A stretch of DNA of 63,973 nucleotides, filler included, from Rhizaria sp. SCN 62-66 (lineage: Eukaryota), in NCBI GenBank assembly GCA_001724265.1. It is 3 parts of 3 records of this genome, joined end to end, with 100 filler letters (N's around TTAATTAATTAA, not from the genome) between each part and the next. Parts side by side here need not be neighbours in the genome. Positions count along the whole stretch, not along the records: positions 27,702 to 55,307 come from MEDY01000401.1; 2 more parts are not named here. One strand, given 5' to 3'. Under the pieces are notes generated by a model that saw only the letters and a list, made by a program, of their open reading frames with translations, had not been told where the DNA came from and did not search any database. Made by a program: the position numbers and the translations under genes. Of the stretch, positions 1 to 63,973 are shown in pieces. Each line of letters starts with the position of its first letter. Position 1 is the first letter of the stretch.

Positions 1-109
1 CACAGGAAACGCCACCTTTATATACCCGCCCCGAAACGACCGTGGGTGGTGTTTGCCCCAGTGTGAGCCTGTGAGACTTGGTGTTTTATGCAGAATGTCA
101 GTTGTGACA
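1..109. repeat. Dispersed repeat, copy 1 (truncated at window start)
   Basis: Matches 55452-55560 at 105 of 109 nt by manual alignment. Confidence 0.9.
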
Positions 110-899
110 ACTGTCGGGCTACTTAAAGCGTAATGAATCTTGAAAAATACTAGAAGTCTTTCGTGTTTGGCAAAGGAGGCCAGCTTTGAGGGCTGAAACG
201 GCGTCGAAATGGATATTCTCACTAGATCATAACCGGATGCAGTGCCAAAATACATTGAAAACCTAGAAATAATAGAGTTGTTCTTCATAATAATACACAC
301 AATGTACGATGGCTCCGGTATATGCTCCAAATGTTTATCTCGCCCTGCGTCAGACAGACACCAACAGGAGGAGTGGGTTCAGTCAGACCAAGGGCCGTTT
401 TACGCTAGTTTTTGCGAACCGTCGTCTCTCACAATCATCACCACCAGTCAGCCTGTTGGTCGGTCAACGAGGGAATTGGGTCCACAGCACGCAAACGATC
501 GTCAGATAGACAATTTGGCATGTTCTCGTATATGTTGTTTACGGAATCTCCTAGTTATAATAGCGAAGACTCGTAGCTATGCGTATACTTCGAACTAATG
601 CCCCTTAGTTGTTCTGACGAACCAGACCCAACAGCTATCATGCAGCCTGCACTTTTCAAGTGCCTAACCACACAGATTACCGTCTATCACACTGCTATCC
701 CGACATCCGCATTTCACTTGTTTTCCGATAACCGTGCTTGCCTTTTTCTTTCTTACTGTGCAGCGCCAACCCCTCCAAGCCCTCTTCCCCATCTAGACCC
801 AACCTCCAAAGCCACACTCTCCGTCCCCCCCTCCCTTTGGACGGGCCCCACTCCCCCGCGCGTTACTGTCCCGCCGATCTCTCCGCACCAGCGCCAGCC

Positions 900-3800
900 A
901 TGGGCGGCAAGTTTTCCCGCGTGCAGTCCTACGACTGGCGCACGAGGGCGTACCGCGAAGTGTAGCCGTCGCTCCCCAGCGCCGCGCAGGCCATCTACCT
1001 GCCCTTCGACCCGCCCGCGCCGCCGCTCTCGGCCGGCTGGTGGGCCGACAAGTCCTCCCTCGCGTTCATCTACGGCGTCCGCGCCATCACGCCCGCGCTC
1101 GCGGCGTACCTGGTTGCTTGGACGGTGCTGCCCGCCGCGGCGCGGGCGTCGCAGCTCGGCGCGGCGGGGCTCCTGGCGGCGCTGCCGGCTGCGCTGCAAC
1201 GGCCGCTGCTGACGCTGCTCGTGGCCGCCTCGCGACTCATGCGCCCGCTCTTCGCTCTCAACGGCTGCAAGGCTGCTCACTCTGCGGCTGGGTCCGATGC
1301 GGCGACAGGAGTGCTGAATGCTAGTGCGAGTGTTGCAGTTGTACAGTCTCTCTTGACACTAATCACACGTGTCGGACGCTTGCTGCGGCCGTTGTCGGCA
1401 CTGCTGGCTCTGTTCCCGCGGCTGCTGACAGCACTAAACGAGCTCTCGATTGAGAAAGGTCTTTTGTCGATCTACTCTTCTCTCCTCACAAAACTTATTT
1501 CTCTATCACAGCTCGCCAACAACAGCAACAACAGCAACTCTGCAACCTCGGCAAGCTCAAACAAGAGCATCAGTAGCACTCTCAGCTTTGTCCTTTGCTC
1601 CAGTGCTAGCGCCACTACGCGCGCCAGTGCCACTGCGGCCGCGGCTTCAGCTGCGTCTGTGGGCCTGGCGAATCGGAGCCGCCTCGCGCGCTTGGGCGCA
1701 GTCCTGCTCACGGTCACTGCCCGGCTCTCCCAGCTCCTGCTGGCGATCCTCCCCGCGCGGCGCCACGTTGCACTGCTCTTCCGCGGCTTTGTCTATGCGC
1801 TGCGCGCCTGGTCAGTCGTCGAAGTTGCGTTCTACGGCTACTACCTGCACCGCCGGCGCGCGCTGACGAAGCGTTCCATCCCCGACGAGCTGCCGCCCAC
1901 GGCCGCGTTGCGGCGCGCGCACATCCGCCGCCTGCTCAACAACGTCATGGCGAGCGGTCGGTGCCCGATCCTGTTCATCCGCGCGTGGTACCGCGGCGCC
2001 GAGTTTAAGGACATCCGCCACGGAAACCTGCGCGAGTGGGTTTCTGGCTCTTTCTTCAACCGCGCGGTCGAGGAGTGCACAGAGGAGGAGGTCGCCGAGC
2101 TCGACGACACGATCGGGTACATCCAGCGCGCGACGGGGCTTGCGGCGTGCCGCGGATACAACAGTGCGGTGCCGTGCATCCGCTTCACGATGGATCCGCT
2201 CAACAGCGTCCACCGCCCGCTCGTCATGTACGCCGTGCTGCAGAGCACGGGGTACTTCGCCGGGCGCAACCTCTTCGCGCTGCTCGGCTTCAAGCAGGTC
2301 CAGGGCCCATTCTTCCGCTACTGGGTCCGCATTGCGCCCGGCAACGGCGGCGAGGAGCGGGCCAAGGCGCGCGGGCTGGCGCTGCAGCAGCAGAGGCTGC
2401 CGCCCGGCACTGTGCTGCGCGAAATGCCCAGCGACACGGCCGGCGCAGAGTTCGACAGCAGCACCAGCGCCAGCTGCGACAACTGGACGAACAGCAGCGC
2501 GAATGCGAGTATACGCGGGCCATATAGCAACATGGCGAGTTTCGACACCAATTACCCCGCGAACTCCTCGAGTGCCGGCAACAGCTTCGGCAGTGCTGGC
2601 TCAAGTGCGAGTGTGCCGAAGGCAACGGGTGTGTGGGACGAATTTGCACCTGAACACACCGCGTACGGCGCTGGTCGCCCTCGGCCTCAAAAGATCAACA
2701 GCAAGAACAATAGCAGCAGAGGCAATAGCTCGCGCTCGAGTGCAAACTCGAGCTTCAATCAGAACCAGCAAAACAGTGACCACATCAGCAGTACCTCTGC
2801 GAACGGCGGCGCTGGCGCAGAGTGGCCTAACTCTTCGCACTCGCGGCGGCCTAGCTTTGACCACGGCGCGTTCGCGGACCCTGTCGAGGCCGCTGAAGCC
2901 GCGGCGGGCGCCGTGGTCTTTTGCCACGGCATCGGCATCGGCGCGTGGACGTATATGCCGCTGCTGTACCAGCTCATCCAGCGCTACCCCCACCGCGACG
3001 TCTTCGTGCCCGAGTTCGACTACGTGTCGATGCGCCTGTCCGAGTACGTGCCCTCCGCGCGCCAGAACGCCTCGGGCGTGCGGCTCATGCTGGCCGAGTA
3101 CGGGCACGAAACGGCGGTGCTCATGGGGCACTCGTACGGCACGTTCGTCGTGAGCTACTGCCTCCGCTTTGCGACGCGCATTGTGGAACACGTGATCCTG
3201 ATCGACCCCGTGTGCTTCCTGATTCATCAGGTCGACGGCCCCTTCCAGTTCCTGTTCGCTCCGCCGTCGTGCGCGCAGTCGCGGATGATCCACTTCCTGG
3301 CGCAGACAGAGCTGGGCGTCGTGCACACGCTCTCGCGCAGGCTTTGGTGGTACCAGGTACGGCAAACCGCGTAACCTATAACAAAGTCAATTGCTTTGAC
3401 AACAATACTAACATGCAATTGAGTCCGCGTTTCATTGAATCTCGTTCAACTGTAAACATGTTATTTCTCTCTCTGACTCTCACAAACTTTACTTCATCTT
3501 TGTTTTCACTCACTATTATTCATCTCAGGCAATCCTGTGGGAAGACTGCATCCCCACGGGCTCCACGGTGGTGCTCTCTGCGCGCGACACGATCGTGCCC
3601 TCCGCGGCCGTGCGCCACTACCTGCAGCACTCGAGCGACCGTGTGCGCGTGCTCTGGCTTGAGCGCCTCGCTCACGCCGGCTTCATCGCCAACCCCGTCG
3701 CGCTGAACCAGGTGCTCGACTGCATTGCGCCCTTCACGCCGCAACCCTACGGTGTGACGCCCATCCCGCGGCCGCCGCGCGTGCCGTGCGCGCCGCCCTG

Positions 3801-6579
3801 CCCGGCCTCGGACACGAGCTTCGACGCGTCTCTGCTGTCGCCAGTCACGGCCAGCGTGCGCAGCGGGGCCGGCCACGGTCACAGTGCCCACGGTTTGTGC
3901 GTCCACGGGCACAGTGCTCACGGTCAGTGCGCTCATGGTCATAGCTCGGAGCATGGGCAGCCGTGCGGCGGCGCATGCGACGATGGTGATAACAACAGTG
4001 TTGATGTTGATGGCTATCACTATGGCCGTGTCGACACGATTCCTCTTGCGAAGCTGCCTCACAACCTGCGGTCTTCAGCCCCAGCATCTGGTGCGAGTGC
4101 TAACGCGAACACTAGCAACGAGGTCAACAGCAACACGGGCTGCGACGCGACTGGCAAGTCGAGTGGCGGCAACTCGTTTGTGTTGTCGCCGACGATGGCC
4201 ATTTCGTCCGCCGTTGCCGCAGCGGGGGCGCACCTGGCCTCGGCAGTGTCGTTCTTCCGCAAGCAAAGCACTGCGGCCGTCACTGATAACGATGTCAGCC
4301 CGAGCTCTGAGTCTGCGACCGTGAATGACAACGACGTTGACGATGCCAATGCGGACTCGGTTACTGCGACTGCGACGGTAGCCTCTGCAACCGCGACTGC
4401 GTCGATGCCGACTCTGACCGACGTGGGCCTCTCGACCGTCTTCCGCGTGCCCGCCCTGATCCCGGCCGCGGTCTCCGGCACCGGATCCGACGTGCCGGCC
4501 ACGATCGAGCACGACCCCACGCAGCCGCACCGCGCCGCGATCCTCTTCGGCCCGCTGCCCGGCGACGCGTACGGCGCGCGCACTGGCGGAGACTGTGCGA
4601 CCACTGCGGCCGACATCGTCACGAGCGTTCACACCAGCGATAATTGCTGTGATGCTAACCAAGACAGCAACAAGGTGTCGTTTGCTAAGCAGAACCTCTC
4701 TGCCTCTGACCAAGCCACAGCAATTGCTGCCGCTGCGGCAGCGACTGCGATCGCAGCGGCTACGTCTCTTAGCAACAACAACTCCAACTCGAGCGGACTG
4801 TCGGAGCTCAACAGTGGAAGTCCCAGCAGCGACAGCAAGAGTACTGTTAATGTCGGTTCTAGCGTTGGTGGCACTCCTGCTGTCGCGACGACTATCATTG
4901 TCGACGGTGTCCGCCGCTACGGTCACTCCGGCGCGCGCGTGTGCGCCGCGACGTGCGTGTCGGCGTGCTGTGTGCGCCGCTACTTCGCGCCCTTCGTCCC
5001 CACGAAGCTGCCCGGCGGCATTGCAGGCGCGGCGGCGCACCTGCGGGAGCACGAGGAAGCCAACGCTCTCTCGCGCAAGTTTGCCACCGCTCACGCGAAC
5101 GCCAACTTCAACGCTGACACAGAAGGTGGGGACGGTAACGGTGAAGGCAGCAGCTTCGACCGGAACGGGATGTACAGCGGACGCTGGGCTGATCGTAACG
5201 GCATTGCTCTGGCCCACGCAGACAGCGATGGCGATGAAGACTCCGAGCTGAAGACGCAGCAGCAGCAAAAACAACAACAACATCTGCAGTCCGTGAAGTC
5301 ACACGATTTTAGCCACAGAAGCACTTTGAGCACGTCGATTATTAGTAAGACTAGCGATACAGCCGATGTTGACACGAGTTTCGACTCTGTCGCTGTGGCC
5401 AACGCTGAGTGCACAGCCGCGGCTATCCAAGCCGCGGTCACTGCTGCCGGTCAGAACGTCAACGCTGGTGACCCCAACGTCAGCTTTAATGGTCACGACG
5501 ACTCGTTCGACGCAAGCTCCAGTGACTACCCGAGCAACGCTGGCGGTGGCGCCAGCGCGAGCGCGACTGCAACACCACGTGTTAGTAAACTGCAAAACTC
5601 GCCGTTCACTCCCAACAGCAGCACGGGCAACGCGGGCACTAGCAGCGTCGCTCGTGGCTCGGCGCATGCCCACTACCACAGCCGCGGCGGCAAGGGCCCT
5701 CGCGTCGAGTACGTGCCCCCGTCCGTGCACGCTGCGCTCAGCGCCGAGTCAGCGAGCATTGCTGCAGCGGCAACTGCAGCGGCCGCGGAGCGCGATGACT
5801 TGAGTGACGCGATGTCGACCGACAATCACTTCTTTAGCACGATTGCGCGCGCAAGCGGTGTTGCTATCAAAACGACGCCACAGGTTTCTAACAACAACGG
5901 TCGAGCGAACGCTGACTTCAGCAACACTGTTAGTGTGAACGACAACGTGTTCGTGAAGTCTCCGCTTGTTGTCATGATGTCTGCATCGTCTTCCGCGTCA
6001 TCGCTCTCCGGACTGTCAACTGCAAGCAGCAGCGTTACCGCGAACAACGCAGCCGCCAGAGCCACGAACCTTGCCGAGTCCAAGTGCGACTCTGGCTCCG
6101 TGAACAGTGCAGACGCTCGCGCAGGCTCTAACGTTAATGCCACAACGACGACGACAACGACGACGACAACAACCGGTGCCGGTCCTCGCCTCCGTCTCCG
6201 CTACAACAACGAAAACAACGCAAACACTGCCAACGTCACAGGCGACGCGAGCAACACACCGCACGTTCCCTCTCTAACTTCAGTGAACCCTAGCGACGAC
6301 ACATCAGCCGCGACGAGCCGCAGTCCTGATACTGCTGCTGCTGCTGTTGTGAACGAGAATGGTGACGCTGCAGCGGCGGTCGACGTGCACGGCTACTACG
6401 AGCGCAACTACGTCGCCCCTGTGCGCGCCAAGACCTTTGCGCCGCCCGCGCTGGACGAGCACGGCAACGAGGCGCGCTGCGGACCCACGCCCAAGCCGCT
6501 TGTGCTGCGCAACCTGCCCTCGCCGCACGGCGGGGCCGAGGCCACCGAGCTTGCCAGCCAGGGACTCCACTATGTCTGA
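900..6579 (+). CDS. Alpha/beta-hydrolase fold protein with hydrophobic N-terminal segments and a long low-complexity tail, ~1835 aa; in-frame TAG at 963-965
   Basis: Exons 900-3356 and 3529-6579; intron 3357-3528 (GTACGG..CAG, phase 0). Start MGGKFS. Motifs HGIGIG, GHSYG (nucleophile elbow), LIDPV, SARDTIV (candidate acid) and LAHAGF (candidate His). Ends TGA. Confidence 0.8.
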
Positions 6580-7153
6580 GCGCGAAGCTACGGGGTCTGT
6601 GACCGGCTTAAGCAAATCATGATGGTTTATGCTGTTGCGAACATGTTGAGTTGATGTTGTTTATTTTTACAAGTCATAGGGCAGGTCTGCGTCGCGCTGG
6701 CCTCAATCGATTATTTCTCCAACCAGATTCAATTAACTTTGTAAAGACGCACACTTTGCGCGTAGTATACGTTTCTTTCATCAACACTGGCTCGGCTAGA
6801 GCGTGTTACATTCTAGTTTGTTAATTTTAAGTTTCCCCCCTCTGTTTTAAATAATCGGACTTCGTTTTGTCTTAGCCTTTTTGGGCAGCAAAGTAACGTA
6901 AACCCAAACCATTCATTCACAGTGCATTGTACGTACACAGCACGTAGACTCAAACCATGATATCTAAGTGCCTCTCGACCGCATTGCGACATGAATACTT
7001 GTGATATCTTTCATTCCTCTGAATACAAATATCTTTTTGAATTGTACTCAGCAACAACAGCTAACAAGTACACATACAAGGCACTGTTAGGTTTGTCTAA
7101 GAAGACCTATAATCTTGATCCGTATGCCAGTTGTTCCCAGCGAGCACGCTTAC

Positions 7154-10100
7154 TCAACCAGAGGTAACACTGCTGCCAAACGAGTACGCGTCGCCGCTGG
7201 CCCCAGTGACAGCGCCGGTGCCAGCAGAGCCGAACTGGGCGGCACGGTACCGGACGCTGCCCGCAGCAGCGCCGGCCCTGCCCTTGGCGGCCGCGGGCTG
7301 CGGCTTGGCAGTGCCGGCGAGCAGCACGCTCGTGCCAGCCTTGGTCACGGTCTTGATGCTACTCGTGCCAGTGATAGCGCTCTTGTTGTTGTTGCTGTTC
7401 AGGATGCGTGAGACGATGTTGGCGCCGTTATGATACGCGTTCTCGTCGTTGTCAGCGCCACTGCTGCTGCGGCCGCTGCTGCTGCTACTGCTACTACTGC
7501 TACTGCGGCTGCTAGTTGTATTGGAGGCAAGGAGCACAGAGCCGCCGTGGCGTCCGTCGGCGGCAGCGGCGGCCGGCACGGCAGCGGCCTTGCGTGCGCG
7601 CTTTGCAGCAGGCGCCTTGGCACTAGAATCAGTTACTCCAGAGTCAGTAGCGTCGGCGTCAGTGAGCGCGTTGGAGTCAGTCCAGTCAGTGTTCTCAGTG
7701 CTCGCGTTGGTGCCAGCGTCAGAGTCGGCGTTTGAATGAGACTGAATACTCAGAGCGCGTTTGCGAGCTGCGGCTGCGAGCATTGTCGGCGAAGTTAAGC
7801 CGCGCGCAGAAGTCAAGCCGCCGGCCGGCGTCAGACCACTCAGGGTCTTAGATGCGTGAGCGCCAGAGCTAAAGCTAGAAGTTGAGCTGATGGTTGTGGC
7901 TGCAGCGCCAGCAGTGGGCGCAAAGGAAGTTAGGCCGCCTAGCAGCACGCTGCGCGGGGCGCCGGCGCCGGACCTATGCGTACTGCTGAAGCCGTGTGTG
8001 CCTGGAAATAACAGCGAGGAGGTGCCACCTGAACCGGCAGTGCTAGCAAGCAACAACGATGACGACGAAGAGGAGCTGCTAGAGAGCATGGAGGTGGACA
8101 TGGCAGCGCGTTCAGTCGACGCGCTTAAGGCACCCTTAGCAGTGGCGCCACGACTGTTGCTTGAATCGTCAGTGACAGTGCTGCTGCTGCCGCTGTTGTA
8201 GTGTTCAGAGTCAACGAAAGAGAATATACCGCCGCTCTTGGTCGCAGCCGCCGCGGCAACGCTCTTACTGACAGCAGCGTTCATCCTGCCCATCACCGCA
8301 GCGCCGCCGCTCGGCCTTCCTCTCGCGTTGCTTGTGTTCGTGTTGGCCGTGTTCTTGTCCCCTGCGACATCGATGCGGTGGACCGGCTTGCGCGAGGGCG
8401 CCGGCCCGCGCTTGAGCACGTCCTTGTACGTGTGCACAAGCTCGCGGCCCACCATCGCCGCGACGCACACGCGCACCGCCGCCTCAGCGCGCTCCTCCGC
8501 GTTCAGCCCGCTCACCGCTCCTGCACCGGTGTGCGTGGGGCGGGGGCAGATGCGCGCGACTGCGGGGGCGTGCGCGGCCGCCAGCGCCGAGACTGTGGTG
8601 CCTAGTGCAGCCGCGAGCACGTGGCGGCAGAAGGCGTTGAAGTCGTGCGGCGACACGGCGCCGAACGCGGCGGGATCGCGCTTGCGGACAGGCAAGCTGT
8701 GGTAGTCGGTGTAGTCGCTGCGCTCGAGGCCGCTGTCACTGTCACTTTCGCTCCCGCCTGCACCGGTCCTGGCGCTGGCACTGGCACTGGTGGCGCTGTC
8801 AGTCGCCGCCTTAGTCTTAAGGTGACTATGGGCGGCGGTATGGGCGGGCTGGCGAGCAGTCGCAGTGCCGGACTCACTGTCGCTGCTGGACGACTGTGAG
8901 GCGAGCTGGCTAGGGCTGAAGCGGCCCTTGGTCGCAGCACCCTTAGAAGTGCTCATTGCGCGTTTCGAGCTCGCTTGCTGAGTTGCAACTTTTGTTGCTC
9001 CAGTCACGGAGCGAGCGCTCTTGGTCCTAGTGTCACCGCTCTGGTGACTCTCGATGTCGTAGCTGCTGCCGGCGGCATTCTTGGCGACTCCACGCTTGCC
9101 GGCGCGGCGCTGAGTCATTGCGTAGCTGTCATCCTCGTCATTATCGTCGTCGATGATATAGCCGTTAGCGCCCGTGTCATCGTCGGTATCCTCAGTGAGG
9201 TGGTGGTCCAAGGCGCCCGCCGCGACGACCGAGACGGCCGGGGTGCGGGGCATCGCGGCGGCGGCCTCGGCCTCGCTGTCGTCACCGTGGCTGTACAGAC
9301 CGTAGCTGTAGCCGTGACTGCGGGCGTGGCTGGAGCTGTGAAGCGATGCGCCGGTGTCGCGCTTGTGAGAGTCCTTGCTCCGAGCGCTCTTGGGCCGGTC
9401 CAGAGTGAGATACAGCGGGCCCGTCGGCTGCGGCGCCGGCGCCTCGTAGTCATCGTCCTCGTCGGCAATTGTGCCGCTAATGCCGTCGCTGATGCCGCCA
9501 CTGACGCTGCCGCCGCCGCCGAAGGAACCAGCACCAGTGGCCGCGAGCTCGGCTTGCTCACGGTCGCTCGCGTCACCGCCGTTGCCGCCGTCGCCACTCT
9601 TGGACTCCGCGTCAAAGCGGCTGCTCCGACGGACACCATCGCCAACGCGACTGCTGTCACTAGTGAGGCTGGTGTTGTTCGCGACTTTGGCGCGCTTGCC
9701 ACCGGCACTCGCGACGCCCCCGGTCAGACTGGCGTTACTGCGGCTTTCACTAGCGTGCAAGCTTGTGTTGGCGTCGTTGCTGCTGCTCTGGAGCCGCTTG
9801 GAGCGCGCGGACCGCAGCGACAGCCGCTGCTGCATTGCCGTCGCCAGCCGCTCGCCGCTGCCAGTGCTTTGCGCTGTGGCCGCGGTGGCTGCCGAGCCAG
9901 TCGAGGCAACGGAAGCCGCGCCGACCGAGCCCGCGCTGTCGAGCACTGTAGGGCCGCGGCGCGGGCGCATGAAGCCAGTCAAACTGCTGCTGTTGGTGTT
10001 GATACTAGCGCTGCCGAGTGTGCTGGGGGCGAGTGACACGCGGGCATCACCGCCGATGTGGCCGCTCTTGTAGCCGTCGTCACCGCCGCCGAACTCGTCG

Positions 10101-11642
10101 TTGGAGTGATCGTCAGCGTCGTCGGCGAAGGGCGGCGGCGAGCCCCGTGTTATGGCAGTGGTCTGCGACAGGTTGGATGGCGACGTAAAGTCAACGCCAG
10201 CGCCAACACCAATGCCGTGATCGAGAGCAGTAGAATGACTGTGAGCGGCCCCAGTACTTGACTGCGACGCAGTGACCGTGACGCTGTGACTGCCGCCGCT
10301 GGCGTCAGCAGCGCCGTGGCCCGCGATCGCGCGCGCCGCGTCCCCGCGCAGCACGGTCGCTGCGTGGTACTCGCGGCCCTCGTCCTCCCCCCACCCGCGG
10401 GAGTCGTAGTTGCTGTTATGGGCGCTGTCTCCGAGGTCAAGCTCACCACCAGCGCTCGCGCTTGCACCCGAGTCATCGGCGCCATCGGTCATCGCCGCTC
10501 CTGCGCTTAAGGCGCCGTCAGCGCTCGCGTCGGCGCGGGATTTAGCAACAGCAGCGGAGCCTGAGGCGACTGCGCCCTCGACAAACGAGTCGGCAATAGA
10601 CTTCATCTTGACGGAGACTTCGTGGAACCGGGTCTTGACTTCGCCGACGCGCACCTTGAACGGGCGCTGCTCGAACACAAGCGCGTCGCTCTCGGCCCCG
10701 GGCCGGAAGTATTGCGGCTCGTAGTCCTCGGGCGTGATCCCGTCGCGGTACTGTAGCTTCACCGTGATGTACCGGTGTTGCGGCAGCGACTTGAGGGTCT
10801 GCGCCAGCGTCACGAGGGTGCGGATAAGGCGCACTGTCGAGTCGCGGATCTCCTCTTTGGTGGTGACGGGCGCGGTGTGGCTGGCGCCGCCCTCGGTCGT
10901 GTGCGTCATCGACATCGCTGTGAGGGGAAAGTCACGAAAGTAGAGTAAAACAAGCAGATGTTTAAGGAAAATTGGAAAATATTGCTCTCAATGATACAAC
11001 TATAAAGAAAAAATGCATAACTAAGTTATTTTAAGTTGCCGCTGGGTTTTAAATAGAGCGTTATGTTTCAAATTGAGACGCAACGTACAGGGACCGAGAC
11101 AGAGCCCGTCGGCCTCTTCGGGGTAGTCAACGTGGAACTGGTAGCACTCGAGCAGCGTGTTGCGGTCCTCGCCCTTGGCGTAGACGGCAAACACCACGTC
11201 TGACAGGTAGTGCTTGTCGAGCGCGTCGAACACGCCCTGCTCGAGCCAGTTGATCAGGAGCTGGGACTCGGGCCGCGTGGGCAGCAGGGTGCGGATCGTG
11301 AGGCCGGTGAGCTTCTTGTCCTGGAAACAGTCCTCCGGAAAGAGGTTACGGAGGTAGACGATGCTGCTGATTGCCGTGCGGACCAGGTTCTGTGGGTGAA
11401 AAGTCGAGTTTTTCAGGGCGTTGGGAGCGAGTGAAAGGCGAGTATGAGCAAGAATGCTAGAGCAGAGAGGGACGTTGCTGAGCTGCGAGGCCAAAGCAGG
11501 AAGATAGATCGGACGTCATGAAATAGCACCGCAACATATTGGAAACAATGCGTACCTTGACGAGAGTGGTTGATTGCTGTACTGTAATCTCGTCCTGAAC
11601 GGTGCGCTGGCGCTGGAGTTGTGCGCCTCCGAGAGTCGCCAT
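7154..11642 (-). CDS. HOP1: Meiotic HORMA-domain protein (HOP1/ASY1/HORMAD-like), ~1383 aa
   Basis: Exons 11642-11556, 11389-11089 and 10917-7154 with frame-consistent GTACG..CAG introns. HORMA motifs: NLVRTAISSIVYLRNLFPEDCF, WLEQGVFDALDKHYL, LLECYQF, LIRTLVTLAQTLKSLP, ITPEDYEPQYF, VGEVKTRFHEVSVK. Long Ser/Ala-rich tail. Ends TGA. Confidence 0.85.
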
Positions 11643-12321
11643 ACCAGCTGCTGTGGAGGATCAAGAGGGAGCATGTGATATGAGATAAACGTGACGCCAT
11701 CTTGCAAAATAAAGTAGGATTCTTTCAAGTTTTCAGTGTAATCCTGCCAAATTTTGTGACTGGAAAATGATTAATGTCGTTTGAGAGCAAGGGTACAACC
11801 GCCAAGATTTCGGTTTGGCGTCAAGTTCAGAGCTCTGCAACTTGAAAAAGAATTTGAGTGACACTTGGCAGCGACTTGATCTAAATCGGTAGCAACAGTC
11901 ACACTTGAATAAAGCACATAATTCGCAATTCAAACAAACGCGGTGTGTACATGTATGTTTATTTTTGTTATTTGAACGAATTTTCCAGCTTTTTATCACA
12001 CGTATCGACCATGAATGAATTACGGTTCATTCTTTGGTGTTTCCACCGTCCAATGGTAAGCCATCACTAAACGTGTACTGCCTTGATACCGCATTATCAT
12101 GTTATCCTCCCAATGTAATCGTATTTTGGCAGACCCATAATTTCACACAAATGAACATTGAGGGCATTGATAAAAGACTTGACCTTAGTTGAAAAAAAGG
12201 CTAAAGGACAGGATTGATTCCGCACTTACAACTCTTTCAGTGCCAGAACTCCTCAAGCTCAGCAAGCAATCCACCACAAGAGATATCTTTTGTGCACTTT
12301 TTATCCAAGAGGGGATACCGC

Positions 12322-12390
12322 TCATGCGCCCTTGTTGTGATCATCATCGTCACTATCGTCCCCGACCTCCGCGTCGCCCATCATCATCTG

Positions 12391-12439
<49 letters not shown>

Positions 12440-15400
12440 TGCTGCTGGTCCTCCTGCTGCGCTTTGCGAATGATGACGTCCGTCGAGATCAGCGGCGCGT
12501 AGCCGAGCGTCACGCCCAGCGCCTTGGCCTCCGCGCTCTCGGCCCTGCGCAGCGCCTGCTCCAGCACCGTGCCGAGCCCGTGCTCCAGCTCGCCCGCCCG
12601 CTCCAGCGCGAGCAACTCCGGCAGCGAGGCCCAGCGGTGCTCGGGAACGCTGGTCTCTTTGACCGTGAGGTCCAGCGTCGGCCAAGCGTCGCTGCCGCCG
12701 GACAGGTACGCCGGGAAGACGAGCGCGTTGCCGGCGTCGTCAACGGCCGAGGAGGCGTCCTTCTCGTGGCCCACCTCGAAGTGCGTCGCAAGCGTAAACT
12801 GGTAGCCGCGGACGTGCTCCTCGTCCTCCTTGCCGTCGCTCTGGCCCTGGCCCTGGCCCTGGCTCTGGCTCTGGCCCTGGCCCGCAGTGTGCGCGCCGCA
12901 GAGCGAGCTGCCCGGGGCAGCGCTGCCCGCGCTCTCGCGGGCGACGCGCGCAGCGATGCCCGCCGCGGAGTCCTGGCCCCACAACGCGCCGCCGGAGACC
13001 TGCGCGCAGGAAAAGTCCGTGACGAGCAGGCCGAATGCGGCGCGCGCGAGGCGCTGGCCCGCGAAGCCGACCGACTCGCAGCGCTCCAGGTGCGTGCGCG
13101 GCAGCTGCCACTTGTGCGCCGCGCTCGCACCCGCAGCGGAGGCCTTGGAGTGGTGGTGCGGCTTGACTAAGATCACCTTGGGCACGCGCGTGCTGTCGGT
13201 ATTGGGGGCAGCGACAGGGGTGGAGATGAGGGCCACCTGGACCGAGTGGTGGGGGTACGAGTGATCCGCACTGTCATCGCTCTCAGAAGCAGTGTTGTTG
13301 CTGTTGTCGGTGTTGTTGTTCACGGTCGTCTTAGGGATGGGCATGTAGGCGCCAGTGTAAGTACCCTGGTACTGAGACTGTGGCGCAACGACCGTGAGCG
13401 CGCTGACAGACGGGGGCGCGGCAGACGCGCCGCTAGCGACCGTGGCCACATTCTGCGCACAGTCACCGTCCCGGAGCGCGGCCAGTGGCGGCGCGAAGTC
13501 AAAAACGGTGAGGAAGTCGAGCGAGTCAAGCACGAGCCCGCTGTCGGGCTGCACCAGGGACAGGGGCACCCAGGCCGCGTTGCTACCCAGGGGGCGCTGG
13601 CCCAGCGCGCTCACAGCATTCGCACTCGCGCTAGAGCTAGAGCTAGAGCTAGAGCTGGAGCTAGAACTGGAGCTGGAGCTAGAGCTTGCGAGAAAGGCCT
13701 TGGTGTTCTCGCCCATAGTGGAGAGGCGGGGAACGGGCGACGCAAGCGCAGGAGTAAGCGCGGGCGGCGGCGAGAATGCGTTATCGTTGAGGTTCGCGGT
13801 GAGAATAAAGCGGAACGTGTGTGTGTCGCGCAGAGACGGGTAGTCCTCCACGGCCAACACACTCACGGACTCCAACATGCTGGGGTCAAACAGACTGACC
13901 GTCTTGGCAGCGGCTGTGGCCGTGGGGGAACACGGCGTGCTGGGCGAGTCACTCGCCGGCGAGCCCTGCCAACGGTCACTGGCCGCCGCCGCCGAGGTGG
14001 TGAACACGCGGCACTGCGCCAGCGCGCGGAGGGCAGCGCCGTGCAGGGTTTCTCCCGCGGCGACCGAGACTGATGGCGGGTACCAACGACGCGCACTCGC
14101 GCTCGCGCTCGCAGTGGCGGCGCTCGAGCTGGGACTGGGGCGGCTGGCGGAGCGCTGGGGCAGCGGCGAGAAGAGAGACACGGGCGCGCTCGCAGTGGCG
14201 GCGGCGGCCATGGCGGGCAGCAACGCCACCGGCAGCGACGTCTCCATCCACGACTGACCACAGTCGTCCTTGCCCGCGCTCGCCGCGTCCTTGGCGCGCG
14301 CGCCGGCGCCGATAATAGCGGGGCCGACATCCTGCAGCAGAACACAGCCGTTGTGAACTAGGACGAGGCTGGCGACGACCTTGGCGGCGCCCGCGGCGGC
14401 CGGCGTCGTGGCGCCGTCGGCCGGCAGCGCCGTGTAGAACTTCGCGGGCGCTGGCTGCGCGCACGTGCGCTGCGCGGCGGCCGCGGCGGCCGCGGCAGCA
14501 GCGGCTGAGGGCGCGAGCGGGCCCGGGGCGATGAGGTCCGCCCACTTGCCCGCGCGAGGCTGGCCCCATGCGCTCACGCGGACGGGGGCGAGGGCGGGGG
14601 CGGGAGTACTGAGGCTCTCGGGCGTGGCCACACTGTCGGGGGTGCGCACAGCCTCAGTCTGCGCGGCTGCGGCGGCTGCGGCAGCGGAGACAGGGTCGCT
14701 CGCAGCGTTGCTCATCGCCGTCGCGCTCTTCTTGCTGTGAGCGTCATCGTCATCAGCCATCTCAACAATCGCAGAAGTGGCGCCCTGAGAAGCAGCGTCG
14801 GCCTCTGCATTGGCGCCCTTGGGCACCGTCTCGGCCGCCGTCTCGGCCGCCGTCTCGGCCGCCGTCTGCGGGGGCAGGGCTTTGCCCCCCGCCATGAGAG
14901 CCTTGAGCGCAGCCTCCTGCTCCGCGGTCATGCGCCCTCCGCCGCCGGAGACAGCGCGCAGCAGGTCCGTGGCGCTGGCGCCGGCCGCGGCCGACAGCTG
15001 CACGCCCGCGCCCGAGCCGAGCTTCATTACCGACGCGCCGGGCGCCGCGCGCGCGGTTAACATGTCGGCGTTGCTCCTCGCACTCGTACTGGTACTGGCA
15101 CTGTTGCCGGCGGCTGCAGCGGCGGCGACGGCAGCGGCAGGGTCGGCATTGGGGGGCAGGTGGATGGTGCCGGCGCTACGGAAGCGAGGCTTGGCGCCGC
15201 TCGCAGCGCCAGCGGCAACGGCACTGGCGCCAGAGTTGGCAGCAGCGGCAGCGGCAACAGCAGCGGCAATGCTGCTGTTACCAACGGCACCCGGGGCAGC
15301 GGCAGCGGGGCGGGGGCTCATGCTGGCCGTGAGCGCGGCGGTCAGGCCCTCCTTGGCGTTGGCCTTAATGGGGGCCGAGACCGCGGGGTCGCTCAGAATG

Positions 15401-15919
15401 TCGGAGAAGGCGCTGGTGGCGTCCTTGGTGCGGTTCAGCTGGGCCAGGGCCTAGGGGCGCGAAAAGACAATACAGTGGATAGATCCACAGAGCAAAAGAG
15501 CTAGACAATGAGGTTTGGGGAACGTGTTTTATGCAATATCATACTAAGGACACGACCGTATCGATTTGGCGGCAATCTTAACGCATTCACTGTCAATCAG
15601 TCGATCGTAGGGAAGTAAAGTGTTGTACGATTGCACGTACCTGGGCGCGGCGGAGACGGAGCTTCTCGTGCTTAGCGTCCAGCGCAATGCCGGCGTCGCA
15701 CGACTCGAGCGCGAGGGATGACTGTGAGAGCTTGAGTTGCGCCATTGCGCGGTTAGAGTAGAGCGTGGTCAAGTCGGCAGTGGGGACAGGCGCGGGCGCG
15801 TTCGTGGTGGTCGTGCTAGTGTTGGCGAGAAGGGTGTTGATGACTTCGGTGTAGATAGTGATGGCCTCTTCATAGCGGCCCTGGGTAAAGGCAGCATTAC
15901 CGACCTCTTTGGTAGCCAT
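12322..15919 (-). CDS. TPR-repeat protein with two degenerate Nudix-like (NUDT18-like) domains and C-terminal polyQ, ~1135 aa
   Basis: Exons 15919-15641 and 15450-12322; intron GTACGT..TAG. TPR signature KEVGNAAFTQGRYEEAITIYTE..LYSNRAMAQLKL..ALESCDAGIALD. Nudix-like segments WYPPSVSVAAGETLHGAALRA..VLAVED..FRFILTA..AAWVPL and WQLPRTHLERCESVGFAGQRLA..HRWASLPEL. Ends TGA. Confidence 0.7.
12387..12447 (-). repeat. CAG/CAA microsatellite encoding polyglutamine
   Basis: (CTG)n run on the + strand, inside the TPR-Nudix CDS. Confidence 0.9.
13629..13685 (-). repeat. Hexamer repeat (GCTAGA/GCTGGA)n encoding polyserine
   Basis: Visible tandem hexamers; translates as a Ser run in the minus-strand CDS. 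Confidence 0.85.
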
Positions 15920-16596
15920 GATTGATGTTGACGACCTGGGAGGCTGGGCAGAGGTGGGTTCGAGAACGGGGAGTGTGGGAGACGAGCAGAGGAAAGTGCG
16001 TGAGGCAAAAGCAGCAATAGAGGAACAAATACAAATACTGTGGAGATGTAAATAATGAATATCATCCAAAATTGTGTTTATTGTGTGATAGCCTTAATAC
16101 AGTCGTGGTGACGATCAAATGGAAGAGATACGACTGGTCAAAATGTCTAAGGTCGTTCCAGAAGGATTGCCGCACATGATGACGAGGTGGCACAACTACC
16201 TGAAAGCATACCGAACGATCTCATCCTAATTAATGGGTGCCACTAGCTTTCCCGTGTTGTTTAACATGTTCTAGGACTTATGTTTGTAATTATTCCGCGA
16301 GAAACTACTTCTGTTTTGCTCTAGAATGTCTGTACGCCTCCCGCTTTCACTGTCTGGAGCGGACGCATGTTCATCCTTGCATATCAAGGCATATCGAGTC
16401 TGTATCAATCTCTACAGAGACGCGGTCTCTCCCGTGTATGGGATGGCGCCTTTCTGTTCATATATTTCACGAATACTACCTACCGTGAACATTATCAACT
16501 GTGACAGCCTTGTGAACCTTGCGCATCGCTCACATAACTCTCATTATCTCACGATTGTCCCAATCTGATTGCAACAACACGACAGCACTCAGCAAC

Positions 16597-17546
16597 ATGG
16601 CTGCACGCATTTCCTCTACCGTCAGGGCCGTGATCATGGACATTGAGGGCACTGTGGCCCCGATCTCGTTCGTTACCGAGGTTCTCTTTCCCTACGTCAC
16701 CAAGAACCTCCCCGCCTACCTCGACAAGACCTGGGACACCGCTGAGACCAAGGTACGCCTCATGCGCAAGCAAAGCAAACGCAGAGTATAATTTCCGCGT
16801 GTTTTATGTATCATGTATTCCGCCTTTACGTGCGAAACCTCTTTTCCTGCATGAATACTACCCCAAATCATCATGCTACCTCAAACTCACGCATTCCTCG
16901 TTTATCATCCATAAACCCTTGTTTCCGCGCTATGTAGGCCGACATCGCCGCGCTGATTGCCCAGTCCGAGGCCGACGCCGCGGCCGCCGTGCCTGGCCTC
17001 GTGCCCATTCCGGCCGCCGCCGTCGCGGACCCGGACTCCAGCGTGCTGAAGTCGGCTGTGCTGGCCAACGTCGCCTGGCAGATGGCGCTGAACCGCAAGA
17101 TGGGCGCGCTTAAGGGGCTCCAGGGCCACGTCTGGCGCGACGCATTCACCTCGGGCGCAGTCAAGGGCGCGATCTACGACGACGTCGCCGCCAAGATGCG
17201 AGAATGGCATGAGGTGGGCGTGGTGAAGCAGTACATCTACTCCTCGGGCTCGGTCGAGGCGCAGAAGCTCGTCTTCGGGCACTCGGTGCACGGTGACCTC
17301 ACTCCGCTGCTGGCGGGCTACTACGACACGGCCGTGGGGCACAAGCGCGAGCGCGCGGCGTACGACGCCATCCTGCGCGACCTCGGGCTGGCGGGCCACG
17401 AGGCCGTGTTCCTGACCGACATCTACGAGGAGGCAGTCGCGGCGGACCAGGCCGGGATCAAGACCGTGCTGCTGCTGCGCGAGGGCAACGCGCCGCTGCC
17501 CGAAGACAACGCGTTCCCCACGGCCACGAGTTTTGACATCCTCTGA
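16597..17546 (+). CDS. ENOPH1: Enolase-phosphatase E1 (HAD family, methionine salvage), 254 aa
   Basis: Exons 16597-16752 and 16938-17546; intron GTACGC..TAG. Motifs DIEGT, ISFVTEVLFPY, LKGLQGHVW, YIYSSGSVEAQKLVFGHS, FLTD..EAVAA. Ends TGA. Confidence 0.93.
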
Positions 17547-17755
17547 GTGAGTGCGCTCTGAGAGGACACGTCCGTCGTGTGATGATGTGATCATAGGTTT
17601 GTGCTCGTGTGAAGTTGTGGGTCTATTTATCGAGTGTTCTTTGAGTGAAGCTAGCCTTAGTTACAACGTTGTTGTCGGGTCAGAGAGCACACTTGATGTG
17701 TGATAACTGAGACTGAATTACTGGTACAACCGACAATTCATAATATCAGAGACAC

Positions 17756-17830
17756 AGTATATAATTCGAATTATATACTTGGTTATTATTGTTTTCATAG
17801 AAAAAGAGAGTCTGTGTTCACAAGAAAACG
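17756..17830. repeat. Perfect 24-bp palindrome followed by a diverged copy of the dispersed repeat's 5' part
   Basis: AGTATATAATTCGAATTATATACT (17756-17779) is its own reverse complement. The following TTATTATTGTTTTCATAGAAAAAGAGAGTCTGTGTTCACAAGAAAACG resembles 55414-55462. Confidence 0.65.
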
Positions 17831-18755
17831 AAGTGTGTGGTTATACACGACCTCACTCCGCTTTCTAGGGGTCTCTATGGGGGTCGACCTTGGAGTTATG
17901 AAACAGTCAATGCACCAAAATACACACAAACAATTATAACAGTGAAATTTAAGTGTGGCTTCATACTAGATTCTTAAGAATCGATCGCTAAGCCCATGAA
18001 AATAAGTTGAAAAGATTCTTCCTCGATGACGACACCAAGGAGACAAAATCACGTCAGTTGACGTCTTTCAAGCGCACTCCGCGTGAGTGACAAGAACGTG
18101 AATTTTCGTTGTATTCTAAGAGTAAAGTTGGTTCCGTATCTAATTGTTCTGTACAATATGATGTTTTTATCAACATTCTTGAGTGAACTTACGCAGCGCG
18201 ACGCCTGTGCTGTGATTTAGTCCCCGAAAGTAGTTGCAGCGCGCCGGCACACACAGCCGCCCTCTCCACATTTTTATGTGTCGTTTCTACATCGACAGGA
18301 ACAGAAATCATGGCTGAATACGAGTGCATCATATTTTACTCAGCTGAATAGGTGTGGATATAATGTTTTGTCTCTAAAAACCTTTAATGCGACCCGTCAA
18401 GATCCATCTCCGTGCTCATCCTCAAACGGACTCTCCCTAATTTTTTTCACGTTGACGCAAACGTCCTTGTGTGATTTGCCTCTTCACAATCTCAAGGTCT
18501 CTTTGCCCACATTGTGGCGCGACGTGTTGCCCTGTTTGTGTGTGGCTCCCTCCCACCAACGCAATCACGCTCGCTCGCTTTGAGCCCCTCCTTCGCAGCA
18601 ACGGCGCGCCGCCCCGCCCGTCGCCCTCCTGCCGTGCACCCTGCTGCTGCGCCGAGTAAGTAACTCTCGCGAGTCCAACGCACCAGCGCGCGCCCTGCCT
18701 CGCTCTTTTTCTTCACACTTTCCACGCTGCAGGCGCCCGCTTCCGCCAGTGCACG

Positions 18756-21700
18756 ATGCTCGTTCGTCTTTTCCGACGGTCACTCACGCCAGACTGTAGT
18801 GGCCATGGCGAGCGCCACACCAGCAGCGGTGTTCGCTCCTCCTCATTCACCCTCCTCGCGGTGACTCTGCTGTTGCTCTCGCTTCTGGTCAGCCTGGCGC
18901 CGGCCGAGGCCAACTCTTTTCTCGTGTCCCCCGCGGCGTCGGCGTCGGCGTCGACGGTGACAGTGGTGTTCACCATTGACTCGTTCGCCTACGGCTACAT
19001 TTACCTCATCCTGCTCTCGCACAATACGAGCGCGTCAGTGCCAGTTTTTATGCCGAAGACGCTCCGCAACTGCCGCCCCACCGACTCGTTGTCGGGGCTT
19101 GCCATTCAGGGCAATGGCTACGATGTTAATAGGGACACTGTGTCTGTGACGGGCTCAGCGAGTGCCACCAACGTGTCGGTCTCGTGCCAAGTCACGCTCG
19201 CGGCCGAGTACAGCTCCTCCCCGCTCTCCGGCATCATGGAAGTATTCGAGGGCCCATTTACACAGGGCACAACGACGAGCACGGTCACTATGACGGGTTC
19301 GCACTAGCTCTCGTTCGCCACCGACAACACTATCTACTACGACGATCCGTTCGTCAACACTGTAGACGTGATGCGCATTTCGCTCCGCTACTCCGGCAGT
19401 CTATCCCGGTCTATGGAGACGTACGGCGCCTCGTATCTCATCATCTCCACATCCTCGGTGTACACGTTCGACTCCGAAGTCCGCTGCTACTTTGACTACG
19501 GGACCAACTTTGGCGGCACTGTAGAGCTGACGTTTAGCTCGCTTCAAACTCCTAAAAACATCATATTTCAGATCCCCGTTCCTTCTGTCACGCTCCCCGA
19601 TGGCCTCGATCTTCCCCTGCGCTGCAACGCCCCCTGGCGCGTCAGCAATCCCTCACAAGTCTTCCCGCAAATCACATTGCAGTTCACTCTGAGGCTCGGC
19701 ACTGCATTCGACCTCTTCCTTTCCAACGCGATCACGCAGCAGATGTTTGACGCACCCTGGGACCCGAAGTCGAATCTGAGTTTTTTGGGGGTTTCCTGGG
19801 TGGAACTGCCAGGAATAGGGCTGCGGGGCGCTGCCGGCGGCTACCTGAGTTTCGGACTGCTTGACGGCTCGAGGGGCAAGTACTACCGTGGCAATCGCAA
19901 CGCCTACTGCTCGGTCTCAGTGTCATCGGTGAATCATGAAAACGCTGCAGACTTGTCGATCGCGCTGAGCCCTGAACTCACACAGGAGTCACTCATCACG
20001 AACTCGCTGTGTAAGATCCCCACGGATAGTATCACTATCTACGGAGGCGGCAATGTCACCGCAAACACTGCCGTCATCACAATCGGTCTCCACTTCCCCG
20101 ACCTTCCGTCGCACCTGATCGCGACTGGCCTCATCGATGCCACGGGCGCCATGTACCGGACCTTCACCATCAACACAACCTCCACAATGCAAGCCACAAC
20201 CACGGCGACCAAGATCCCTAACGCCATCACGGCTTTCACCAACGCCGATGACCTCGCCCCGCGCCGCAACTTCCGCTCGTTCGCCGCGCCTCTACTGGAC
20301 CCGCTGGACTGGTACAGCTTCAACCCGCAATTCCCACTCTCGTCCTCGATCGGGCGCCGCCACCCGCGGCCGCGACCGCGCACTCTGCAGGCCATCGCGG
20401 CGGCAGCCTCGGCCTCGCAGGTCGCCAGCAGCGTCGCCGGCGACTTCCCAAGGTCGGGCCAGTACATCTTCTGGTTTGGCGGCCAGGCGGTGCCCGAGTA
20501 TCCCGAGGAGGCCACGCTGCCGATCCTGCTCTCGGATCTGTGGATGTTCGACGTGCTGGGCAACCTCACTACGCTGTTGCACGGCGACCCGGCCGAGACG
20601 TCCACCACGGCCCGCGGCGCCACTTCGCCCGTCGTCGGCGACTACAACGCCATCAACCGCCCCGGCGCGCGCCACAGCGCGTCGCTGGCCTACGACGCCG
20701 CGATGCGCGTGCTGTGGCTCTACGGCGGCGCCTACTACTCGCTTACCAACACGTGGGAGTCGGCGCAGGTCCTGTACGAAGACCTCTGGTCCTTCAGCCT
20801 CGACAAGCTGCAGTGGGCGTGGTGGCACGGCTCCACCGCGCCCGTACCGCGCTCTGGGGCAGCCGTGCCGTACGGCACTCGTCCCCCGGCGCTGGCCGCG
20901 GCCGCAATTGCGGCTTACAACAACACCGTGGTGCTCTATGGCGGCTACGCGCTCGCATCGCAGTCGAGCTCTTCTGCCTTCAACGTGTTGTCGGAAACGG
21001 ACCTGGTGTACTCGTACCAAGTCATGACCCAGATGTGGCAGTTCCGCTACGGCACCGCGAATTCGTCTGACAACGCCCTCCCGGTCAAGAGCTCCGGCAG
21101 CACCGCGCCCGGCGCGCGCGCCTACGCCCAGCTGGTGTGGCGCACGCACGCTACGGCCAGCATCGCCAAGCTCGTCATGTACGGCGGCGTGCTCGCGCCC
21201 GCGCGCGCCGCGGCCGCCGTCACGGAGGCGACCACCAGCGCCAACTCGGCGACGCCCGAGACGGACTCTGCCGTGCTGGCGGGGTTGTGGGAGATGACGC
21301 TGGGCAGCCCCAGCTTGTGGACGCGGCTCGACACGGCGCCGCCGCTCGCCACGGCAGGCAACCGTGGGCAGCCGCGGTCGCTGCTTGCTGCCGGCGCGCA
21401 CCCGGGCGGCCGCGTGTTCCACGCCATGAACATTGCGTCCAACGGCGACGTGTACCTCTACGGCGGCCGCGGACACGCCGCTGGGTTCCACGTAGGCTCC
21501 GGCGCGGGGACAGTCGCGGACCTCGACGCACTGCCTGTCGTCACGCCCTTCATGATGCCTCTCAAGGGTCGCTTTTTGAACCAGGGGTCTTCCGCAGAGG
21601 TTAGCTACCACGCATTTCTATACACTGCGGCGGAGCTTACCTCTGCAGGGTGTCAGGAACGGATTGCGCTGTCCAGGTTTGATGTCATGTTGCAGCTCCA

Positions 21701-24700
21701 CCTGAACGCGTCCCTTTCACCGGCCGGCACATTCTCGACTACGAATTTTAAGGTGAGGACTTTGTTGATCAAGACAGGCCTTTCGGACTTCAACGATGCG
21801 AGTGCGTCATTTTTCGATGAAATTGAGGCGCAGGTGTTAAAGCAGCCAGTCGTTATTTTGGATGCGAAGAAGTGGTCGATCGGTAATTTTATGGCCATCA
21901 ATGCTCCTTTCCAGAGTCTTTACAACGGTGATTCAAGCTCTGCGCCCACAGGTCAAGATCGTGTGATGCTTGTGTTGCGCATTGAGTACGACTTCGTGGG
22001 AACGTTTAACTCTCTCACTGAGACCGTGTTTGGACTGTCGATGTACGACACCGGAATCAACAGCAGTATGTCACTGCTAGTAAATGGTATCACGAGCTCA
22101 GGTACGCCGTTGAAACGACACGAACATGAAACCCAGTCAGGCGTGAAATTAAATCGCTGCAACATGTTGCAAGTTTTTTTTATTCGGGTACTTTGATTTC
22201 ATGAGACGATATTCTTTCGACTTACATTTCCCTGCATTACGTATCTGTGTCTTCTTCTCTCTTTCCTCACAATTGTTTGCTCTTAGGTACCGTCAATCCG
22301 AACTTCTCCAAGTACTCCCTGCGTCCCGTCCTTGTCCTGCGCTCCCCTCTGCCCGCACACCCGCTAACGCAGCCGCTGATGTCGCAGTCCGTGTACTCTA
22401 GCCCTCAGCTCGACGATATGTGGCTCTTCGAGACGTCCAGCTCCGCCTGGAAGCTCATGCGTGCGTTTGTGGCCCCCATGATGCGGTACCACTCCAAAAC
22501 CTCACAGCGCTCCAACTCGCCCGGCGTCGCCACGTGGCACTGGCCCGGTGCGCGCCTCAGTGCGGCGCTCGCAGTGCCCACTACGGGCTACATCGGCAAC
22601 GCGCACTCGGACGCGAGCGTCTTTGTCTACGGCGGATACGCCGTGCAGCCGACGTCACAGAACGACCGCTTGTTCCTCCAAGACGTGACCAAGCAGATGA
22701 CGACGGACCAGTACGCGCGCGTCTCGCTCTACGACGACCTGTGGGTGATTGACGCCGAGATGACGTGCATTGACTCGGCCGCGCCGAGCGCCAGAGAGTG
22801 CGTCGGCACCACGTTCACGTCCAGTCGCAGCCGCATGACGCCCTGGATCAGCTCGCTGTCGGTTGCGTACGACGAACCCACGCTCGCCTCGCTCTCGGCC
22901 TCCAACGGCAACACGTGCCCCGCGGGAGGCAGCGCGCAGTCGTGTAACGACAATGGTGAGTGCATCGGTGGTGGTGGCTCCAATTTCTGTCTTTGTAATG
23001 CATACACGTTTGGTGCACACTGCAACGCGTCGCTGAGTTCACCCTTGATCCGCAAGTTCCAAATGCAGCACGGTGTAGTCACCGTCACATCGTACTCTCC
23101 CATGGTGAACCCGTTCGCCGCGCTTACGGTGCGACCCAGGACCGGCGAAGTGTGGGCTTATGGCGGTATTTGGAGTGATCCGACGACGACGCCCACGATC
23201 CATGCGACATCCGGGCTTTCAACAATTAACGTTGCCCTTTCCACAATGAGTATCTACTCGCGTCAGGCTATCTTTGCTTCTTATCACGCGTTCGATCAAG
23301 CTCTGGTTCCCACCCTTAATAGTAGCCTCCTTTACGCCAGTGCCAGCGCCCCACCGCCCTCTATCGACTCACACGCGTGGTTCACCGCCCGCGACGACTT
23401 GCTGTACCTTTACGCCGAGTCCTTCGTCGCGCCGCCCGGCATTTGGGTCTTCAACATCTCTGATACTACTTGGGCGACTGCCGGGTTTGACCACCTCGCA
23501 TCGAACGCCTCGTACCCTTGGGGACCCGGCTCTTACATCGGCTTCTCCCTCGAAGACGGCCAGTATGACGTTCAGAACCACCCAGGCGCGCGACAGGGCT
23601 TTGCGCGCGCGTCCTACACCCCCACTGGCACGATGGACCCGCAATCGATGTTCTGTATCTACTCGGGCGCGCAGATGTACTTCGCATACACCACAGGCGA
23701 TGCCTACAACACCGACCTCTGGTGCCTCAACACCGACCCAAGCCCTCGGTGGGCGCGCTTGAACGGCGAAACCAACGTGGCGGCCGCAGACTACCCGCCC
23801 GTGTTCCAGGCCGCGGGCACGTTCCACAGCGACAACACGCCCGGCTCGCGCGTCGGCGCTAGCATGACCTTTTCGTACGACGGCCGCTACCTGTACCTCT
23901 TCGGCGGCTCGCTCTATGGTCCCCCGAGCACGACCCAGTTCCCCAAGCCCGCGCTGATGGCCGACCTCTGGGTGTTTTCCTTTGCGCTCAAAAAGTGGGC
24001 TTATCTGTCGGGCCCCACGACGTACGTGCAGCGGAACTCCCCGTTCGCGCGCAGCGTCACCGTCACCCCGGGCTCTGCCACGCGGCTGCAGTACCCGGGC
24101 GCGCGTATGCACGCCGCCATGTCCGCTGACGCCGACGGGCTCGTGTACATCGCGTACGGCCAGCGCATCTACCGCCCCTCGGAGTCAATTCTGGAGCCGA
24201 CGGTGTTCGCTGTGTTTGCGGAGCAGTTGCACAACAGCTCCTGGGCCCCGCCGGAGCATGTGCTGTACGCGCACGCCACGCACGCCGTGGGCACCGCGTC
24301 TGCACCGTGGATCTGGCTTGAAAACCCCACGACCTCCAATGACCCTGTGCATGACTACACATGGGAGGCTGCGTCGGACTCGATCGGTCGCATTGGCACG
24401 AAGCTGTTTTTCCTGCCAAACGTGCTTAGCAACATTGATAGTGAGTTTACGCGCCCATCTGCGATGATGATGCGCGCGGCTGGGTTTATCTACAAGGCTG
24501 GCCACACTGGCGTTGGCGGTCACAAGGATGCATTCCCCTATTTCTCGTTTTCAGACTTTTCCATGAATGATGACCAGTCCGTTGTCGTTGCGCTGACGAC
24601 GCCGTGCAGTCGCAACCCATGTGTAAACGGCGGCACGTGTAGCCTCTGCAACAAAGCGTCGTGCGCTAAATCAGATGCGAAGTTCAACGTCGGCATCACA

Positions 24701-27601
24701 ACCAAGAACTACCGCTGCAACTGCTTAACGGGCTTTTTCGGCGAGCATTGTGAGATCACCCGTGCTATGTACGCCCCTCCGTCGGTCGTGAGGCGCCTCG
24801 AATGCGGCGCCAATGGGGTAATGAATAACGATCTGTCCACCCCGTGTCAGTGCACTGGAAACACGACTGGCGCTTACTGCTCGCCGGTTGTTGCCGGCAC
24901 GATGACAGACGAGGCTGGCTATCCTCTGCTCACGACTACCCGCTTCTTCGCAGGTGCAACCACCGTGCACGGTGTCTCCACGGCCACAGCGGCGGCGCTC
25001 GGTGTCCCAGATAATGCCACGGTCACATTTGTCGCCGGCGGTGCTCTCTCCAAGGAAACCATCGACATGGCTGGTGATATTATTTGTCATGTTCCATCTG
25101 CGCGTTCGTACTTTAACGTGTTGGTTGAGGCCGTCGACGCCAATATTCCCGTGTTCTCCGGCGCCTCTGCTTACCCCGGCCGCCACATGGGCTCGTCGCT
25201 CGTCTTCTCCCCCACATGCAGCTGTCTATTTCTGTACGGCGGCATTTACAGTGACAGCGCAACCACACGCAACTACTACGAGCGCCTTTGGCGCGTGCCT
25301 GCCGCTTCCACACTCTTGAATCTCCCACCTGAGATTCTCACGAGTGCGCCCCGCCGTGAAGTTGTGCGTGCGTCTCCCACTGTGACCAACAACACCAGCA
25401 TTGTCGACGTCGGCACTGACGGTCACCAAATGCGTGTCGGCCAGTACCCGGCGGGGCAGCCCGGCTCGCGCGCGTTCCACAGCGCTGCGCTCGTCTCGTT
25501 CTCAGCCGCAGACGAGTGGGTCTACGTCTTTGGCGGTCTCGTCTCCACCGCGGCCGGCTCGCTCGAGTACCGTGGCGACCTGTGGCGGCACCGCGCCTCG
25601 GCCTCGGGCGCCGTGACGTGGCAGTACGTCGGCTGCTCTCTTAACACGGGGTTTATGTCCGCCAAGACGGTCACGGTTGGCGACACGTTGTCGCTGCTCG
25701 GATTCTGCCCGATGGCGCGCGCGCGCGCGTCGCTTGTTGTCGTCGGGAGCACCAAGCTCGTGCTGAGCGGTGGTGTAGGCCCGAACGGCCCGCTGGACGA
25801 CGTATGGAGCTTTGACATCGTGAACGAAATCTGGACTCTCATCGCAGGCCACAACGGCAAGACAGTTCCCGTGACCACATCCGCGCACATTGTTCCTGAG
25901 TTCAACGGCAATGTCACGGATAACACTATGGGCACGCGCTACGACCACTCTTGCGATGTCCTTCCGAACTCAGCTGTTGTCTACTGCTACGGTGGCTACA
26001 CTGCGCGCGGCGCCTACATCGACTTGTACCGCAGAGCTGTGCCCATCGTACTCTCACGGCCGGCGCATTACCCAACGTTGACAGACGTCGCGCGTATGTT
26101 GTACCCGTTCCACTACGGCGCCGGCACGGCCGCGCGCGTCGCTGTGTTCTACCCCATCGCGGCGCTGCGTGAGGCTGGATACCTCGAAGGGCTGACGGTG
26201 CGCTCGGCGACGTTCTACATGACCCGGCCTGTGGATGACACTTCCAACTTCAAGATTGCGGTGACTGTGGGCTTTACTATTTTGACGGCGGAGCCGACGG
26301 GGAAGCTCACGGACTACGTGATGTCCGGAGGCTCGACTGCTGTGGAGCTATCGGCTTCGAATTTCGTCAACTCGCTCACATCATTTACGACGAGTGGCTT
26401 TGAGGCCTGGTCGTTGGCCAACACCTCTGTCGGTGTGGTGATGTTACTCGAGACAACCGTCATAGCCAACCAAAATGTGGAGGAGTCTCTCGCATATGCC
26501 TCCACGGGATCTGACAACACTGGCGATGAGTTTACTGAATTTGGGACTGAGCGCAAAAAGACAACCCACTTCATTAGCTACGACCGCTCCAAAGTGTGGG
26601 AGTCAAACCTTGTGCCTCAGCTGCGCCTCGGGGTTCTGCCGACCGCATTTGCCCAGGGCCACTCTGCCGCGTCTGACCTCTTTTCCATCGACACACTCTC
26701 CAACCGAATCAAGCTCATCGCCGGCCCGCCCGGGACCGCGGCGCCCTCGCTCGAGGCGCAGCTCCAGTCCTTTGACCACGTTAGTCCAAAGTTAGTAATC
26801 TACAAGGGCGACGTGCGCATCCAGGACCTGGAACTTGGTCACGGCGGCGTCTACTCCGCGTCGCTGACGAACGATGAGGTCGCCGCGCCGTCGACGTACC
26901 GGCGGACGGCTATCACAATCCCACCCGTCGGTGGACACGCGTTTGCGCTCTTACCTGATCTGGGTTTGACCCCTGTAGTCCCACGTTTTATGGTCTACGG
27001 CGGTCGTTGGGGACTTGAGACGCCGTATAACAACTCAGCGACTGAGGTGTATGATAAACTCACGGGCTTCGAAACATTCACGTCCGAATCTAACGCCGGT
27101 GCTCGACCAACGACCGCAACATCCACTGTTGTCAACGCGCGTACGGCTGTCGTCGGTGGTTTCGAAGCTTATAGCGCTCTGGTCATGCCCTTAGTATCAT
27201 ATCCTGAGGTAGCTTCGGCGCGCTTCACGCCGTCGTACACCGAAGTACGGGTTACATTTACGCTTTCGACGCAGCAGCCGCGTCTCACGACGTCGGCGTC
27301 AGCGACTAACTGCGACTACCTGCTTGATGCAAGTAGCATTTTCGGCACCGGTGCAGTGTGTGCGTGGTCTTCGCCTATCATGTTCACCATCACACTCGGT
27401 GCGTCGTTCACCGCTGTGCCCACTACGTCGTCGCTGACTCTGCGCGGCGGCTTAATTCGACGGGACATAACAGCGACTGGAGCGACGTACTTGCCCACCA
27501 GGACTGTCACCATTCTGGATCCTGATACCACACCCGTGACCCCTGTCTCAGTCATCTCAGGGCCCTCTACGATTGGCCCATGTGACGCGCTGACGCTGTG
27601 G
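18756..27601 (+). CDS. Giant secreted/surface Kelch-repeat plus EGF-like protein, 3'-partial (>2880 aa); in-frame TAG at 19305-19307
   Basis: Exons 18756-22101 and 22287-27601 (runs into the gap); intron GTACGC..TAG, phase 1. Hydrophobic signal TLLAVTLLLLSLLVSLAPAEA. Many PGAR..LYGG..DLW Kelch blades. EGF-like CNDNGEC, PCVNGGTC..CNCLTGFFGEHC. The last residues (VISGPSTIGPCDALTL) resemble the start of a PKD/REJ-like region. Confidence 0.78.
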
Positions 27602-27701
27602 NNNNNNNNNNNNNNNNNNNNNNNNNNNNNNNNNNNNNNNNNNNNTTAATTAATTAANNNNNNNNNNNNNNNNNNNNNNNNNNNNNNNNNNNNNNNNNNN
27701 N
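27602..27701. other. Artificial contig spacer (Ns with TTAATTAATTAA)
   Basis: 100-nt N block with a central all-frame stop linker at 27646-27657. Confidence 0.97.
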
Positions 27702-27798
27702 TTGACGATTATTTCACAGAGATTTCTATTGTGGAAGTTACCTGCCGAAAACTGCGTTTTTGGCGTTTTTTAGTTGACGCTACATAGGGGTTACATAC

Positions 27799-30700
27799 CT
27801 GCGGGACAGCCCAGCGCCGCTGTGGTACTGCGCCAGCGCACGCCAAACGCGTACGTCACAGTTGCACCATCCACAAGAGGTTTCAGCTCGGGGCAAACGA
27901 CCGGAACACAGCGCGGTGGCGCCGACACGCCCCAGGTACGGTTCGTGCACGTCACAGTCAGCTCCGGCTGCAGCGGAACATCCATTTCACCAAGCGTAAA
28001 CTCCGTCACTAACGGGTCCCACGTCGGCGCGTGCGTCGGCGAACAGCGGAATGTGGCTGTGGAGCCCGGCACGCGAAGAGGGGACGAGTACACGGTTGCA
28101 CGAGCAAAGGATCGCAGCGCACGGTCACGGCGACGCTATGACATAAGCACGTGCGTCGTCGCCGCAGACCATCGATTCGACCAGGCAACTGAGGCATCGG
28201 GCCGCGTCTGGCGGGCTTGGAAAGCAGCCGCAAAAGCAGCACCTGCCGTAAGGAGATCTTCTGTACCACCCATACTGTTGGTTTCTGTGTCTTGTGTGTA
28301 GGCAGACAGAAGCGCCCCGGGCATCTCTATGCGCGGGCAAGAGCCAATTGGGACGCAGAACGGTTCTGGGCCGCCCCAGAAGCCGCCCGACATGCAGCGC
28401 AGCGTCATCGCCAAGGTCTCCGTTGCGGGTTCGTACCCGGTTGCACAGGAGTACGTCACGGTCGAGGAAAGGTCGCGCGTGGGCGAGGAATAGACCTGCG
28501 TCAGCGAGAGAAAGCGCGCCGGCGATGAGGTGGGACGCCAGGGACACGACTGGATTGCGCACGTCGGCAGCTGGGCGTGCCACCCAGAGGACTCGGTGCA
28601 GATTAGGAGACGTTCACCGGACAGCGCGTAGCCGCTGTTGCATGAAGTCTCGACAGCTACACCGGGGGCAATCGTGAAAGTGGAGGAGATTGTGGTGAGA
28701 GAACCCAGCGAGGGTTTGTCCAGCGTTGTGCAAGAGGGACGCACGCAGCGCCACTGCGGCTGCGACCACTGGCCGGACGCCTGACAGACGCGCATGCCTG
28801 CTGCAAGAGTCGTTGTCCCGTTGTTTGCCGTCGTGACGGTCGAGTAAGCTGACGAACTGATATTGGCTACACCTTCAGGCGTGTACGTCATGAGAAATTT
28901 GTCTGCCGAGGCATCATACGGCATCAGCGAGTAGCCAGTTTCGCACACTGTAAGCATCAAGTCCTGGTACGTCCGCTTCCCCGGCACAACGAGCGCGACC
29001 GTGCCATGGACGACGGGCCCACCGTCTTCGAGGGGATCCGCAGTCAGCGCTGGGTCCGCACAGCTGTTGACAACGCAGGCAAACGCTCCAGACCAGGAGC
29101 CATCGGCGTGACACGCCACCGCGACGGGATCTGGGTGCTGCGCTCGCGTGGCCGGCAGCGGGAGCAGGAACGCGGACGCATATGACGCGCATGTGAGTGT
29201 GGCGACCGTGAGTGCGTCGCGGTAGGGCCGCGAGTACGACACGATGCCGTGGGGCACGACGAGGTCGGGGCACACATACGCGCACGCGAGAGTTGTCTCA
29301 GACCACGTGCCATCGACGCGGCACGTGCGCGTAGCGGGGCCAATCACGCGCAGATCTGCGTTGCACGCGACGGTGACCGTGGAGCCCGGAATGAGTGTCG
29401 CAGCCTCGATCGTGGTCGCGCTGAAGGTCTGGTTCACATGCAGAGGCGTAGTGAAGGTTAGCGAGAGCGCATTGATAGGCAGTGTCAGAGGACTGCACAG
29501 CACAGATGCACACGTAGGCGGAGTGTAAAGAAGATCTGCTGCTGCCGCCACCGCCATCGGACGAGCCGAGGCAACGTACGCACTTGAGTATGCCGCACTG
29601 CCGCTTTTCGAAGAGTCATTCTCTATGGACCAGACTGGCTCAAGAGTTTTCACCGTCACCGTCGCGGCAGCAGCCATCGCGTTGCAGGCAGGAAGTGAGT
29701 CGAACTGGGTTTGCCACTGCTTCACGACCCCACCAGCTGTGTCAGCGTCGTCGACGCCCTTGCTCGCGGCAGCGGCGAATGCGTTGCGAATAATGCGAAT
29801 CATGTTCGTGGGCGTGGTGCTGCCTTTAGAAGAGTTGGACGTCGCAGCCACAAGGAGCGTTGCATTACTTGAAGAGCCCATCTCAATCGAGCTCAAAGAC
29901 TCTGTCTCCGCTGCTGTCGCAGCGTAGATAGGATCCGCGGCCACGACTGACTCAGCGCTCACGACTGACGCAGCAGCCACAGACTTGCTGTCAAGGACGA
30001 GTAAGAACGAGCCGAACGCCCTAACAGAGCCCGCCAGAGCCGCCGCCTCAGTCGCAGCGCGCTCAACCGCGGATGGCAATGCAGAAAGCTCAAGCACAGC
30101 GGGCGGGGTCAGAGCGACGGCGGAATGGTTTGCTGCGACAGCGGCCAGTGCAGCAGTGACAGACTGGCGGCGACGACAACGGTTGCGCGCAGAAGGCATC
30201 AGGCGCTTCTGAGAGGCCCGATAGCTCGAGATCCAGGTTGCCGAGTACAAAGACATCAGATTCTCGTCCAGGACGGGCTCATCACTGCTTTCCAGAGTTG
30301 AGACCGCAGCCAACGCAGCAGCAGCAGTGAGGTAGAGAGTCTCAAGGGCCGAGGCCTCGCTGCCCACAAAATTCGTCGGACACAGCGTCGACAGCAGCGC
30401 CGACTGCCAGCGGCCGTCCTCGTTGCACACGAGGTCCTGGTCGCCAACGACCGTGCGCGCGGCGAGGTTGCAGCTGTACCGCGCGCGGCTGCAGTAGATG
30501 GTCAGCGCGCCGCCGACGGGGGCCTCGACGGTGACACGGCCGCCGGCGAGCGTGGGCAGCGTGCCGCAGTCGCGCACAGCGCACTGGCCGAGGATACCGG
30601 ACCAGAGCCCCGAGGCGAGGCACATGATCTCCTGCTGCACTATCTGCGTCGCCGCGAGGCCGGCCCAGGCGTTGGCACTGAGCGCGGACGTGGCGATGAC

Positions 30701-32134
30701 GGCGTAGCCCGGGTCGCAGGAGAGTCTTCCCAGCGAGCCCTCGCGGTACCAGTAGTCGGTGAACTCGACGTGGCCGTGCGGGGTGATGGCCGTGGCGTTG
30801 AAGGCCGGGCACGAGGTCGACACGCACACGGGCTCGTCGCCGGTCCACCCTGACGTCGTGCACAGCCGCGTGCGCGGTCCCATCAGGCGCGACGTCGTTT
30901 CGTCGCCGCACGAGTAGCGTACCGTCGACCCCAGCGCGGTGCCCGCGGTGGCGGTGAAGGACCCGCCGTCGAGCGGTTGCAGCGCGGGGCACTGCGGCGG
31001 CACGCACAGGATCGCTGCTCCGCTCCACTCCGCCGTGGGGCCGCACGTGCGCGTTGTCGGCGTGGCGGGCACCAGCGGCGACACGCACTCCATCGTCGCC
31101 ACGGTGCCCGGCGTGAAGAGCGGCCGCGAATAGGAGCGCACGACGGCGTTTTTGGGCACAACGAGCGGCGCGCAGATGACTGGCAGACAGTGCTGCGACT
31201 CGCCGGACCACTCGCCAGAAGGCAGGCAAATGCGCGGGGTAAGCGTGCCGCGCGGGAAGTAGCCCTGCGCGCACTGCGCAATGGCGCGCGTGCCGATGGG
31301 GTAGTACTGCGTCAGCGGCGGTGAGTCGTCAACGGTGCTGTTGTCGGCGGCTGGAGACCCGGGGGGAGGAGGCCCGGCGGCCGTGAGTGCAAACAGCGTC
31401 GGATCGGAGAGGGAGATGCGTCCGGCGGCCGCAGTGGGGTACGCCCAGTGGGTGAGATTCGCCGCGGTGACGTCGGGCGCCGTGGCGGGCGAAGGCGCGC
31501 GCATCCACGAGGGCCGCAGCGCGTCACCGGGCACGATGGGCAGGAACACACTGGGGTCCTCCGCGCTTCTATCAAGCGGGATTTTGCCGTTGCTACTGTC
31601 GCTCTGCGTGAACTCGGGGAGCAGTGCAAACAGCAGCGGAGGCTGCTCGTACACGTGGACGCGGTTGGAGAGGCCGAAAGAGGCGCCGCCGGTGATGCGG
31701 CCGCCGCGGCCACCCTTGTGTAGCGCGTCGTCGGTGTCCGGTTCGTCCAGGGAGCGGCAGCGCTGCGGACGGCAGGCCCACAGCGCGGGAGTCCACGCGT
31801 CATCAGTGCCGCAGGTAAGCGTCTGCACGGGCACGGCGCCGTTGGGGAAGACATCGTAGAGCGCGGCGGTGGCGGGGACAAAGCCGGGGAGGCAGGCCAC
31901 TGTGGCCACTGTGCCGGGGGCGCGCGTGGCGGTGCTGTAGTAGACGGTATGGAAAGACGTCGTAGAGACAGCAGGACATAATGCAAAAACACCCGGAGGT
32001 GCGACAAGAGCCAACAGCGTCAGCAAAAATGAGCCCAGCGCCAGCGCAGAGGTTGCAGAAGCTAAGGCGAAGGACCGGGGAGGTGGGCGAGAGCGCTGGT
32101 TGGGAGGCCGGCTCCCCGTGCGAACCCAAGGCAT
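27799..32134 (-). CDS. Secreted/surface Sushi (CCP/SCR) repeat protein, 3'-partial (>1445 aa); in-frame TAG at 28136-28138
   Basis: ATG at 32134, signal-like LALGSFLLTLLALVAPPGVFA. More than ten C..Y.C..G....C...G.WS....C modules, which continue after the TAG (PGSTATFRC..TVTCTNRTWGVSAPPRC). Exon ends at donor GTATGT (27798), then the contig ends. Confidence 0.8.
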
Positions 32135-32817
32135 GGGGAGAGCAATGGCGGGCGCTCCGCGGACAAAAAGGCCTTGTAAAGCCTCTGAGCGTGTTGCAGA
32201 CTTGTGCAATTTGTCAATCAGGATGAACGCCGATGAGTTGTGAACAGGTGTTCAAAGGTGAGGAGGGCCTTCAAGGAGAAGGACGGCCAACTTTAAAAGG
32301 ATTTACCAAAGACAATAAGAAGGATATAGGTGAGCGAGGAACATAATTCGATGGAAAAATGGGTAAACAGTAGTGACAAAAGATAAATTGCGCATTTTAG
32401 TCAAAAGAAGTGCCACAACTTAACTAGCTACATAGGCCGACGAGAGCCCCCAGTACAATGTAGTGTGAAGGGTGTTTGAAGTCTAATAAGTAGTGGATAA
32501 GTTCGTCAGATCAATCTAAGGTGAAGATAAATAAAAATTAATTATTTTATAATTTAATTCTCTTTAATTAAAACAACGCCCGATGGACGTTGTGGCTATT
32601 AATGCCTGCTTTCCGTGCGTCGCAGAAGACTAGCGCTCGTGCATCGACTTGTCAAAACACAGTCCTCAAAAAACGATCACAATTTGCTCAGAACAGCCGA
32701 TATCACACAATTTACAATCATATATCAGAATTATAACCATACCACAAGATACTTGAACGGATCGTACATGCTAAAACAATCATATAATTTTCTCAATGAG
32801 TCCTTGTTCTCTTGCGA

Positions 32818-35800
32818 TCACTGCCAGTGCGCGTTGCGCTCGGCGGCGTAGCGTGAAGCGAAGCGGTAGGGATCATGGGCCGACTCTTCGCTGGTGCGGA
32901 AGCGCGTCGGCCAGCGCGTGTGGCGGATGTGCGAAGTGAAGATAATCGTACCAACCGCAAGCATTAGCACGCGCGGAGGCAGCAAGAGCGCAACGACCAG
33001 CCAGAAGACGCCGATGCGCAGGCCACGCTGCACAGGTTCACGAGCAACAAAGTTACAAAAGGAGTCAAGAGTGAGAAAAATGAGCAAATTATGTTCGACA
33101 AATGATGTTAAAAACAAAGAATATGAAGTCCATAAAAATAAAACGGGAATTGATGCTATTTAACTGAGATATTAGACTCATGTCGCAGGTTGTTTGTAGA
33201 CATCGAACAATCGTTGATAGCCGTCGACTTACCGCTTGCTTGGCCATATCGTGCCTGTTGCCGGGCGCGCGGAAAAGCACCTGCGCAAAGTTCTCCAGCA
33301 GTCCCACGAGCGTGAACAGATCCCGCGCGGCGTCCCTCTGCGGCTTGTATCGGTAGCGCGTGATCTTGAGCGCGTCGACCGCGGTGCCTGGCGCGCGCTC
33401 CTGCAGCACGGCCGACACGGCGGCGTCCAGGTCGAACCGCACCGCCGTGGCCGCTGCCGCCGCCGCCGGATCCGCGCGCACGCCCTCGCCGTAGACCGGG
33501 CCGACGGGGCCCTCAGAGCCCGCGGTGGCGGCTAGCACCTGCACTGCGTCGGCGCCGGCCAGTCCGCCGCCGCCGCTTCCGCCACCCATCACGCGGCGCA
33601 CCGACGAGGCCGCGTCCGCGGCGGCGTCGGCGGCTGCGGCTGCGGCTGCGGCCGTGTTGGCGTCGTTGGTGACCGAAGCGCGGCGCAGCGAGCGCGTCTT
33701 GGCGCCAACGCTGCCGCCAGGGCTGCCTAGAGCGCCCGCGGCGCTCGCGACCGCCGCCGCGGTGGCGCTGCCGATGCCCGAGTCAGGGTCGGCGCTGAGG
33801 TCCGCGTCGGAGTCGCCGGCGTAAGCGACCCACGGAGACCGCTGCTGAGCCCGTTGCTGCCGCTGCTGCTGCTCTTGCTGTTGCTGCTGCTGCTCCAGCT
33901 GTTGTAATTGTTGTACGCGCCGCTGATCTTGAGCCTGAGCCTGAGCCTGGGACTGCGCTGCGTTGTCGACAGGCGCAGGGGAGCGCGCGCGCGGCGGCGG
34001 CAGCGGCAGTGACCGGTGCGCGACCGGGACCGCCGACACGCTGCCGCGGTTGGGCGCATTGTAAGTACCGTCGATGTTGTCGTTGTCGATGTCGGCTTCG
34101 CGGCTGGGCTCCCCCGACTGGCCGCCGTTGAACGACAGACGCCGCGGCACCGCCCCGGCCGCCGCAGCGGCCACAGAGACAGACTGCGAGTAAGGAGACA
34201 CGGGAACCGTGAGCGTTTCGGAGCGCGAGCCGCGGCGCGAAGGCCGCAGGCGCGCGGCCGAGAGCAGCTCCGCGTCCTCGTCGTCATCCATGTACCCGAG
34301 GTCGACGGCGTCGGCGGCCGCGAGCGACATGGAGCGGCTCACAGAGGCGGAGCCGCGGCGGTGGCGCCAGCGCGGCCGCAGCGCGTCCGCGGCGGCGTCG
34401 TTGTTGTTGTCGACGTCGTTGCCGTGCTCGTTGCTGCCGTCGATGTAGTGGCAGTGCTCGTCGCCGTAGTCGTCATCGTCGTCGTTGCCGAAATGCAGGC
34501 CGCCAAACGCATGACCGTCAAAGGCTCCTTCAGTGGCCCCGTTCGCACTGCTGCTGCTGCTGCGGACGTTTTCGGGCTCCGGCGGCGGCGGCAAAGACAA
34601 TTGATCGTGCACCCACGCAGCAGCGCTCCAAAGCGCGCGCTGCGCCCGCTGCAGCAGCGGCTCGGCCGCCATCGCACCGTCCCCAGGAGTATAGTCTGCG
34701 TCTGCGTCTGCGGCCGCGGCCAGCAGCGCGGCTTCCGCGCGCGCGGTGCCGGGGGCCGGCGGCGTGTGGCTGGCGTGGAACTCCTCTTCGGCGGTCGGCT
34801 GATAGGTGCCGATGCCGACGCCGACGGCGCTCATCGCAGTTCTCGAGGGCGCACGCGAGCCCACACTCGCGCTCGCGCCCGGCGGTTTCTAGTCGTCAGA
34901 GTCGGGCGGCACTGTCAGGCTGAGCGACGGCAGCGCAGGGCCGGCGCTGACGCCCGTGCCCGCGCGGGTGCGCAGACCGGAGCCGGGACCCGCGTCGACC
35001 GCGAGGATCGGCAGCTGCTGGAAGCTGTTGGCGCCGCCGTCGCCGGCCGGGGAGGCCCAGTGAGTCGGCGTTTGCAGCTGTAGCTGCCGCGAGTCCTGAT
35101 CCCGCGCGCTGACGACCCTGCTACCGGCGTAGCTGCTCGGCGTGGGGATAACCAGAGAGGATGCGAACTCGCGGCGGTGCGGCGCAAGCAGCGGTGCTTG
35201 CTGTTGCCGCTGAGAGTTGTCGTTGTTGCTGTCACCGCGACCACCGCGGTCGCGGCCGCCAGCAATGGTGAGGACAGCGCCTCTCGTGGACTGTTTCGCG
35301 GCGACTCTGCCATTGACCGCCGCCGCCGCCGAGGCCGCCGCCGCGGCAGCCGCGCGGTCGGCCCGGTGCGCGCGCGCCTTGTGCGTCTCCATGGCGACCC
35401 GCGCCCAGCGCCCGCGCGCGCGACCCAGCGCCGCCGCGTCGGCCGCGAGCGTGGCCACCTTGCGGCGCGCAAGCTTGTGCACAACGCCCTCGAGCAGCCG
35501 CGCGAGCGCGAGCATGCAGTAGAGCAGCGGCGGGATGGCGAGCAGCGCCTCGGCGGGCGTGTAGACGACCGCGAGCACGAAGGCGATGTACAACCACAGA
35601 GAGGCAGTGGGGGACGTGAAGCGGATGACGGAGAGCACCCAGGACCAAGCGTGCGCAAGCTCGATCGCGGCTAGCACGTCCTTGAGGCGCGTGGTGGCCA
35701 CTGCGACGGCGTCGGTGGGCGTGGTGGTGCTGCGGAAGATGAGCAGGTGCAGCTTGCCTGTGGGACGCCGCATCGCGCCCCCGCGCGGCGGACGCAGCAC

Positions 35801-37432
35801 AAACCACTCGTCGTAGAGACGCGACGAGTCGAGGTGCGCTACGGGAATGCGCACGTAGCCAATGCACGCGTGCGCGCCGAAGAGGTCGTAGTCGAACACC
35901 CAGAGCTCCAGCACGTGCGCGCCGACGTTGACGGGGAACTCGAAGTCTTGCCGCCACACGGGCCGTGTCGTGCGGTTCTCCACGCTCGTGGACCGCTGGT
36001 GGCCGTCGAAGCGCACCACGACGTAGGGGTCGCACTGCGCGCGGCCGCGGCCCGAGGCGGAGGCGGGGACCAGCGAGTCAGCCTCGACCACGCGCACGTA
36101 CACGTGGTCGCGCGCCGTCGCCGCGGCCGCGAAGATGCCGGTCGCGGCGCTGCTGCTATTCGTCCCCCCGGCGCCGGGCGCGGGGCCGTTGCCCACAGTC
36201 ACTTTAATCGTGCTCCCAGCGCCAGCGCCAGTCGCTGTCGAGTCACCTGAGAGACTGGCCTGAGCAGCATGCGCCGCCGCTGCCGCGGAGGCCGCGGCTG
36301 CCTCCTCGTCGGCGATGCACCGCGCGCAGCTGACGCCAACCGCGCCCGTGCCCGCGCCGCCGTCGCCGAACTCGTCCAGGAACGAGTCATCGTTGCCGTC
36401 GAGCGAGCCGGAGCCGACGCGGGTGCCGGCGCGGCCGCGCGACTTGGACACGCCGCCGCCGCTTCCGCCGCTGCTGCTGATGCGGGCGTTATAGGGCCGC
36501 GAGCGGTCGCGCAGACAGCGCGCGGAGCCGCAGCAGACGGCGCCGCAGGTCTCGCACACGTAGCGGTTCTCAAACAGCGCGAAGGCGCGCGCGCAGACGG
36601 AGCACTCGCGCTCGCTCCCGCCCACGCCGCCCGCGCCGGCGCCGGTGAGCCCGAGGCCGCCGCTGAGGCCGAGCTGGCCCGCGGCCGCGGCGCCGTCCGC
36701 GCCAGGCAGCGCGGTCGACTGCGAGGGCGCGGAGGCCGAGGCGGCCGCGGCCGAGAGCGGGATGCCCACGGCGCGCTGCTCGGACTTGAGCAGCGCGAGC
36801 TGGCCCAGCCAGCGAGCGCGCTCGCGCGGGGTCGCGGCGCGCAGCACGATGACGCGGCCGGCGGCCTCGATCAGGAACGCGGTGCGCGCGGTGTCGTCCT
36901 CGGCCATGGCGTCGAAGTCGGTCAGCAGCAGCTCGCCCTTGGGCACGGGGTCCGAGGGCGCGCGCTTGTAGCAGAGCTTGAAGGTGCCGTCGGCGATTGA
37001 GACGTAGTAGAAGCGGCGCACCCAGTTGCCCAGCACGACGCCGCGCTTGAGCAGCCAGCCGCAGATAACGGTACCCGGGGCCATGGGCACGAGGTCGTCG
37101 TCCTCGTTGTCGTGCTCGGCAGCTGCGGCGGGCAGGCCGCCGCTGACATGATTGGTGCCATTGTGTCGACTGCTGCAGTTGCCGCTGCCATTGCTGCCGT
37201 CGCCTGGACGGAAAGAGGACGAAGACGGCGCAGCGTAGAGTGTTGACTCGTCATATGACGCGACGCTTTGGATGCCCCGCTGTCCGTTTGTTGCGTGATT
37301 CGACGAGTTTGCTGAGGATGCCGCAGCCGTGTCGTCGCGACTGCCAGTCGAGGAGGGGTGGGGCGAGTGGAGAGCGCTAGACGGAGGGGGAATCGGGCCG
37401 AACGGGGGACCGCCGCGCGCCGAAGAAGACAT
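32818..37432 (-). CDS. PH + FYVE-like zinc finger + C2 + C-terminal transmembrane (MCTP/PRT_C-like) protein, ~1469 aa; in-frame TAG at 34889-34891
   Basis: Exons 37432-33233 and 33027-32818; intron GTAAGT..CAG. PH: GWLLKRG..WVRRFY..ERARWL. FYVE-like: CSVC..RYVCETCGAVCCGSARC..SCARC. C2: VRVVEA..DPYVVV..PVWRQDFEF..LELWVFDYD. Hydrophobic hairpins on both sides of the TAG. Ends TGA. Confidence 0.8.
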
Positions 37433-38467
37433 TATGTGTGGGGCAAACACAAGTCGGACGCGGGAGACTTAGAGGACAGATAATGTGCTATCGGAGCGCA
37501 AACAAAACAAGATTCGAAAGACGTGAGAGGGTGAGCCAACGGATGGCGTCAGGAAACAAGGCGCAGGAATGCGTAGCGTAATATTTCATCAGTAAAACTC
37601 AAGTAGCACATAAACAAACAGAAAAGTTAACGTGCACCAGCTACAGAATAAACTTTGACGATGAAGTGATGGCATGGCGACGCACAAAAGACTGCCTCAA
37701 TATGACAACAGAGTGGGCGGTTCGCAAAAAATTCGAAATCATTTTTCGAAGCTTCAAGGATCGCGCCGACTACTTTACGGCGAGCTATCCGCTTCTATTC
37801 GAGATGATAAGGGCCGAATACTTAGTGTATACCGACAGTCCGATAGTTTCTATTTGGTATGCACTTAAGCGGCCTGCGACGAGTGTTTGTGGACGAGGAC
37901 ATGATGCTGTCGGCAACCATAAGGGTTCAAAGCTCTCACCGCCGCTTCTCCTTCGATGCCGCTTACAGCCAGCCTAAGGACGTATTAGAAGATAGTCGTG
38001 CATTTATAGCATCACAGAGCTGTTGTGTATAGCTTCCATGCTGTTTCTGGCGCTAATTATTCTTCTTACACTCTCTGTGTGAGCCGTTTGTTCTCCTTCA
38101 TGACAGGGCATAAGGAGGATTTTGAGCCTCGTCCACCATTGACGTTTCTCTCAGGACGCATTTTCGAATCACTACTCTTTTGTATAGTCGTTGCGTTTTA
38201 CATATTAGCTTACTCATGCACTTCTGTACCTAAACTTGTCAATTTCTAGCCGTCGTCTCCTTTCCTTGCTTGGAGGCAGCGTCCTTGTTGCTTTCCACCC
38301 AGTCAAAGCCCACACATCAATCTCGCGCCTCTCACACCAGAGTCGTGAGCTGCTGTCGTTGTTGGGTTCACAGTTTTTGCGCGCACACTTTGTTCGTGTA
38401 AACACTTCTTTCTTGCTCACACACACTAGCACACACAACAGCTCGTTCACACACAGAGCGCGGCAAC

Positions 38468-40876
38468 ATGGAGGCCAGTCAGGACGCCGTGCGCGTCGTC
38501 GCGCGCTTCCGTCCGTTCAACTCGCACCAGGCCAAGACGCGAGGTGCTGAGACTGATGAGCACGGCCGCCCCGCGCTTGGCGGCCGGCCCATTACCGTGG
38601 CCACTGAGGAGGAAGACACATTCCTGCTCCAGTTCGTTGATGAGCGCTCGATCAACCTGCGCGTGCCTGCCGCTGACAAGGGCGGTGCCAAGAAGAAGCC
38701 CGTGCCGTATACGCTGGACCGCATCTTCGACGCCAACTCGACACAGGAGGGCGTGTTTAAGGAGGTCGCCGCGCTGACCGTGCGCGACGTGCTTGACGGC
38801 TACAACGGCACCATCTTCGCCTACGGCCAGACCGGTTCCGGCAAGACTCACACCATGTTCGGCGTGCGCGGCGGCCCGCCCGAGCTGCGCGGCCTCATTC
38901 CGCGCGCCGCGCAGGCCATCTTTGACGGCATCGACAAGATGGACGACGTCGTCGAGGTCACCATCACGTGCTCGTTCCTCGAAATCTACCGCGAGCAGAT
39001 CCGTGACCTGCTGTGCCCCAAGAACATCGGCCTCAAGGTCCGCGAGGCGCCCTCCGGCGACGTCTACGTACAGGGTCTCAGCGACGAGTTCGTGACTTCA
39101 CCCGACGAGCTGCTCGATGTCGTCGCCGAGGGTGACAAGTCGCGCTCTGTCGCCGCCACGAACATGAACGAGACGTCGTCGCGCTCGCACTCGGTGCTCA
39201 TCGTCATCGTCACGCAGAAGTCGCGCGACGGCTCCGTCAAGGTTGGCAAGCTCAACCTGGCCGATCTCGCCGGCTCCGAGCGTATTGCGCACACGGGCGC
39301 CACGGGCCAGACGCTCGAGGAGGCCAAGAAGATTAACCAGTCGCTCTCTTCGCTGGGTAACTGTATCAATGCGCTGACGGACCGCACGCGCACGCACATT
39401 CCGTACCGCGACTCGACGCTGACGTACCTGCTCAAGGACTCGCTCGGTGGTAACACCAAGACGACGCTCATGATCTGCTGCTCCTCGGACCCCTACAACG
39501 GGCTCGAGACCATCTCGACACTCAAGTTCGGCCTCCGTGCCAAGAACGTCAAGAACACTGCCAAGGTCAACAAGCAGAAGTCCGTGGCCGAGCTCGAGGC
39601 GATGGTGGCGAACCTGCGCGGCGAGCTGCTCCAGTCCTCGAAGCACAACGTGCTGCTGCGTTCGCTCATCAACGAGATGCACGCGCACGCCGTCGCCTCG
39701 GGCTACGGCGAGGGCGCTCCGCGCGACCCTACCTCGGGCCCGCCGCCGACGCTGCCGCCCGCGGCCGTGGCCGCCGTCAACGCGGCCATCGACGCGCTGC
39801 GCGAGGCCGCGGGCAAGATCCCTCTGCAGATCAGCGACGCTGACAAGGCCGCTGCCAAGTCGGCCGCATCCGGCATGACCGCCGCCGATGACGCCGCGCG
39901 CGAGCGCGCCGCCGCCGCCGCGCGCGCCGCCGCCGAGGAGGCCAAGCGCGCCGCGGGCGCTGCGGGCGCCGGTGCGGACGACGACGACGACAACCTGTCG
40001 CCGTGGGACGCGCGCGACGCGGACGGCGAACCCTTCACGGAGCCCGACGCACGCGCGCTCTCTGCCGCGGGCGGCGCGACGGCCATGTCGCTGTCGGCGC
40101 TGTCCGACTCGCAGTACCACGGCGACATCTTCCGCTACCAGGAAAAGCTGGCCGAGGCCGAGGTCAAGGTACGCGAGCTGGCGGCCGCGAAGCAGAACCT
40201 CGAGGACGACCTCAAGTCAGTCCGCGAGAAGCTGGTCGAGATGAGCAAGCAGGAGGAGCTGCGTCTGCAGAAGACCATGCTGGCCAACGTACAGGAGTCA
40301 CCCTCCTTGCGCCCCGTGTCCGCGATGTCGGCGCTGGCGAAGCTGTGCTCGACGCCCAAGTCGGGCTCAGCCGCGGCGGCCGCGTCACCCAGCCACGCCC
40401 GCGCGGCCATGTCGCTGTCGATCGACGAGGAGCCCGTGGAGGAGGCGGAGCCCGAGGATGACTACGACGGCGGCGGCTTTGGTGCCGACGAGGGCGACGA
40501 GGATGTGGCCTCGCCCTGGGGTGCCGACGACGACGACGAGGACGCCGTTGCGCAGCACGCCGAGGAGATCAAGCAGAAGGTCAACAATAGCGAGCTCACG
40601 ATGGACCAGGTCACCGCGGCGGCGGCGCGCGACCAGCGCACGATCGCGGAGCTGGTATCCAAGAACTCCGAGCTCGAGGCCAAGATCGCCGAAATGAAGG
40701 CGACGTGGACGCGCTACCTCGACATGGTCATGGAGTCGCAGATGCCCGCCGAGGTCAAGAAGACGCCCAAGATCGTCAAGCCCGTCCGCGCCAAGCGCTC
40801 TTTTGTCGGCGCTGGTGCCGGTGGTGCCGCGCGCGGCGGTGCAGCGGGCGCGCGCTCCGTCATCTCGCCCAAGTAA
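38468..40876 (+). CDS. KHC: Kinesin-1 (conventional kinesin heavy chain)-like motor, 802 aa, intronless
   Basis: P-loop GQTGSGKT, NETSSRSH, DLAGSE, HIPYRDS, SLGGNTKT. Coiled coils and tail motif PKIVKPVRA resembling the kinesin-1 IAK motif. Ends TAA. Confidence 0.9.
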   Translation: MEASQDAVRVVARFRPFNSHQAKTRGAETDEHGRPALGGRPITVATEEEDTFLLQFVDERSINLRVPAADKGGAKKKPVPYTLDRIFDANSTQEGVFKEVAALTVRDVLDGYNGTIFAYGQTGSGKTHTMFGVRGGPPELRGLIPRAAQAIFDGIDKMDDVVEVTITCSFLEIYREQIRDLLCPKNIGLKVREAPSGDVYVQGLSDEFVTSPDELLDVVAEGDKSRSVAATNMNETSSRSHSVLIVIVTQKSRDGSVKVGKLNLADLAGSERIAHTGATGQTLEEAKKINQSLSSLGNCINALTDRTRTHIPYRDSTLTYLLKDSLGGNTKTTLMICCSSDPYNGLETISTLKFGLRAKNVKNTAKVNKQKSVAELEAMVANLRGELLQSSKHNVLLRSLINEMHAHAVASGYGEGAPRDPTSGPPPTLPPAAVAAVNAAIDALREAAGKIPLQISDADKAAAKSAASGMTAADDAARERAAAAARAAAEEAKRAAGAAGAGADDDDDNLSPWDARDADGEPFTEPDARALSAAGGATAMSLSALSDSQYHGDIFRYQEKLAEAEVKVRELAAAKQNLEDDLKSVREKLVEMSKQEELRLQKTMLANVQESPSLRPVSAMSALAKLCSTPKSGSAAAAASPSHARAAMSLSIDEEPVEEAEPEDDYDGGGFGADEGDEDVASPWGADDDDEDAVAQHAEEIKQKVNNSELTMDQVTAAAARDQRTIAELVSKNSELEAKIAEMKATWTRYLDMVMESQMPAEVKKTPKIVKPVRAKRSFVGAGAGGAARGGAAGARSVISPK

Positions 40877-41842
40877 AGCAACTGCTTTGCTCTTGAACAT
40901 GTGATTGCTTGCTTGCCTACTGTGTCAAACAAAGCACGGCTTAAGCGTTTAAAAGGTACCAGCAACTGCGCTGATCTCAACAACTCTCCGCGCTACAATC
41001 ACAATGAGTGATTCAACTCTTGTTCGACCGTACTTCGGCGTTGTTGAGGTTGCTGTTTCCTTTACGTGACATTTGTCTTCTCAATCATCCACTATCTTTT
41101 TCTGTTTTAGTGTTATTTTTTCCTCTTGTGTTTGTGTGCTAGTGTGTTTGTTTTGTCTTCCAATCGTTCAGTGACCTTTTTTCTTCATTTCCACACTCTC
41201 GATTGGCAGCAACATCGATAGAGAGCTGTGACTTAACTTCACAGCGTATTCATACGTCGTAGTTGTGTTTAACATAGCGCCTCAATGCCACATCTTGCGA
41301 CCTCGTGCCGGAGTAGCGTCGTTGTTGTCCATCTACGGAGTCCACACACCAGTCAGCTTCTTCTTTATTATCCTGCCGTTGTCCTCGTTTTTCGTTTTTA
41401 TCATTTTCTCTGTCGTTTGTTGTTGTTGTTTCGCAGTGTTCGGACCCCTTAGAGCTCTCAGATTTCAATCTCACTAAAGAGGCATACATGTAAGCTGTAT
41501 CTGCAGATGTTTGTCTCCAGGTCCATCGTCATGTATTAATACGACGTATGTAATGTAACAGCAGCAGTGGCAGAAACATGCAGCGGTTTTCTACATGCCT
41601 GTATCGCAGACAGGGTTCGCTTCCATTTTCCAGCAAAGCGATTGCAAACACGTTACGCGGCGCGAGCGAGGTTGATGACACGAACTCTTGATTTCTATAT
41701 TTTATGATTTCTTTTAGCAATATTTTTCATATTACACAAAATAAAACAAAATAAAGATGCTCTATACGAAACTCTTATCTTATATACAGCTTGCTGTAGC
41801 GAGATATACATGCCTTTGTAGCAGCTTCTATCCCTTCGGTCG

Positions 41843-41859
41843 CTGGTTCCTAAAAATGG
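41843..41859 (+). promoter_or_regulatory. Candidate upstream motif CTGGTTCCTAAAAATGG, copy 1
   Basis: Exact 17-nt match to 52125-52141; both lie about 380-450 nt upstream of a + strand ATG. Confidence 0.4.
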
Positions 41860-42219
41860 CCGCGCTGAGGAGTGAGCAAGGATGGTCATCATTTGTCGAA
41901 TCAGGCCGAGCGAGAGAGGGCATCAAAGGGGCGCCTATCAACGCGTCGTAGTCCCTTGCGCCTTCGTTAAAAGCGCCTAAATTTTCGGTTTATACGATAA
42001 CTCCGCTTAAAGTTCTCTTTAGAATATACTATTCATGTGGAATTTTGTTCTGTAACTCAAAGGACGCGCTTTTCGTTTCCCTTTTATCGTCATCGCCGCT
42101 GTCTCGGCCGCTTGGGCGTCGCTCTTTTCGCAGGCACACTCGTGCATCCCCGTCATCTCCAGCAAGGAATTCGTGTCTCTGGTAACCGCCAGTTTCTCCG
42201 CACGACCCCCTCGCTGACC

Positions 42220-45200
42220 ATGGGGGTTTTCCGGCGTGCTTGGTTCACGCCCCTCGCGGCGCTCGCCGTCGCCCTGGCCGCTTTTGCCATGGGCGACGCC
42301 TCGTTCGCGCCCGCCTCCGCCACGGACTCCTTCTTCGACGTCTCGGCCCAGAACACCGACGCCTTCACCGGCATGGATCGCCTGTCGCTCGACGACGCCC
42401 TTGTCGCCGGCCAGCGCCGCCTGATGCAGACCAACTCGGTGCTCGACGACGCCCGCCGCCGCATGCGCCAGATGCGCTCCGGCACCGACGGCAGCGCCGC
42501 CGCGGCGGCTCCCACGCCCGCGCCGGCACCCCCCGTGACGCCCGTGACGCCCGTGACGCCCGCATTTACGCCGCCGCCTCCGCCGCCGCCGGTGGTGCCC
42601 GCGGGCCCGCCGAAGAACCGCAAGGTCGAGTTCCAGATCCACGTGGTGCCGCACTCGCACACGGACGCCGGGTGGATCATGAGCTACCACGACTACTACA
42701 ACCGCCGCGTGCGCACAATCATCACCACGGTCGTCGAGACGCTCTACCTGGACGAAGTGCTCCGCTTTATCTGGGCCGACGTCGGCTTCTTCGCCGTGTG
42801 GTGGCAGGAGGCGCCGTCCGAGCTGCGCGCGAAGGCCAAGGCCATCGTGGACCGCGGCCAGATGGAGTTCGTCAACGGCGGCTTCGTCATGAACGACGAG
42901 GCCAACGTCAACTACGCCCAGTTCCTGGACCAGATGTCGCTGGGCCACCGCTTCATCAAGCAGACGCTCAACACGACCGCGCAGTACGGCTGGTGCATCG
43001 ACCCCTTCGGCGCGTCGTCGTCGCAGGCGACCATGTACGCGCAGATGGGCATGAAGGCCGTGGTGCACGCGCGCATCGACGAGCGCATGAAGAAGATGCA
43101 GATGAACGGCACCAACACGGGTGACCTCACCTCTGCCGGTCTGTCGTTCGTGTGGCGCGCGAACCCGGCGCAGCACGGCGTCGGCTCGGACATCTACACG
43201 CATATCATGCCCAACGGCTACACTGCGGCGAACCACCTGCACTGGGAGACGGAGCCGTCGCCGGGCTCGCGGCGGCCGTGGAAGGACGTGGCGCTGCAGT
43301 CTGACTCTGACAAGGTGTACGTGTTCCGCACGATGATGCAGGACATGGCCATCTACATCAAGTCGATGCGCACGCCGCACGCCATCCTGCCCTGGGGCTC
43401 AGACTTCTCCTTCACCAACTCGCGCAACATGTTCACCAACATGCGCCAGCTCATCACGCTGCTTAACAACCCGAACCCGCAGACGTGCCAGGGGCTGTGC
43501 ACTGAGGAGGGCCTCACCAGCACCATGGATCTGCCGCTGATGGAGGACGTGCTGCCGCCCGTGCTGCCAGGCCAGAACAAGGCCGTCGACGTCGTCATGA
43601 AGTTCCGCTTCTCCACGCTCGACGAGTACTTCTCCGCCGTCCACGGCTTCGCGTACAACTTCTACAAGCCCGAGGGCGCGGGCGCGCCCACTGCGGGCCC
43701 GCGCGGCGCCGTGACCCGCACGCTCACCTCCTTCTGGGCCGCCCCGGGCACCGCCAACGCCGGGCTCGCGGGCGATGCGCCCGTGTCGCGCCCCGGCTAC
43801 GTGACCTTCCGTCGCGGCTTCCCCGGCTGGCCGGTGTACTCGAGCGAGGACCTGTTTCCCTACGCTGACGAGTACTGGCGCCCTCCGCCGAACCGCCTGC
43901 GCTGGTGGACGGGCTACTTCGCCTCGCGGCCCGCGCTCAAGCAGTTCGAGCGCCGCCAATACCGCTCGCTGCGCGCCGCCGAGGCCGCGATGGCGCTGGC
44001 CCCCGGCGAGGGCTCGCTCGACGTGCTGCCCGGCGTGGTCCCCAACTCGGCCGCCGCGGTCCCCGGCTCGCCCGACTGGACCGCGGCCTCGGCCGACGCG
44101 GGCGGCGCGGGCGTGACGGACCAGACGGCCTCGCGCCGCGTGGGCGTCTTCACCAGCTTCTCGGGCTCCAACTACCCTTACGCGGCGCCCTCGACGACGA
44201 GCGCGGCCTCGGCCAAGATGTCGCAGTGCGCCTGGGTGTCCCCGCGCGCGCGCTCGCTGCTGGCCGTGGCGCGCGACATCATGGCCGTCATGCAGCACCA
44301 CGACGCCATCACAGGTACATCCCCGGCGCGCACGATCCTCGACTACCACCACCGCATGGTGCGCGGCCACGCCGCCGGCGTCGAGCTGCTCTTCGGCGCC
44401 GTCGCGCGCATGCTCAACACGCCCTCGCAGCTGGCCGCCACGCCGGCGCAGTTCGCCGAGGCGCTCACGGCCGCCGTGGCTAGCTACACCGGCGGCGCCA
44501 TCACCGCGACGACCCCCGAGGTGCAGGCGCTGCTGCAGGCGGCGCGCGCGGTGCCCGTCGCGCCCTCGGGCGCCAACGGCGGCGACAGCAACAACGACAA
44601 CCTCTTCTTCTCGCCGGTGCTGTCACAGACGGGTACGAGCTGCGCCGCGCACCCCGTCAACGGCTACGCGGCGCGCGTGCCCGAGGTCGTCCCCGTCGCG
44701 GTGTACAACCCCGTGGCGTGGGAGGTGCCGGGCCAGGTGCTGCTGCTGCGCAACGTGACCACGCGTGACGTGGTTGTGACCGACTCGAATGGCGACGTGC
44801 TCGACGCCGACGTCGTCCCCGTCGAGCTCATGGAGCAGGACACCTCGAGCGCGCGCGCCGTGCTGTCGATGGCCAACCCGCTGGCCCCGCCCGTGGGCGC
44901 CACGGGGCAGCCCGCCGAGACGACGGCCGACTGGCTGCGCACCTACACGCCGCGCACGGCGGCGTCGACCGCGGCCTGCGTCACCCCCGGCGCGGCCACG
45001 CCCACGGGCCTGTTCAACGTCTTCGTGCAGCTGCGCAAACCGCTGCCCGCGCTGGGCGCCGAGGTGCTCACGCTCTATCTCAACACGCACCGCGAGCCCT
45101 GCTGCCTCATCGCCGACATGCAGCGCGCCGGCGCGCTCGACTACGCGCGGCCCCCCGCCTTCTACCAGGTACGTCGCGTGACAGGTCTTTTTGACATCAA

Positions 45201-48200
45201 ATTGACAGGAATTCGTTCAATTGTATTTTTGTTATTTGTATATTTGTACTACTCAAATTTTGTCAAATTTTGCTCATCTTGATTTTGTCTTTTTTTTTTT
45301 TTTCCAATTTGCTTCTTTATTCGCCCGTTCAGCCTCAGCCCGGCCAGGCCTCTGCCGGCACGCCGATGCAGACGCCCGTGTTCGCGGCGACGGCCTACGC
45401 GCAGTGGGCGGCGGTGCAGCCCTGGGAGGTGGACGGCGCGTCGTGCTTCCAGTCGATCGCCAACGACGGTGTCCTCGTTGACTTCGTCGGCAAGTGCCCT
45501 GACAACCTGCGCAAGTACGTCGCCATCGGTGTCCACGGGTCGAGTATCACGACCAACGTGACGGCCACCACGGCGGGCGTTTCCGTCGCGGCGGGCGCGG
45601 GCGGCGCCGTGACAGAGCCCTTCGACGTGTCGTTCCCCTACTACGTGCCGCACAATATCGAGTCGGACGGCGTGTACACACTGCACATCAACGGTGACCC
45701 CGTCAACAACAACGGCGTGCTGTCCCCGCCGCAGAACCTGGGCCGCGCCAAGTCGGCCGAGTACTCTGTCGCCGAGACCAAGGCCATCGTGTACAAGGGC
45801 CGCGTCGTGCAGGGCTTCACGCAGTTCGCGGACTCGTCCTCTGCCTTCCCCTTCATCCACTCGTTCCGCGCGCTCCGCGGCGGCGCCGGGCTCGATGGCG
45901 GGCTCCAGGTCATGCCGCTCACGCGCGCGCAGAACCAGATGCTGCGCTTCCACACCTCGATCGACAACACTGTGGTGCTGGATGGCACCTCGAAGCTGCA
46001 CGGACTGCCCGCCGACGGCAACGCGACCTCGACGCGCCGCGCTATGTACAACGACGACCTCGGTCTGCAGATGCAGCGCCACTTCTCCGACCCCACGACT
46101 AACGACGCCGGCAGCTTTTACCCGTTCATCTCGCGCGTGGCCTTCCGCGACGAGTTCCCGCAGACGCTGCAGGCGCACCCGAAGCCGCTTCGTGGGCACC
46201 GCCAGCTGGTGATCGTGGCGCAGCAGGGCGCAGGCACATCGACGCCCGACAAGGGCCAGCTCGAGGTCATGGTGAACCGCTTCTCCGACCGCGACGACGA
46301 GCTGGGCATGGGCGAGCCTCTGCGCGATTCGTCCACCTTCACTTTCACGTACCGTGTCTACTTCAACGCCTTCGTCGAGGCCACCATGGCCTCTCCCGAG
46401 GATGCGTACGTGGCGGCCACCTCGGCCATCCTCTTCGGCGCCAAGGCCGGCTCCGACGGCGCGTGCGGCAACGACAACTTCCACGCCGAGTCCATCCTGG
46501 TCAACAACCCGCCGTTCGTGGCCCCCGCGCCCGGCGTGCCCGCGGCCTACGCGCTGGCTGCCGCCGACGCCGTCGCCGGCCGCCCCACGCCCGCGCCCGG
46601 CGCGCTCGCCGCGCTGCCCCCGCTGACCGCGGCGGACCCGCTCGTGTCGCGCCTCGCGCTCACGCTCGCCTCGGTCGCCGCCGTGTCGGCTGCGCGCCAG
46701 GCCGCGTCGGGCGCCGCGCCCGCGGTGACGCCCGCCAACGACGCCGTGGCGCCGCTGCTGCGTTTCTCTCCGCTGGCACAGCCGCTGCCGCGCTGTGTGC
46801 ACGCGCTGACCGTGGCGCCCATGTGCGACGTCTTCACCAACGCCATCCGCGACTCGACGGACCCGGTGCTGCCGCGCTGGCCCGCACCGCTGGGCTTCAA
46901 CGACTACTCGGATGCCGTCGCCGCCGTGGTGCCCGCCGAGTTCGCGGCGCGCGGCGTCGTGGTCCGCGCCGAGCGCCCCGTCGCGGGTTTCCCGCTACCC
47001 GCCTCGCTCGCGCCGCCCGCGTCGGGACCCGTGCCGACCGCGCCGCCGCCGCTGCCAGTTGCGCTGCGCTTCATCAACCTCGACTCGCGCGCCATCTTCC
47101 GCTCCTCGATCAACTCCAAGGCGCTCGACGAGCGCTTCGCGCAACTGCGCCCCGCCGGCGCCGCCAACGGCGTCCTCACCTCTGGCACGGCTATCGCCAA
47201 TCTCCCGCTCTCGGCGCCCGCGTCCGTGCCCTTGCAGGCTGCCTTCGCCTTCGACCTGGCCGCGCCCGTCGCGGCCGGCACCGCCGCGGGCGCGACCGGC
47301 GGCGCGGGGCTCATCCTCCGCGGTGCCCCGCAGCGCGTGGGGCTCAACCACGTGGCGTACGCGCTCTCGCCTTCGGCCAAGCCCGCGACGGCGACCGTGG
47401 TGCCACTCGACGCGTCCGCGCTCACGGGCGCTTCCCCGGCCGCGGCCGACGCCTCCGACGCGCTCTTCACGCTCACTGACTCGGTCGCGCTTGCCGCGCA
47501 CACCGTGGCGCCCTTCTGCCCGCTCTACCCGGCGCGCACCGACATCGAGATCGGCCGCCTGGGTTTCGCCATCCCGGCGCGCCGCCAGCCCGTGCTGCAG
47601 CCCTACGCGCGCGAGACGCCTACGCGCGCCGGCGCCGCTGTCTCGGCGTCCGGCAAGGGGCTCATCACGCTGCCCGGCTCCGGCTCGGGCCCGCGCGTGC
47701 CCGCGGGTGTGACTGCCGCGCTAGCGGGCTTCTCGGCCAACCCGCGCCGCGCGATGTTCTACTCGGGCGCGTCCGTCTTCGAGGCCTTCTCGCGCCACCT
47801 GGACAGCAAGCTGGGCTGGGACGCCGGCTCCGCCAACACCGGCGGCGACGCACTGGGCCAGTGCACGGCGCACCTCTACACGGGCTCCGGCGTGCCCGGG
47901 CTGCCGCTCACGCTCGCGGCCAACAACCCGACGCTGTCGCGCGCGGCCTCGGCCGGCTTCTCCACGGTCCAGCGCCTGCGCGCCTTCTCGCCACGTGCCC
48001 TGGGCCTGCCGCTCTACCACCCGGTCAAGTCCGTCGACGACGGCGCGTCGTGGCCCAACGCAGCCAACGAGTCCGCGCCCGTGACGCAGTACATGCTGCC
48101 CTCCACCACCGCGCTCTATGACGCCTCCGCCTCGTCCTACTTTGCGCCGCTGCCCTGGTGCCACTGCGGCTACCAGCACCTGGTGGAGCCCGCCTCGGCG

Positions 48201-49379
48201 CTGGTGCTGCGGCCCGGCGCGCTGGCCGTGCACACGGCCGCCGCCTCCGCCGCGCTCGCCTCGGTCGAGTTCGCCTGGTACGCGGGCCCCACGCGCAGCG
48301 CCATCGTGGCCTCCACGGCCTCCGCGGCGGCGGGCCACGGCGCGCAGATGAGCCGCTACGTTGCCGCGCCCGGGTCCACGGCGCCGACGTTCAACGCGGC
48401 CGAGACGGAGGCTGTGCGTGCGCTGTACCTCTCTGCCGAGGCCGACGCCGTGCTCACAGTTGCGGACCGCGGCGAGTCGGCGCTGCTGCCGCCCGCCGCG
48501 GGCTCGCGTGCGCTGCCCGTGGTGTCCTCGGCCACCAGCTCCTGGGTCCAGACGCTCGCGCCACTCCATTTTTCCGCCCACACCATCAACGTCGACAAGA
48601 CGGCCGCCGCCGGTGGCCGCGGCGCCACCGCCGCCGCCGCCACGCTGGGCCAGATTGCGCGCCCCGCCGTGGCCGTCGCCACCCCCGTGGCCACCCCCGC
48701 GCCCGTGCCCGCCAAGTCCACGCCCGCGGCGCCCGCGACCCCGGCCACGCCCGCCGCGCCCGCCGCCCCTGTGCCCGCCACGCCGGCCGTGCCCGCGACC
48801 GTGGCCACCCCCGCCACGCCCGCGACGGTCGTGCCCGCGACCCCGGCGACGGTGGCCGCGCCCGCGCCCGCGACCTCTGCGGTGCCGCAGGTCCCCGCGG
48901 CCACCGTGATCGACCCCAACGCCGCGGCCGCCGCGGGGCTCTCCACGGACGGCTCCTCGTACGTGTCGGTGACGACGGTCACGGACCAACGGTCGCCCGA
49001 CGGCGCCGTGGTGATCCGTGTCGACAAGCTCTTCGTGCAGATGCTCGTCGTCGGTGGGTTGCTCTCACTCGTCGGCGTGCTTGTGTGCGTGCTCTGCCTG
49101 CTCGTGCGCGCCATCCCGCGCCGCCCCGGCCAGGCGCTCTCGCTCGGGCTCGTGCTCGCCTACCTGCGCGGCGACCCCTCGGTGGGCTACTCGCGTGTCG
49201 ACCTCAGCGCCGCCGCGGGCGGCGACATCGCCATGCGCGGGCTCAAGAGCGTGCCGCGCGCGCGCGGCGCTGTGGGCGGCGACACCGACTACGACGACGC
49301 CACCGACTTCGGCGACGAGACCAACCTGCCCTCCGCGCAGGCCGGGCCCGGCATCTCGCGCCGCGCCATGCGCATCTAA
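42220..49379 (+). CDS. GH38 alpha-mannosidase with signal peptide, Pro/Ala/Thr stalk and C-terminal TM, ~2331 aa
   Basis: Exons 42220-45168 and 45333-49379; intron GTACGT..CAG. Motifs HVVPHSHTDAGW (Zn ligands), GQMEFVNGGFVMNDEA, GWCIDPFG (nucleophile Asp), WWTGYFASRP, QHHDAITGT, GQLEVMVNR. TM LFVQMLVVGGLLSLVGVLVCVLCLLV. Ends TAA. Confidence 0.9.
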
Positions 49380-49790
49380 GCTAAGCCGCTGTCGCTGCGC
49401 GGAATCCGCATGATGTTATAATGTTGTCGCGTTGCTGTTGTGCACAGCGCCCTTTTTGTAACATTCACTGCATTCAGAGATGCTTTTTCTTTGTCCGACG
49501 TCTTTTCTGTTTCACTTCTTTTCGAATGTGTTTTCTTTTGCGACTTGAGATATCCAGGTTGTAGACACTCACATCGTTGACTTGCGCAGCGTTTATGCGT
49601 CTATCTGTTTCAAATGCGCGCGACAACATCAGCGACATCACCACCAATCTCACTGTCTTTGCTCACACATACGCGATTAGTATCTTTAGCTTTGTTTCAC
49701 ATCTTTGCATTTTATATGTACAAAATGTAAGTTTATTAGTTATTTACCCGTTGTCTGTCCAAATGTTATATTTTTTAACACCCTCTGTCC

Positions 49791-49829
49791 GCCCCGTTTG
49801 TTGGCCCCGTTTTTTGGCCCCGTTTGTTG
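49791..49829. repeat. Short tandem repeat, three copies of GCCCCGTTT(G/T)TTG
   Basis: Directly visible in intergenic DNA. Confidence 0.75.
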
Positions 49830-50604
49830 AGGAATTGACCGATTTGGATGCGGCATCTGTAAAGCACCGCTGTCCGACTCAGGTCCCGCTTGTTATCGTC
49901 GTCGAGCTTTGGGTTCCAAACTTGTCCTTCGAATACTTTGCAGTGTTCTTCTCATTTTCCTTCGTTTCTTCTGTGTATGCGCACTAATCTCCAGGACGTG
50001 CGTGTGCGCTTGCTGTCTGTTTCTGCACTTCTATGCCCATTTCATTGTGCTTGTTTTGTGTGTCGCGCTGACAAGAGCGGCCACATCATAATCCACATAA
50101 CGTACGAGTAACACACACACACATTCCTGCACAGGCGAGACAATGATATATTGTATCATCATCGCACTCATCTACATAATCAAACAAGGCTAAGCCAAAT
50201 TAGTTCAGTAGTGTTAAACTTAAGCTTACTTTGCTCATACAGAACTCTTTTCCTTCTACACTGTAAGCTTACTTACATTTACACATCACTCGTCAAGCTT
50301 CAATCGCGAATCAGTTTATTTCGCTCCTGATGCTAATGATGAAGGGTGTATTGAAACTAGTGCCTTGTATTGTGAGTAATAAGAAGCTTCGTCGACATGT
50401 TGTGCCTGGTTAATATAAGTTATTCGGGTTAATGATTAGAGTATGTAGCATGTGGTTTCCATTAGAATACTTGCTTCCTAATGTTCTCTTTAGGTAATAA
50501 ATTGCGCGAACAAAGCTCTCAGCGTTGCTCACTATTCAGTTGCTGCAGTCGCCGCGGTCGTAGTAGCTGCGGCCCGCGCCGTGCGCCCGCGCCGTGCGGC
50601 GGAC

Positions 50605-51957
50605 TCAGATCGCCGAGGGCAGGCTGTGGCTCTGCTCCAGCGCCCGGATCGCCTCCCGCTCGGCCGCCTCGGCGCTCAGCACACCGCTGCTGTTTGCGCC
50701 GCCGCTGCTAGCGCTGCCGCTGCTAGCGTGAGCGTGTGCGCCGTGGGCGTGGGTGCCCTGCAGCAGCGCGCGGCGCTGGCCGAGGATCGAGGTGAGGTAC
50801 TGCGCCGAGAGGCTGTGCAGCGCCATCACCTCAGCGCTGTCGAGCCCGCCGCCCGCGCCCGCGCCACCGCCCGCGCCGGCAGCGAAACTGGCACCGCTGT
50901 CGTTTGGCACACTGCTGTTCGACTCGGGCCCCCCAGAGCCGGGACCGGGCCCAGCGCCGCTCTGACCGTGACCGTGTCCGTGTCCGTGTCCGTGGGCGGG
51001 CGAGACCGGCAGGAGCGAGTGGCGGCCGCCGAGGAGCGCGAGCGTGGTCCGCGCGAGGTCTTCCTGGCACCGCGCCAGCGCCGCAGCCACCGCGGGCGGC
51101 CGGGCCACCGTCGGCAGCGGCGCCGCGGCGTACTGCTGCGGCGCCTGCGGCTGCGTCTGCGTCAGCGGCTGTGGCCGTGGCCGAGAAGGTTGGGACTGCG
51201 CGGCCGATTGAGGGGTGGCGAGGGGGGCGGCCGGGGGCAGCGCGGGGCCGGCGAAGACAGCGGGCGACTGCGGCGAGCGCAACAGAGAGGACGTCGTAGG
51301 CACAAACGGCGCAGTTGGCTGAGCAGTCGCAGCTGCATCAGTCATGAGGTTGGATACCGATACTGACGCAGCGTCTGAGCTGGACTCGGGCGATGCAGCT
51401 GTCTGCTGCTGCTGCCGCTGCTGCTGCTGTTGAACCATGACAGAGTCCTCAGTATCGCACACGCTAGTAGCTCTAGCTCCTAACGCGCTCTCAGTTTCTG
51501 TCGCTGTCGCAACGGCGCCGGCTGCCGCGGCGGCCGTCTGCGCCGCGGCGGTTTGCGCGGCCTCGTACTCGGGGTCGGGCCCGTAGAGGTCGACGTCGCT
51601 GTCCTGGCCGTTGCCGTCGCTGTCGCTGTCGCGGTACAACGCTGCGCTAAGAGACTGCGCACCCGGAGACGCTTCGTCCGAGACAGCAGAGGCAGAGGCC
51701 ATGGCTCTGGCCAAGCCGGCGGTGGCGGTCCTCGCAGCCGGTCGGGAGGGGGAGGCGTCGGCCGACGGGACGGACTCTGAGTCCTTGCCGAGGTGCATAG
51801 CAGGAGCGCGCGCGCTCAGGGACAGATAGGAGCAGGGTAAGCCACGGGAACGCGCTGATGCGTTGAGGGAGGCCTCGGTGACACGCGGTGCGAGTGCCTG
51901 GGAGGCGTCAGAGAGGGCTGACTCAGTCTTGAGACCCGGGGTGTGGGAGGAGCGCAT
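50605..51957 (-). CDS. Hypothetical low-complexity protein, ~450 aa
   Basis: GC-rich ORF with coding-like codon use between AT-rich flanks; first ATG at 51957; no family recognised. Ends TGA, with a possible 22-codon extension. Confidence 0.65.
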   Translation of the reverse strand: MRSSHTPGLKTESALSDASQALAPRVTEASLNASARSRGLPCSYLSLSARAPAMHLGKDSESVPSADASPSRPAARTATAGLARAMASASAVSDEASPGAQSLSAALYRDSDSDGNGQDSDVDLYGPDPEYEAAQTAAAQTAAAAAGAVATATETESALGARATSVCDTEDSVMVQQQQQRQQQQTAASPESSSDAASVSVSNLMTDAAATAQPTAPFVPTTSSLLRSPQSPAVFAGPALPPAAPLATPQSAAQSQPSRPRPQPLTQTQPQAPQQYAAAPLPTVARPPAVAAALARCQEDLARTTLALLGGRHSLLPVSPAHGHGHGHGHGQSGAGPGPGSGGPESNSSVPNDSGASFAAGAGGGAGAGGGLDSAEVMALHSLSAQYLTSILGQRRALLQGTHAHGAHAHASSGSASSGGANSSGVLSAEAAEREAIRALEQSHSLPSAI

Positions 51958-52124
51958 ACTGGCGAATATCCGCCCCCAATGGTAGCGCAAAAAAAGTAGT
52001 AGCTAGGCCGCACGGGCGCGCAAGTGATACTATAAGATTTCGTGACGGGACGGAATGTATGCACGGGGATGACTTAGGGAAAATCTGCCTCAAGAGGGCT
52101 TTGTTTCTCGAGCGGCGTGGCAGC

Positions 52125-52141
52125 CTGGTTCCTAAAAATGG
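52125..52141 (+). promoter_or_regulatory. Candidate upstream motif CTGGTTCCTAAAAATGG, copy 2
   Basis: Lies in the divergent intergenic region between the orphan (-) and the Rab-like gene (+). Confidence 0.4.
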
Positions 52142-52573
52142 TAGGGCGTGATAGACAGCGCCAAGAAAGGACCTCAGAATGATTCGAATTGCGACAGTTC
52201 AATTGACTATAATACGTTTGTAGCGGCGTACCGTGAACTTTCTTTGGCTTTTTTATCGCGTCACTCTTTCAGCACTCGTAGCTGCGCGGTCTCAGAATCT
52301 TATTGACCTATTTTGCTTGAGATCAAGGATTGTGCCTCGTGCCGTACCTCATTTTCTTACAAAGCGCGTCGCTCGCGTTCTACTTTCTTGTTGCCAGATT
52401 TGCAATTTGAATACTTACAACACGCTCACATTTTATTATCTCCATACTGCTATATCATAGACCCTTTCGTTCTTCCCTCACATCAGAGGTGTGAGAAGCC
52501 CATCCTAAGTCCGGTTACCAACCTCTTGCTCGACCCCGACTCAGCGTCCGTTTCCGGTCTCCACACCTCGACC

Positions 52574-54310
52574 ATGCTTCCGGTCCCTACCTCGTCTTCC
52601 CAGTCGAGCGGTGGTGACTCCTCTCCCTCCGCGGGCGGCCCCGTGCGCCGCCGCGCTCGCTCGACGTCGCGCACGCCGCGTCAGTCGATCGGCGGCGGCC
52701 CGGCCCCCATCCTCACTGACGGTGAGGAGCTCGACCACATGTTCAAAATCGTCGTTTACGGTGATGCTGACACGGGCAAGACGAGCATCCTGCGCCGCTT
52801 CCTCTCAAACGAGTTTTTTGACACGTACGAGCCTTCGAAGGCCTCCGAGGTGCTGACCAAAGTTGTTTCGGTGCAGGACAAAATCAGTACCAAGAATGAC
52901 GCCTTCCGCATTAAGTGCGACTTCTGGGACCTCGCCGGCGCGAGCAAGTTCCGCCCCATCTCTCTGCCTTTTGCCAAGGGCGCCAACGGCTGTGTACTCG
53001 TCTACTCGGTGACCAACCGCGCGTCGTTCGAGAACATCGAGCGCTGGCTCAAGGACGTCTCCGGCGTCGTCGGCAAGGCGGCCTCGCCCGTGGACGAGGT
53101 CGTGTACGTGCTCGTCGCGCATAAAACGGACCTCGCCGTTGCTACACCCGACGCGCGCATGGTGTCGACGGCCGAGGGCGAGGAGCTGGCCGCCAAGTCG
53201 GGCCTCAAGTACGCCGAGGCATCCGCCAAGACAGGCGAGGGCGTCGACGAGGCCGTGCGCCTGGCCGTCGAGAGCGTCTTCGAGCAGCGCTACGAGGTCA
53301 TCCTGCAGGAGCGCGCGCGCGCCCGCGAGGCGCGGCTGAAGCGGCAGCTGCAGGCGCGGCTGGACTCGAAGGACCTGCGCCAGATGTATGCAGCGATGGA
53401 GGACGAGGAGGCCGCCAAGCAGGGCCGCGCGCTCACCGACGAGGAGCGCCTCGCGCTCGCCGATGAGGCGCGCCGCCGTAAGGAGCGCGAGGAGGAGCTG
53501 CGCGCGGCCCAGGCGCGTCGCAAGGCCGAGGAAGAGGCTGCCGAGGCGGCCCGCAAGAAGGCCGAGGAGGAGGCCGCCGCTGCCGCCGCCAAGAAGAAGG
53601 CGGAGGACGATGCCGCCGCCGCTGCCGCCGCCGCTGCCGCCGCCGCCGAGGCCGCGCGTCAGGCTGTGCTGGACGCCTAGCGCGCTGCCGCTGCCAAGGC
53701 TGCCGCCGAGGCCGCCGCGGCTGAGGCCGCCGCCGCCAAGGCCGCCGCAGACGCCGAGGAAGAGGCGCGCCGCCGTGATGAGCTGCTAGCTGCCGCGGCC
53801 GCCGACGCTGCGGCCGCCGAGTACGAGCGCTCGCTGGCACTGCTGGACGCCACTGCGGCCTCGGACGCGGGCGTGCTGGCGATGAGAGTCGACGACGAGG
53901 ACGACGAGGCGCCCGTGACGTGCCTCGAGACGATCTTCTGCCCGCTGCTGTCCTTCGGCGTCGTCGTGTTCATCATCGCGCTGCCGCTCATCGTGGCCAC
54001 TTTCCCGCTGTACCTCATCGCGCTGGGCATCTACCTGGCGCTGGGCCACCAGGTTGTGCCGCCGCGCATTGCTGCCCAGCGCCGTCGCCGCCGCGCCGCT
54101 GCCGCCGAGCGCGCGCGCTACGCGAAGAGCAAGCACGTCGCTGCGGGGGGCCTCAACGGCGACGTTGAGGCCGGCCACGGCCATGGCGCGACCGCCACCG
54201 GCGGGGTCCAGTTCATCCCCCCGAACAGCAGCAGCATCAGCGGCAACAAGGTTGTCGGCGCCACCGCCAACTCCAAGGCCTCCAGCAAGGGCTACGGCGC
54301 GCTGCTCTAA
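52574..54310 (+). CDS. Divergent Rab-like small GTPase with Ala/Glu/Arg helical stalk and C-terminal TM anchor, 578 aa; in-frame TAG at 53678-53680
   Basis: FKIVVYGDADTGKTS (G1), WDLAG (G3), HKTD (G4), EASAK (G5). The helix continues across the TAG into the in-frame ORF 53873-54310, which has a long hydrophobic segment. Ends TAA. Confidence 0.82.
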
Positions 54311-55208
54311 GCGACGATGAGCTGCAACATATAGCCCAACATGATAAGTTAGATCTTACAACTGGATGAAACGACCGCACAAACGACAACTGACGAGCGC
54401 TACGAGCCGCGACTGTGAGCAAAGTGACTGTGAGCTGAGTGAGCGGTGTCGCGGGTCGATTTAACAACGCAAACAGGTTGTCAGGTCATGCGTTTCATAC
54501 TATTTTTCATAGTTTCTGTTTTTGCTTTGTTTTTTTGTTGGGTTCAACTTAGCCAACCAAGGCATGTGAGAGATTAAGCACTTTTTTTATAGATTGTTTT
54601 TGTTTGCCTTGCTTCCCGTTTCAGTTTTCTATAATTTACGACTTAACTTGTAGGATTCGTTCACTCTCTATGTTCATATCACTTCTCTGTTTGTTTGTTA
54701 ATCACGGCACAATGCTTCAAAACGTACAGTCCATTTGACCGATTTTTTTCACGAAGCACACGACCGGACTGCGATGTTCATGTTCACACGTACTCGGATA
54801 CATGAGCGAGCTTTGAATCACAACGCAAACACACACATACGTATGCCGGACTATGTGCACAAATTGCGCCAATACATTAATCACTACGAGAACCTTGCTT
54901 TCATGTCCACACACGCGCAAAGACACACTGGCATTACACAGCACGGCACGATCAACACTGAGAGTGTTCGCGCGTCAGGAGTTGCACACGCGTTTGTCGA
55001 TAAGACCTGGTTTGTGTACTATGAGTTTAACGACCGTGACATATGAAGAAATAACATGATTGTGAATGTGAAGAAGTGATCAAGCGGTGTATTGTGATGT
55101 TGGGGTTTTTGAGAGCGAAAGTGAAGAACAACAGCAGCAGCAAGTTGTCTAACGAAAAAGCGACAGTCGTCATTAGCACAAGTGGCTAACAGTACAGCGG
55201 CAGCGCAC

Positions 55209-55307
55209 TTACTCGTCGGCCTTCTTGGCAGCCTTCTTGTCGGCGAGGGCCTTGTCGGCGGCCTTCTTGGCGATGATCTTCTCCATGCGGGACCAGTGCT
55301 TGGCGAG
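55209..55307 (-). CDS. 3' fragment of a Lys/Ala-rich, probably highly expressed protein (possibly the ribosomal protein eL13 C-terminus)
   Basis: Reads LAKHWSRMEKIIAKKAADKALADKKAAKKADE-TAA with strong GCC/AAG codon bias; truncated by the gap. The eL13 identity is only a resemblance. Confidence 0.55.
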   Translation of the reverse strand, partial: LAKHWSRMEKIIAKKAADKALADKKAAKKADE

Positions 55308-55407
55308 NNNNNNNNNNNNNNNNNNNNNNNNNNNNNNNNNNNNNNNNNNNNTTAATTAATTAANNNNNNNNNNNNNNNNNNNNNNNNNNNNNNNNNNNNN
55401 NNNNNNN
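55308..55407. other. Artificial contig spacer (Ns with TTAATTAATTAA)
   Basis: 100-nt N block with linker at 55352-55363. Confidence 0.97.
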
Positions 55408-55560
55408 ATAAATTGTTATTGTTGTTTTCACAGAAAAGAGAAGTCTGTGTACACAGGAAACGCCACCTTTATATACCCGCCCCGAAACGACCGTGGGTGG
55501 TGTTTGTCCCAGTGTGAGCCTGTGAGACTTGGTGTTTTATGCTAAATGTCGGTTGTGACA
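55408..55560. repeat. Dispersed repeat, copy 2 (at contig start)
   Basis: 55452-55560 matches 1-109; 55414-55462 resembles 17783-17830. Confidence 0.88.
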
Positions 55561-56056
55561 CAAGCGAGGTAACCTTGCATTTCCGCGCGGAAAATGCGCA
55601 CGGGACTGATATGCCGCGGGGGGTGACTTGTCACGTTGATTCTTTTCTGTCCCGAACTAAATTTAGATCGCCTTCCAAATAGTGCTGACCATGGCGGCGG
55701 CTTAATTAAACGTGTCAAATAATGATCATCGACCGGTAGATTGCTCACGCCTTTTGACCGGTGTCCCGTTTCCGACTTTTAACCGGCGCTCTGCTCGCGT
55801 ATACCCTCGGAAACTGTCATGCCATCGAGTTACAAAAATAGAAACACAGGTTTAGATCACATTCGTTTTTTGGCATTGTTGTCACATCACAGTTGTGCGT
55901 GCTAACCTAGAGTTCATTTTCATTCGATGGCTCCACTTGCTTGTTTGACTAGCTGTTTTTGCCTGTTTCCCCATGTAAAACACCACTCATGACACGTCCT
56001 TGCATTGACAATGATTGTGCTTGCATTTGCTCTGCTTGTTTTTCTGCACACATCAG

Positions 56057-59000
56057 ATGACTTCACTACAAAGTCTTCGGCGGGTTTGCTCGTTCGTGGG
56101 TCTCGTGGTGTTGGTTCTTATCTCGCTCGCTGCTCAAGTCACCGCTGACTTGTCGTTCACCGGCGTCACGCTCGTTGACGACTCAACGAACAACTTAGGG
56201 TCTGGCAAGTTTATCCTTGCGTGGGACTCGGCCGCCAACACGACGAGCACCACCATGTTTACGAACGTCCTCACCTTCAAGTTTGAGGGCGCTTCGACCG
56301 ACCCTGTTTTGTTTACCGCCGCCAGCGCCGATTTCTCATCCTCGGACTGTACCGCCACTGTCAACATCGACGGCACTAGCCGTGACATGTCGCTCTCTTT
56401 TGTCTGCTCACTGGGCATTTTTCCCCAAACAGCCAATAACGTGACCCTCACGATGACACGGAGTACAGCTACGATTGCATGTGACTCATATGCGCCCTAC
56501 AAGCTCTCCTCCGTCGGTTCCGGCGCTATCACTCCCAGTGATGTATCCGCAGCGTACTTCTGGAACCTGTGCCCTGTCTCGTTCACCGACGTGAAGCTCA
56601 CTTCCGGGCTCACCAACGGCCTCCTGGTCGTGACGCTCTCGTGGGCCGGCGCGACGGAGTCCGCGCACCAGACCTTCAACCCTAAACTCATCATCAAGAA
56701 CATCGCCGGCGTCGAGGTCTTTACCTCAGCTAGCGCCACGCCCGTTGCCATCGCCGGCTCTACCGTGACCGTCTCGACGGATCGCATCGGCGGCGTCAGC
56801 GGCGACACCCTGGTTCTGACCTTCGCGATCCCGGCCGGCGCGTCGCTCCCCCCCGCGGGCTCCGTCGTGCTCCCCGTAACCACCATCGGCATGTGTCCGA
56901 CCGCCTACAGCGGCACCTATCAGGTGTCCGCTTACCCGGCGGACCGCGTTACGGTGGCGGGCGCGCTCACGGGGATTGTGCAGCTCCCCGCGTGCCCGCG
57001 GCTTGACGGCGTCGTACTGGCCTCCACCACTACGGCCACGGGCGTCAACGTCACCGTGTCGTGGACCAACTTCACCAACTCGGACAACGTGGCCGTGGCG
57101 TCGCTGTCGCCGCTTCAGCTCGCGCCGTGGTCGTGGTCCAATGCAGAGGTGCTCGACGGCATCGGCGCGGGCTACGCCGAAGTCTCCGTTGCCACCGACA
57201 TCAAGATCGCCGTCAACTACACGCTTAACGCGTATACGCTCAAGTTCGTCGCGGAGAACGGCGCCACAATTCCCAGCAGCGGGACGTTTATGTTTGTGGC
57301 CAATCTCAACACTGAAATCGCCTGCGACAGCACCTCTACGTATTCCATTTCCCCTTTCAACGGCTCATTCCTCACTATGACCGGCACCTTCGGTGTCGTC
57401 GTCGTCAGCGCTGTCACTGCGACCGCGTGTCCCATCAACCGCTTCTCGCTGGCCACGCTCACTGCGAACGCCGACGACAGCAACGCCGGCGCCGGCTCGG
57501 CGACGCTGCGCGTGACGTGGTACAGGTTCGCGGAGAACTTCGGGCTCACCGCTGCAGGCGCTGACGTGCTCGCGATCAAGCCCATCCTTAACAAGGGCTT
57601 TTTCTCTGACGTTGACGGCGTTGTGACTGTGTTTAACGGCTCAGGTGCCGTCGCCACCGGCGTTACCGCGACCGCGAAGTTCGACGCTGCCAGCGGTGTC
57701 ATCACCGTCGCGATCGCCAAGGCCCCCAGCGCCACGTTCCCGTCTTCGGGCTACCTGGTCGTCAAGCCCACGCGCGCCACGGGCCAGGTTGCCATGGACA
57801 TCGGCTGCGAGGCCACGGCGATCTACACCGTCGCCGGCGCCAACGCGGATAACACTGTGGCCGCCTCCTACACCGACTCCCTTCTCGCCGACTACAAGTG
57901 GACCTGGTGCTCTGTGGCCGTGGGCGGCGCTGCGATCGCATTCTCGATTGAGGATGGCACGCCGCGCGTGTCGCTGGCCTGGGATGCGCTGGCCGCTTCG
58001 AGCGGAAACCCGCGATTACCGAAGCTGCGCGTTGTCATGACAAATGGCCTGTTTAGGGCCACCGAGCAAGTTATTTTCATCAATGACGTGTATACTCTTC
58101 CTGCTCTTTTCAAGGTTGAGACCGACGGCGGACCGATCATCGTGACTTTCAACCAGACCGCTGGCAGTGTGCTCCCCGTCTCAGGCTCTCTAGTCATGAC
58201 CCTCGACTATTTGGAGAACATCGTGTGCGACATTGATGCGAACAGGACCAGCATTACCCTCGAGTCCGCCGACAGCGCGGCTTCCGTCATTACCAACACC
58301 GCGGACCCCTCGAAGCTGACCGGTACTGCGCGCACGCCCGCGTGCCCGACGCTGAACGGCTTTTCCGTGACTCAGACCAACAACGGTGTCACCATGTCTT
58401 GGACTGGCTTTGATAACCCTGACTCGCTGACGCTCAAAACCTCAATGGTGAGCCTCGAGATGGTGCCCGTCAGCGCCGGCGTCACTGTCTTCAAGTCTGT
58501 TGTCAGCGACGTTATCCCGATTGAGAAGAGCACACACTACGCTTTTTTGTCTGTCAACAATGGCAACTTCTCGATCAGCTTCTTTCAGGCTGGCAATGAC
58601 GCGTTCCCTCAGATCGGCTTCGTCGAGTTAAAGCTCGAGCTTGTTGACCAGTGCGGCATCGAGAACATTGCATACCAGGTGCGTCCTGCCGCAGCCAAGG
58701 GCATCGGCATGAGCGCTGTTGGGAACTTTGTTGCCCGCACACTCCCCTGCATCCACGCCTTCTCCGGCGTGCGCCTCACCGCGCCCTTTGCCGATGACTC
58801 TGTCAACAAGACGGCGATCCTGACCGGCTCCACGGGCTTCCGCTTTGCGTGGAGCGATTACAAGTCGGACGCCACAAGTTTCAGCGAGGTCGTAAAGATT
58901 AGCATCGTGGATGACACATTCTCCGGGCCCTCGCTGCTGATCGACGCGACCAGCGCGCCCGCCGCGCTGCGCGACGCCGCCACAGGCGAGCCCGTCGTCG

Positions 59001-62000
59001 GCTGGACTGTCCAAGCCTCCGTCGCCAGCTCCGTCGTTGCGCTGTCTTTTGTCCAGACGGGCACCGCGGCGTTTCCGACCGCGGCGTACGTGGACGTGCA
59101 GCCCCCGCGCGCCCAGGATGCGCACACCTGCCAGGACGTTGAGCTCTACTCGGTCGCTAATCTGGACGGCGTCTCGACCTTTGCCGCCGCCGATGGCAAC
59201 TCTGAGTTGCTCTCGACGTTGTACGTGTGGGCGGTGTGCCCCGTTAAGTTCGACACCATGCGGCTGACCCCGATGGTCGACAACGGCGTGGTCAAGCTCG
59301 CCGTGGACTGGAACGATGTCGCCGTGGACAGCTACAACACGATTGCCCCGGCGCTCAAGATAAGCCGCGAGAACGGCACCGCGGTCTACGCGGAGGCCTG
59401 GGGCCCCGAGACTGTGGCCGTCAACGCAAACGTCAGCGTCACCGTCCAGAGCGTCGGCGGCGAGATTGCGCTCGAGTTCACTCTCTACAACGGCGCTACT
59501 GTGCCTAAGACCGGCTCGTTCCGATTCCCGCCAGCGGTCAGCGCATCTGCGCACTCGTGCGTCGAGAGCCTCACGGGCGTTTACAAGATCTCTTCGGGCA
59601 ACGAGGCTCTAGCAACGGTCAACAACAAGAACGACGCCGACCTCGTGTTTGCCGAGGCGCGCGCCCTTAGCTGCCCGAGCTTCACCGGTATGTCGCTCAC
59701 GCTTCTCGGCAACACGATGACGGTTGCTTGGACGGGTTACATCAATTATGACGATGTCCCGACTGGCAACTTCTCCACGTACTCGATTTCGCTTGACGCG
59801 GAGTCGGTGCCCGTTCTCACGAATGTCACTGACGCGACGAGCACGATCGACCTGGGCGACGGTGTCACCGTTAATGTGTGGTTCGTTGACAACGACTTCC
59901 ACTTTAGCTTTTCCGCCGTTGATCTTGAGACCATCGCCAACGCGGGCTCCTTCTCCTTCGACGTTGACAAGATTGCCGAGTGCGGCCTCACAAGTCAGTA
60001 CACTCTCGGCGTGGACGACGCCACCGCCTCGGGCTTCTCCGGCACCGCCCTCACCGTCACCGCCGTCTCCGCAACCTGCCCCGACCCTGCCGTGTTCTCC
60101 GGAGTCTCGCTCGCCTCAGAGACCCTCGCCAGCACCTTCAAATTCGTCGCCACGTGGACCGGATTCACTAACGCCCAGGGCGCGTCCCTTGCGCTGACCT
60201 TCCGTATTGCGCTCACCACAGGCGCCAGCGACATTTTCAACACCGCGTCCACCAACTCTGTTGTGCTCATTGACGTTGACTCGAACATCGGCGACCTCGG
60301 CATCGCCACAGTCACCTTGGCCAACGACGCTTACATCGTCGCCCTCGCCCCAACTGCGGGGACCCCCGTGCCCGCCAACGGCCGCCTCACTGTGTCGCTC
60401 ACGCTCAGATCCGCTGCGGCCTGCGGCACCACGTCCACGTTCGCCCTCGAATCGGCGTCCGCGAAGGCGGTGACGCTGGTGTCCGAGGGCGCGACCTCTG
60501 TGTCCTACTCCACGCCGTCCTGCATGCCAACCTTCACTGGGCTAAGCCTCGCTGGCGACACAGCGACTCTCAGCGGCAACAAGGGACTCGTTATTGCCTG
60601 GACTGACTTCTCCAACAAGGATGCCAAATCCCTCGCGAACGCGTTTGTCATCACTCGCATTAACGCCTTCTATGCCAATCCTTTCACTGGCGTCCCCACC
60701 ACCGCGCAGCCTGTCAAGGACGCCGCCGGCGCTGATGTGACTGGCGTCACCGCGAGCCTCAGCTACAGCAGCGTCTCCGGCGACATTACTGTGTCGTTTG
60801 CTCTTGCGGCTGGCGTCGTGTTCCCCACACAGGGCTCTCTCGCCGTGACGCCCACGGTCGACGCGACTCTGGCTTGCGATCAGACTACTTACCTCCGGCT
60901 CGACATCAACTCAACTGTGGTCAGGTCCTCCGCTCCCAAGGTGATCACTTTCGGCTTCAAGTCGTCCGTGTGCACGTATATGCAAGACTTTAACGTGACT
61001 CAGGTCTCGCAGAGCGGGGCGCAGCTCACTCTTGCGGTTACCTACGAATACTTCCAGCAGGGCCTCAAGGAGGGAGTGATCACGCTTGAGAGCTTCGATC
61101 ACACTGATCTCTACACCGACCTCCCCGCCATGGACATTATTGTCACCGCCGACGACTTTGCCCAGATCACGGTCACTGGCAGCGTTGCAAACGGCGTCAT
61201 CACGCTCCCGCTGACCGACAAGCTGCCCCGTGCCGGCGGCAGGCTGCAGTTTACGCTGCAGCTCGCCGTCACCGCGGACTGCGACCTTACCACCACGCTG
61301 ATGCCATCCTTACAGGGCGAGGTCTTTGCTTCGCTTGTCACACCCGGCCTTGCCTGCACCTACGACTGGCGCTGCACCGGCGCGTCCGCAGGCGCTGCCT
61401 CCGACGGCCTTGTGTGCTCGACCACGGACGCCTCCCAGTTCAGCACTGTTTGCAGCAACAACTGCGGCAATGGCACGCTTTCCCTCGTTGAGTCCTACTG
61501 CTCGCGTCTCAATAACGGCACGTACATGGACAAGGCGACCGGCGCGTCCAAGTGCGTCGGCGCTAAGCCTGCGCTCACGCTGTCCTGCACTGACTACACC
61601 TGCCCCAGCGCCCTGTGGAGGTGCAGCGCCATCGGAGGCAATGTCTGGGTCGACTGCGCCAACGACGGCGCGTTCGGCACTTGCGAGAACTACTCTGGCT
61701 GCCACTTTAACGCTGCACTGAAGCGCACAGCTATGTGCGTCGCCACCTCGACCAGCACCACCGACCTTGGGAGCAACTGCCCCACTGCTGTTGTCGCAAA
61801 GAAGCCCGCGCTGATCAAGGACTGTGTGTCGAACCTCGACACGTGCTCCATGCGGTTCGACTCCGAGGACGAGTGCTACGACGCCGACAAGAAGCTCGCC
61901 ATCTGCGGTGCCGCAACGCGCAACGGAACATGCATCAACAACGCGACCAACAGCGACGTCGCGCTCGACCTGTGCGTGGAGGCCCAGGTGCCGCTCACGC

Positions 62001-63865
62001 AGGCCTGCGCCAACATCCCCGCCGACTGCAGTAAGCCTGCGGGCTGGGTGGGCCACCCGGCCTCGAACTGCGAAACCGCGAGCGCGCCACTGTGCAAGTC
62101 GGTCCGCAAGCAGACCGTTGAGTGCGCCTTCGTCAGCGCCAAGAATGTGACTGTCACTGCCGCCGAGTACGTGTGCGACAATGTGCCCAAGGTGCTGCCC
62201 TTGTTCGTCAACTGCGACACACCGGCCGTGACCTGCGCTGCAAATCACGGCTCGTGCTCGGGATTCCTGCCCTACGAGAATGATAAACAGGCGCTTGCCA
62301 CGTGCGTCTGCCATCCCGGCTTTTTCGACTCGGCGTGCAACACTGCTGTCACGATCACGAACGTCGTTGCTACGTGGAACAAGACTTCGCGCGCGATCAA
62401 CGTTGACTGGGCCTCCAACGCCGCTGACGTTGCTGGCCTCAAGGTGACCGTGATCGTCACGCCGTCCGGCTACACCACCGGCATCAACGTCGGCCAGGTG
62501 ACGCTCGGCGCGCTCTCCGCCGAGGTCAGCGCCGCCACGTACAAGCTTGCCCCCGGCGCGTACAACGTGACCGTGTTCCTCACATCGCTGTCGACGGCGA
62601 CCGCGACTGTCACCGTGGGCTCGCTGTGCGACAATGGGGCCGGCCAGACGCACTCGTGCGACAACGACGGCACGTGCGACGAGGCCACCGGCGTGTGCAC
62701 GTGCAAGGGCGCGTGGTCCGGCGCGTACTGCACCGTGTCGCCGTGCCAGTCCGCGGTGTGCAACACGGCCAACACGCAGGAAACCAGCTGCTCTGTTGTG
62801 GACCACCAGGCCCACTGCAACTGCCTCACCGCCGAGGACGGCAAGACCTCGCTCTTCAAGGACGCATTGTGCAACGAGGCCGTCGACTCGACGTGCCCCG
62901 CCGACCTCAAGTGCTCCAACAGCGGCGTCCCTCTCTCGGTCTACAACAAGGAGACCCACGCGCTCGAGTGCGCCAACACGTGCTCCTGCCCCCAGGGCTC
63001 GCCCTTCGGCGGCGCACTCTGCGACACGTGCAACAACGTGTGCTCCACCGAGGGCACTGTGGGCGCCATCTCGGCGCAGTGCATGTGCAAGTGCAAGCCG
63101 GGCTACACGGACGAGAGCTGCGGCTGCCGCTACGCCAACTTGCGCCTCGTGTTCCCGCTCTCGGCGCTGTCTTTCCTGGGCACTGCGACCGAGTTCGCGC
63201 AGCTATTGCTGTGGATCTCGGCGCTTAAGTCGGACCTCAAGGCCGTGGGCGGCAAGACCTCCCTTGTCTACAGCGTCTCTGACTTGACCCGCATTACCGT
63301 TAAGCGCGGCAGTTTCGTCAACGTGCTCGTCAGCGCGGGCCCCGACTGCAGTCCAGAGACGCAGAAGGCCGCAGCGCTGCCCGTCGCGTTCGCCAAGCAC
63401 AGCGCCCGCATGCGCCCTATGTCGGCCGCGCGTTTTACCGCGCAAGGGTCCTCAGTCGATATGACCGAGACATACGCCGCGCTCAAGACCATCACGACGG
63501 CCCTCTCCGCGGGCCAGAGTAGCGGCAGTACGAGCACCACGCTCGGCGCCGCCCTGCCCGACAACGTCGGCATCAGCGATGACGCGTGCGGGTTGTCCTG
63601 CGTCGGCCTGCCCGCGAGCACCGGCCCCGGCAAGGTCGAAACCGACACTGACGACGGCGGCAGCGCTGGCGGCAGCGGCAGCAACGACGATGACATCATC
63701 ATCGGTGTGGTTGTCGGCGTCGGCGGTTTCCTCATCATCGCCGCCATCGTGTTCTTTGCGTTCTACAAGAAGCTTTTCTGCTTCGCGGGCTCCTCTGCGG
63801 TGACCGATGCTGAGAAGAACACTGGCATCGAGATGACTGCCGCTGGTGCTGGTTATGATGTTTAA
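56057..63865 (+). CDS. Type I membrane surface protein: 12 beta-rich repeats, Cys-rich TSP/EGF-like region, TM and short tail, 2602 aa, intronless CDS
   Basis: Signal peptide FVGLVVLVLISLAAQVTA. Repeats start C-P-x-F-x-G-x-x-L and carry a conserved W. EGF-like CDNDGTCDEATGVCTCKGAWSGAYC. TM IIIGVVVGVGGFLIIAAIVFFAFY. Ends ..GYDV-TAA. Confidence 0.85.
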   Translation: MTSLQSLRRVCSFVGLVVLVLISLAAQVTADLSFTGVTLVDDSTNNLGSGKFILAWDSAANTTSTTMFTNVLTFKFEGASTDPVLFTAASADFSSSDCTATVNIDGTSRDMSLSFVCSLGIFPQTANNVTLTMTRSTATIACDSYAPYKLSSVGSGAITPSDVSAAYFWNLCPVSFTDVKLTSGLTNGLLVVTLSWAGATESAHQTFNPKLIIKNIAGVEVFTSASATPVAIAGSTVTVSTDRIGGVSGDTLVLTFAIPAGASLPPAGSVVLPVTTIGMCPTAYSGTYQVSAYPADRVTVAGALTGIVQLPACPRLDGVVLASTTTATGVNVTVSWTNFTNSDNVAVASLSPLQLAPWSWSNAEVLDGIGAGYAEVSVATDIKIAVNYTLNAYTLKFVAENGATIPSSGTFMFVANLNTEIACDSTSTYSISPFNGSFLTMTGTFGVVVVSAVTATACPINRFSLATLTANADDSNAGAGSATLRVTWYRFAENFGLTAAGADVLAIKPILNKGFFSDVDGVVTVFNGSGAVATGVTATAKFDAASGVITVAIAKAPSATFPSSGYLVVKPTRATGQVAMDIGCEATAIYTVAGANADNTVAASYTDSLLADYKWTWCSVAVGGAAIAFSIEDGTPRVSLAWDALAASSGNPRLPKLRVVMTNGLFRATEQVIFINDVYTLPALFKVETDGGPIIVTFNQTAGSVLPVSGSLVMTLDYLENIVCDIDANRTSITLESADSAASVITNTADPSKLTGTARTPACPTLNGFSVTQTNNGVTMSWTGFDNPDSLTLKTSMVSLEMVPVSAGVTVFKSVVSDVIPIEKSTHYAFLSVNNGNFSISFFQAGNDAFPQIGFVELKLELVDQCGIENIAYQVRPAAAKGIGMSAVGNFVARTLPCIHAFSGVRLTAPFADDSVNKTAILTGSTGFRFAWSDYKSDATSFSEVVKISIVDDTFSGPSLLIDATSAPAALRDAATGEPVVGWTVQASVASSVVALSFVQTGTAAFPTAAYVDVQPPRAQDAHTCQDVELYSVANLDGVSTFAAADGNSELLSTLYVWAVCPVKFDTMRLTPMVDNGVVKLAVDWNDVAVDSYNTIAPALKISRENGTAVYAEAWGPETVAVNANVSVTVQSVGGEIALEFTLYNGATVPKTGSFRFPPAVSASAHSCVESLTGVYKISSGNEALATVNNKNDADLVFAEARALSCPSFTGMSLTLLGNTMTVAWTGYINYDDVPTGNFSTYSISLDAESVPVLTNVTDATSTIDLGDGVTVNVWFVDNDFHFSFSAVDLETIANAGSFSFDVDKIAECGLTSQYTLGVDDATASGFSGTALTVTAVSATCPDPAVFSGVSLASETLASTFKFVATWTGFTNAQGASLALTFRIALTTGASDIFNTASTNSVVLIDVDSNIGDLGIATVTLANDAYIVALAPTAGTPVPANGRLTVSLTLRSAAACGTTSTFALESASAKAVTLVSEGATSVSYSTPSCMPTFTGLSLAGDTATLSGNKGLVIAWTDFSNKDAKSLANAFVITRINAFYANPFTGVPTTAQPVKDAAGADVTGVTASLSYSSVSGDITVSFALAAGVVFPTQGSLAVTPTVDATLACDQTTYLRLDINSTVVRSSAPKVITFGFKSSVCTYMQDFNVTQVSQSGAQLTLAVTYEYFQQGLKEGVITLESFDHTDLYTDLPAMDIIVTADDFAQITVTGSVANGVITLPLTDKLPRAGGRLQFTLQLAVTADCDLTTTLMPSLQGEVFASLVTPGLACTYDWRCTGASAGAASDGLVCSTTDASQFSTVCSNNCGNGTLSLVESYCSRLNNGTYMDKATGASKCVGAKPALTLSCTDYTCPSALWRCSAIGGNVWVDCANDGAFGTCENYSGCHFNAALKRTAMCVATSTSTTDLGSNCPTAVVAKKPALIKDCVSNLDTCSMRFDSEDECYDADKKLAICGAATRNGTCINNATNSDVALDLCVEAQVPLTQACANIPADCSKPAGWVGHPASNCETASAPLCKSVRKQTVECAFVSAKNVTVTAAEYVCDNVPKVLPLFVNCDTPAVTCAANHGSCSGFLPYENDKQALATCVCHPGFFDSACNTAVTITNVVATWNKTSRAINVDWASNAADVAGLKVTVIVTPSGYTTGINVGQVTLGALSAEVSAATYKLAPGAYNVTVFLTSLSTATATVTVGSLCDNGAGQTHSCDNDGTCDEATGVCTCKGAWSGAYCTVSPCQSAVCNTANTQETSCSVVDHQAHCNCLTAEDGKTSLFKDALCNEAVDSTCPADLKCSNSGVPLSVYNKETHALECANTCSCPQGSPFGGALCDTCNNVCSTEGTVGAISAQCMCKCKPGYTDESCGCRYANLRLVFPLSALSFLGTATEFAQLLLWISALKSDLKAVGGKTSLVYSVSDLTRITVKRGSFVNVLVSAGPDCSPETQKAAALPVAFAKHSARMRPMSAARFTAQGSSVDMTETYAALKTITTALSAGQSSGSTSTTLGAALPDNVGISDDACGLSCVGLPASTGPGKVETDTDDGGSAGGSGSNDDDIIIGVVVGVGGFLIIAAIVFFAFYKKLFCFAGSSAVTDAEKNTGIEMTAAGAGYDV

Positions 63866-63973
63866 GTCTTTGCAAGTAACCCCTATGTAGCGTCAACTAA
63901 AAAACGCGATTTCGCGCTTTTTTTGCGACTTTGGCGCACTTTCGTAGAAGTTATCAAACTACGTGGTTTATTT

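Follow-up and report, generated by a model that had tools for sequence, protein, structure and literature searches.

UAG is probably decoded as an amino acid in an uncultured, GC-rich microbial eukaryote of wastewater reactors

Nuclear genetic codes that separate the meaning of UAG from that of UAA were unknown before 2017 and, according to the accessible parts of the sources, have been described from a handful of lineages, mostly ciliates (PMC5304391; PMC11687900). In the fornicate Iotanema spirale, UAG encodes glutamine and UAA and UGA are the stops, with 204 in-frame UAG codons in 126 genes, and in the rhizarian exLh (Sainouroidea) UAG encodes leucine, with 384 UAG codons in 71 genes and leucine at 95% of the hyperconserved UAG columns; UAG is scarcer in some gene classes of exLh, which was read by the authors as less efficient decoding (PMC5304391). 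Independent reassignments of UAG in which UAA was kept have also been reported for phyllopharyngean ciliates (leucine, or glutamine twice), Protocruzia (glutamine) and Scotinosphaera (serine); the ciliate UAG-only cases were discovered in metagenome-assembled genomes, with suppressor tRNA(CUA) genes present in two (PMC11687900). In Condylostoma and karyorelict ciliates, ambiguous codons are described as sense or stop depending on context, and in filamentous ascomycetes UAG codons are subject to restorative A-to-I editing (PMC4817773, PMC10776026, PMC11156358). Beyond PMC5304391 and PMC11687900, and within the accessible text of the literature, we found no report of a wastewater eukaryote with a reassigned UAG.

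The DNA analysed here (the window, 63,973 nt in total) comes from an abundant, uncultured GC-rich microbial eukaryote of wastewater reactors and is made up of three contigs, which an artificial spacer (N...TTAATTAATTAA...N) links into one sequence. The GC content is approximately 62%, the genes are long, and at least three introns lie among about 12 genes; because of these introns, a kinetoplastid origin was disfavoured and rejected. The introns measure 164–205 nt and have a GC content of 0.31–0.40. A tRNA search of the window found none, an Rfam search gave no match, and counts of TGTAA and AATAAA motifs in 3' regions were uninformative; Atlas searches with the kinesin and the Kelch-repeat protein of the window (both described below) yielded no taxonomy of use. 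Among the 16,787 codons of the exon models, TAG occurs five times, and TAA and TGA do not occur. These TAGs, all on the first two contigs, had been pointed out in a sequence-only reading at 963, 19305 and 53678 on the plus strand and at 28136 and 34889 on the minus strand; all coordinates and strands proved correct, and the recount agrees with the rarity reported there (5 in about 17,000 codons). We consider it probable that this organism reads UAG as sense, with UAA and UGA as terminators.

The first TAG (963..965, plus strand) is codon 22 of a gene coding for a protein with the N-terminus MGGKFS and an alpha/beta-hydrolase domain (Pfam Abhydrolase_6). This gene (900..6579, plus strand) consists of two exons (900–3356 and 3529–6576) and a terminal TGA (6577–6579), past which the composition collapses; the intron (3357–3528, CAG/GTACGG...CTCAG/, with slashes marking splice sites) is 172 nt long with a GC content of 0.37, and its removal restores the frame. 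GC3 was about 0.9 in the 21 codons before the TAG (counted from the sequence) and 0.94 in the 100 codons past it, which showed a coding score of +1.06 and 0 stops, and the ATG at 900 is followed by the next one in frame 113 codons later. The second TAG (19305..19307, plus strand) is codon 184 of a gene coding for a secreted Kelch-repeat protein (18756..27601, plus strand; exon 18756–22101, intron 22102–22286, exon from 22287 to the contig end), whose intron (CAG/GTACGC...CTCTTAG/) has 185 nt and a GC content of 0.40. Kelch families were found in both parts of the gene, and its N-terminal part did not resemble the Kelch ORF downstream. On the minus strand, the TAG at 28136..28138 is codon 1333 of a multi-Sushi protein gene (27794..32134, Pfam Sushi E 4.4e-41), which runs off the contig at its 3' end; a TAA at 27791–27793 sits in CAG/GTATGT, which resembles a splice donor. 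Past this TAG, GC was 0.61–0.66 with 0 stops in 100 codons, and the downstream piece on its own matched Sushi only weakly (E 0.041, short of the Pfam threshold). The TAG at 34889..34891, also on the minus strand, is codon 848 of a PH-FYVE-C2 protein gene (32818..37432; Pfam PH, FYVE and C2), which comprises an exon (37432–33233), an intron (33232–33028, GCG/GTAAGT...GTGCAG/, 205 nt, GC 0.36), a last exon (33027–32821) and a TGA (32818–32820), past which GC falls to 0.39; the coding score was +0.89 before the TAG and +0.69 after it. The fifth TAG (53678..53680, plus strand) is codon 369 of a gene (52574..54310, plus strand) coding for a Ras/Rab-like GTPase (Pfam Ras E 3.5e-34) with an Ala-rich coiled coil and a hydrophobic tail. 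Coding score (+1.14 before, +1.11 after) and GC3 (0.87 and 0.86) hardly changed across this TAG, and past the terminal TAA (54308–54310) the composition collapses and 8 stops fall within 100 codons. Protein searches with hydrolase residues 1–200 returned its own gene only, and those with residues 430–1447 of the PH-FYVE-C2 protein and with the GTPase gave no match; the candidates listed in each of these searches were taken up by low-complexity words, which makes the three uninformative on relatives.

Over the 100 codons past each of the five TAGs there were 0 stops, and the frame-0 coding score ranged from +0.22 to +1.11, whereas the stretches past the 12 TAA and TGA sites tested scored −0.45 to −1.27 and, at 11 of these sites, contained 2–8 stops (at the remaining site, the window ends 36 codons further on). 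For four of the genes (hydrolase, Sushi, PH-FYVE-C2 and GTPase), continuity past the TAG was judged from coding statistics only. A strict two-flank coding test was passed outright at two of the five sites (19305 and 53678) and missed narrowly, against the antisense frame, at 34891; 963 and 28138 failed, the former because its upstream exon is short and the latter because local bias is weak. Ten terminal stops were accepted, six of them TGA (6577 and 17544 on the plus strand; 7154, 12322, 32818 and 50605 on the minus strand) and four TAA, all on the plus strand (40874, 49377, 54308 and 63863), a true terminal stop being exemplified by the TAA of the kinesin gene (40874..40876). The nine accepted ends with 100 codons left were followed either by a downstream score of −0.69 or lower together with 2–8 stops, or by a GC content of about 0.39. 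It had been claimed that none of 11 visible gene ends is a TAG; the absence of TAG ends held (0/10), but four of the 11 fall within or at introns and do not mark genuine gene ends (TAA 3372, TGA 22194, TAA 27791 and TAA 33089). With so few ends, 0/10 corresponds to P ~0.06 if TAG made up 25% of stops and to ~0.06–0.11 under ordinary usage, while the distribution of TAG versus TAA/TGA over in-frame and terminal positions (5/0 versus 0/10) gave a Fisher P of 3.3e-4. The absence of internal TAA, TGA and frameshifts, which had been held to argue against pseudogenes, was borne out over all exon codons but discriminates less than assumed: with the GC3-rich codon usage, 63–66% of random nonsense substitutions yield TAG (5/5, P ~0.10–0.12), so that finding only TAG in frame is weak evidence by itself. 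The reported C after four of the five TAGs was also recovered (P = 0.008, given 20.7% C at codon position 1; 4/6, P = 0.019, if the paralogue TAG described below is included), and true stops were mostly followed by G (7 of 12 tabulated sites).

A homologue search (HMMER, 1.84 billion representatives) showed that the Kelch-repeat gene stands in the protein database as two pieces split at the TAG, P0003 (residues 1–183) and P0001 (220–1146). Its homologues are 2302–4671 aa long, and P0004, P0011, P0012 and P0021 cross the TAG gap-free with a single residue column, with high posterior probabilities over the TAG for P0004, P0011 and P0012. A DNA scan with P0011, the sole scan returning DNA, led to L001, a separate metagenome contig with a paralogue that carries an in-frame TAG of its own (L001:1235); scans of metagenome contigs with the PH-FYVE-C2 protein, of genome contigs with the kinesin and the Kelch-repeat protein, and of viral contigs with the latter gave no match. 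The L001 TAG lies within a conserved motif, YRGA*GTFCTV (context MYRGA*GTFCTVSARPA), which in the alignment pairs column by column with 'YRGAPGTFCTVSARPA' of P0014 (55% identical overall), and is bridged by ten family sequences, nine of them distinct; GC3 rose from 0.73 to 0.82 across this TAG and was 0.43 beyond a later TGA. The homologues showed no consistent residue at the two columns (F/A/T/F for the Kelch-repeat gene; five P, R, T and S for L001), and BLOSUM scoring of both did not separate the candidate residues, with Trp the lowest of 20. Judged by these alignments, Trp would be the worst-fitting residue at UAG, and Gln, which had been suggested earlier, appears without support, as Q occurs at neither of the two informative columns. 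Most TAGs are placed at weakly conserved or low-complexity positions.

The same TAGs recur in assemblies from three studies. TAG 28136 was recovered with 0 differences in X4 record 17 (an independent DNA run of a study not marked as the source), X5 record 25 and X1 record 4, and TAG 34889 with 0 differences in X3 record 11 and X1 record 4. X5 record 25 is a polyA-RNA contig, which spans TAG 28136 gap-free and unedited. Independent-study and RNA support concerns 28136 only and derives from contigs, which drop minor variants, and X5 provided no spliced-RNA control, as its loose end (45148) did not match the predicted end of a GH38 exon (45168). Fragments of the Kelch-repeat, Sushi and PH-FYVE-C2 genes that end at the TAG were found on several Logan and ENA contigs, among them P0113 (847 aa, the PH-FYVE-C2 fragment) on four.

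Instead of having been reassigned, UAG could be leaky or ambiguous, acting as a stop at many other gene ends and being read through internally, where the context permits, with the help of a weak suppressor or near-cognate tRNAs; full-length protein would then make up a fraction of the product. The excess of C at +4 compared with mostly G after true stops, the great rarity of TAG, its mostly tolerant positions and a terminal-stop sample of only 10 are all compatible with this, but the TAGs are codons 22, 184, 848, 369 and 1333 of long genes, and low-efficiency readthrough there would lose most of the product. Moreover, neither a CARYYA-type nor any common motif was found downstream of the TAGs, no unusual downstream RNA structure was detected (z-scores from +0.37 to −1.60 at six sites), and TAG was seen at none of the ten ends, so that we regard leaky termination as unlikely. 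Programmed readthrough would lead one to look for more than the C at +4 of four TAGs, and there was neither motif nor structure, and the sites lie deep within genes and not at ORF ends. Editing before translation, such as the restorative A-to-I change of UAG to UGG in filamentous ascomycetes, would account for TAG being the sole in-frame stop, and the fungal preference for U at −1 makes UAG a frequent target, with 71 'pseudogenes' described in F. graminearum in the accessible parts of PMC11156358 and PMC10776026. Against it stand the unedited TAG 28136 in the RNA contig, even though a contig can mask partial editing, the absence of Trp among the 12 homologue residues at the two columns together with its lowest score, and the share of genes concerned, five of about 12 here compared with 71 per whole fungal genome; nothing places the organism among fungi, and editing is in our judgement very improbable.

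Recent nonsense alleles, either in young pseudogenes or as one allele of heterozygous sites picked by the assemblers, would by the mutational bias described above often be TAG (five of five, P ~0.1), and contigs can mask a second allele. Such alleles would have to affect five of about 12 genes, each with exactly one TAG, no frameshift and a codon bias kept over hundreds of codons, and they would have to be identical in the assemblies of three studies; the paralogue on L001 likewise carries an in-frame TAG, and none of the ten ends is a TAG. No mixed disabling mutations of the kind expected of pseudogenes were seen, and GC3 and coding score were kept downstream, which makes nonsense alleles quite improbable. 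An artefact, be it a sequencing or assembly error or the location of the TAGs in unrecognised introns, gains something from the fact that the genome has introns that the sequence-only reading had overlooked. However, the sequence is identical in independent assemblies, the RNA contig over 28136 is gap-free, and homologues align residue for residue on either side of two TAGs; by the last two observations, tiny TAG-containing introns were rejected as well. The surroundings of the TAGs are GC-rich, with values far above those of the introns (0.31–0.40), and the TAGs are therefore not intronic; an artefact is scarcely credible.

The reading of UAG as sense with UAA and UGA as stops is hence the one we favour, supported by the homologues bridging the Kelch-repeat TAG, L001, the independent DNA run and RNA contig with TAG 28136, and the composition; the Gln identity proposed earlier is not supported. 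UAG would no longer be an efficient terminator and, within ordinary nuclear genes, would stand for one amino acid, and UAA and UGA would stay termination codons. By analogy with UAG-only codes, the organism would be expected to have a tRNA with a CUA anticodon and an eRF1 that recognises UAG poorly. The rarity of UAG, its occurrence mostly before C and its weakly conserved positions fit a reassignment that is at an early stage or still ambiguous in part. More tentatively, and with only a modest chance of being right, this may be a new, independent capture of UAG at an early stage in a non-ciliate, GC-rich eukaryote: UAG would have gone from gene ends and be re-entering genes rarely, preferring C at +4 and tolerant positions, and the residue inserted may be small (Ser, Ala, Thr or Pro-like), in place of the Gln or Leu that is usual.

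If the favoured reading is true, the organism provides an independent data point on the uncoupling of UAG and UAA, and the rarity of UAG together with its bias toward weak termination contexts may show reassignment early on; an early capture would show in nature the transition debated by the codon-capture and ambiguous-intermediate models. There is also a practical consequence, as gene callers using the standard code cut genes at every TAG, so that public protein collections already contain such genes as fragments.

Compared with the described systems, the window appears to hold one further UAG-only nuclear code, few of which are known. As in Iotanema, UAG alone occurs in frame, the ten ends accepted here are UAA or UGA only and the nuclear genome is probably not that of a ciliate, and as in exLh the reassignment would concern UAG alone, UAA and UGA staying terminators. 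TAG is much scarcer in the window than in either (per the accessible text of PMC5304391), and in contrast to the Gln at conserved columns of Iotanema, the five TAGs in the exon codons of the window came with no Gln at the two columns; the Leu of exLh would be a loose fit to the Kelch-repeat column (F/A/T/F) and a poor one to the L001 column (P/R/T/S). The GC content, long genes and 164–205 nt introns of the window are, in our judgement, unlike those of ciliates. The restorative editing of ascomycetes likewise involves genomic in-frame TAGs in genes encoding full-length proteins, but it restores Trp, which is absent from the columns here, and differs in the unedited RNA contig and in the far larger share of genes with a TAG. 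The bias for C at +4 hints that context matters, as in Condylostoma and the karyorelicts; in those ciliates, however, the sense codon also ends genes, whereas none of the ten ends here is TAG.

All five in-frame TAG codons reported by the sequence-only reading were confirmed, at positions 963, 19305, 28136 (minus strand; 28138 by its other end), 34889 (minus strand; 34891 by its other end) and 53678, and our exon models contain five TAG, no TAA and no TGA in 16,787 codons. By Pfam, the TAG-bearing genes encode, in this order, an alpha/beta hydrolase (g1), a Kelch-repeat protein (g2), a multi-Sushi protein (g3, minus strand), a PH-FYVE-C2 protein (g4, minus strand) and a Ras/Rab-like GTPase (g5), and other genes of the window a HORMA protein, a kinesin and a GH38 alpha-mannosidase. 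A codon-usage score trained on eight other ORFs versus intergenic DNA ranged from +0.22 to +1.11 in frame 0 over the 100 codons past each TAG, with no stop. Downstream of all 12 TAA or TGA sites tested the score was -0.45 to -1.27, and 11 of these sites were followed by 2–8 stops, the window breaking off 36 codons after the twelfth. A strict scan took in all stop codons flanked on each side by 60 open codons and required that frame 0 outscore the other five frames in both flanks; among 154 candidates (51 TAG, 87 TGA, 16 TAA), TAG 19305 and TAG 53678 passed and none of the 103 TGA or TAA codons did. TAG 34891 narrowly failed, an antisense frame of an Ala-rich stretch scoring better, TAG 28138 failed because of the weak local codon bias of g3, and TAG 963 because it has only 21 codons upstream. 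The N-terminus of g1, MGGKFS (900–917), resembles an N-myristoylation signal, and this resemblance favours translation starting at ATG 900, ahead of the codon-22 TAG.

The window consists of 63,973 bases (GC ~62%) in three contigs with artificial spacers at 27602–27701 and 55308–55407 (each 44 N, TTAATTAATTAA and 44 N, where TTAATTAATTAA has stops in all six frames); being a concatenation, the window says nothing about which contigs adjoin in the genome. Its DNA occurs in metagenome runs of bioreactors, wastewater and activated sludge from several studies, so the source is an uncultured eukaryote represented by metagenome assemblies only. The genes are long, with a GC3 of 0.7–0.9, and the regions between them have 33–50% GC. 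Over the first ~40 bases of contig 2 (27750–27793) the depth in X1, a DNA-run assembly, is ~1000–1800 vs ~34 over the remaining contig, and this end looks like a repeat or shared element.

The assumption of intron-free genes in the sequence-only reading did not hold, since five introns were located, in g1 (3357–3528, plus strand), g2 (22102–22286, plus strand), g4 (33028–33232, minus strand), the GH38 gene (45169–45332) and the HORMA gene (10918–11088, minus strand). Spliceosomal introns of this genome are 164–205 nt long (GC 0.31–0.40), with donors such as CAG/GTACG or GCG/GTAAGT and acceptors ending in YAG. As a consequence, g1 continues into the formerly separate-looking ORF 3439–6576, g2 continues into the next Kelch ORF (22205–27601) and reaches the contig end, and g4 terminates at TGA 32818–32820 (minus strand); the GH38 gene occupies two reading frames. 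Four of the 11 gene ends listed earlier proved intronic. TAG is absent from the ten ends that we accept: TGA at 6577, 7154 (minus strand), 12322 (minus strand), 17544, 32818 (minus strand) and 50605 (minus strand), and TAA at 40874, 49377, 54308 and 63863, the last, a mere 110 nt short of the window end, being less certain. TAA 27791 lies within CAG/GTATGT at a contig end, which looks like a splice donor. Two terminal TGAs directly precede splice-donor-like hexamers (TGA/GTGAGT, 17544–17552; TGA/GTAAGC, 7148–7156, minus strand), and both were kept as true ends because no coding resumes within the 300 nt printed downstream. The ORF ending at TGA 17544 (16938–17546, plus strand, TGA included), whose translation we take to resemble the C-terminal part of an enolase-phosphatase, has no N-terminal exon and follows an AT-rich stretch full of stops, so that at least one further intron is likely.

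TAG made up all five in-frame and none of the ten terminal stops (Fisher P = 3.3e-4). Taken singly, its absence from ten ends has P ~0.06 if TAG accounts for 25% of stops or ~0.11 if it accounts for 20%. At this codon usage 63–66% of random nonsense substitutions would be TAG, giving P ~0.10–0.12 for five out of five; the lack of internal TAA and TGA (none in 16,787 codons) is thus weak evidence alone. The reported excess of C at +4 was borne out (four of five TAGs, P = 0.008 with C at 20.7% of first codon positions; four of six, P = 0.019, when a TAG on a separate metagenome contig, L001, is counted), and G occupies this position at seven of the 12 tabulated TAA or TGA sites.

A full HMMER search with g2 returned 109 proteins at E ≤ 0.001. 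The library stores the window's own g2 as two pieces, P0003 (residues 1–183) and P0001 (220–1146), because gene calling with the standard code split it at the TAG. The TAG column is crossed without a gap by P0004 (3754 aa) and three further homologues, P0011, P0012 and P0021, with high posterior probabilities for P0004, P0011 and P0012, and therefore the two halves form one domain in which the TAG takes up exactly one residue. P0011 was traced to L001 (1650 nt), where it likewise terminates at a TAG, L001:1235, beyond which the reading frame runs on ('MYRGA*GTFCTVSARPA...'); here the motif YRGxxG[ST][YF]C lines up column by column in the other ten sequences of the family, and the closest, P0014 (55% identity, 159/287), reads YRGAPGTFCTVSARPA. 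GC3 in L001 is 0.73 upstream of the TAG, 0.82 downstream of it and 0.43 past a later TGA. No other single observation speaks as strongly for the translation of TAG as this sixth one, in a conserved motif of another contig. Every other scan for related DNA came back empty. Very large secreted Kelch proteins (2302–4671 aa), found in several assemblies, make up the multigene family to which g2 belongs; among them are P0002, P0004 / P0110, and P0012 and P0005, which share one 77-kb contig. At least one other member is stored in the database as two pieces, for which a TAG or an intron is a candidate cause.

The homologues place F (P0011, P0021), A (P0012) and T (P0004) in the g2 TAG column and P (five distinct homologues), R (g2), T (P0005) and S (P0022) in that of L001. 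BLOSUM sums over these columns place Q and L below P, T, S and A and above W, which comes last, with differences too small to use. Glutamine, the residue guessed from sequence alone, is neither supported nor excluded, no Q occurring in either column, and tryptophan would be the least likely. The remaining TAGs fall in a short N-terminal stretch, a Sushi-module insertion, a disordered tract and an Ala-rich coiled coil; no homologue covering any of these four turned up, but low-complexity words filled the candidate lists of the searches with g1, g4 and g5, and a lack of relatives does not follow.

Reproducibility was judged from assembled contigs, not raw reads. TAG 28136 recurs without difference in a 3350-nt contig of X4, a DNA-run assembly from a study not flagged as a possible source, and without difference or gap in a 377-nt contig of X5, a polyA metatranscriptome assembly; it is also covered by X1, and TAG 34889 by X1 and another DNA-run assembly, X3. 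Most genic bins exceeded two intergenic ones (0.08 and 0.61) in X5 depth, which lends weak support to X5 reflecting RNA, not DNA. TAG-terminated fragments of g2, g3 and g4 are present on several Logan and ENA contigs, in part maybe the same samples assembled twice. An X5 variant over g4 (35654–36449) has 24 differences in 806 nt (~3%) and an X4 variant over GH38 (43063–43445) 15 in 383 nt (~4%), and the later samples are home to another strain or a close relative. Fourteen of the 19 listed sites of the g4 variant are at codon position 3 and none at position 2, a pattern that indicates purifying selection on the part of g4 preceding its TAG.

With homologue-bridged TAGs, coding continuity and no TAG among ten gene ends, the core claim of the sequence-only reading is probably right: UAG would be decoded as an amino acid and no longer end genes, UAA and UGA being kept as stops. 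The rarity of UAG, the +4 C bias and the tolerant positions make context-dependent leaky or ambiguous decoding, with UAG still a stop elsewhere in the genome, the main rival, although we consider it rather unlikely. The TAGs lie deep within genes, share no downstream motif and are followed by RNA structure of ordinary stability (z-scores +0.37 to -1.60), all of which points against classic programmed readthrough. Fungal-type editing of UAG to UGG would place Trp at these sites; no Trp occurs at homologous columns and the X5 RNA contig has an unedited TAG. That the genes are pseudogenes or heterozygous nonsense alleles is at odds with one clean TAG in each of five of ~12 genes, intact codon bias downstream, recurrence of the same TAGs across studies and a TAG in the paralogue on L001. 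The agreement of independent assemblies and the residue-for-residue homologue alignment on both sides of the TAG argue against an artefact or a TAG-containing intron.

Reassigned UAG would, by analogy with precedents, call for a tRNA(CUA) and an altered eRF1; a scan of the window returned no tRNA gene and no Rfam match. Open-access papers and bioRxiv, when searched, yielded no account of such a code in a wastewater eukaryote. Reassignment of UAG only is reported for the fornicate Iotanema (Gln) and the rhizarian exLh (Leu) (PMC5304391), and for several ciliates and Scotinosphaera, where UAG = Ser (PMC11687900); the pattern proposed here, UAG sense with UAA and UGA as stops, is the same, and the window organism would add to a rare, already known kind of code variant. 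The frequency of UAG differs, with five in 16,787 codons here versus 204 in 126 genes of Iotanema and 384 in 71 genes of exLh (PMC5304391). Combined with the preference for C at +4 and the location at tolerant positions, such rarity suggests that UAG reassignment is at an early stage, possibly an unusually early one, or still partly ambiguous.

Follow-up and report, generated by a model that had tools for sequence, protein, structure and literature searches.

Rab GTPases are thought to work by cycling between the cytosol and a membrane on a lipid anchor. In the large Rabs CRACR2a, Rab44 and Rab45, a coiled coil precedes the Rab domain and prenylation is retained. Miro has EF hands. Tail-anchored golgins are rods ending in a C-terminal membrane anchor. 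In atlastins, which are fusion GTPases, the GTPase is followed by a helical middle region, then by a hydrophobic hairpin and, at the C-terminus, by an amphipathic helix.

Membrane-spanning GTPases of the Ras superfamily are already established: Miro, SRbeta, Arl10 and Rheb-TM. Miro (C-terminal) and SRbeta and Arl10 (N-terminal) use a transmembrane (TM) region of their own as a permanent anchor (PMC13393502, PMC8358228). In Rheb-TM of the SAR clade, four predicted C-terminal TM segments have replaced prenylation (Zahonova et al. 2018, PMC5869587); the protein often retains a relic CaaX Cys and is conserved in stramenopiles, alveolates and rhizarians. CRACR2a, Rab44 and Rab45 combine a Rab domain and a long coiled coil in one chain (PMC6504896). 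The literature searched, mostly non-subscription journals and incomplete in coverage, describes no TM-anchored Rab. Nuclear codes in which UAG alone is reassigned are known from very few lineages; they include the rhizarian exLh (Leu) and Iotanema spirale (Gln) (PMC5304391) and phyllopharyngean ciliates (PMC11687900).

We analysed a stretch of 63,973 nucleotides (the window) that carries a Rab-like gene interrupted by one in-frame TAG. Because three contigs, joined by linkers (N44-TTAATTAATTAA-N44) at 27602-27701 and 55308-55407, make up the window, it is a metagenome bin and not one molecule. Its ORFs are long and apparently without interruption, with a GC3 of ~0.8 in coding regions and a GC of ~45% in intergenic DNA. 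Eukaryotic Pfam families are present: kinesin, GH38 mannosidase, Sushi, Kelch, PH/FYVE/C2 and HORMA. The kinesin has relatives at 89% and 86% identity, and its named matches are spread over oomycetes, Cercozoa, Amoebozoa and chytrids, so that no lineage can be assigned from them; its Atlas matches were broad kinesin clusters only, and a locus scan of prokaryote genomes with the kinesin query gave no match. Near-identical DNA occurs in bioreactor, wastewater and activated-sludge runs from 8 studies, with part of the stretch in 14 of 15 rows and at least half of it in 5 of 15. Two data sets (X2 and X3) gave identical tables, are probably one, and were counted once. Many of the listed joints lay in GC-rich repeats, with only 20-22 letters to a side, and were set aside as noise.

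A Rab-like domain and its C-terminal extension

The coordinates of the gene and its parts are collected in Table 1. We asked what kind of GTPase it encodes. The Pfam Ras family PF00071 matched residues 58-235 (3.5e-34, 118.2 bits against a cut-off of 21.6 bits), TIGR00231 small_GTP matched at 7.5e-15, and the Ras-superfamily motifs GxxxxGK[ST], DxxG, xKxD and SAK are all present. The best 60 of 555 solved sequences (E<=1e-10) were all Rab, Ypt or Sec4, headed by Rab1a, Rab39B, a Thorarchaeota Rab, Rab8A and Rab11A. Foldseek with the AlphaFold2 model likewise returned Rab entries only among the matches listed (TM 0.80-0.94 by target), in line with the class proposed in an earlier, sequence-only reading of the locus. 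Together, sequence and predicted fold support a divergent Rab-like GTPase; its identity to Rab relatives is ~30-40%, with no assignable subfamily.

Table 1. Features of the Rab-like gene, in positions of the window.
Feature	Position	Strand	Basis or remark
Whole coding sequence, 578 codons plus TAA, one in-frame TAG	52574..54310	+	Codon-usage likelihood best in this frame in 4/4 segments tested
N-terminal Ser/Gly/Pro/Arg-rich region, residues 1-52, predicted disordered	52574..52729	+	Composition; pLDDT <50 over residues 4-42
Rab-like G domain, residues 53-242	52730..53299	+	Pfam, TIGR00231, solved sequences, Foldseek; pLDDT mostly >90
G1 P-loop GDADTGKT, residues 63-70	52760..52783	+	G63, G68 and K69 invariant in 63/63 homologues
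G3 DLAGAS, residues 119-124	52928..52945	+	Ala123 at the catalytic Gln position
G4 HKTD, residues 183-186	53120..53131	+	His for Asn, as in Rab39B HKCD
Predicted helical stalk, AlphaFold2 helices 224-264, 266-284 and 289-424; Ala/Glu/Arg/Asp/Lys-rich	53243..53845	+	pLDDT mostly >90
In-frame TAG, codon 369 of 578, context GCC TAG CGC	53678..53680	+	Unchanged in polyA RNA contig X4 record 24
67 codons from the TAG to the next ATG, coding-like in the same frame	53681..53881	+	GC and codon likelihood
Acidic linker, residues 425-451, predicted disordered; Cys450 adjoins the membrane segment	53846..53926	+	Composition, model
Predicted hydrophobic membrane segment, residues 452-494; Pro457, Pro471, Pro478, Cys456	53927..54055	+	Kyte-Doolittle; helix 458-491
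Predicted basic helix directly past the membrane segment, residues 497-523, RIAAQRRRRRAAAAERARYAKSKH..	54062..54142	+	Sequence, model
Gly/Ser/Ala-rich tail without Cys, ending KGYGALL, then TAA	54143..54310	+	Sequence, model
Terminal TAA of the Rab-like gene	54308-54310	+	

We compared the motifs with 63 of the 150 best homologues listed, picked for having a single G domain. The P-loop, DxxG, the G4 Lys and Asp, and SAK are kept. The catalytic Gln, found in 57 of the 63, is Ala123, and the switch-I Thr, found in 61, is Ser88. The RabF motifs are IGVDF, KLQIWDTAGQE, RFRSIT, YYRGA and LVYDIT, and the consensus of the homologues agrees with them: in the Rab-like protein RabF1 is lost (KASEV instead of IGVDF), RabF2 is altered (IKCDFWDLAGAS), and RabF3-5 are recognisable as KFRPIS, FAKGA and LVYSVT. 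Cys occurs at residues 115, 140, 450 and 456 only, and none of these falls among the last five residues, where 46 of the 63 homologues have one. The protein thus lacks two marks of a Rab, the C-terminal Cys motif on the one hand and the catalytic Gln with the switch-I Thr on the other; because the C-terminal Cys and the catalytic Gln are missing, we file it as Rab-like and not as a Rab.

These departures bear on several points of the sequence-only reading. It had noted that neither the full protein nor the 368-residue truncated form has a prenylation Cys, and indeed neither has a C-terminal Cys. It had also read DLAGAS without the catalytic Gln, together with HKTD, as a sign of altered GTPase activity. 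Both motifs are where it placed them. The replacements of Gln by Ala and of Thr by Ser are real departures and may well alter activity, but HKTD is weak evidence for this, and does not point to a broken site, because human Rab39B aligns HKCD at this position and His occurs there in 3 of the 63 homologues.

The AlphaFold2 model has a mean pLDDT of 76.9, with a confident G domain and a disordered tail. Between the two lie a stalk of ~200 residues and a hydrophobic stretch. The long charged helix that had been proposed to follow the G domain is borne out by the predicted helices over residues 224-424, which are rich in Ala, Glu and Arg; the longest, the 136-residue helix 289-424, extends across codon 369. 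Their pLDDT has to be discounted, because any Ala-rich low-complexity sequence comes out helical in such models. The stalk also has a weak TolA likeness, below the cut-off, which reflects this Ala-rich composition.

Kyte-Doolittle means over 19 residues exceeded 1.6 at centres 455-486, with a peak of 2.7, and the same scan revealed no second hydrophobic segment in the 578-residue protein. By hydropathy and model, residues 452-494 form a segment whose length would suffice to cross a bilayer or dip into it. It is flanked by acidic residues on the N-side and six consecutive Arg on the C-side, and the 450-residue N-terminal part that precedes it has no signal peptide. A hydrophobic hairpin of ~40 residues had been predicted here: the stretch itself is present, but AlphaFold2 draws it as one 34-residue helix (residues 458-491). 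It may be either a hairpin or a single long span. We tentatively infer a hairpin from the length of the stretch (about twice the usual span), the central prolines, the flanking charges and the missing signal peptide; with this topology both ends would stay in the cytosol, in agreement with the positive-inside rule.

Orthologues of the same architecture were sought by word searches, an exhaustive search of representatives, locus scans of metagenomes and a search of prokaryote genomes, and none was found. A word search with the whole protein returned 0 of 8,000 candidates, probably because it was swamped by Ala-rich words. With the G domain, the word search gave 32 matches, mostly Asgard GTPases of 326-338 residues (best identity 37%) and no orthologue, and prokaryote genomes gave no match. 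Locus scans of metagenomes gave 4 loci at 32-39% identity. The exhaustive search yielded 34,566 matches at E<=0.001. In it, the C-terminal part was matched solely by P0156, which is the 142-residue ORF downstream of the TAG itself (100% identity); the next best, P0157-P0161, are tandem multi-Rab proteins, which owe their high scores to repetition (11 of the 150 best inspected). A query of the Atlas with the 142-residue ORF gave no usable feature match, and its structural rows were all at TM <0.4. A homologue search had been proposed as a way of reading the residue at the TAG column; as no orthologue turned up, no residue could be read, and the join across the TAG stands without comparative support.

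A strongly hydrophobic segment is found in 10 of the 150 best matches, P0156 included. It lies near the C-terminus in P0248, P0163 and P0204, and P0219 is polytopic. Rab-like domains with a membrane segment of their own thus occur sporadically elsewhere.

The in-frame TAG and the code of the window

The sequence-only reading had described a single in-frame TAG in this frame, in the peptide ..ARQAVLDA*RAAAAKAAAEAAAAEAAAAK.., and a protein ending in KGYGALL. The translation agrees on each count: there is one TAG, at 53678-53680, after which the frame ends in TAA. It had also expected that standard-code annotation would cut the gene in two. An identical 142-aa protein from the downstream ORF (53882..54310) is on record alone in public collections, on 3 contigs, and by this token the gene has been split by standard-code gene calling.

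We then examined TAG across the window. Under the standard code, TAG ends 4 of the 19 main ORFs. The frame stays open for 962, 114, 599 and 209 codons after these four TAGs, with a GC3 of 0.66-0.89, versus 0-92 codons (median 18) after 13 TAA or TGA stops; 22379..27649 was left out of this count because its "stop" is a linker. When the genes are joined across TAG, none of the 14 complete genes ends in TAG (7 end in TGA and 7 in TAA), and two less certain ORF ends, 598..1212 and a fragment at 55209, are TGA and TAA, respectively. There are four firm in-frame TAGs in 15 genes, and the other three behave like that of the Rab-like gene. A fifth site, in 900..3374, was not counted because its TAG precedes the first standard ATG (1239). 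Beyond the TAG of 27791..32134 there is a Sushi match below the cut-off (E 0.041), which is only a hint of continued translation there. A paralogue alignment for 18756..22196 does not reach its TAG column, and no tRNA genes were found in the window. In-frame TAGs thus coexist with a lack of TAG-ended genes, in a small sample of one window of three contigs. The best-supported reading is that TAG is not a terminator in the window and is read through, which would include codon 369 of the Rab-like gene.

Is the TAG present in RNA? Contigs of a polyA metatranscriptome (X4) cover 52872-53560 and 53659-54211 without a differing letter, at a depth of 4.9 each. Reads showing CAG would have spoken against the sequence-only reading. 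The RNA contig keeps TAG, and therefore the codon is not CAG in that RNA; at 53678-53680, another letter was seen in 0 of the runs compared. The contig that holds the TAG (X4 record 24) includes only 19 letters before it. Formal bridging of a site requires 31, and by this rule none of the polyA RNA contigs bridges the TAG; moreover, contigs are no proof that one transcript is involved. The gap at 53561-53658, which neither contig covers, is a GCC repeat, where short-read assemblies break, and for this reason it is no sign of two transcripts. An in-frame 15-base GT..AG micro-intron ending at the TAG (53666-53680) was considered and dropped, since its bases are kept in the polyA RNA contig.

Taken together, these results suggest that TAG serves this organism as a rare sense codon, so that one gene would give one 578-residue protein. 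We think it probable that this is a single read-through protein, a permanently membrane-inserted and probably slow-hydrolysing Rab-like switch on a long stalk.

If TAG decoding were inefficient or limited by context, the gene would instead yield two products, a soluble 368-residue form and less of an anchored 578-residue form, and the TAG would serve as a dosage valve. Its extreme rarity fits such a role: TAG is the rarest codon of the window (4 of 16,556, or 0.24 per 1000), three times rarer than the rarest ordinary codon, ATA (0.79 per 1000). So does its position inside the low-complexity helix, since a product cut short there would, by the model, still have its G domain folded. C follows three of the four TAGs, and C at +4 weakens termination in eukaryotes. 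Yet no window gene truly ends in TAG, an argument against efficient release at TAG, and truncation at codon 184 of 1146 and at codon 848 of 1447, where two other genes have their TAGs, looks useless. We consider this dual output unlikely.

Somewhat less likely still, the TAG could be a true stop, with a soluble, anchorless 368-residue Rab-like protein upstream and a separate 142-residue membrane protein starting at ATG 53882. Standard-code calling does yield the latter as an ORF that stands alone on record, and the 31-letter rule leaves the TAG without a bridging contig. Several lines of evidence argue against it. From the TAG to the ATG, over 201 bases, GC is 79%; of 12 intergenic stretches, 11 have a GC of 0.42-0.51 and one has 0.60. 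The 201 bases look coding in the upstream frame: over 53681..53881 the codon-usage log-likelihood per codon is -3.40 in frame 0 versus -4.34 and -4.38 in the other two. The helical repeat that had been noticed to pass straight through the TAG is Ala/Glu-rich and similar in composition on both sides (Ala 34% and Glu 16% before, Ala 46% and Glu 13% after). Long, open, coding-like frames follow all four TAG "ends" and no TAA or TGA end, and the searches run with the 142-residue ORF turned up no relatives of it.

A broken gene or an artefact, whether a pseudogene made by a recent nonsense mutation, an error in sequencing or a bin mis-join, could be argued from the linker-joined make-up of the window and from the GCC-rich repeat around the TAG, which breaks short-read assemblies, but it is very improbable: the stretch is found in runs of several studies and years with the same TAG in another study's polyA RNA contig, the gene lies well inside contig 2 (27702-55307), and this account would need four pseudogenes among 15 genes, all of them broken by exactly one TAG and never by TAA, TGA or a frameshift.

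A possible membrane-fixed switch

What might the read-through protein do? All that we say on its function is inference. The hydrophobic segment would enter the membrane as a hairpin, leaving both the G domain and the basic tail in the cytosol. With an inserted membrane segment and no lipid-anchor Cys, the protein would be anchored permanently and would not cycle on and off via GDI/REP as prenylated Rabs do. GTP hydrolysis is expected to be slow because Ala replaces the catalytic Gln, and the switch would be mostly in its GTP form. The result might be a fixed flag, held on its stalk up to ~30 nm off its own membrane, that captures effectors or other membranes, by analogy a golgin-like tether with a Rab domain as its tip.

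A bolder version is conceivable, though we hold it to be a long shot: an activated-sludge protist lineage that no longer terminates at TAG and is sparing with it could use the one between switch and anchor to set the ratio of free to membrane-fixed protein, the anchored form being a Rab-tipped stalked tether with an atlastin-like order of parts that bridges membranes in trans without a GDI cycle.

If the single read-through protein is real, a membrane-built, stalked and probably slow-hydrolysing Rab-like switch would be a natural experiment on what a Rab domain does without cycling. "Tinkering" with membrane attachment is known from Rheb and ARF proteins, and the Rab-like switch would add a case on the Rab side. 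Only when TAG is read through does the gene become visible. It shows how annotating eukaryotic metagenome bins by the standard code can split a protein; here the part downstream of the TAG already has a public record, as an orphan of 142 residues. The window as a whole offers compact support for a rare reassignment of UAG alone in a GC-rich, intron-poor wastewater eukaryote.

Comparison with known systems

In its use of codons, the window shares with exLh, Iotanema spirale and phyllopharyngean ciliates the pattern of TAG alone in frame with TAA and TGA as gene ends. The scale differs: exLh has 384 in-frame UAGs in 71 genes (PMC5304391), versus 4 in 15 genes in the window.

With canonical Rabs (Rab1, Rab8, Rab11, Rab39B; Ypt/Sec4) the Rab-like protein shares G1, the G4 Lys and Asp, and G5, and with Rab39B also the HKxD form of G4; stretches like RabF3-5 are recognisable in it. 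It differs from them in having no C-terminal Cys, KASEV for IGVDF, Ser for Thr and Ala for Gln, and in an extra C-terminal extension of 340 residues that holds the stalk and the predicted membrane segment. In CRACR2a, Rab44 and Rab45 the coiled coil is N-terminal, whereas the predicted helix of the Rab-like protein is C-terminal and leads to the membrane segment.

The order of parts resembles that of golgins and atlastins as these architectures are generally understood, but there is no sequence relation, and the G domain is Rab-like and not dynamin-like.

The sequence-only reading had called this an unusual stalked, membrane-integral small GTPase. Sequence and model support that architecture, but as a kind it is not unprecedented. 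Like Miro, SRbeta and Arl10, it would be a Ras-superfamily GTPase anchored permanently by its own TM region. Miro differs in having two G domains, SRbeta and Arl10 are ARF-like with N-terminal anchors, and none of the three has a long helical stalk before the membrane. Rheb-TM is a Rheb with four predicted TM segments and no long stalk, and it is widely conserved; the Rab-like protein has one 43-residue stretch behind a ~200-residue stalk and no orthologues detected. The two are nonetheless alike: Rheb-TM, too, is a Ras-superfamily GTPase in which integral membrane parts at the C-terminus have taken the place of prenylation.

In-frame TAG codons and their context

Besides the Rab-like GTPase gene, three long genes in the window contain exactly one in-frame TAG each (see table). 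The base directly 3' of the TAG is C at three of these four sites and A at the fourth; in eukaryotes, a C in this position is a context that weakens termination. A fifth TAG may lie 5' of the first ATG of the ORF at 1239..3374. In the Rab-like GTPase gene, the TAG (53678-53680) forms the end of a 15-base in-frame GT..AG stretch (53666-53680). This stretch is probably not a micro-intron because a polyA RNA contig retains its bases.

Features of the window (positions along the window)
Feature	Position	Strand	Detail
Signal-peptide Kelch protein gene	18756..22196	+	TAG is codon 184 (19305-19307)
Sushi-repeat protein gene, 1447 residues	27791..32134	-	TAG is codon 1333 (28136-28138)
PH/FYVE/C2 protein gene	33089..37432	-	TAG is codon 848 (34889-34891)
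ORF without Pfam family	4195..6579	+	Pfam, E<=0.001
ORF without Pfam family	12322..15321	-	Pfam, E<=0.001
ORF without Pfam family	45366..49379	+	Pfam, E<=0.001
ORF without Pfam family	50605..51957	-	Pfam, E<=0.001
ORF without Pfam family	56057..63865	+	Pfam, E<=0.001
Gene C-terminal fragment	55209-55307	-	Ends ..LAKHWSRMEKIIAKKAADKALADKKAAKKADE, stop TAA; gene cut by end of contig 2

Assembly structure and possible strain variation

Two identical spacers (44 N, TTAATTAATTAA, 44 N; 27602-27701 and 55308-55407) show that the window consists of three contigs from one bin, joined end to end. The ORF at 22379..27649 is truncated where its contig stops; the TAA that closes it is spacer sequence. A Pfam search of five long ORFs (450-2602 residues) returned no family at E<=0.001.

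Within the PH/FYVE/C2 protein gene, a contig from the polyA metatranscriptome run X4 differs from the window at 24 of 796 bases (35654-36449); X4 contigs match other parts of the window exactly. A second strain or allele, ~3% divergent, seems to be present in the X4 sample.

Tandem Rab proteins

Seven matches to the Rab-like protein in public collections (P0157-P0161, P0169 and P0182; 441-747 residues) carry two to four tandem Rab domains per chain. Among the matches listed in the homologue search, such tandem-Rab proteins scored above all single-domain Rabs.
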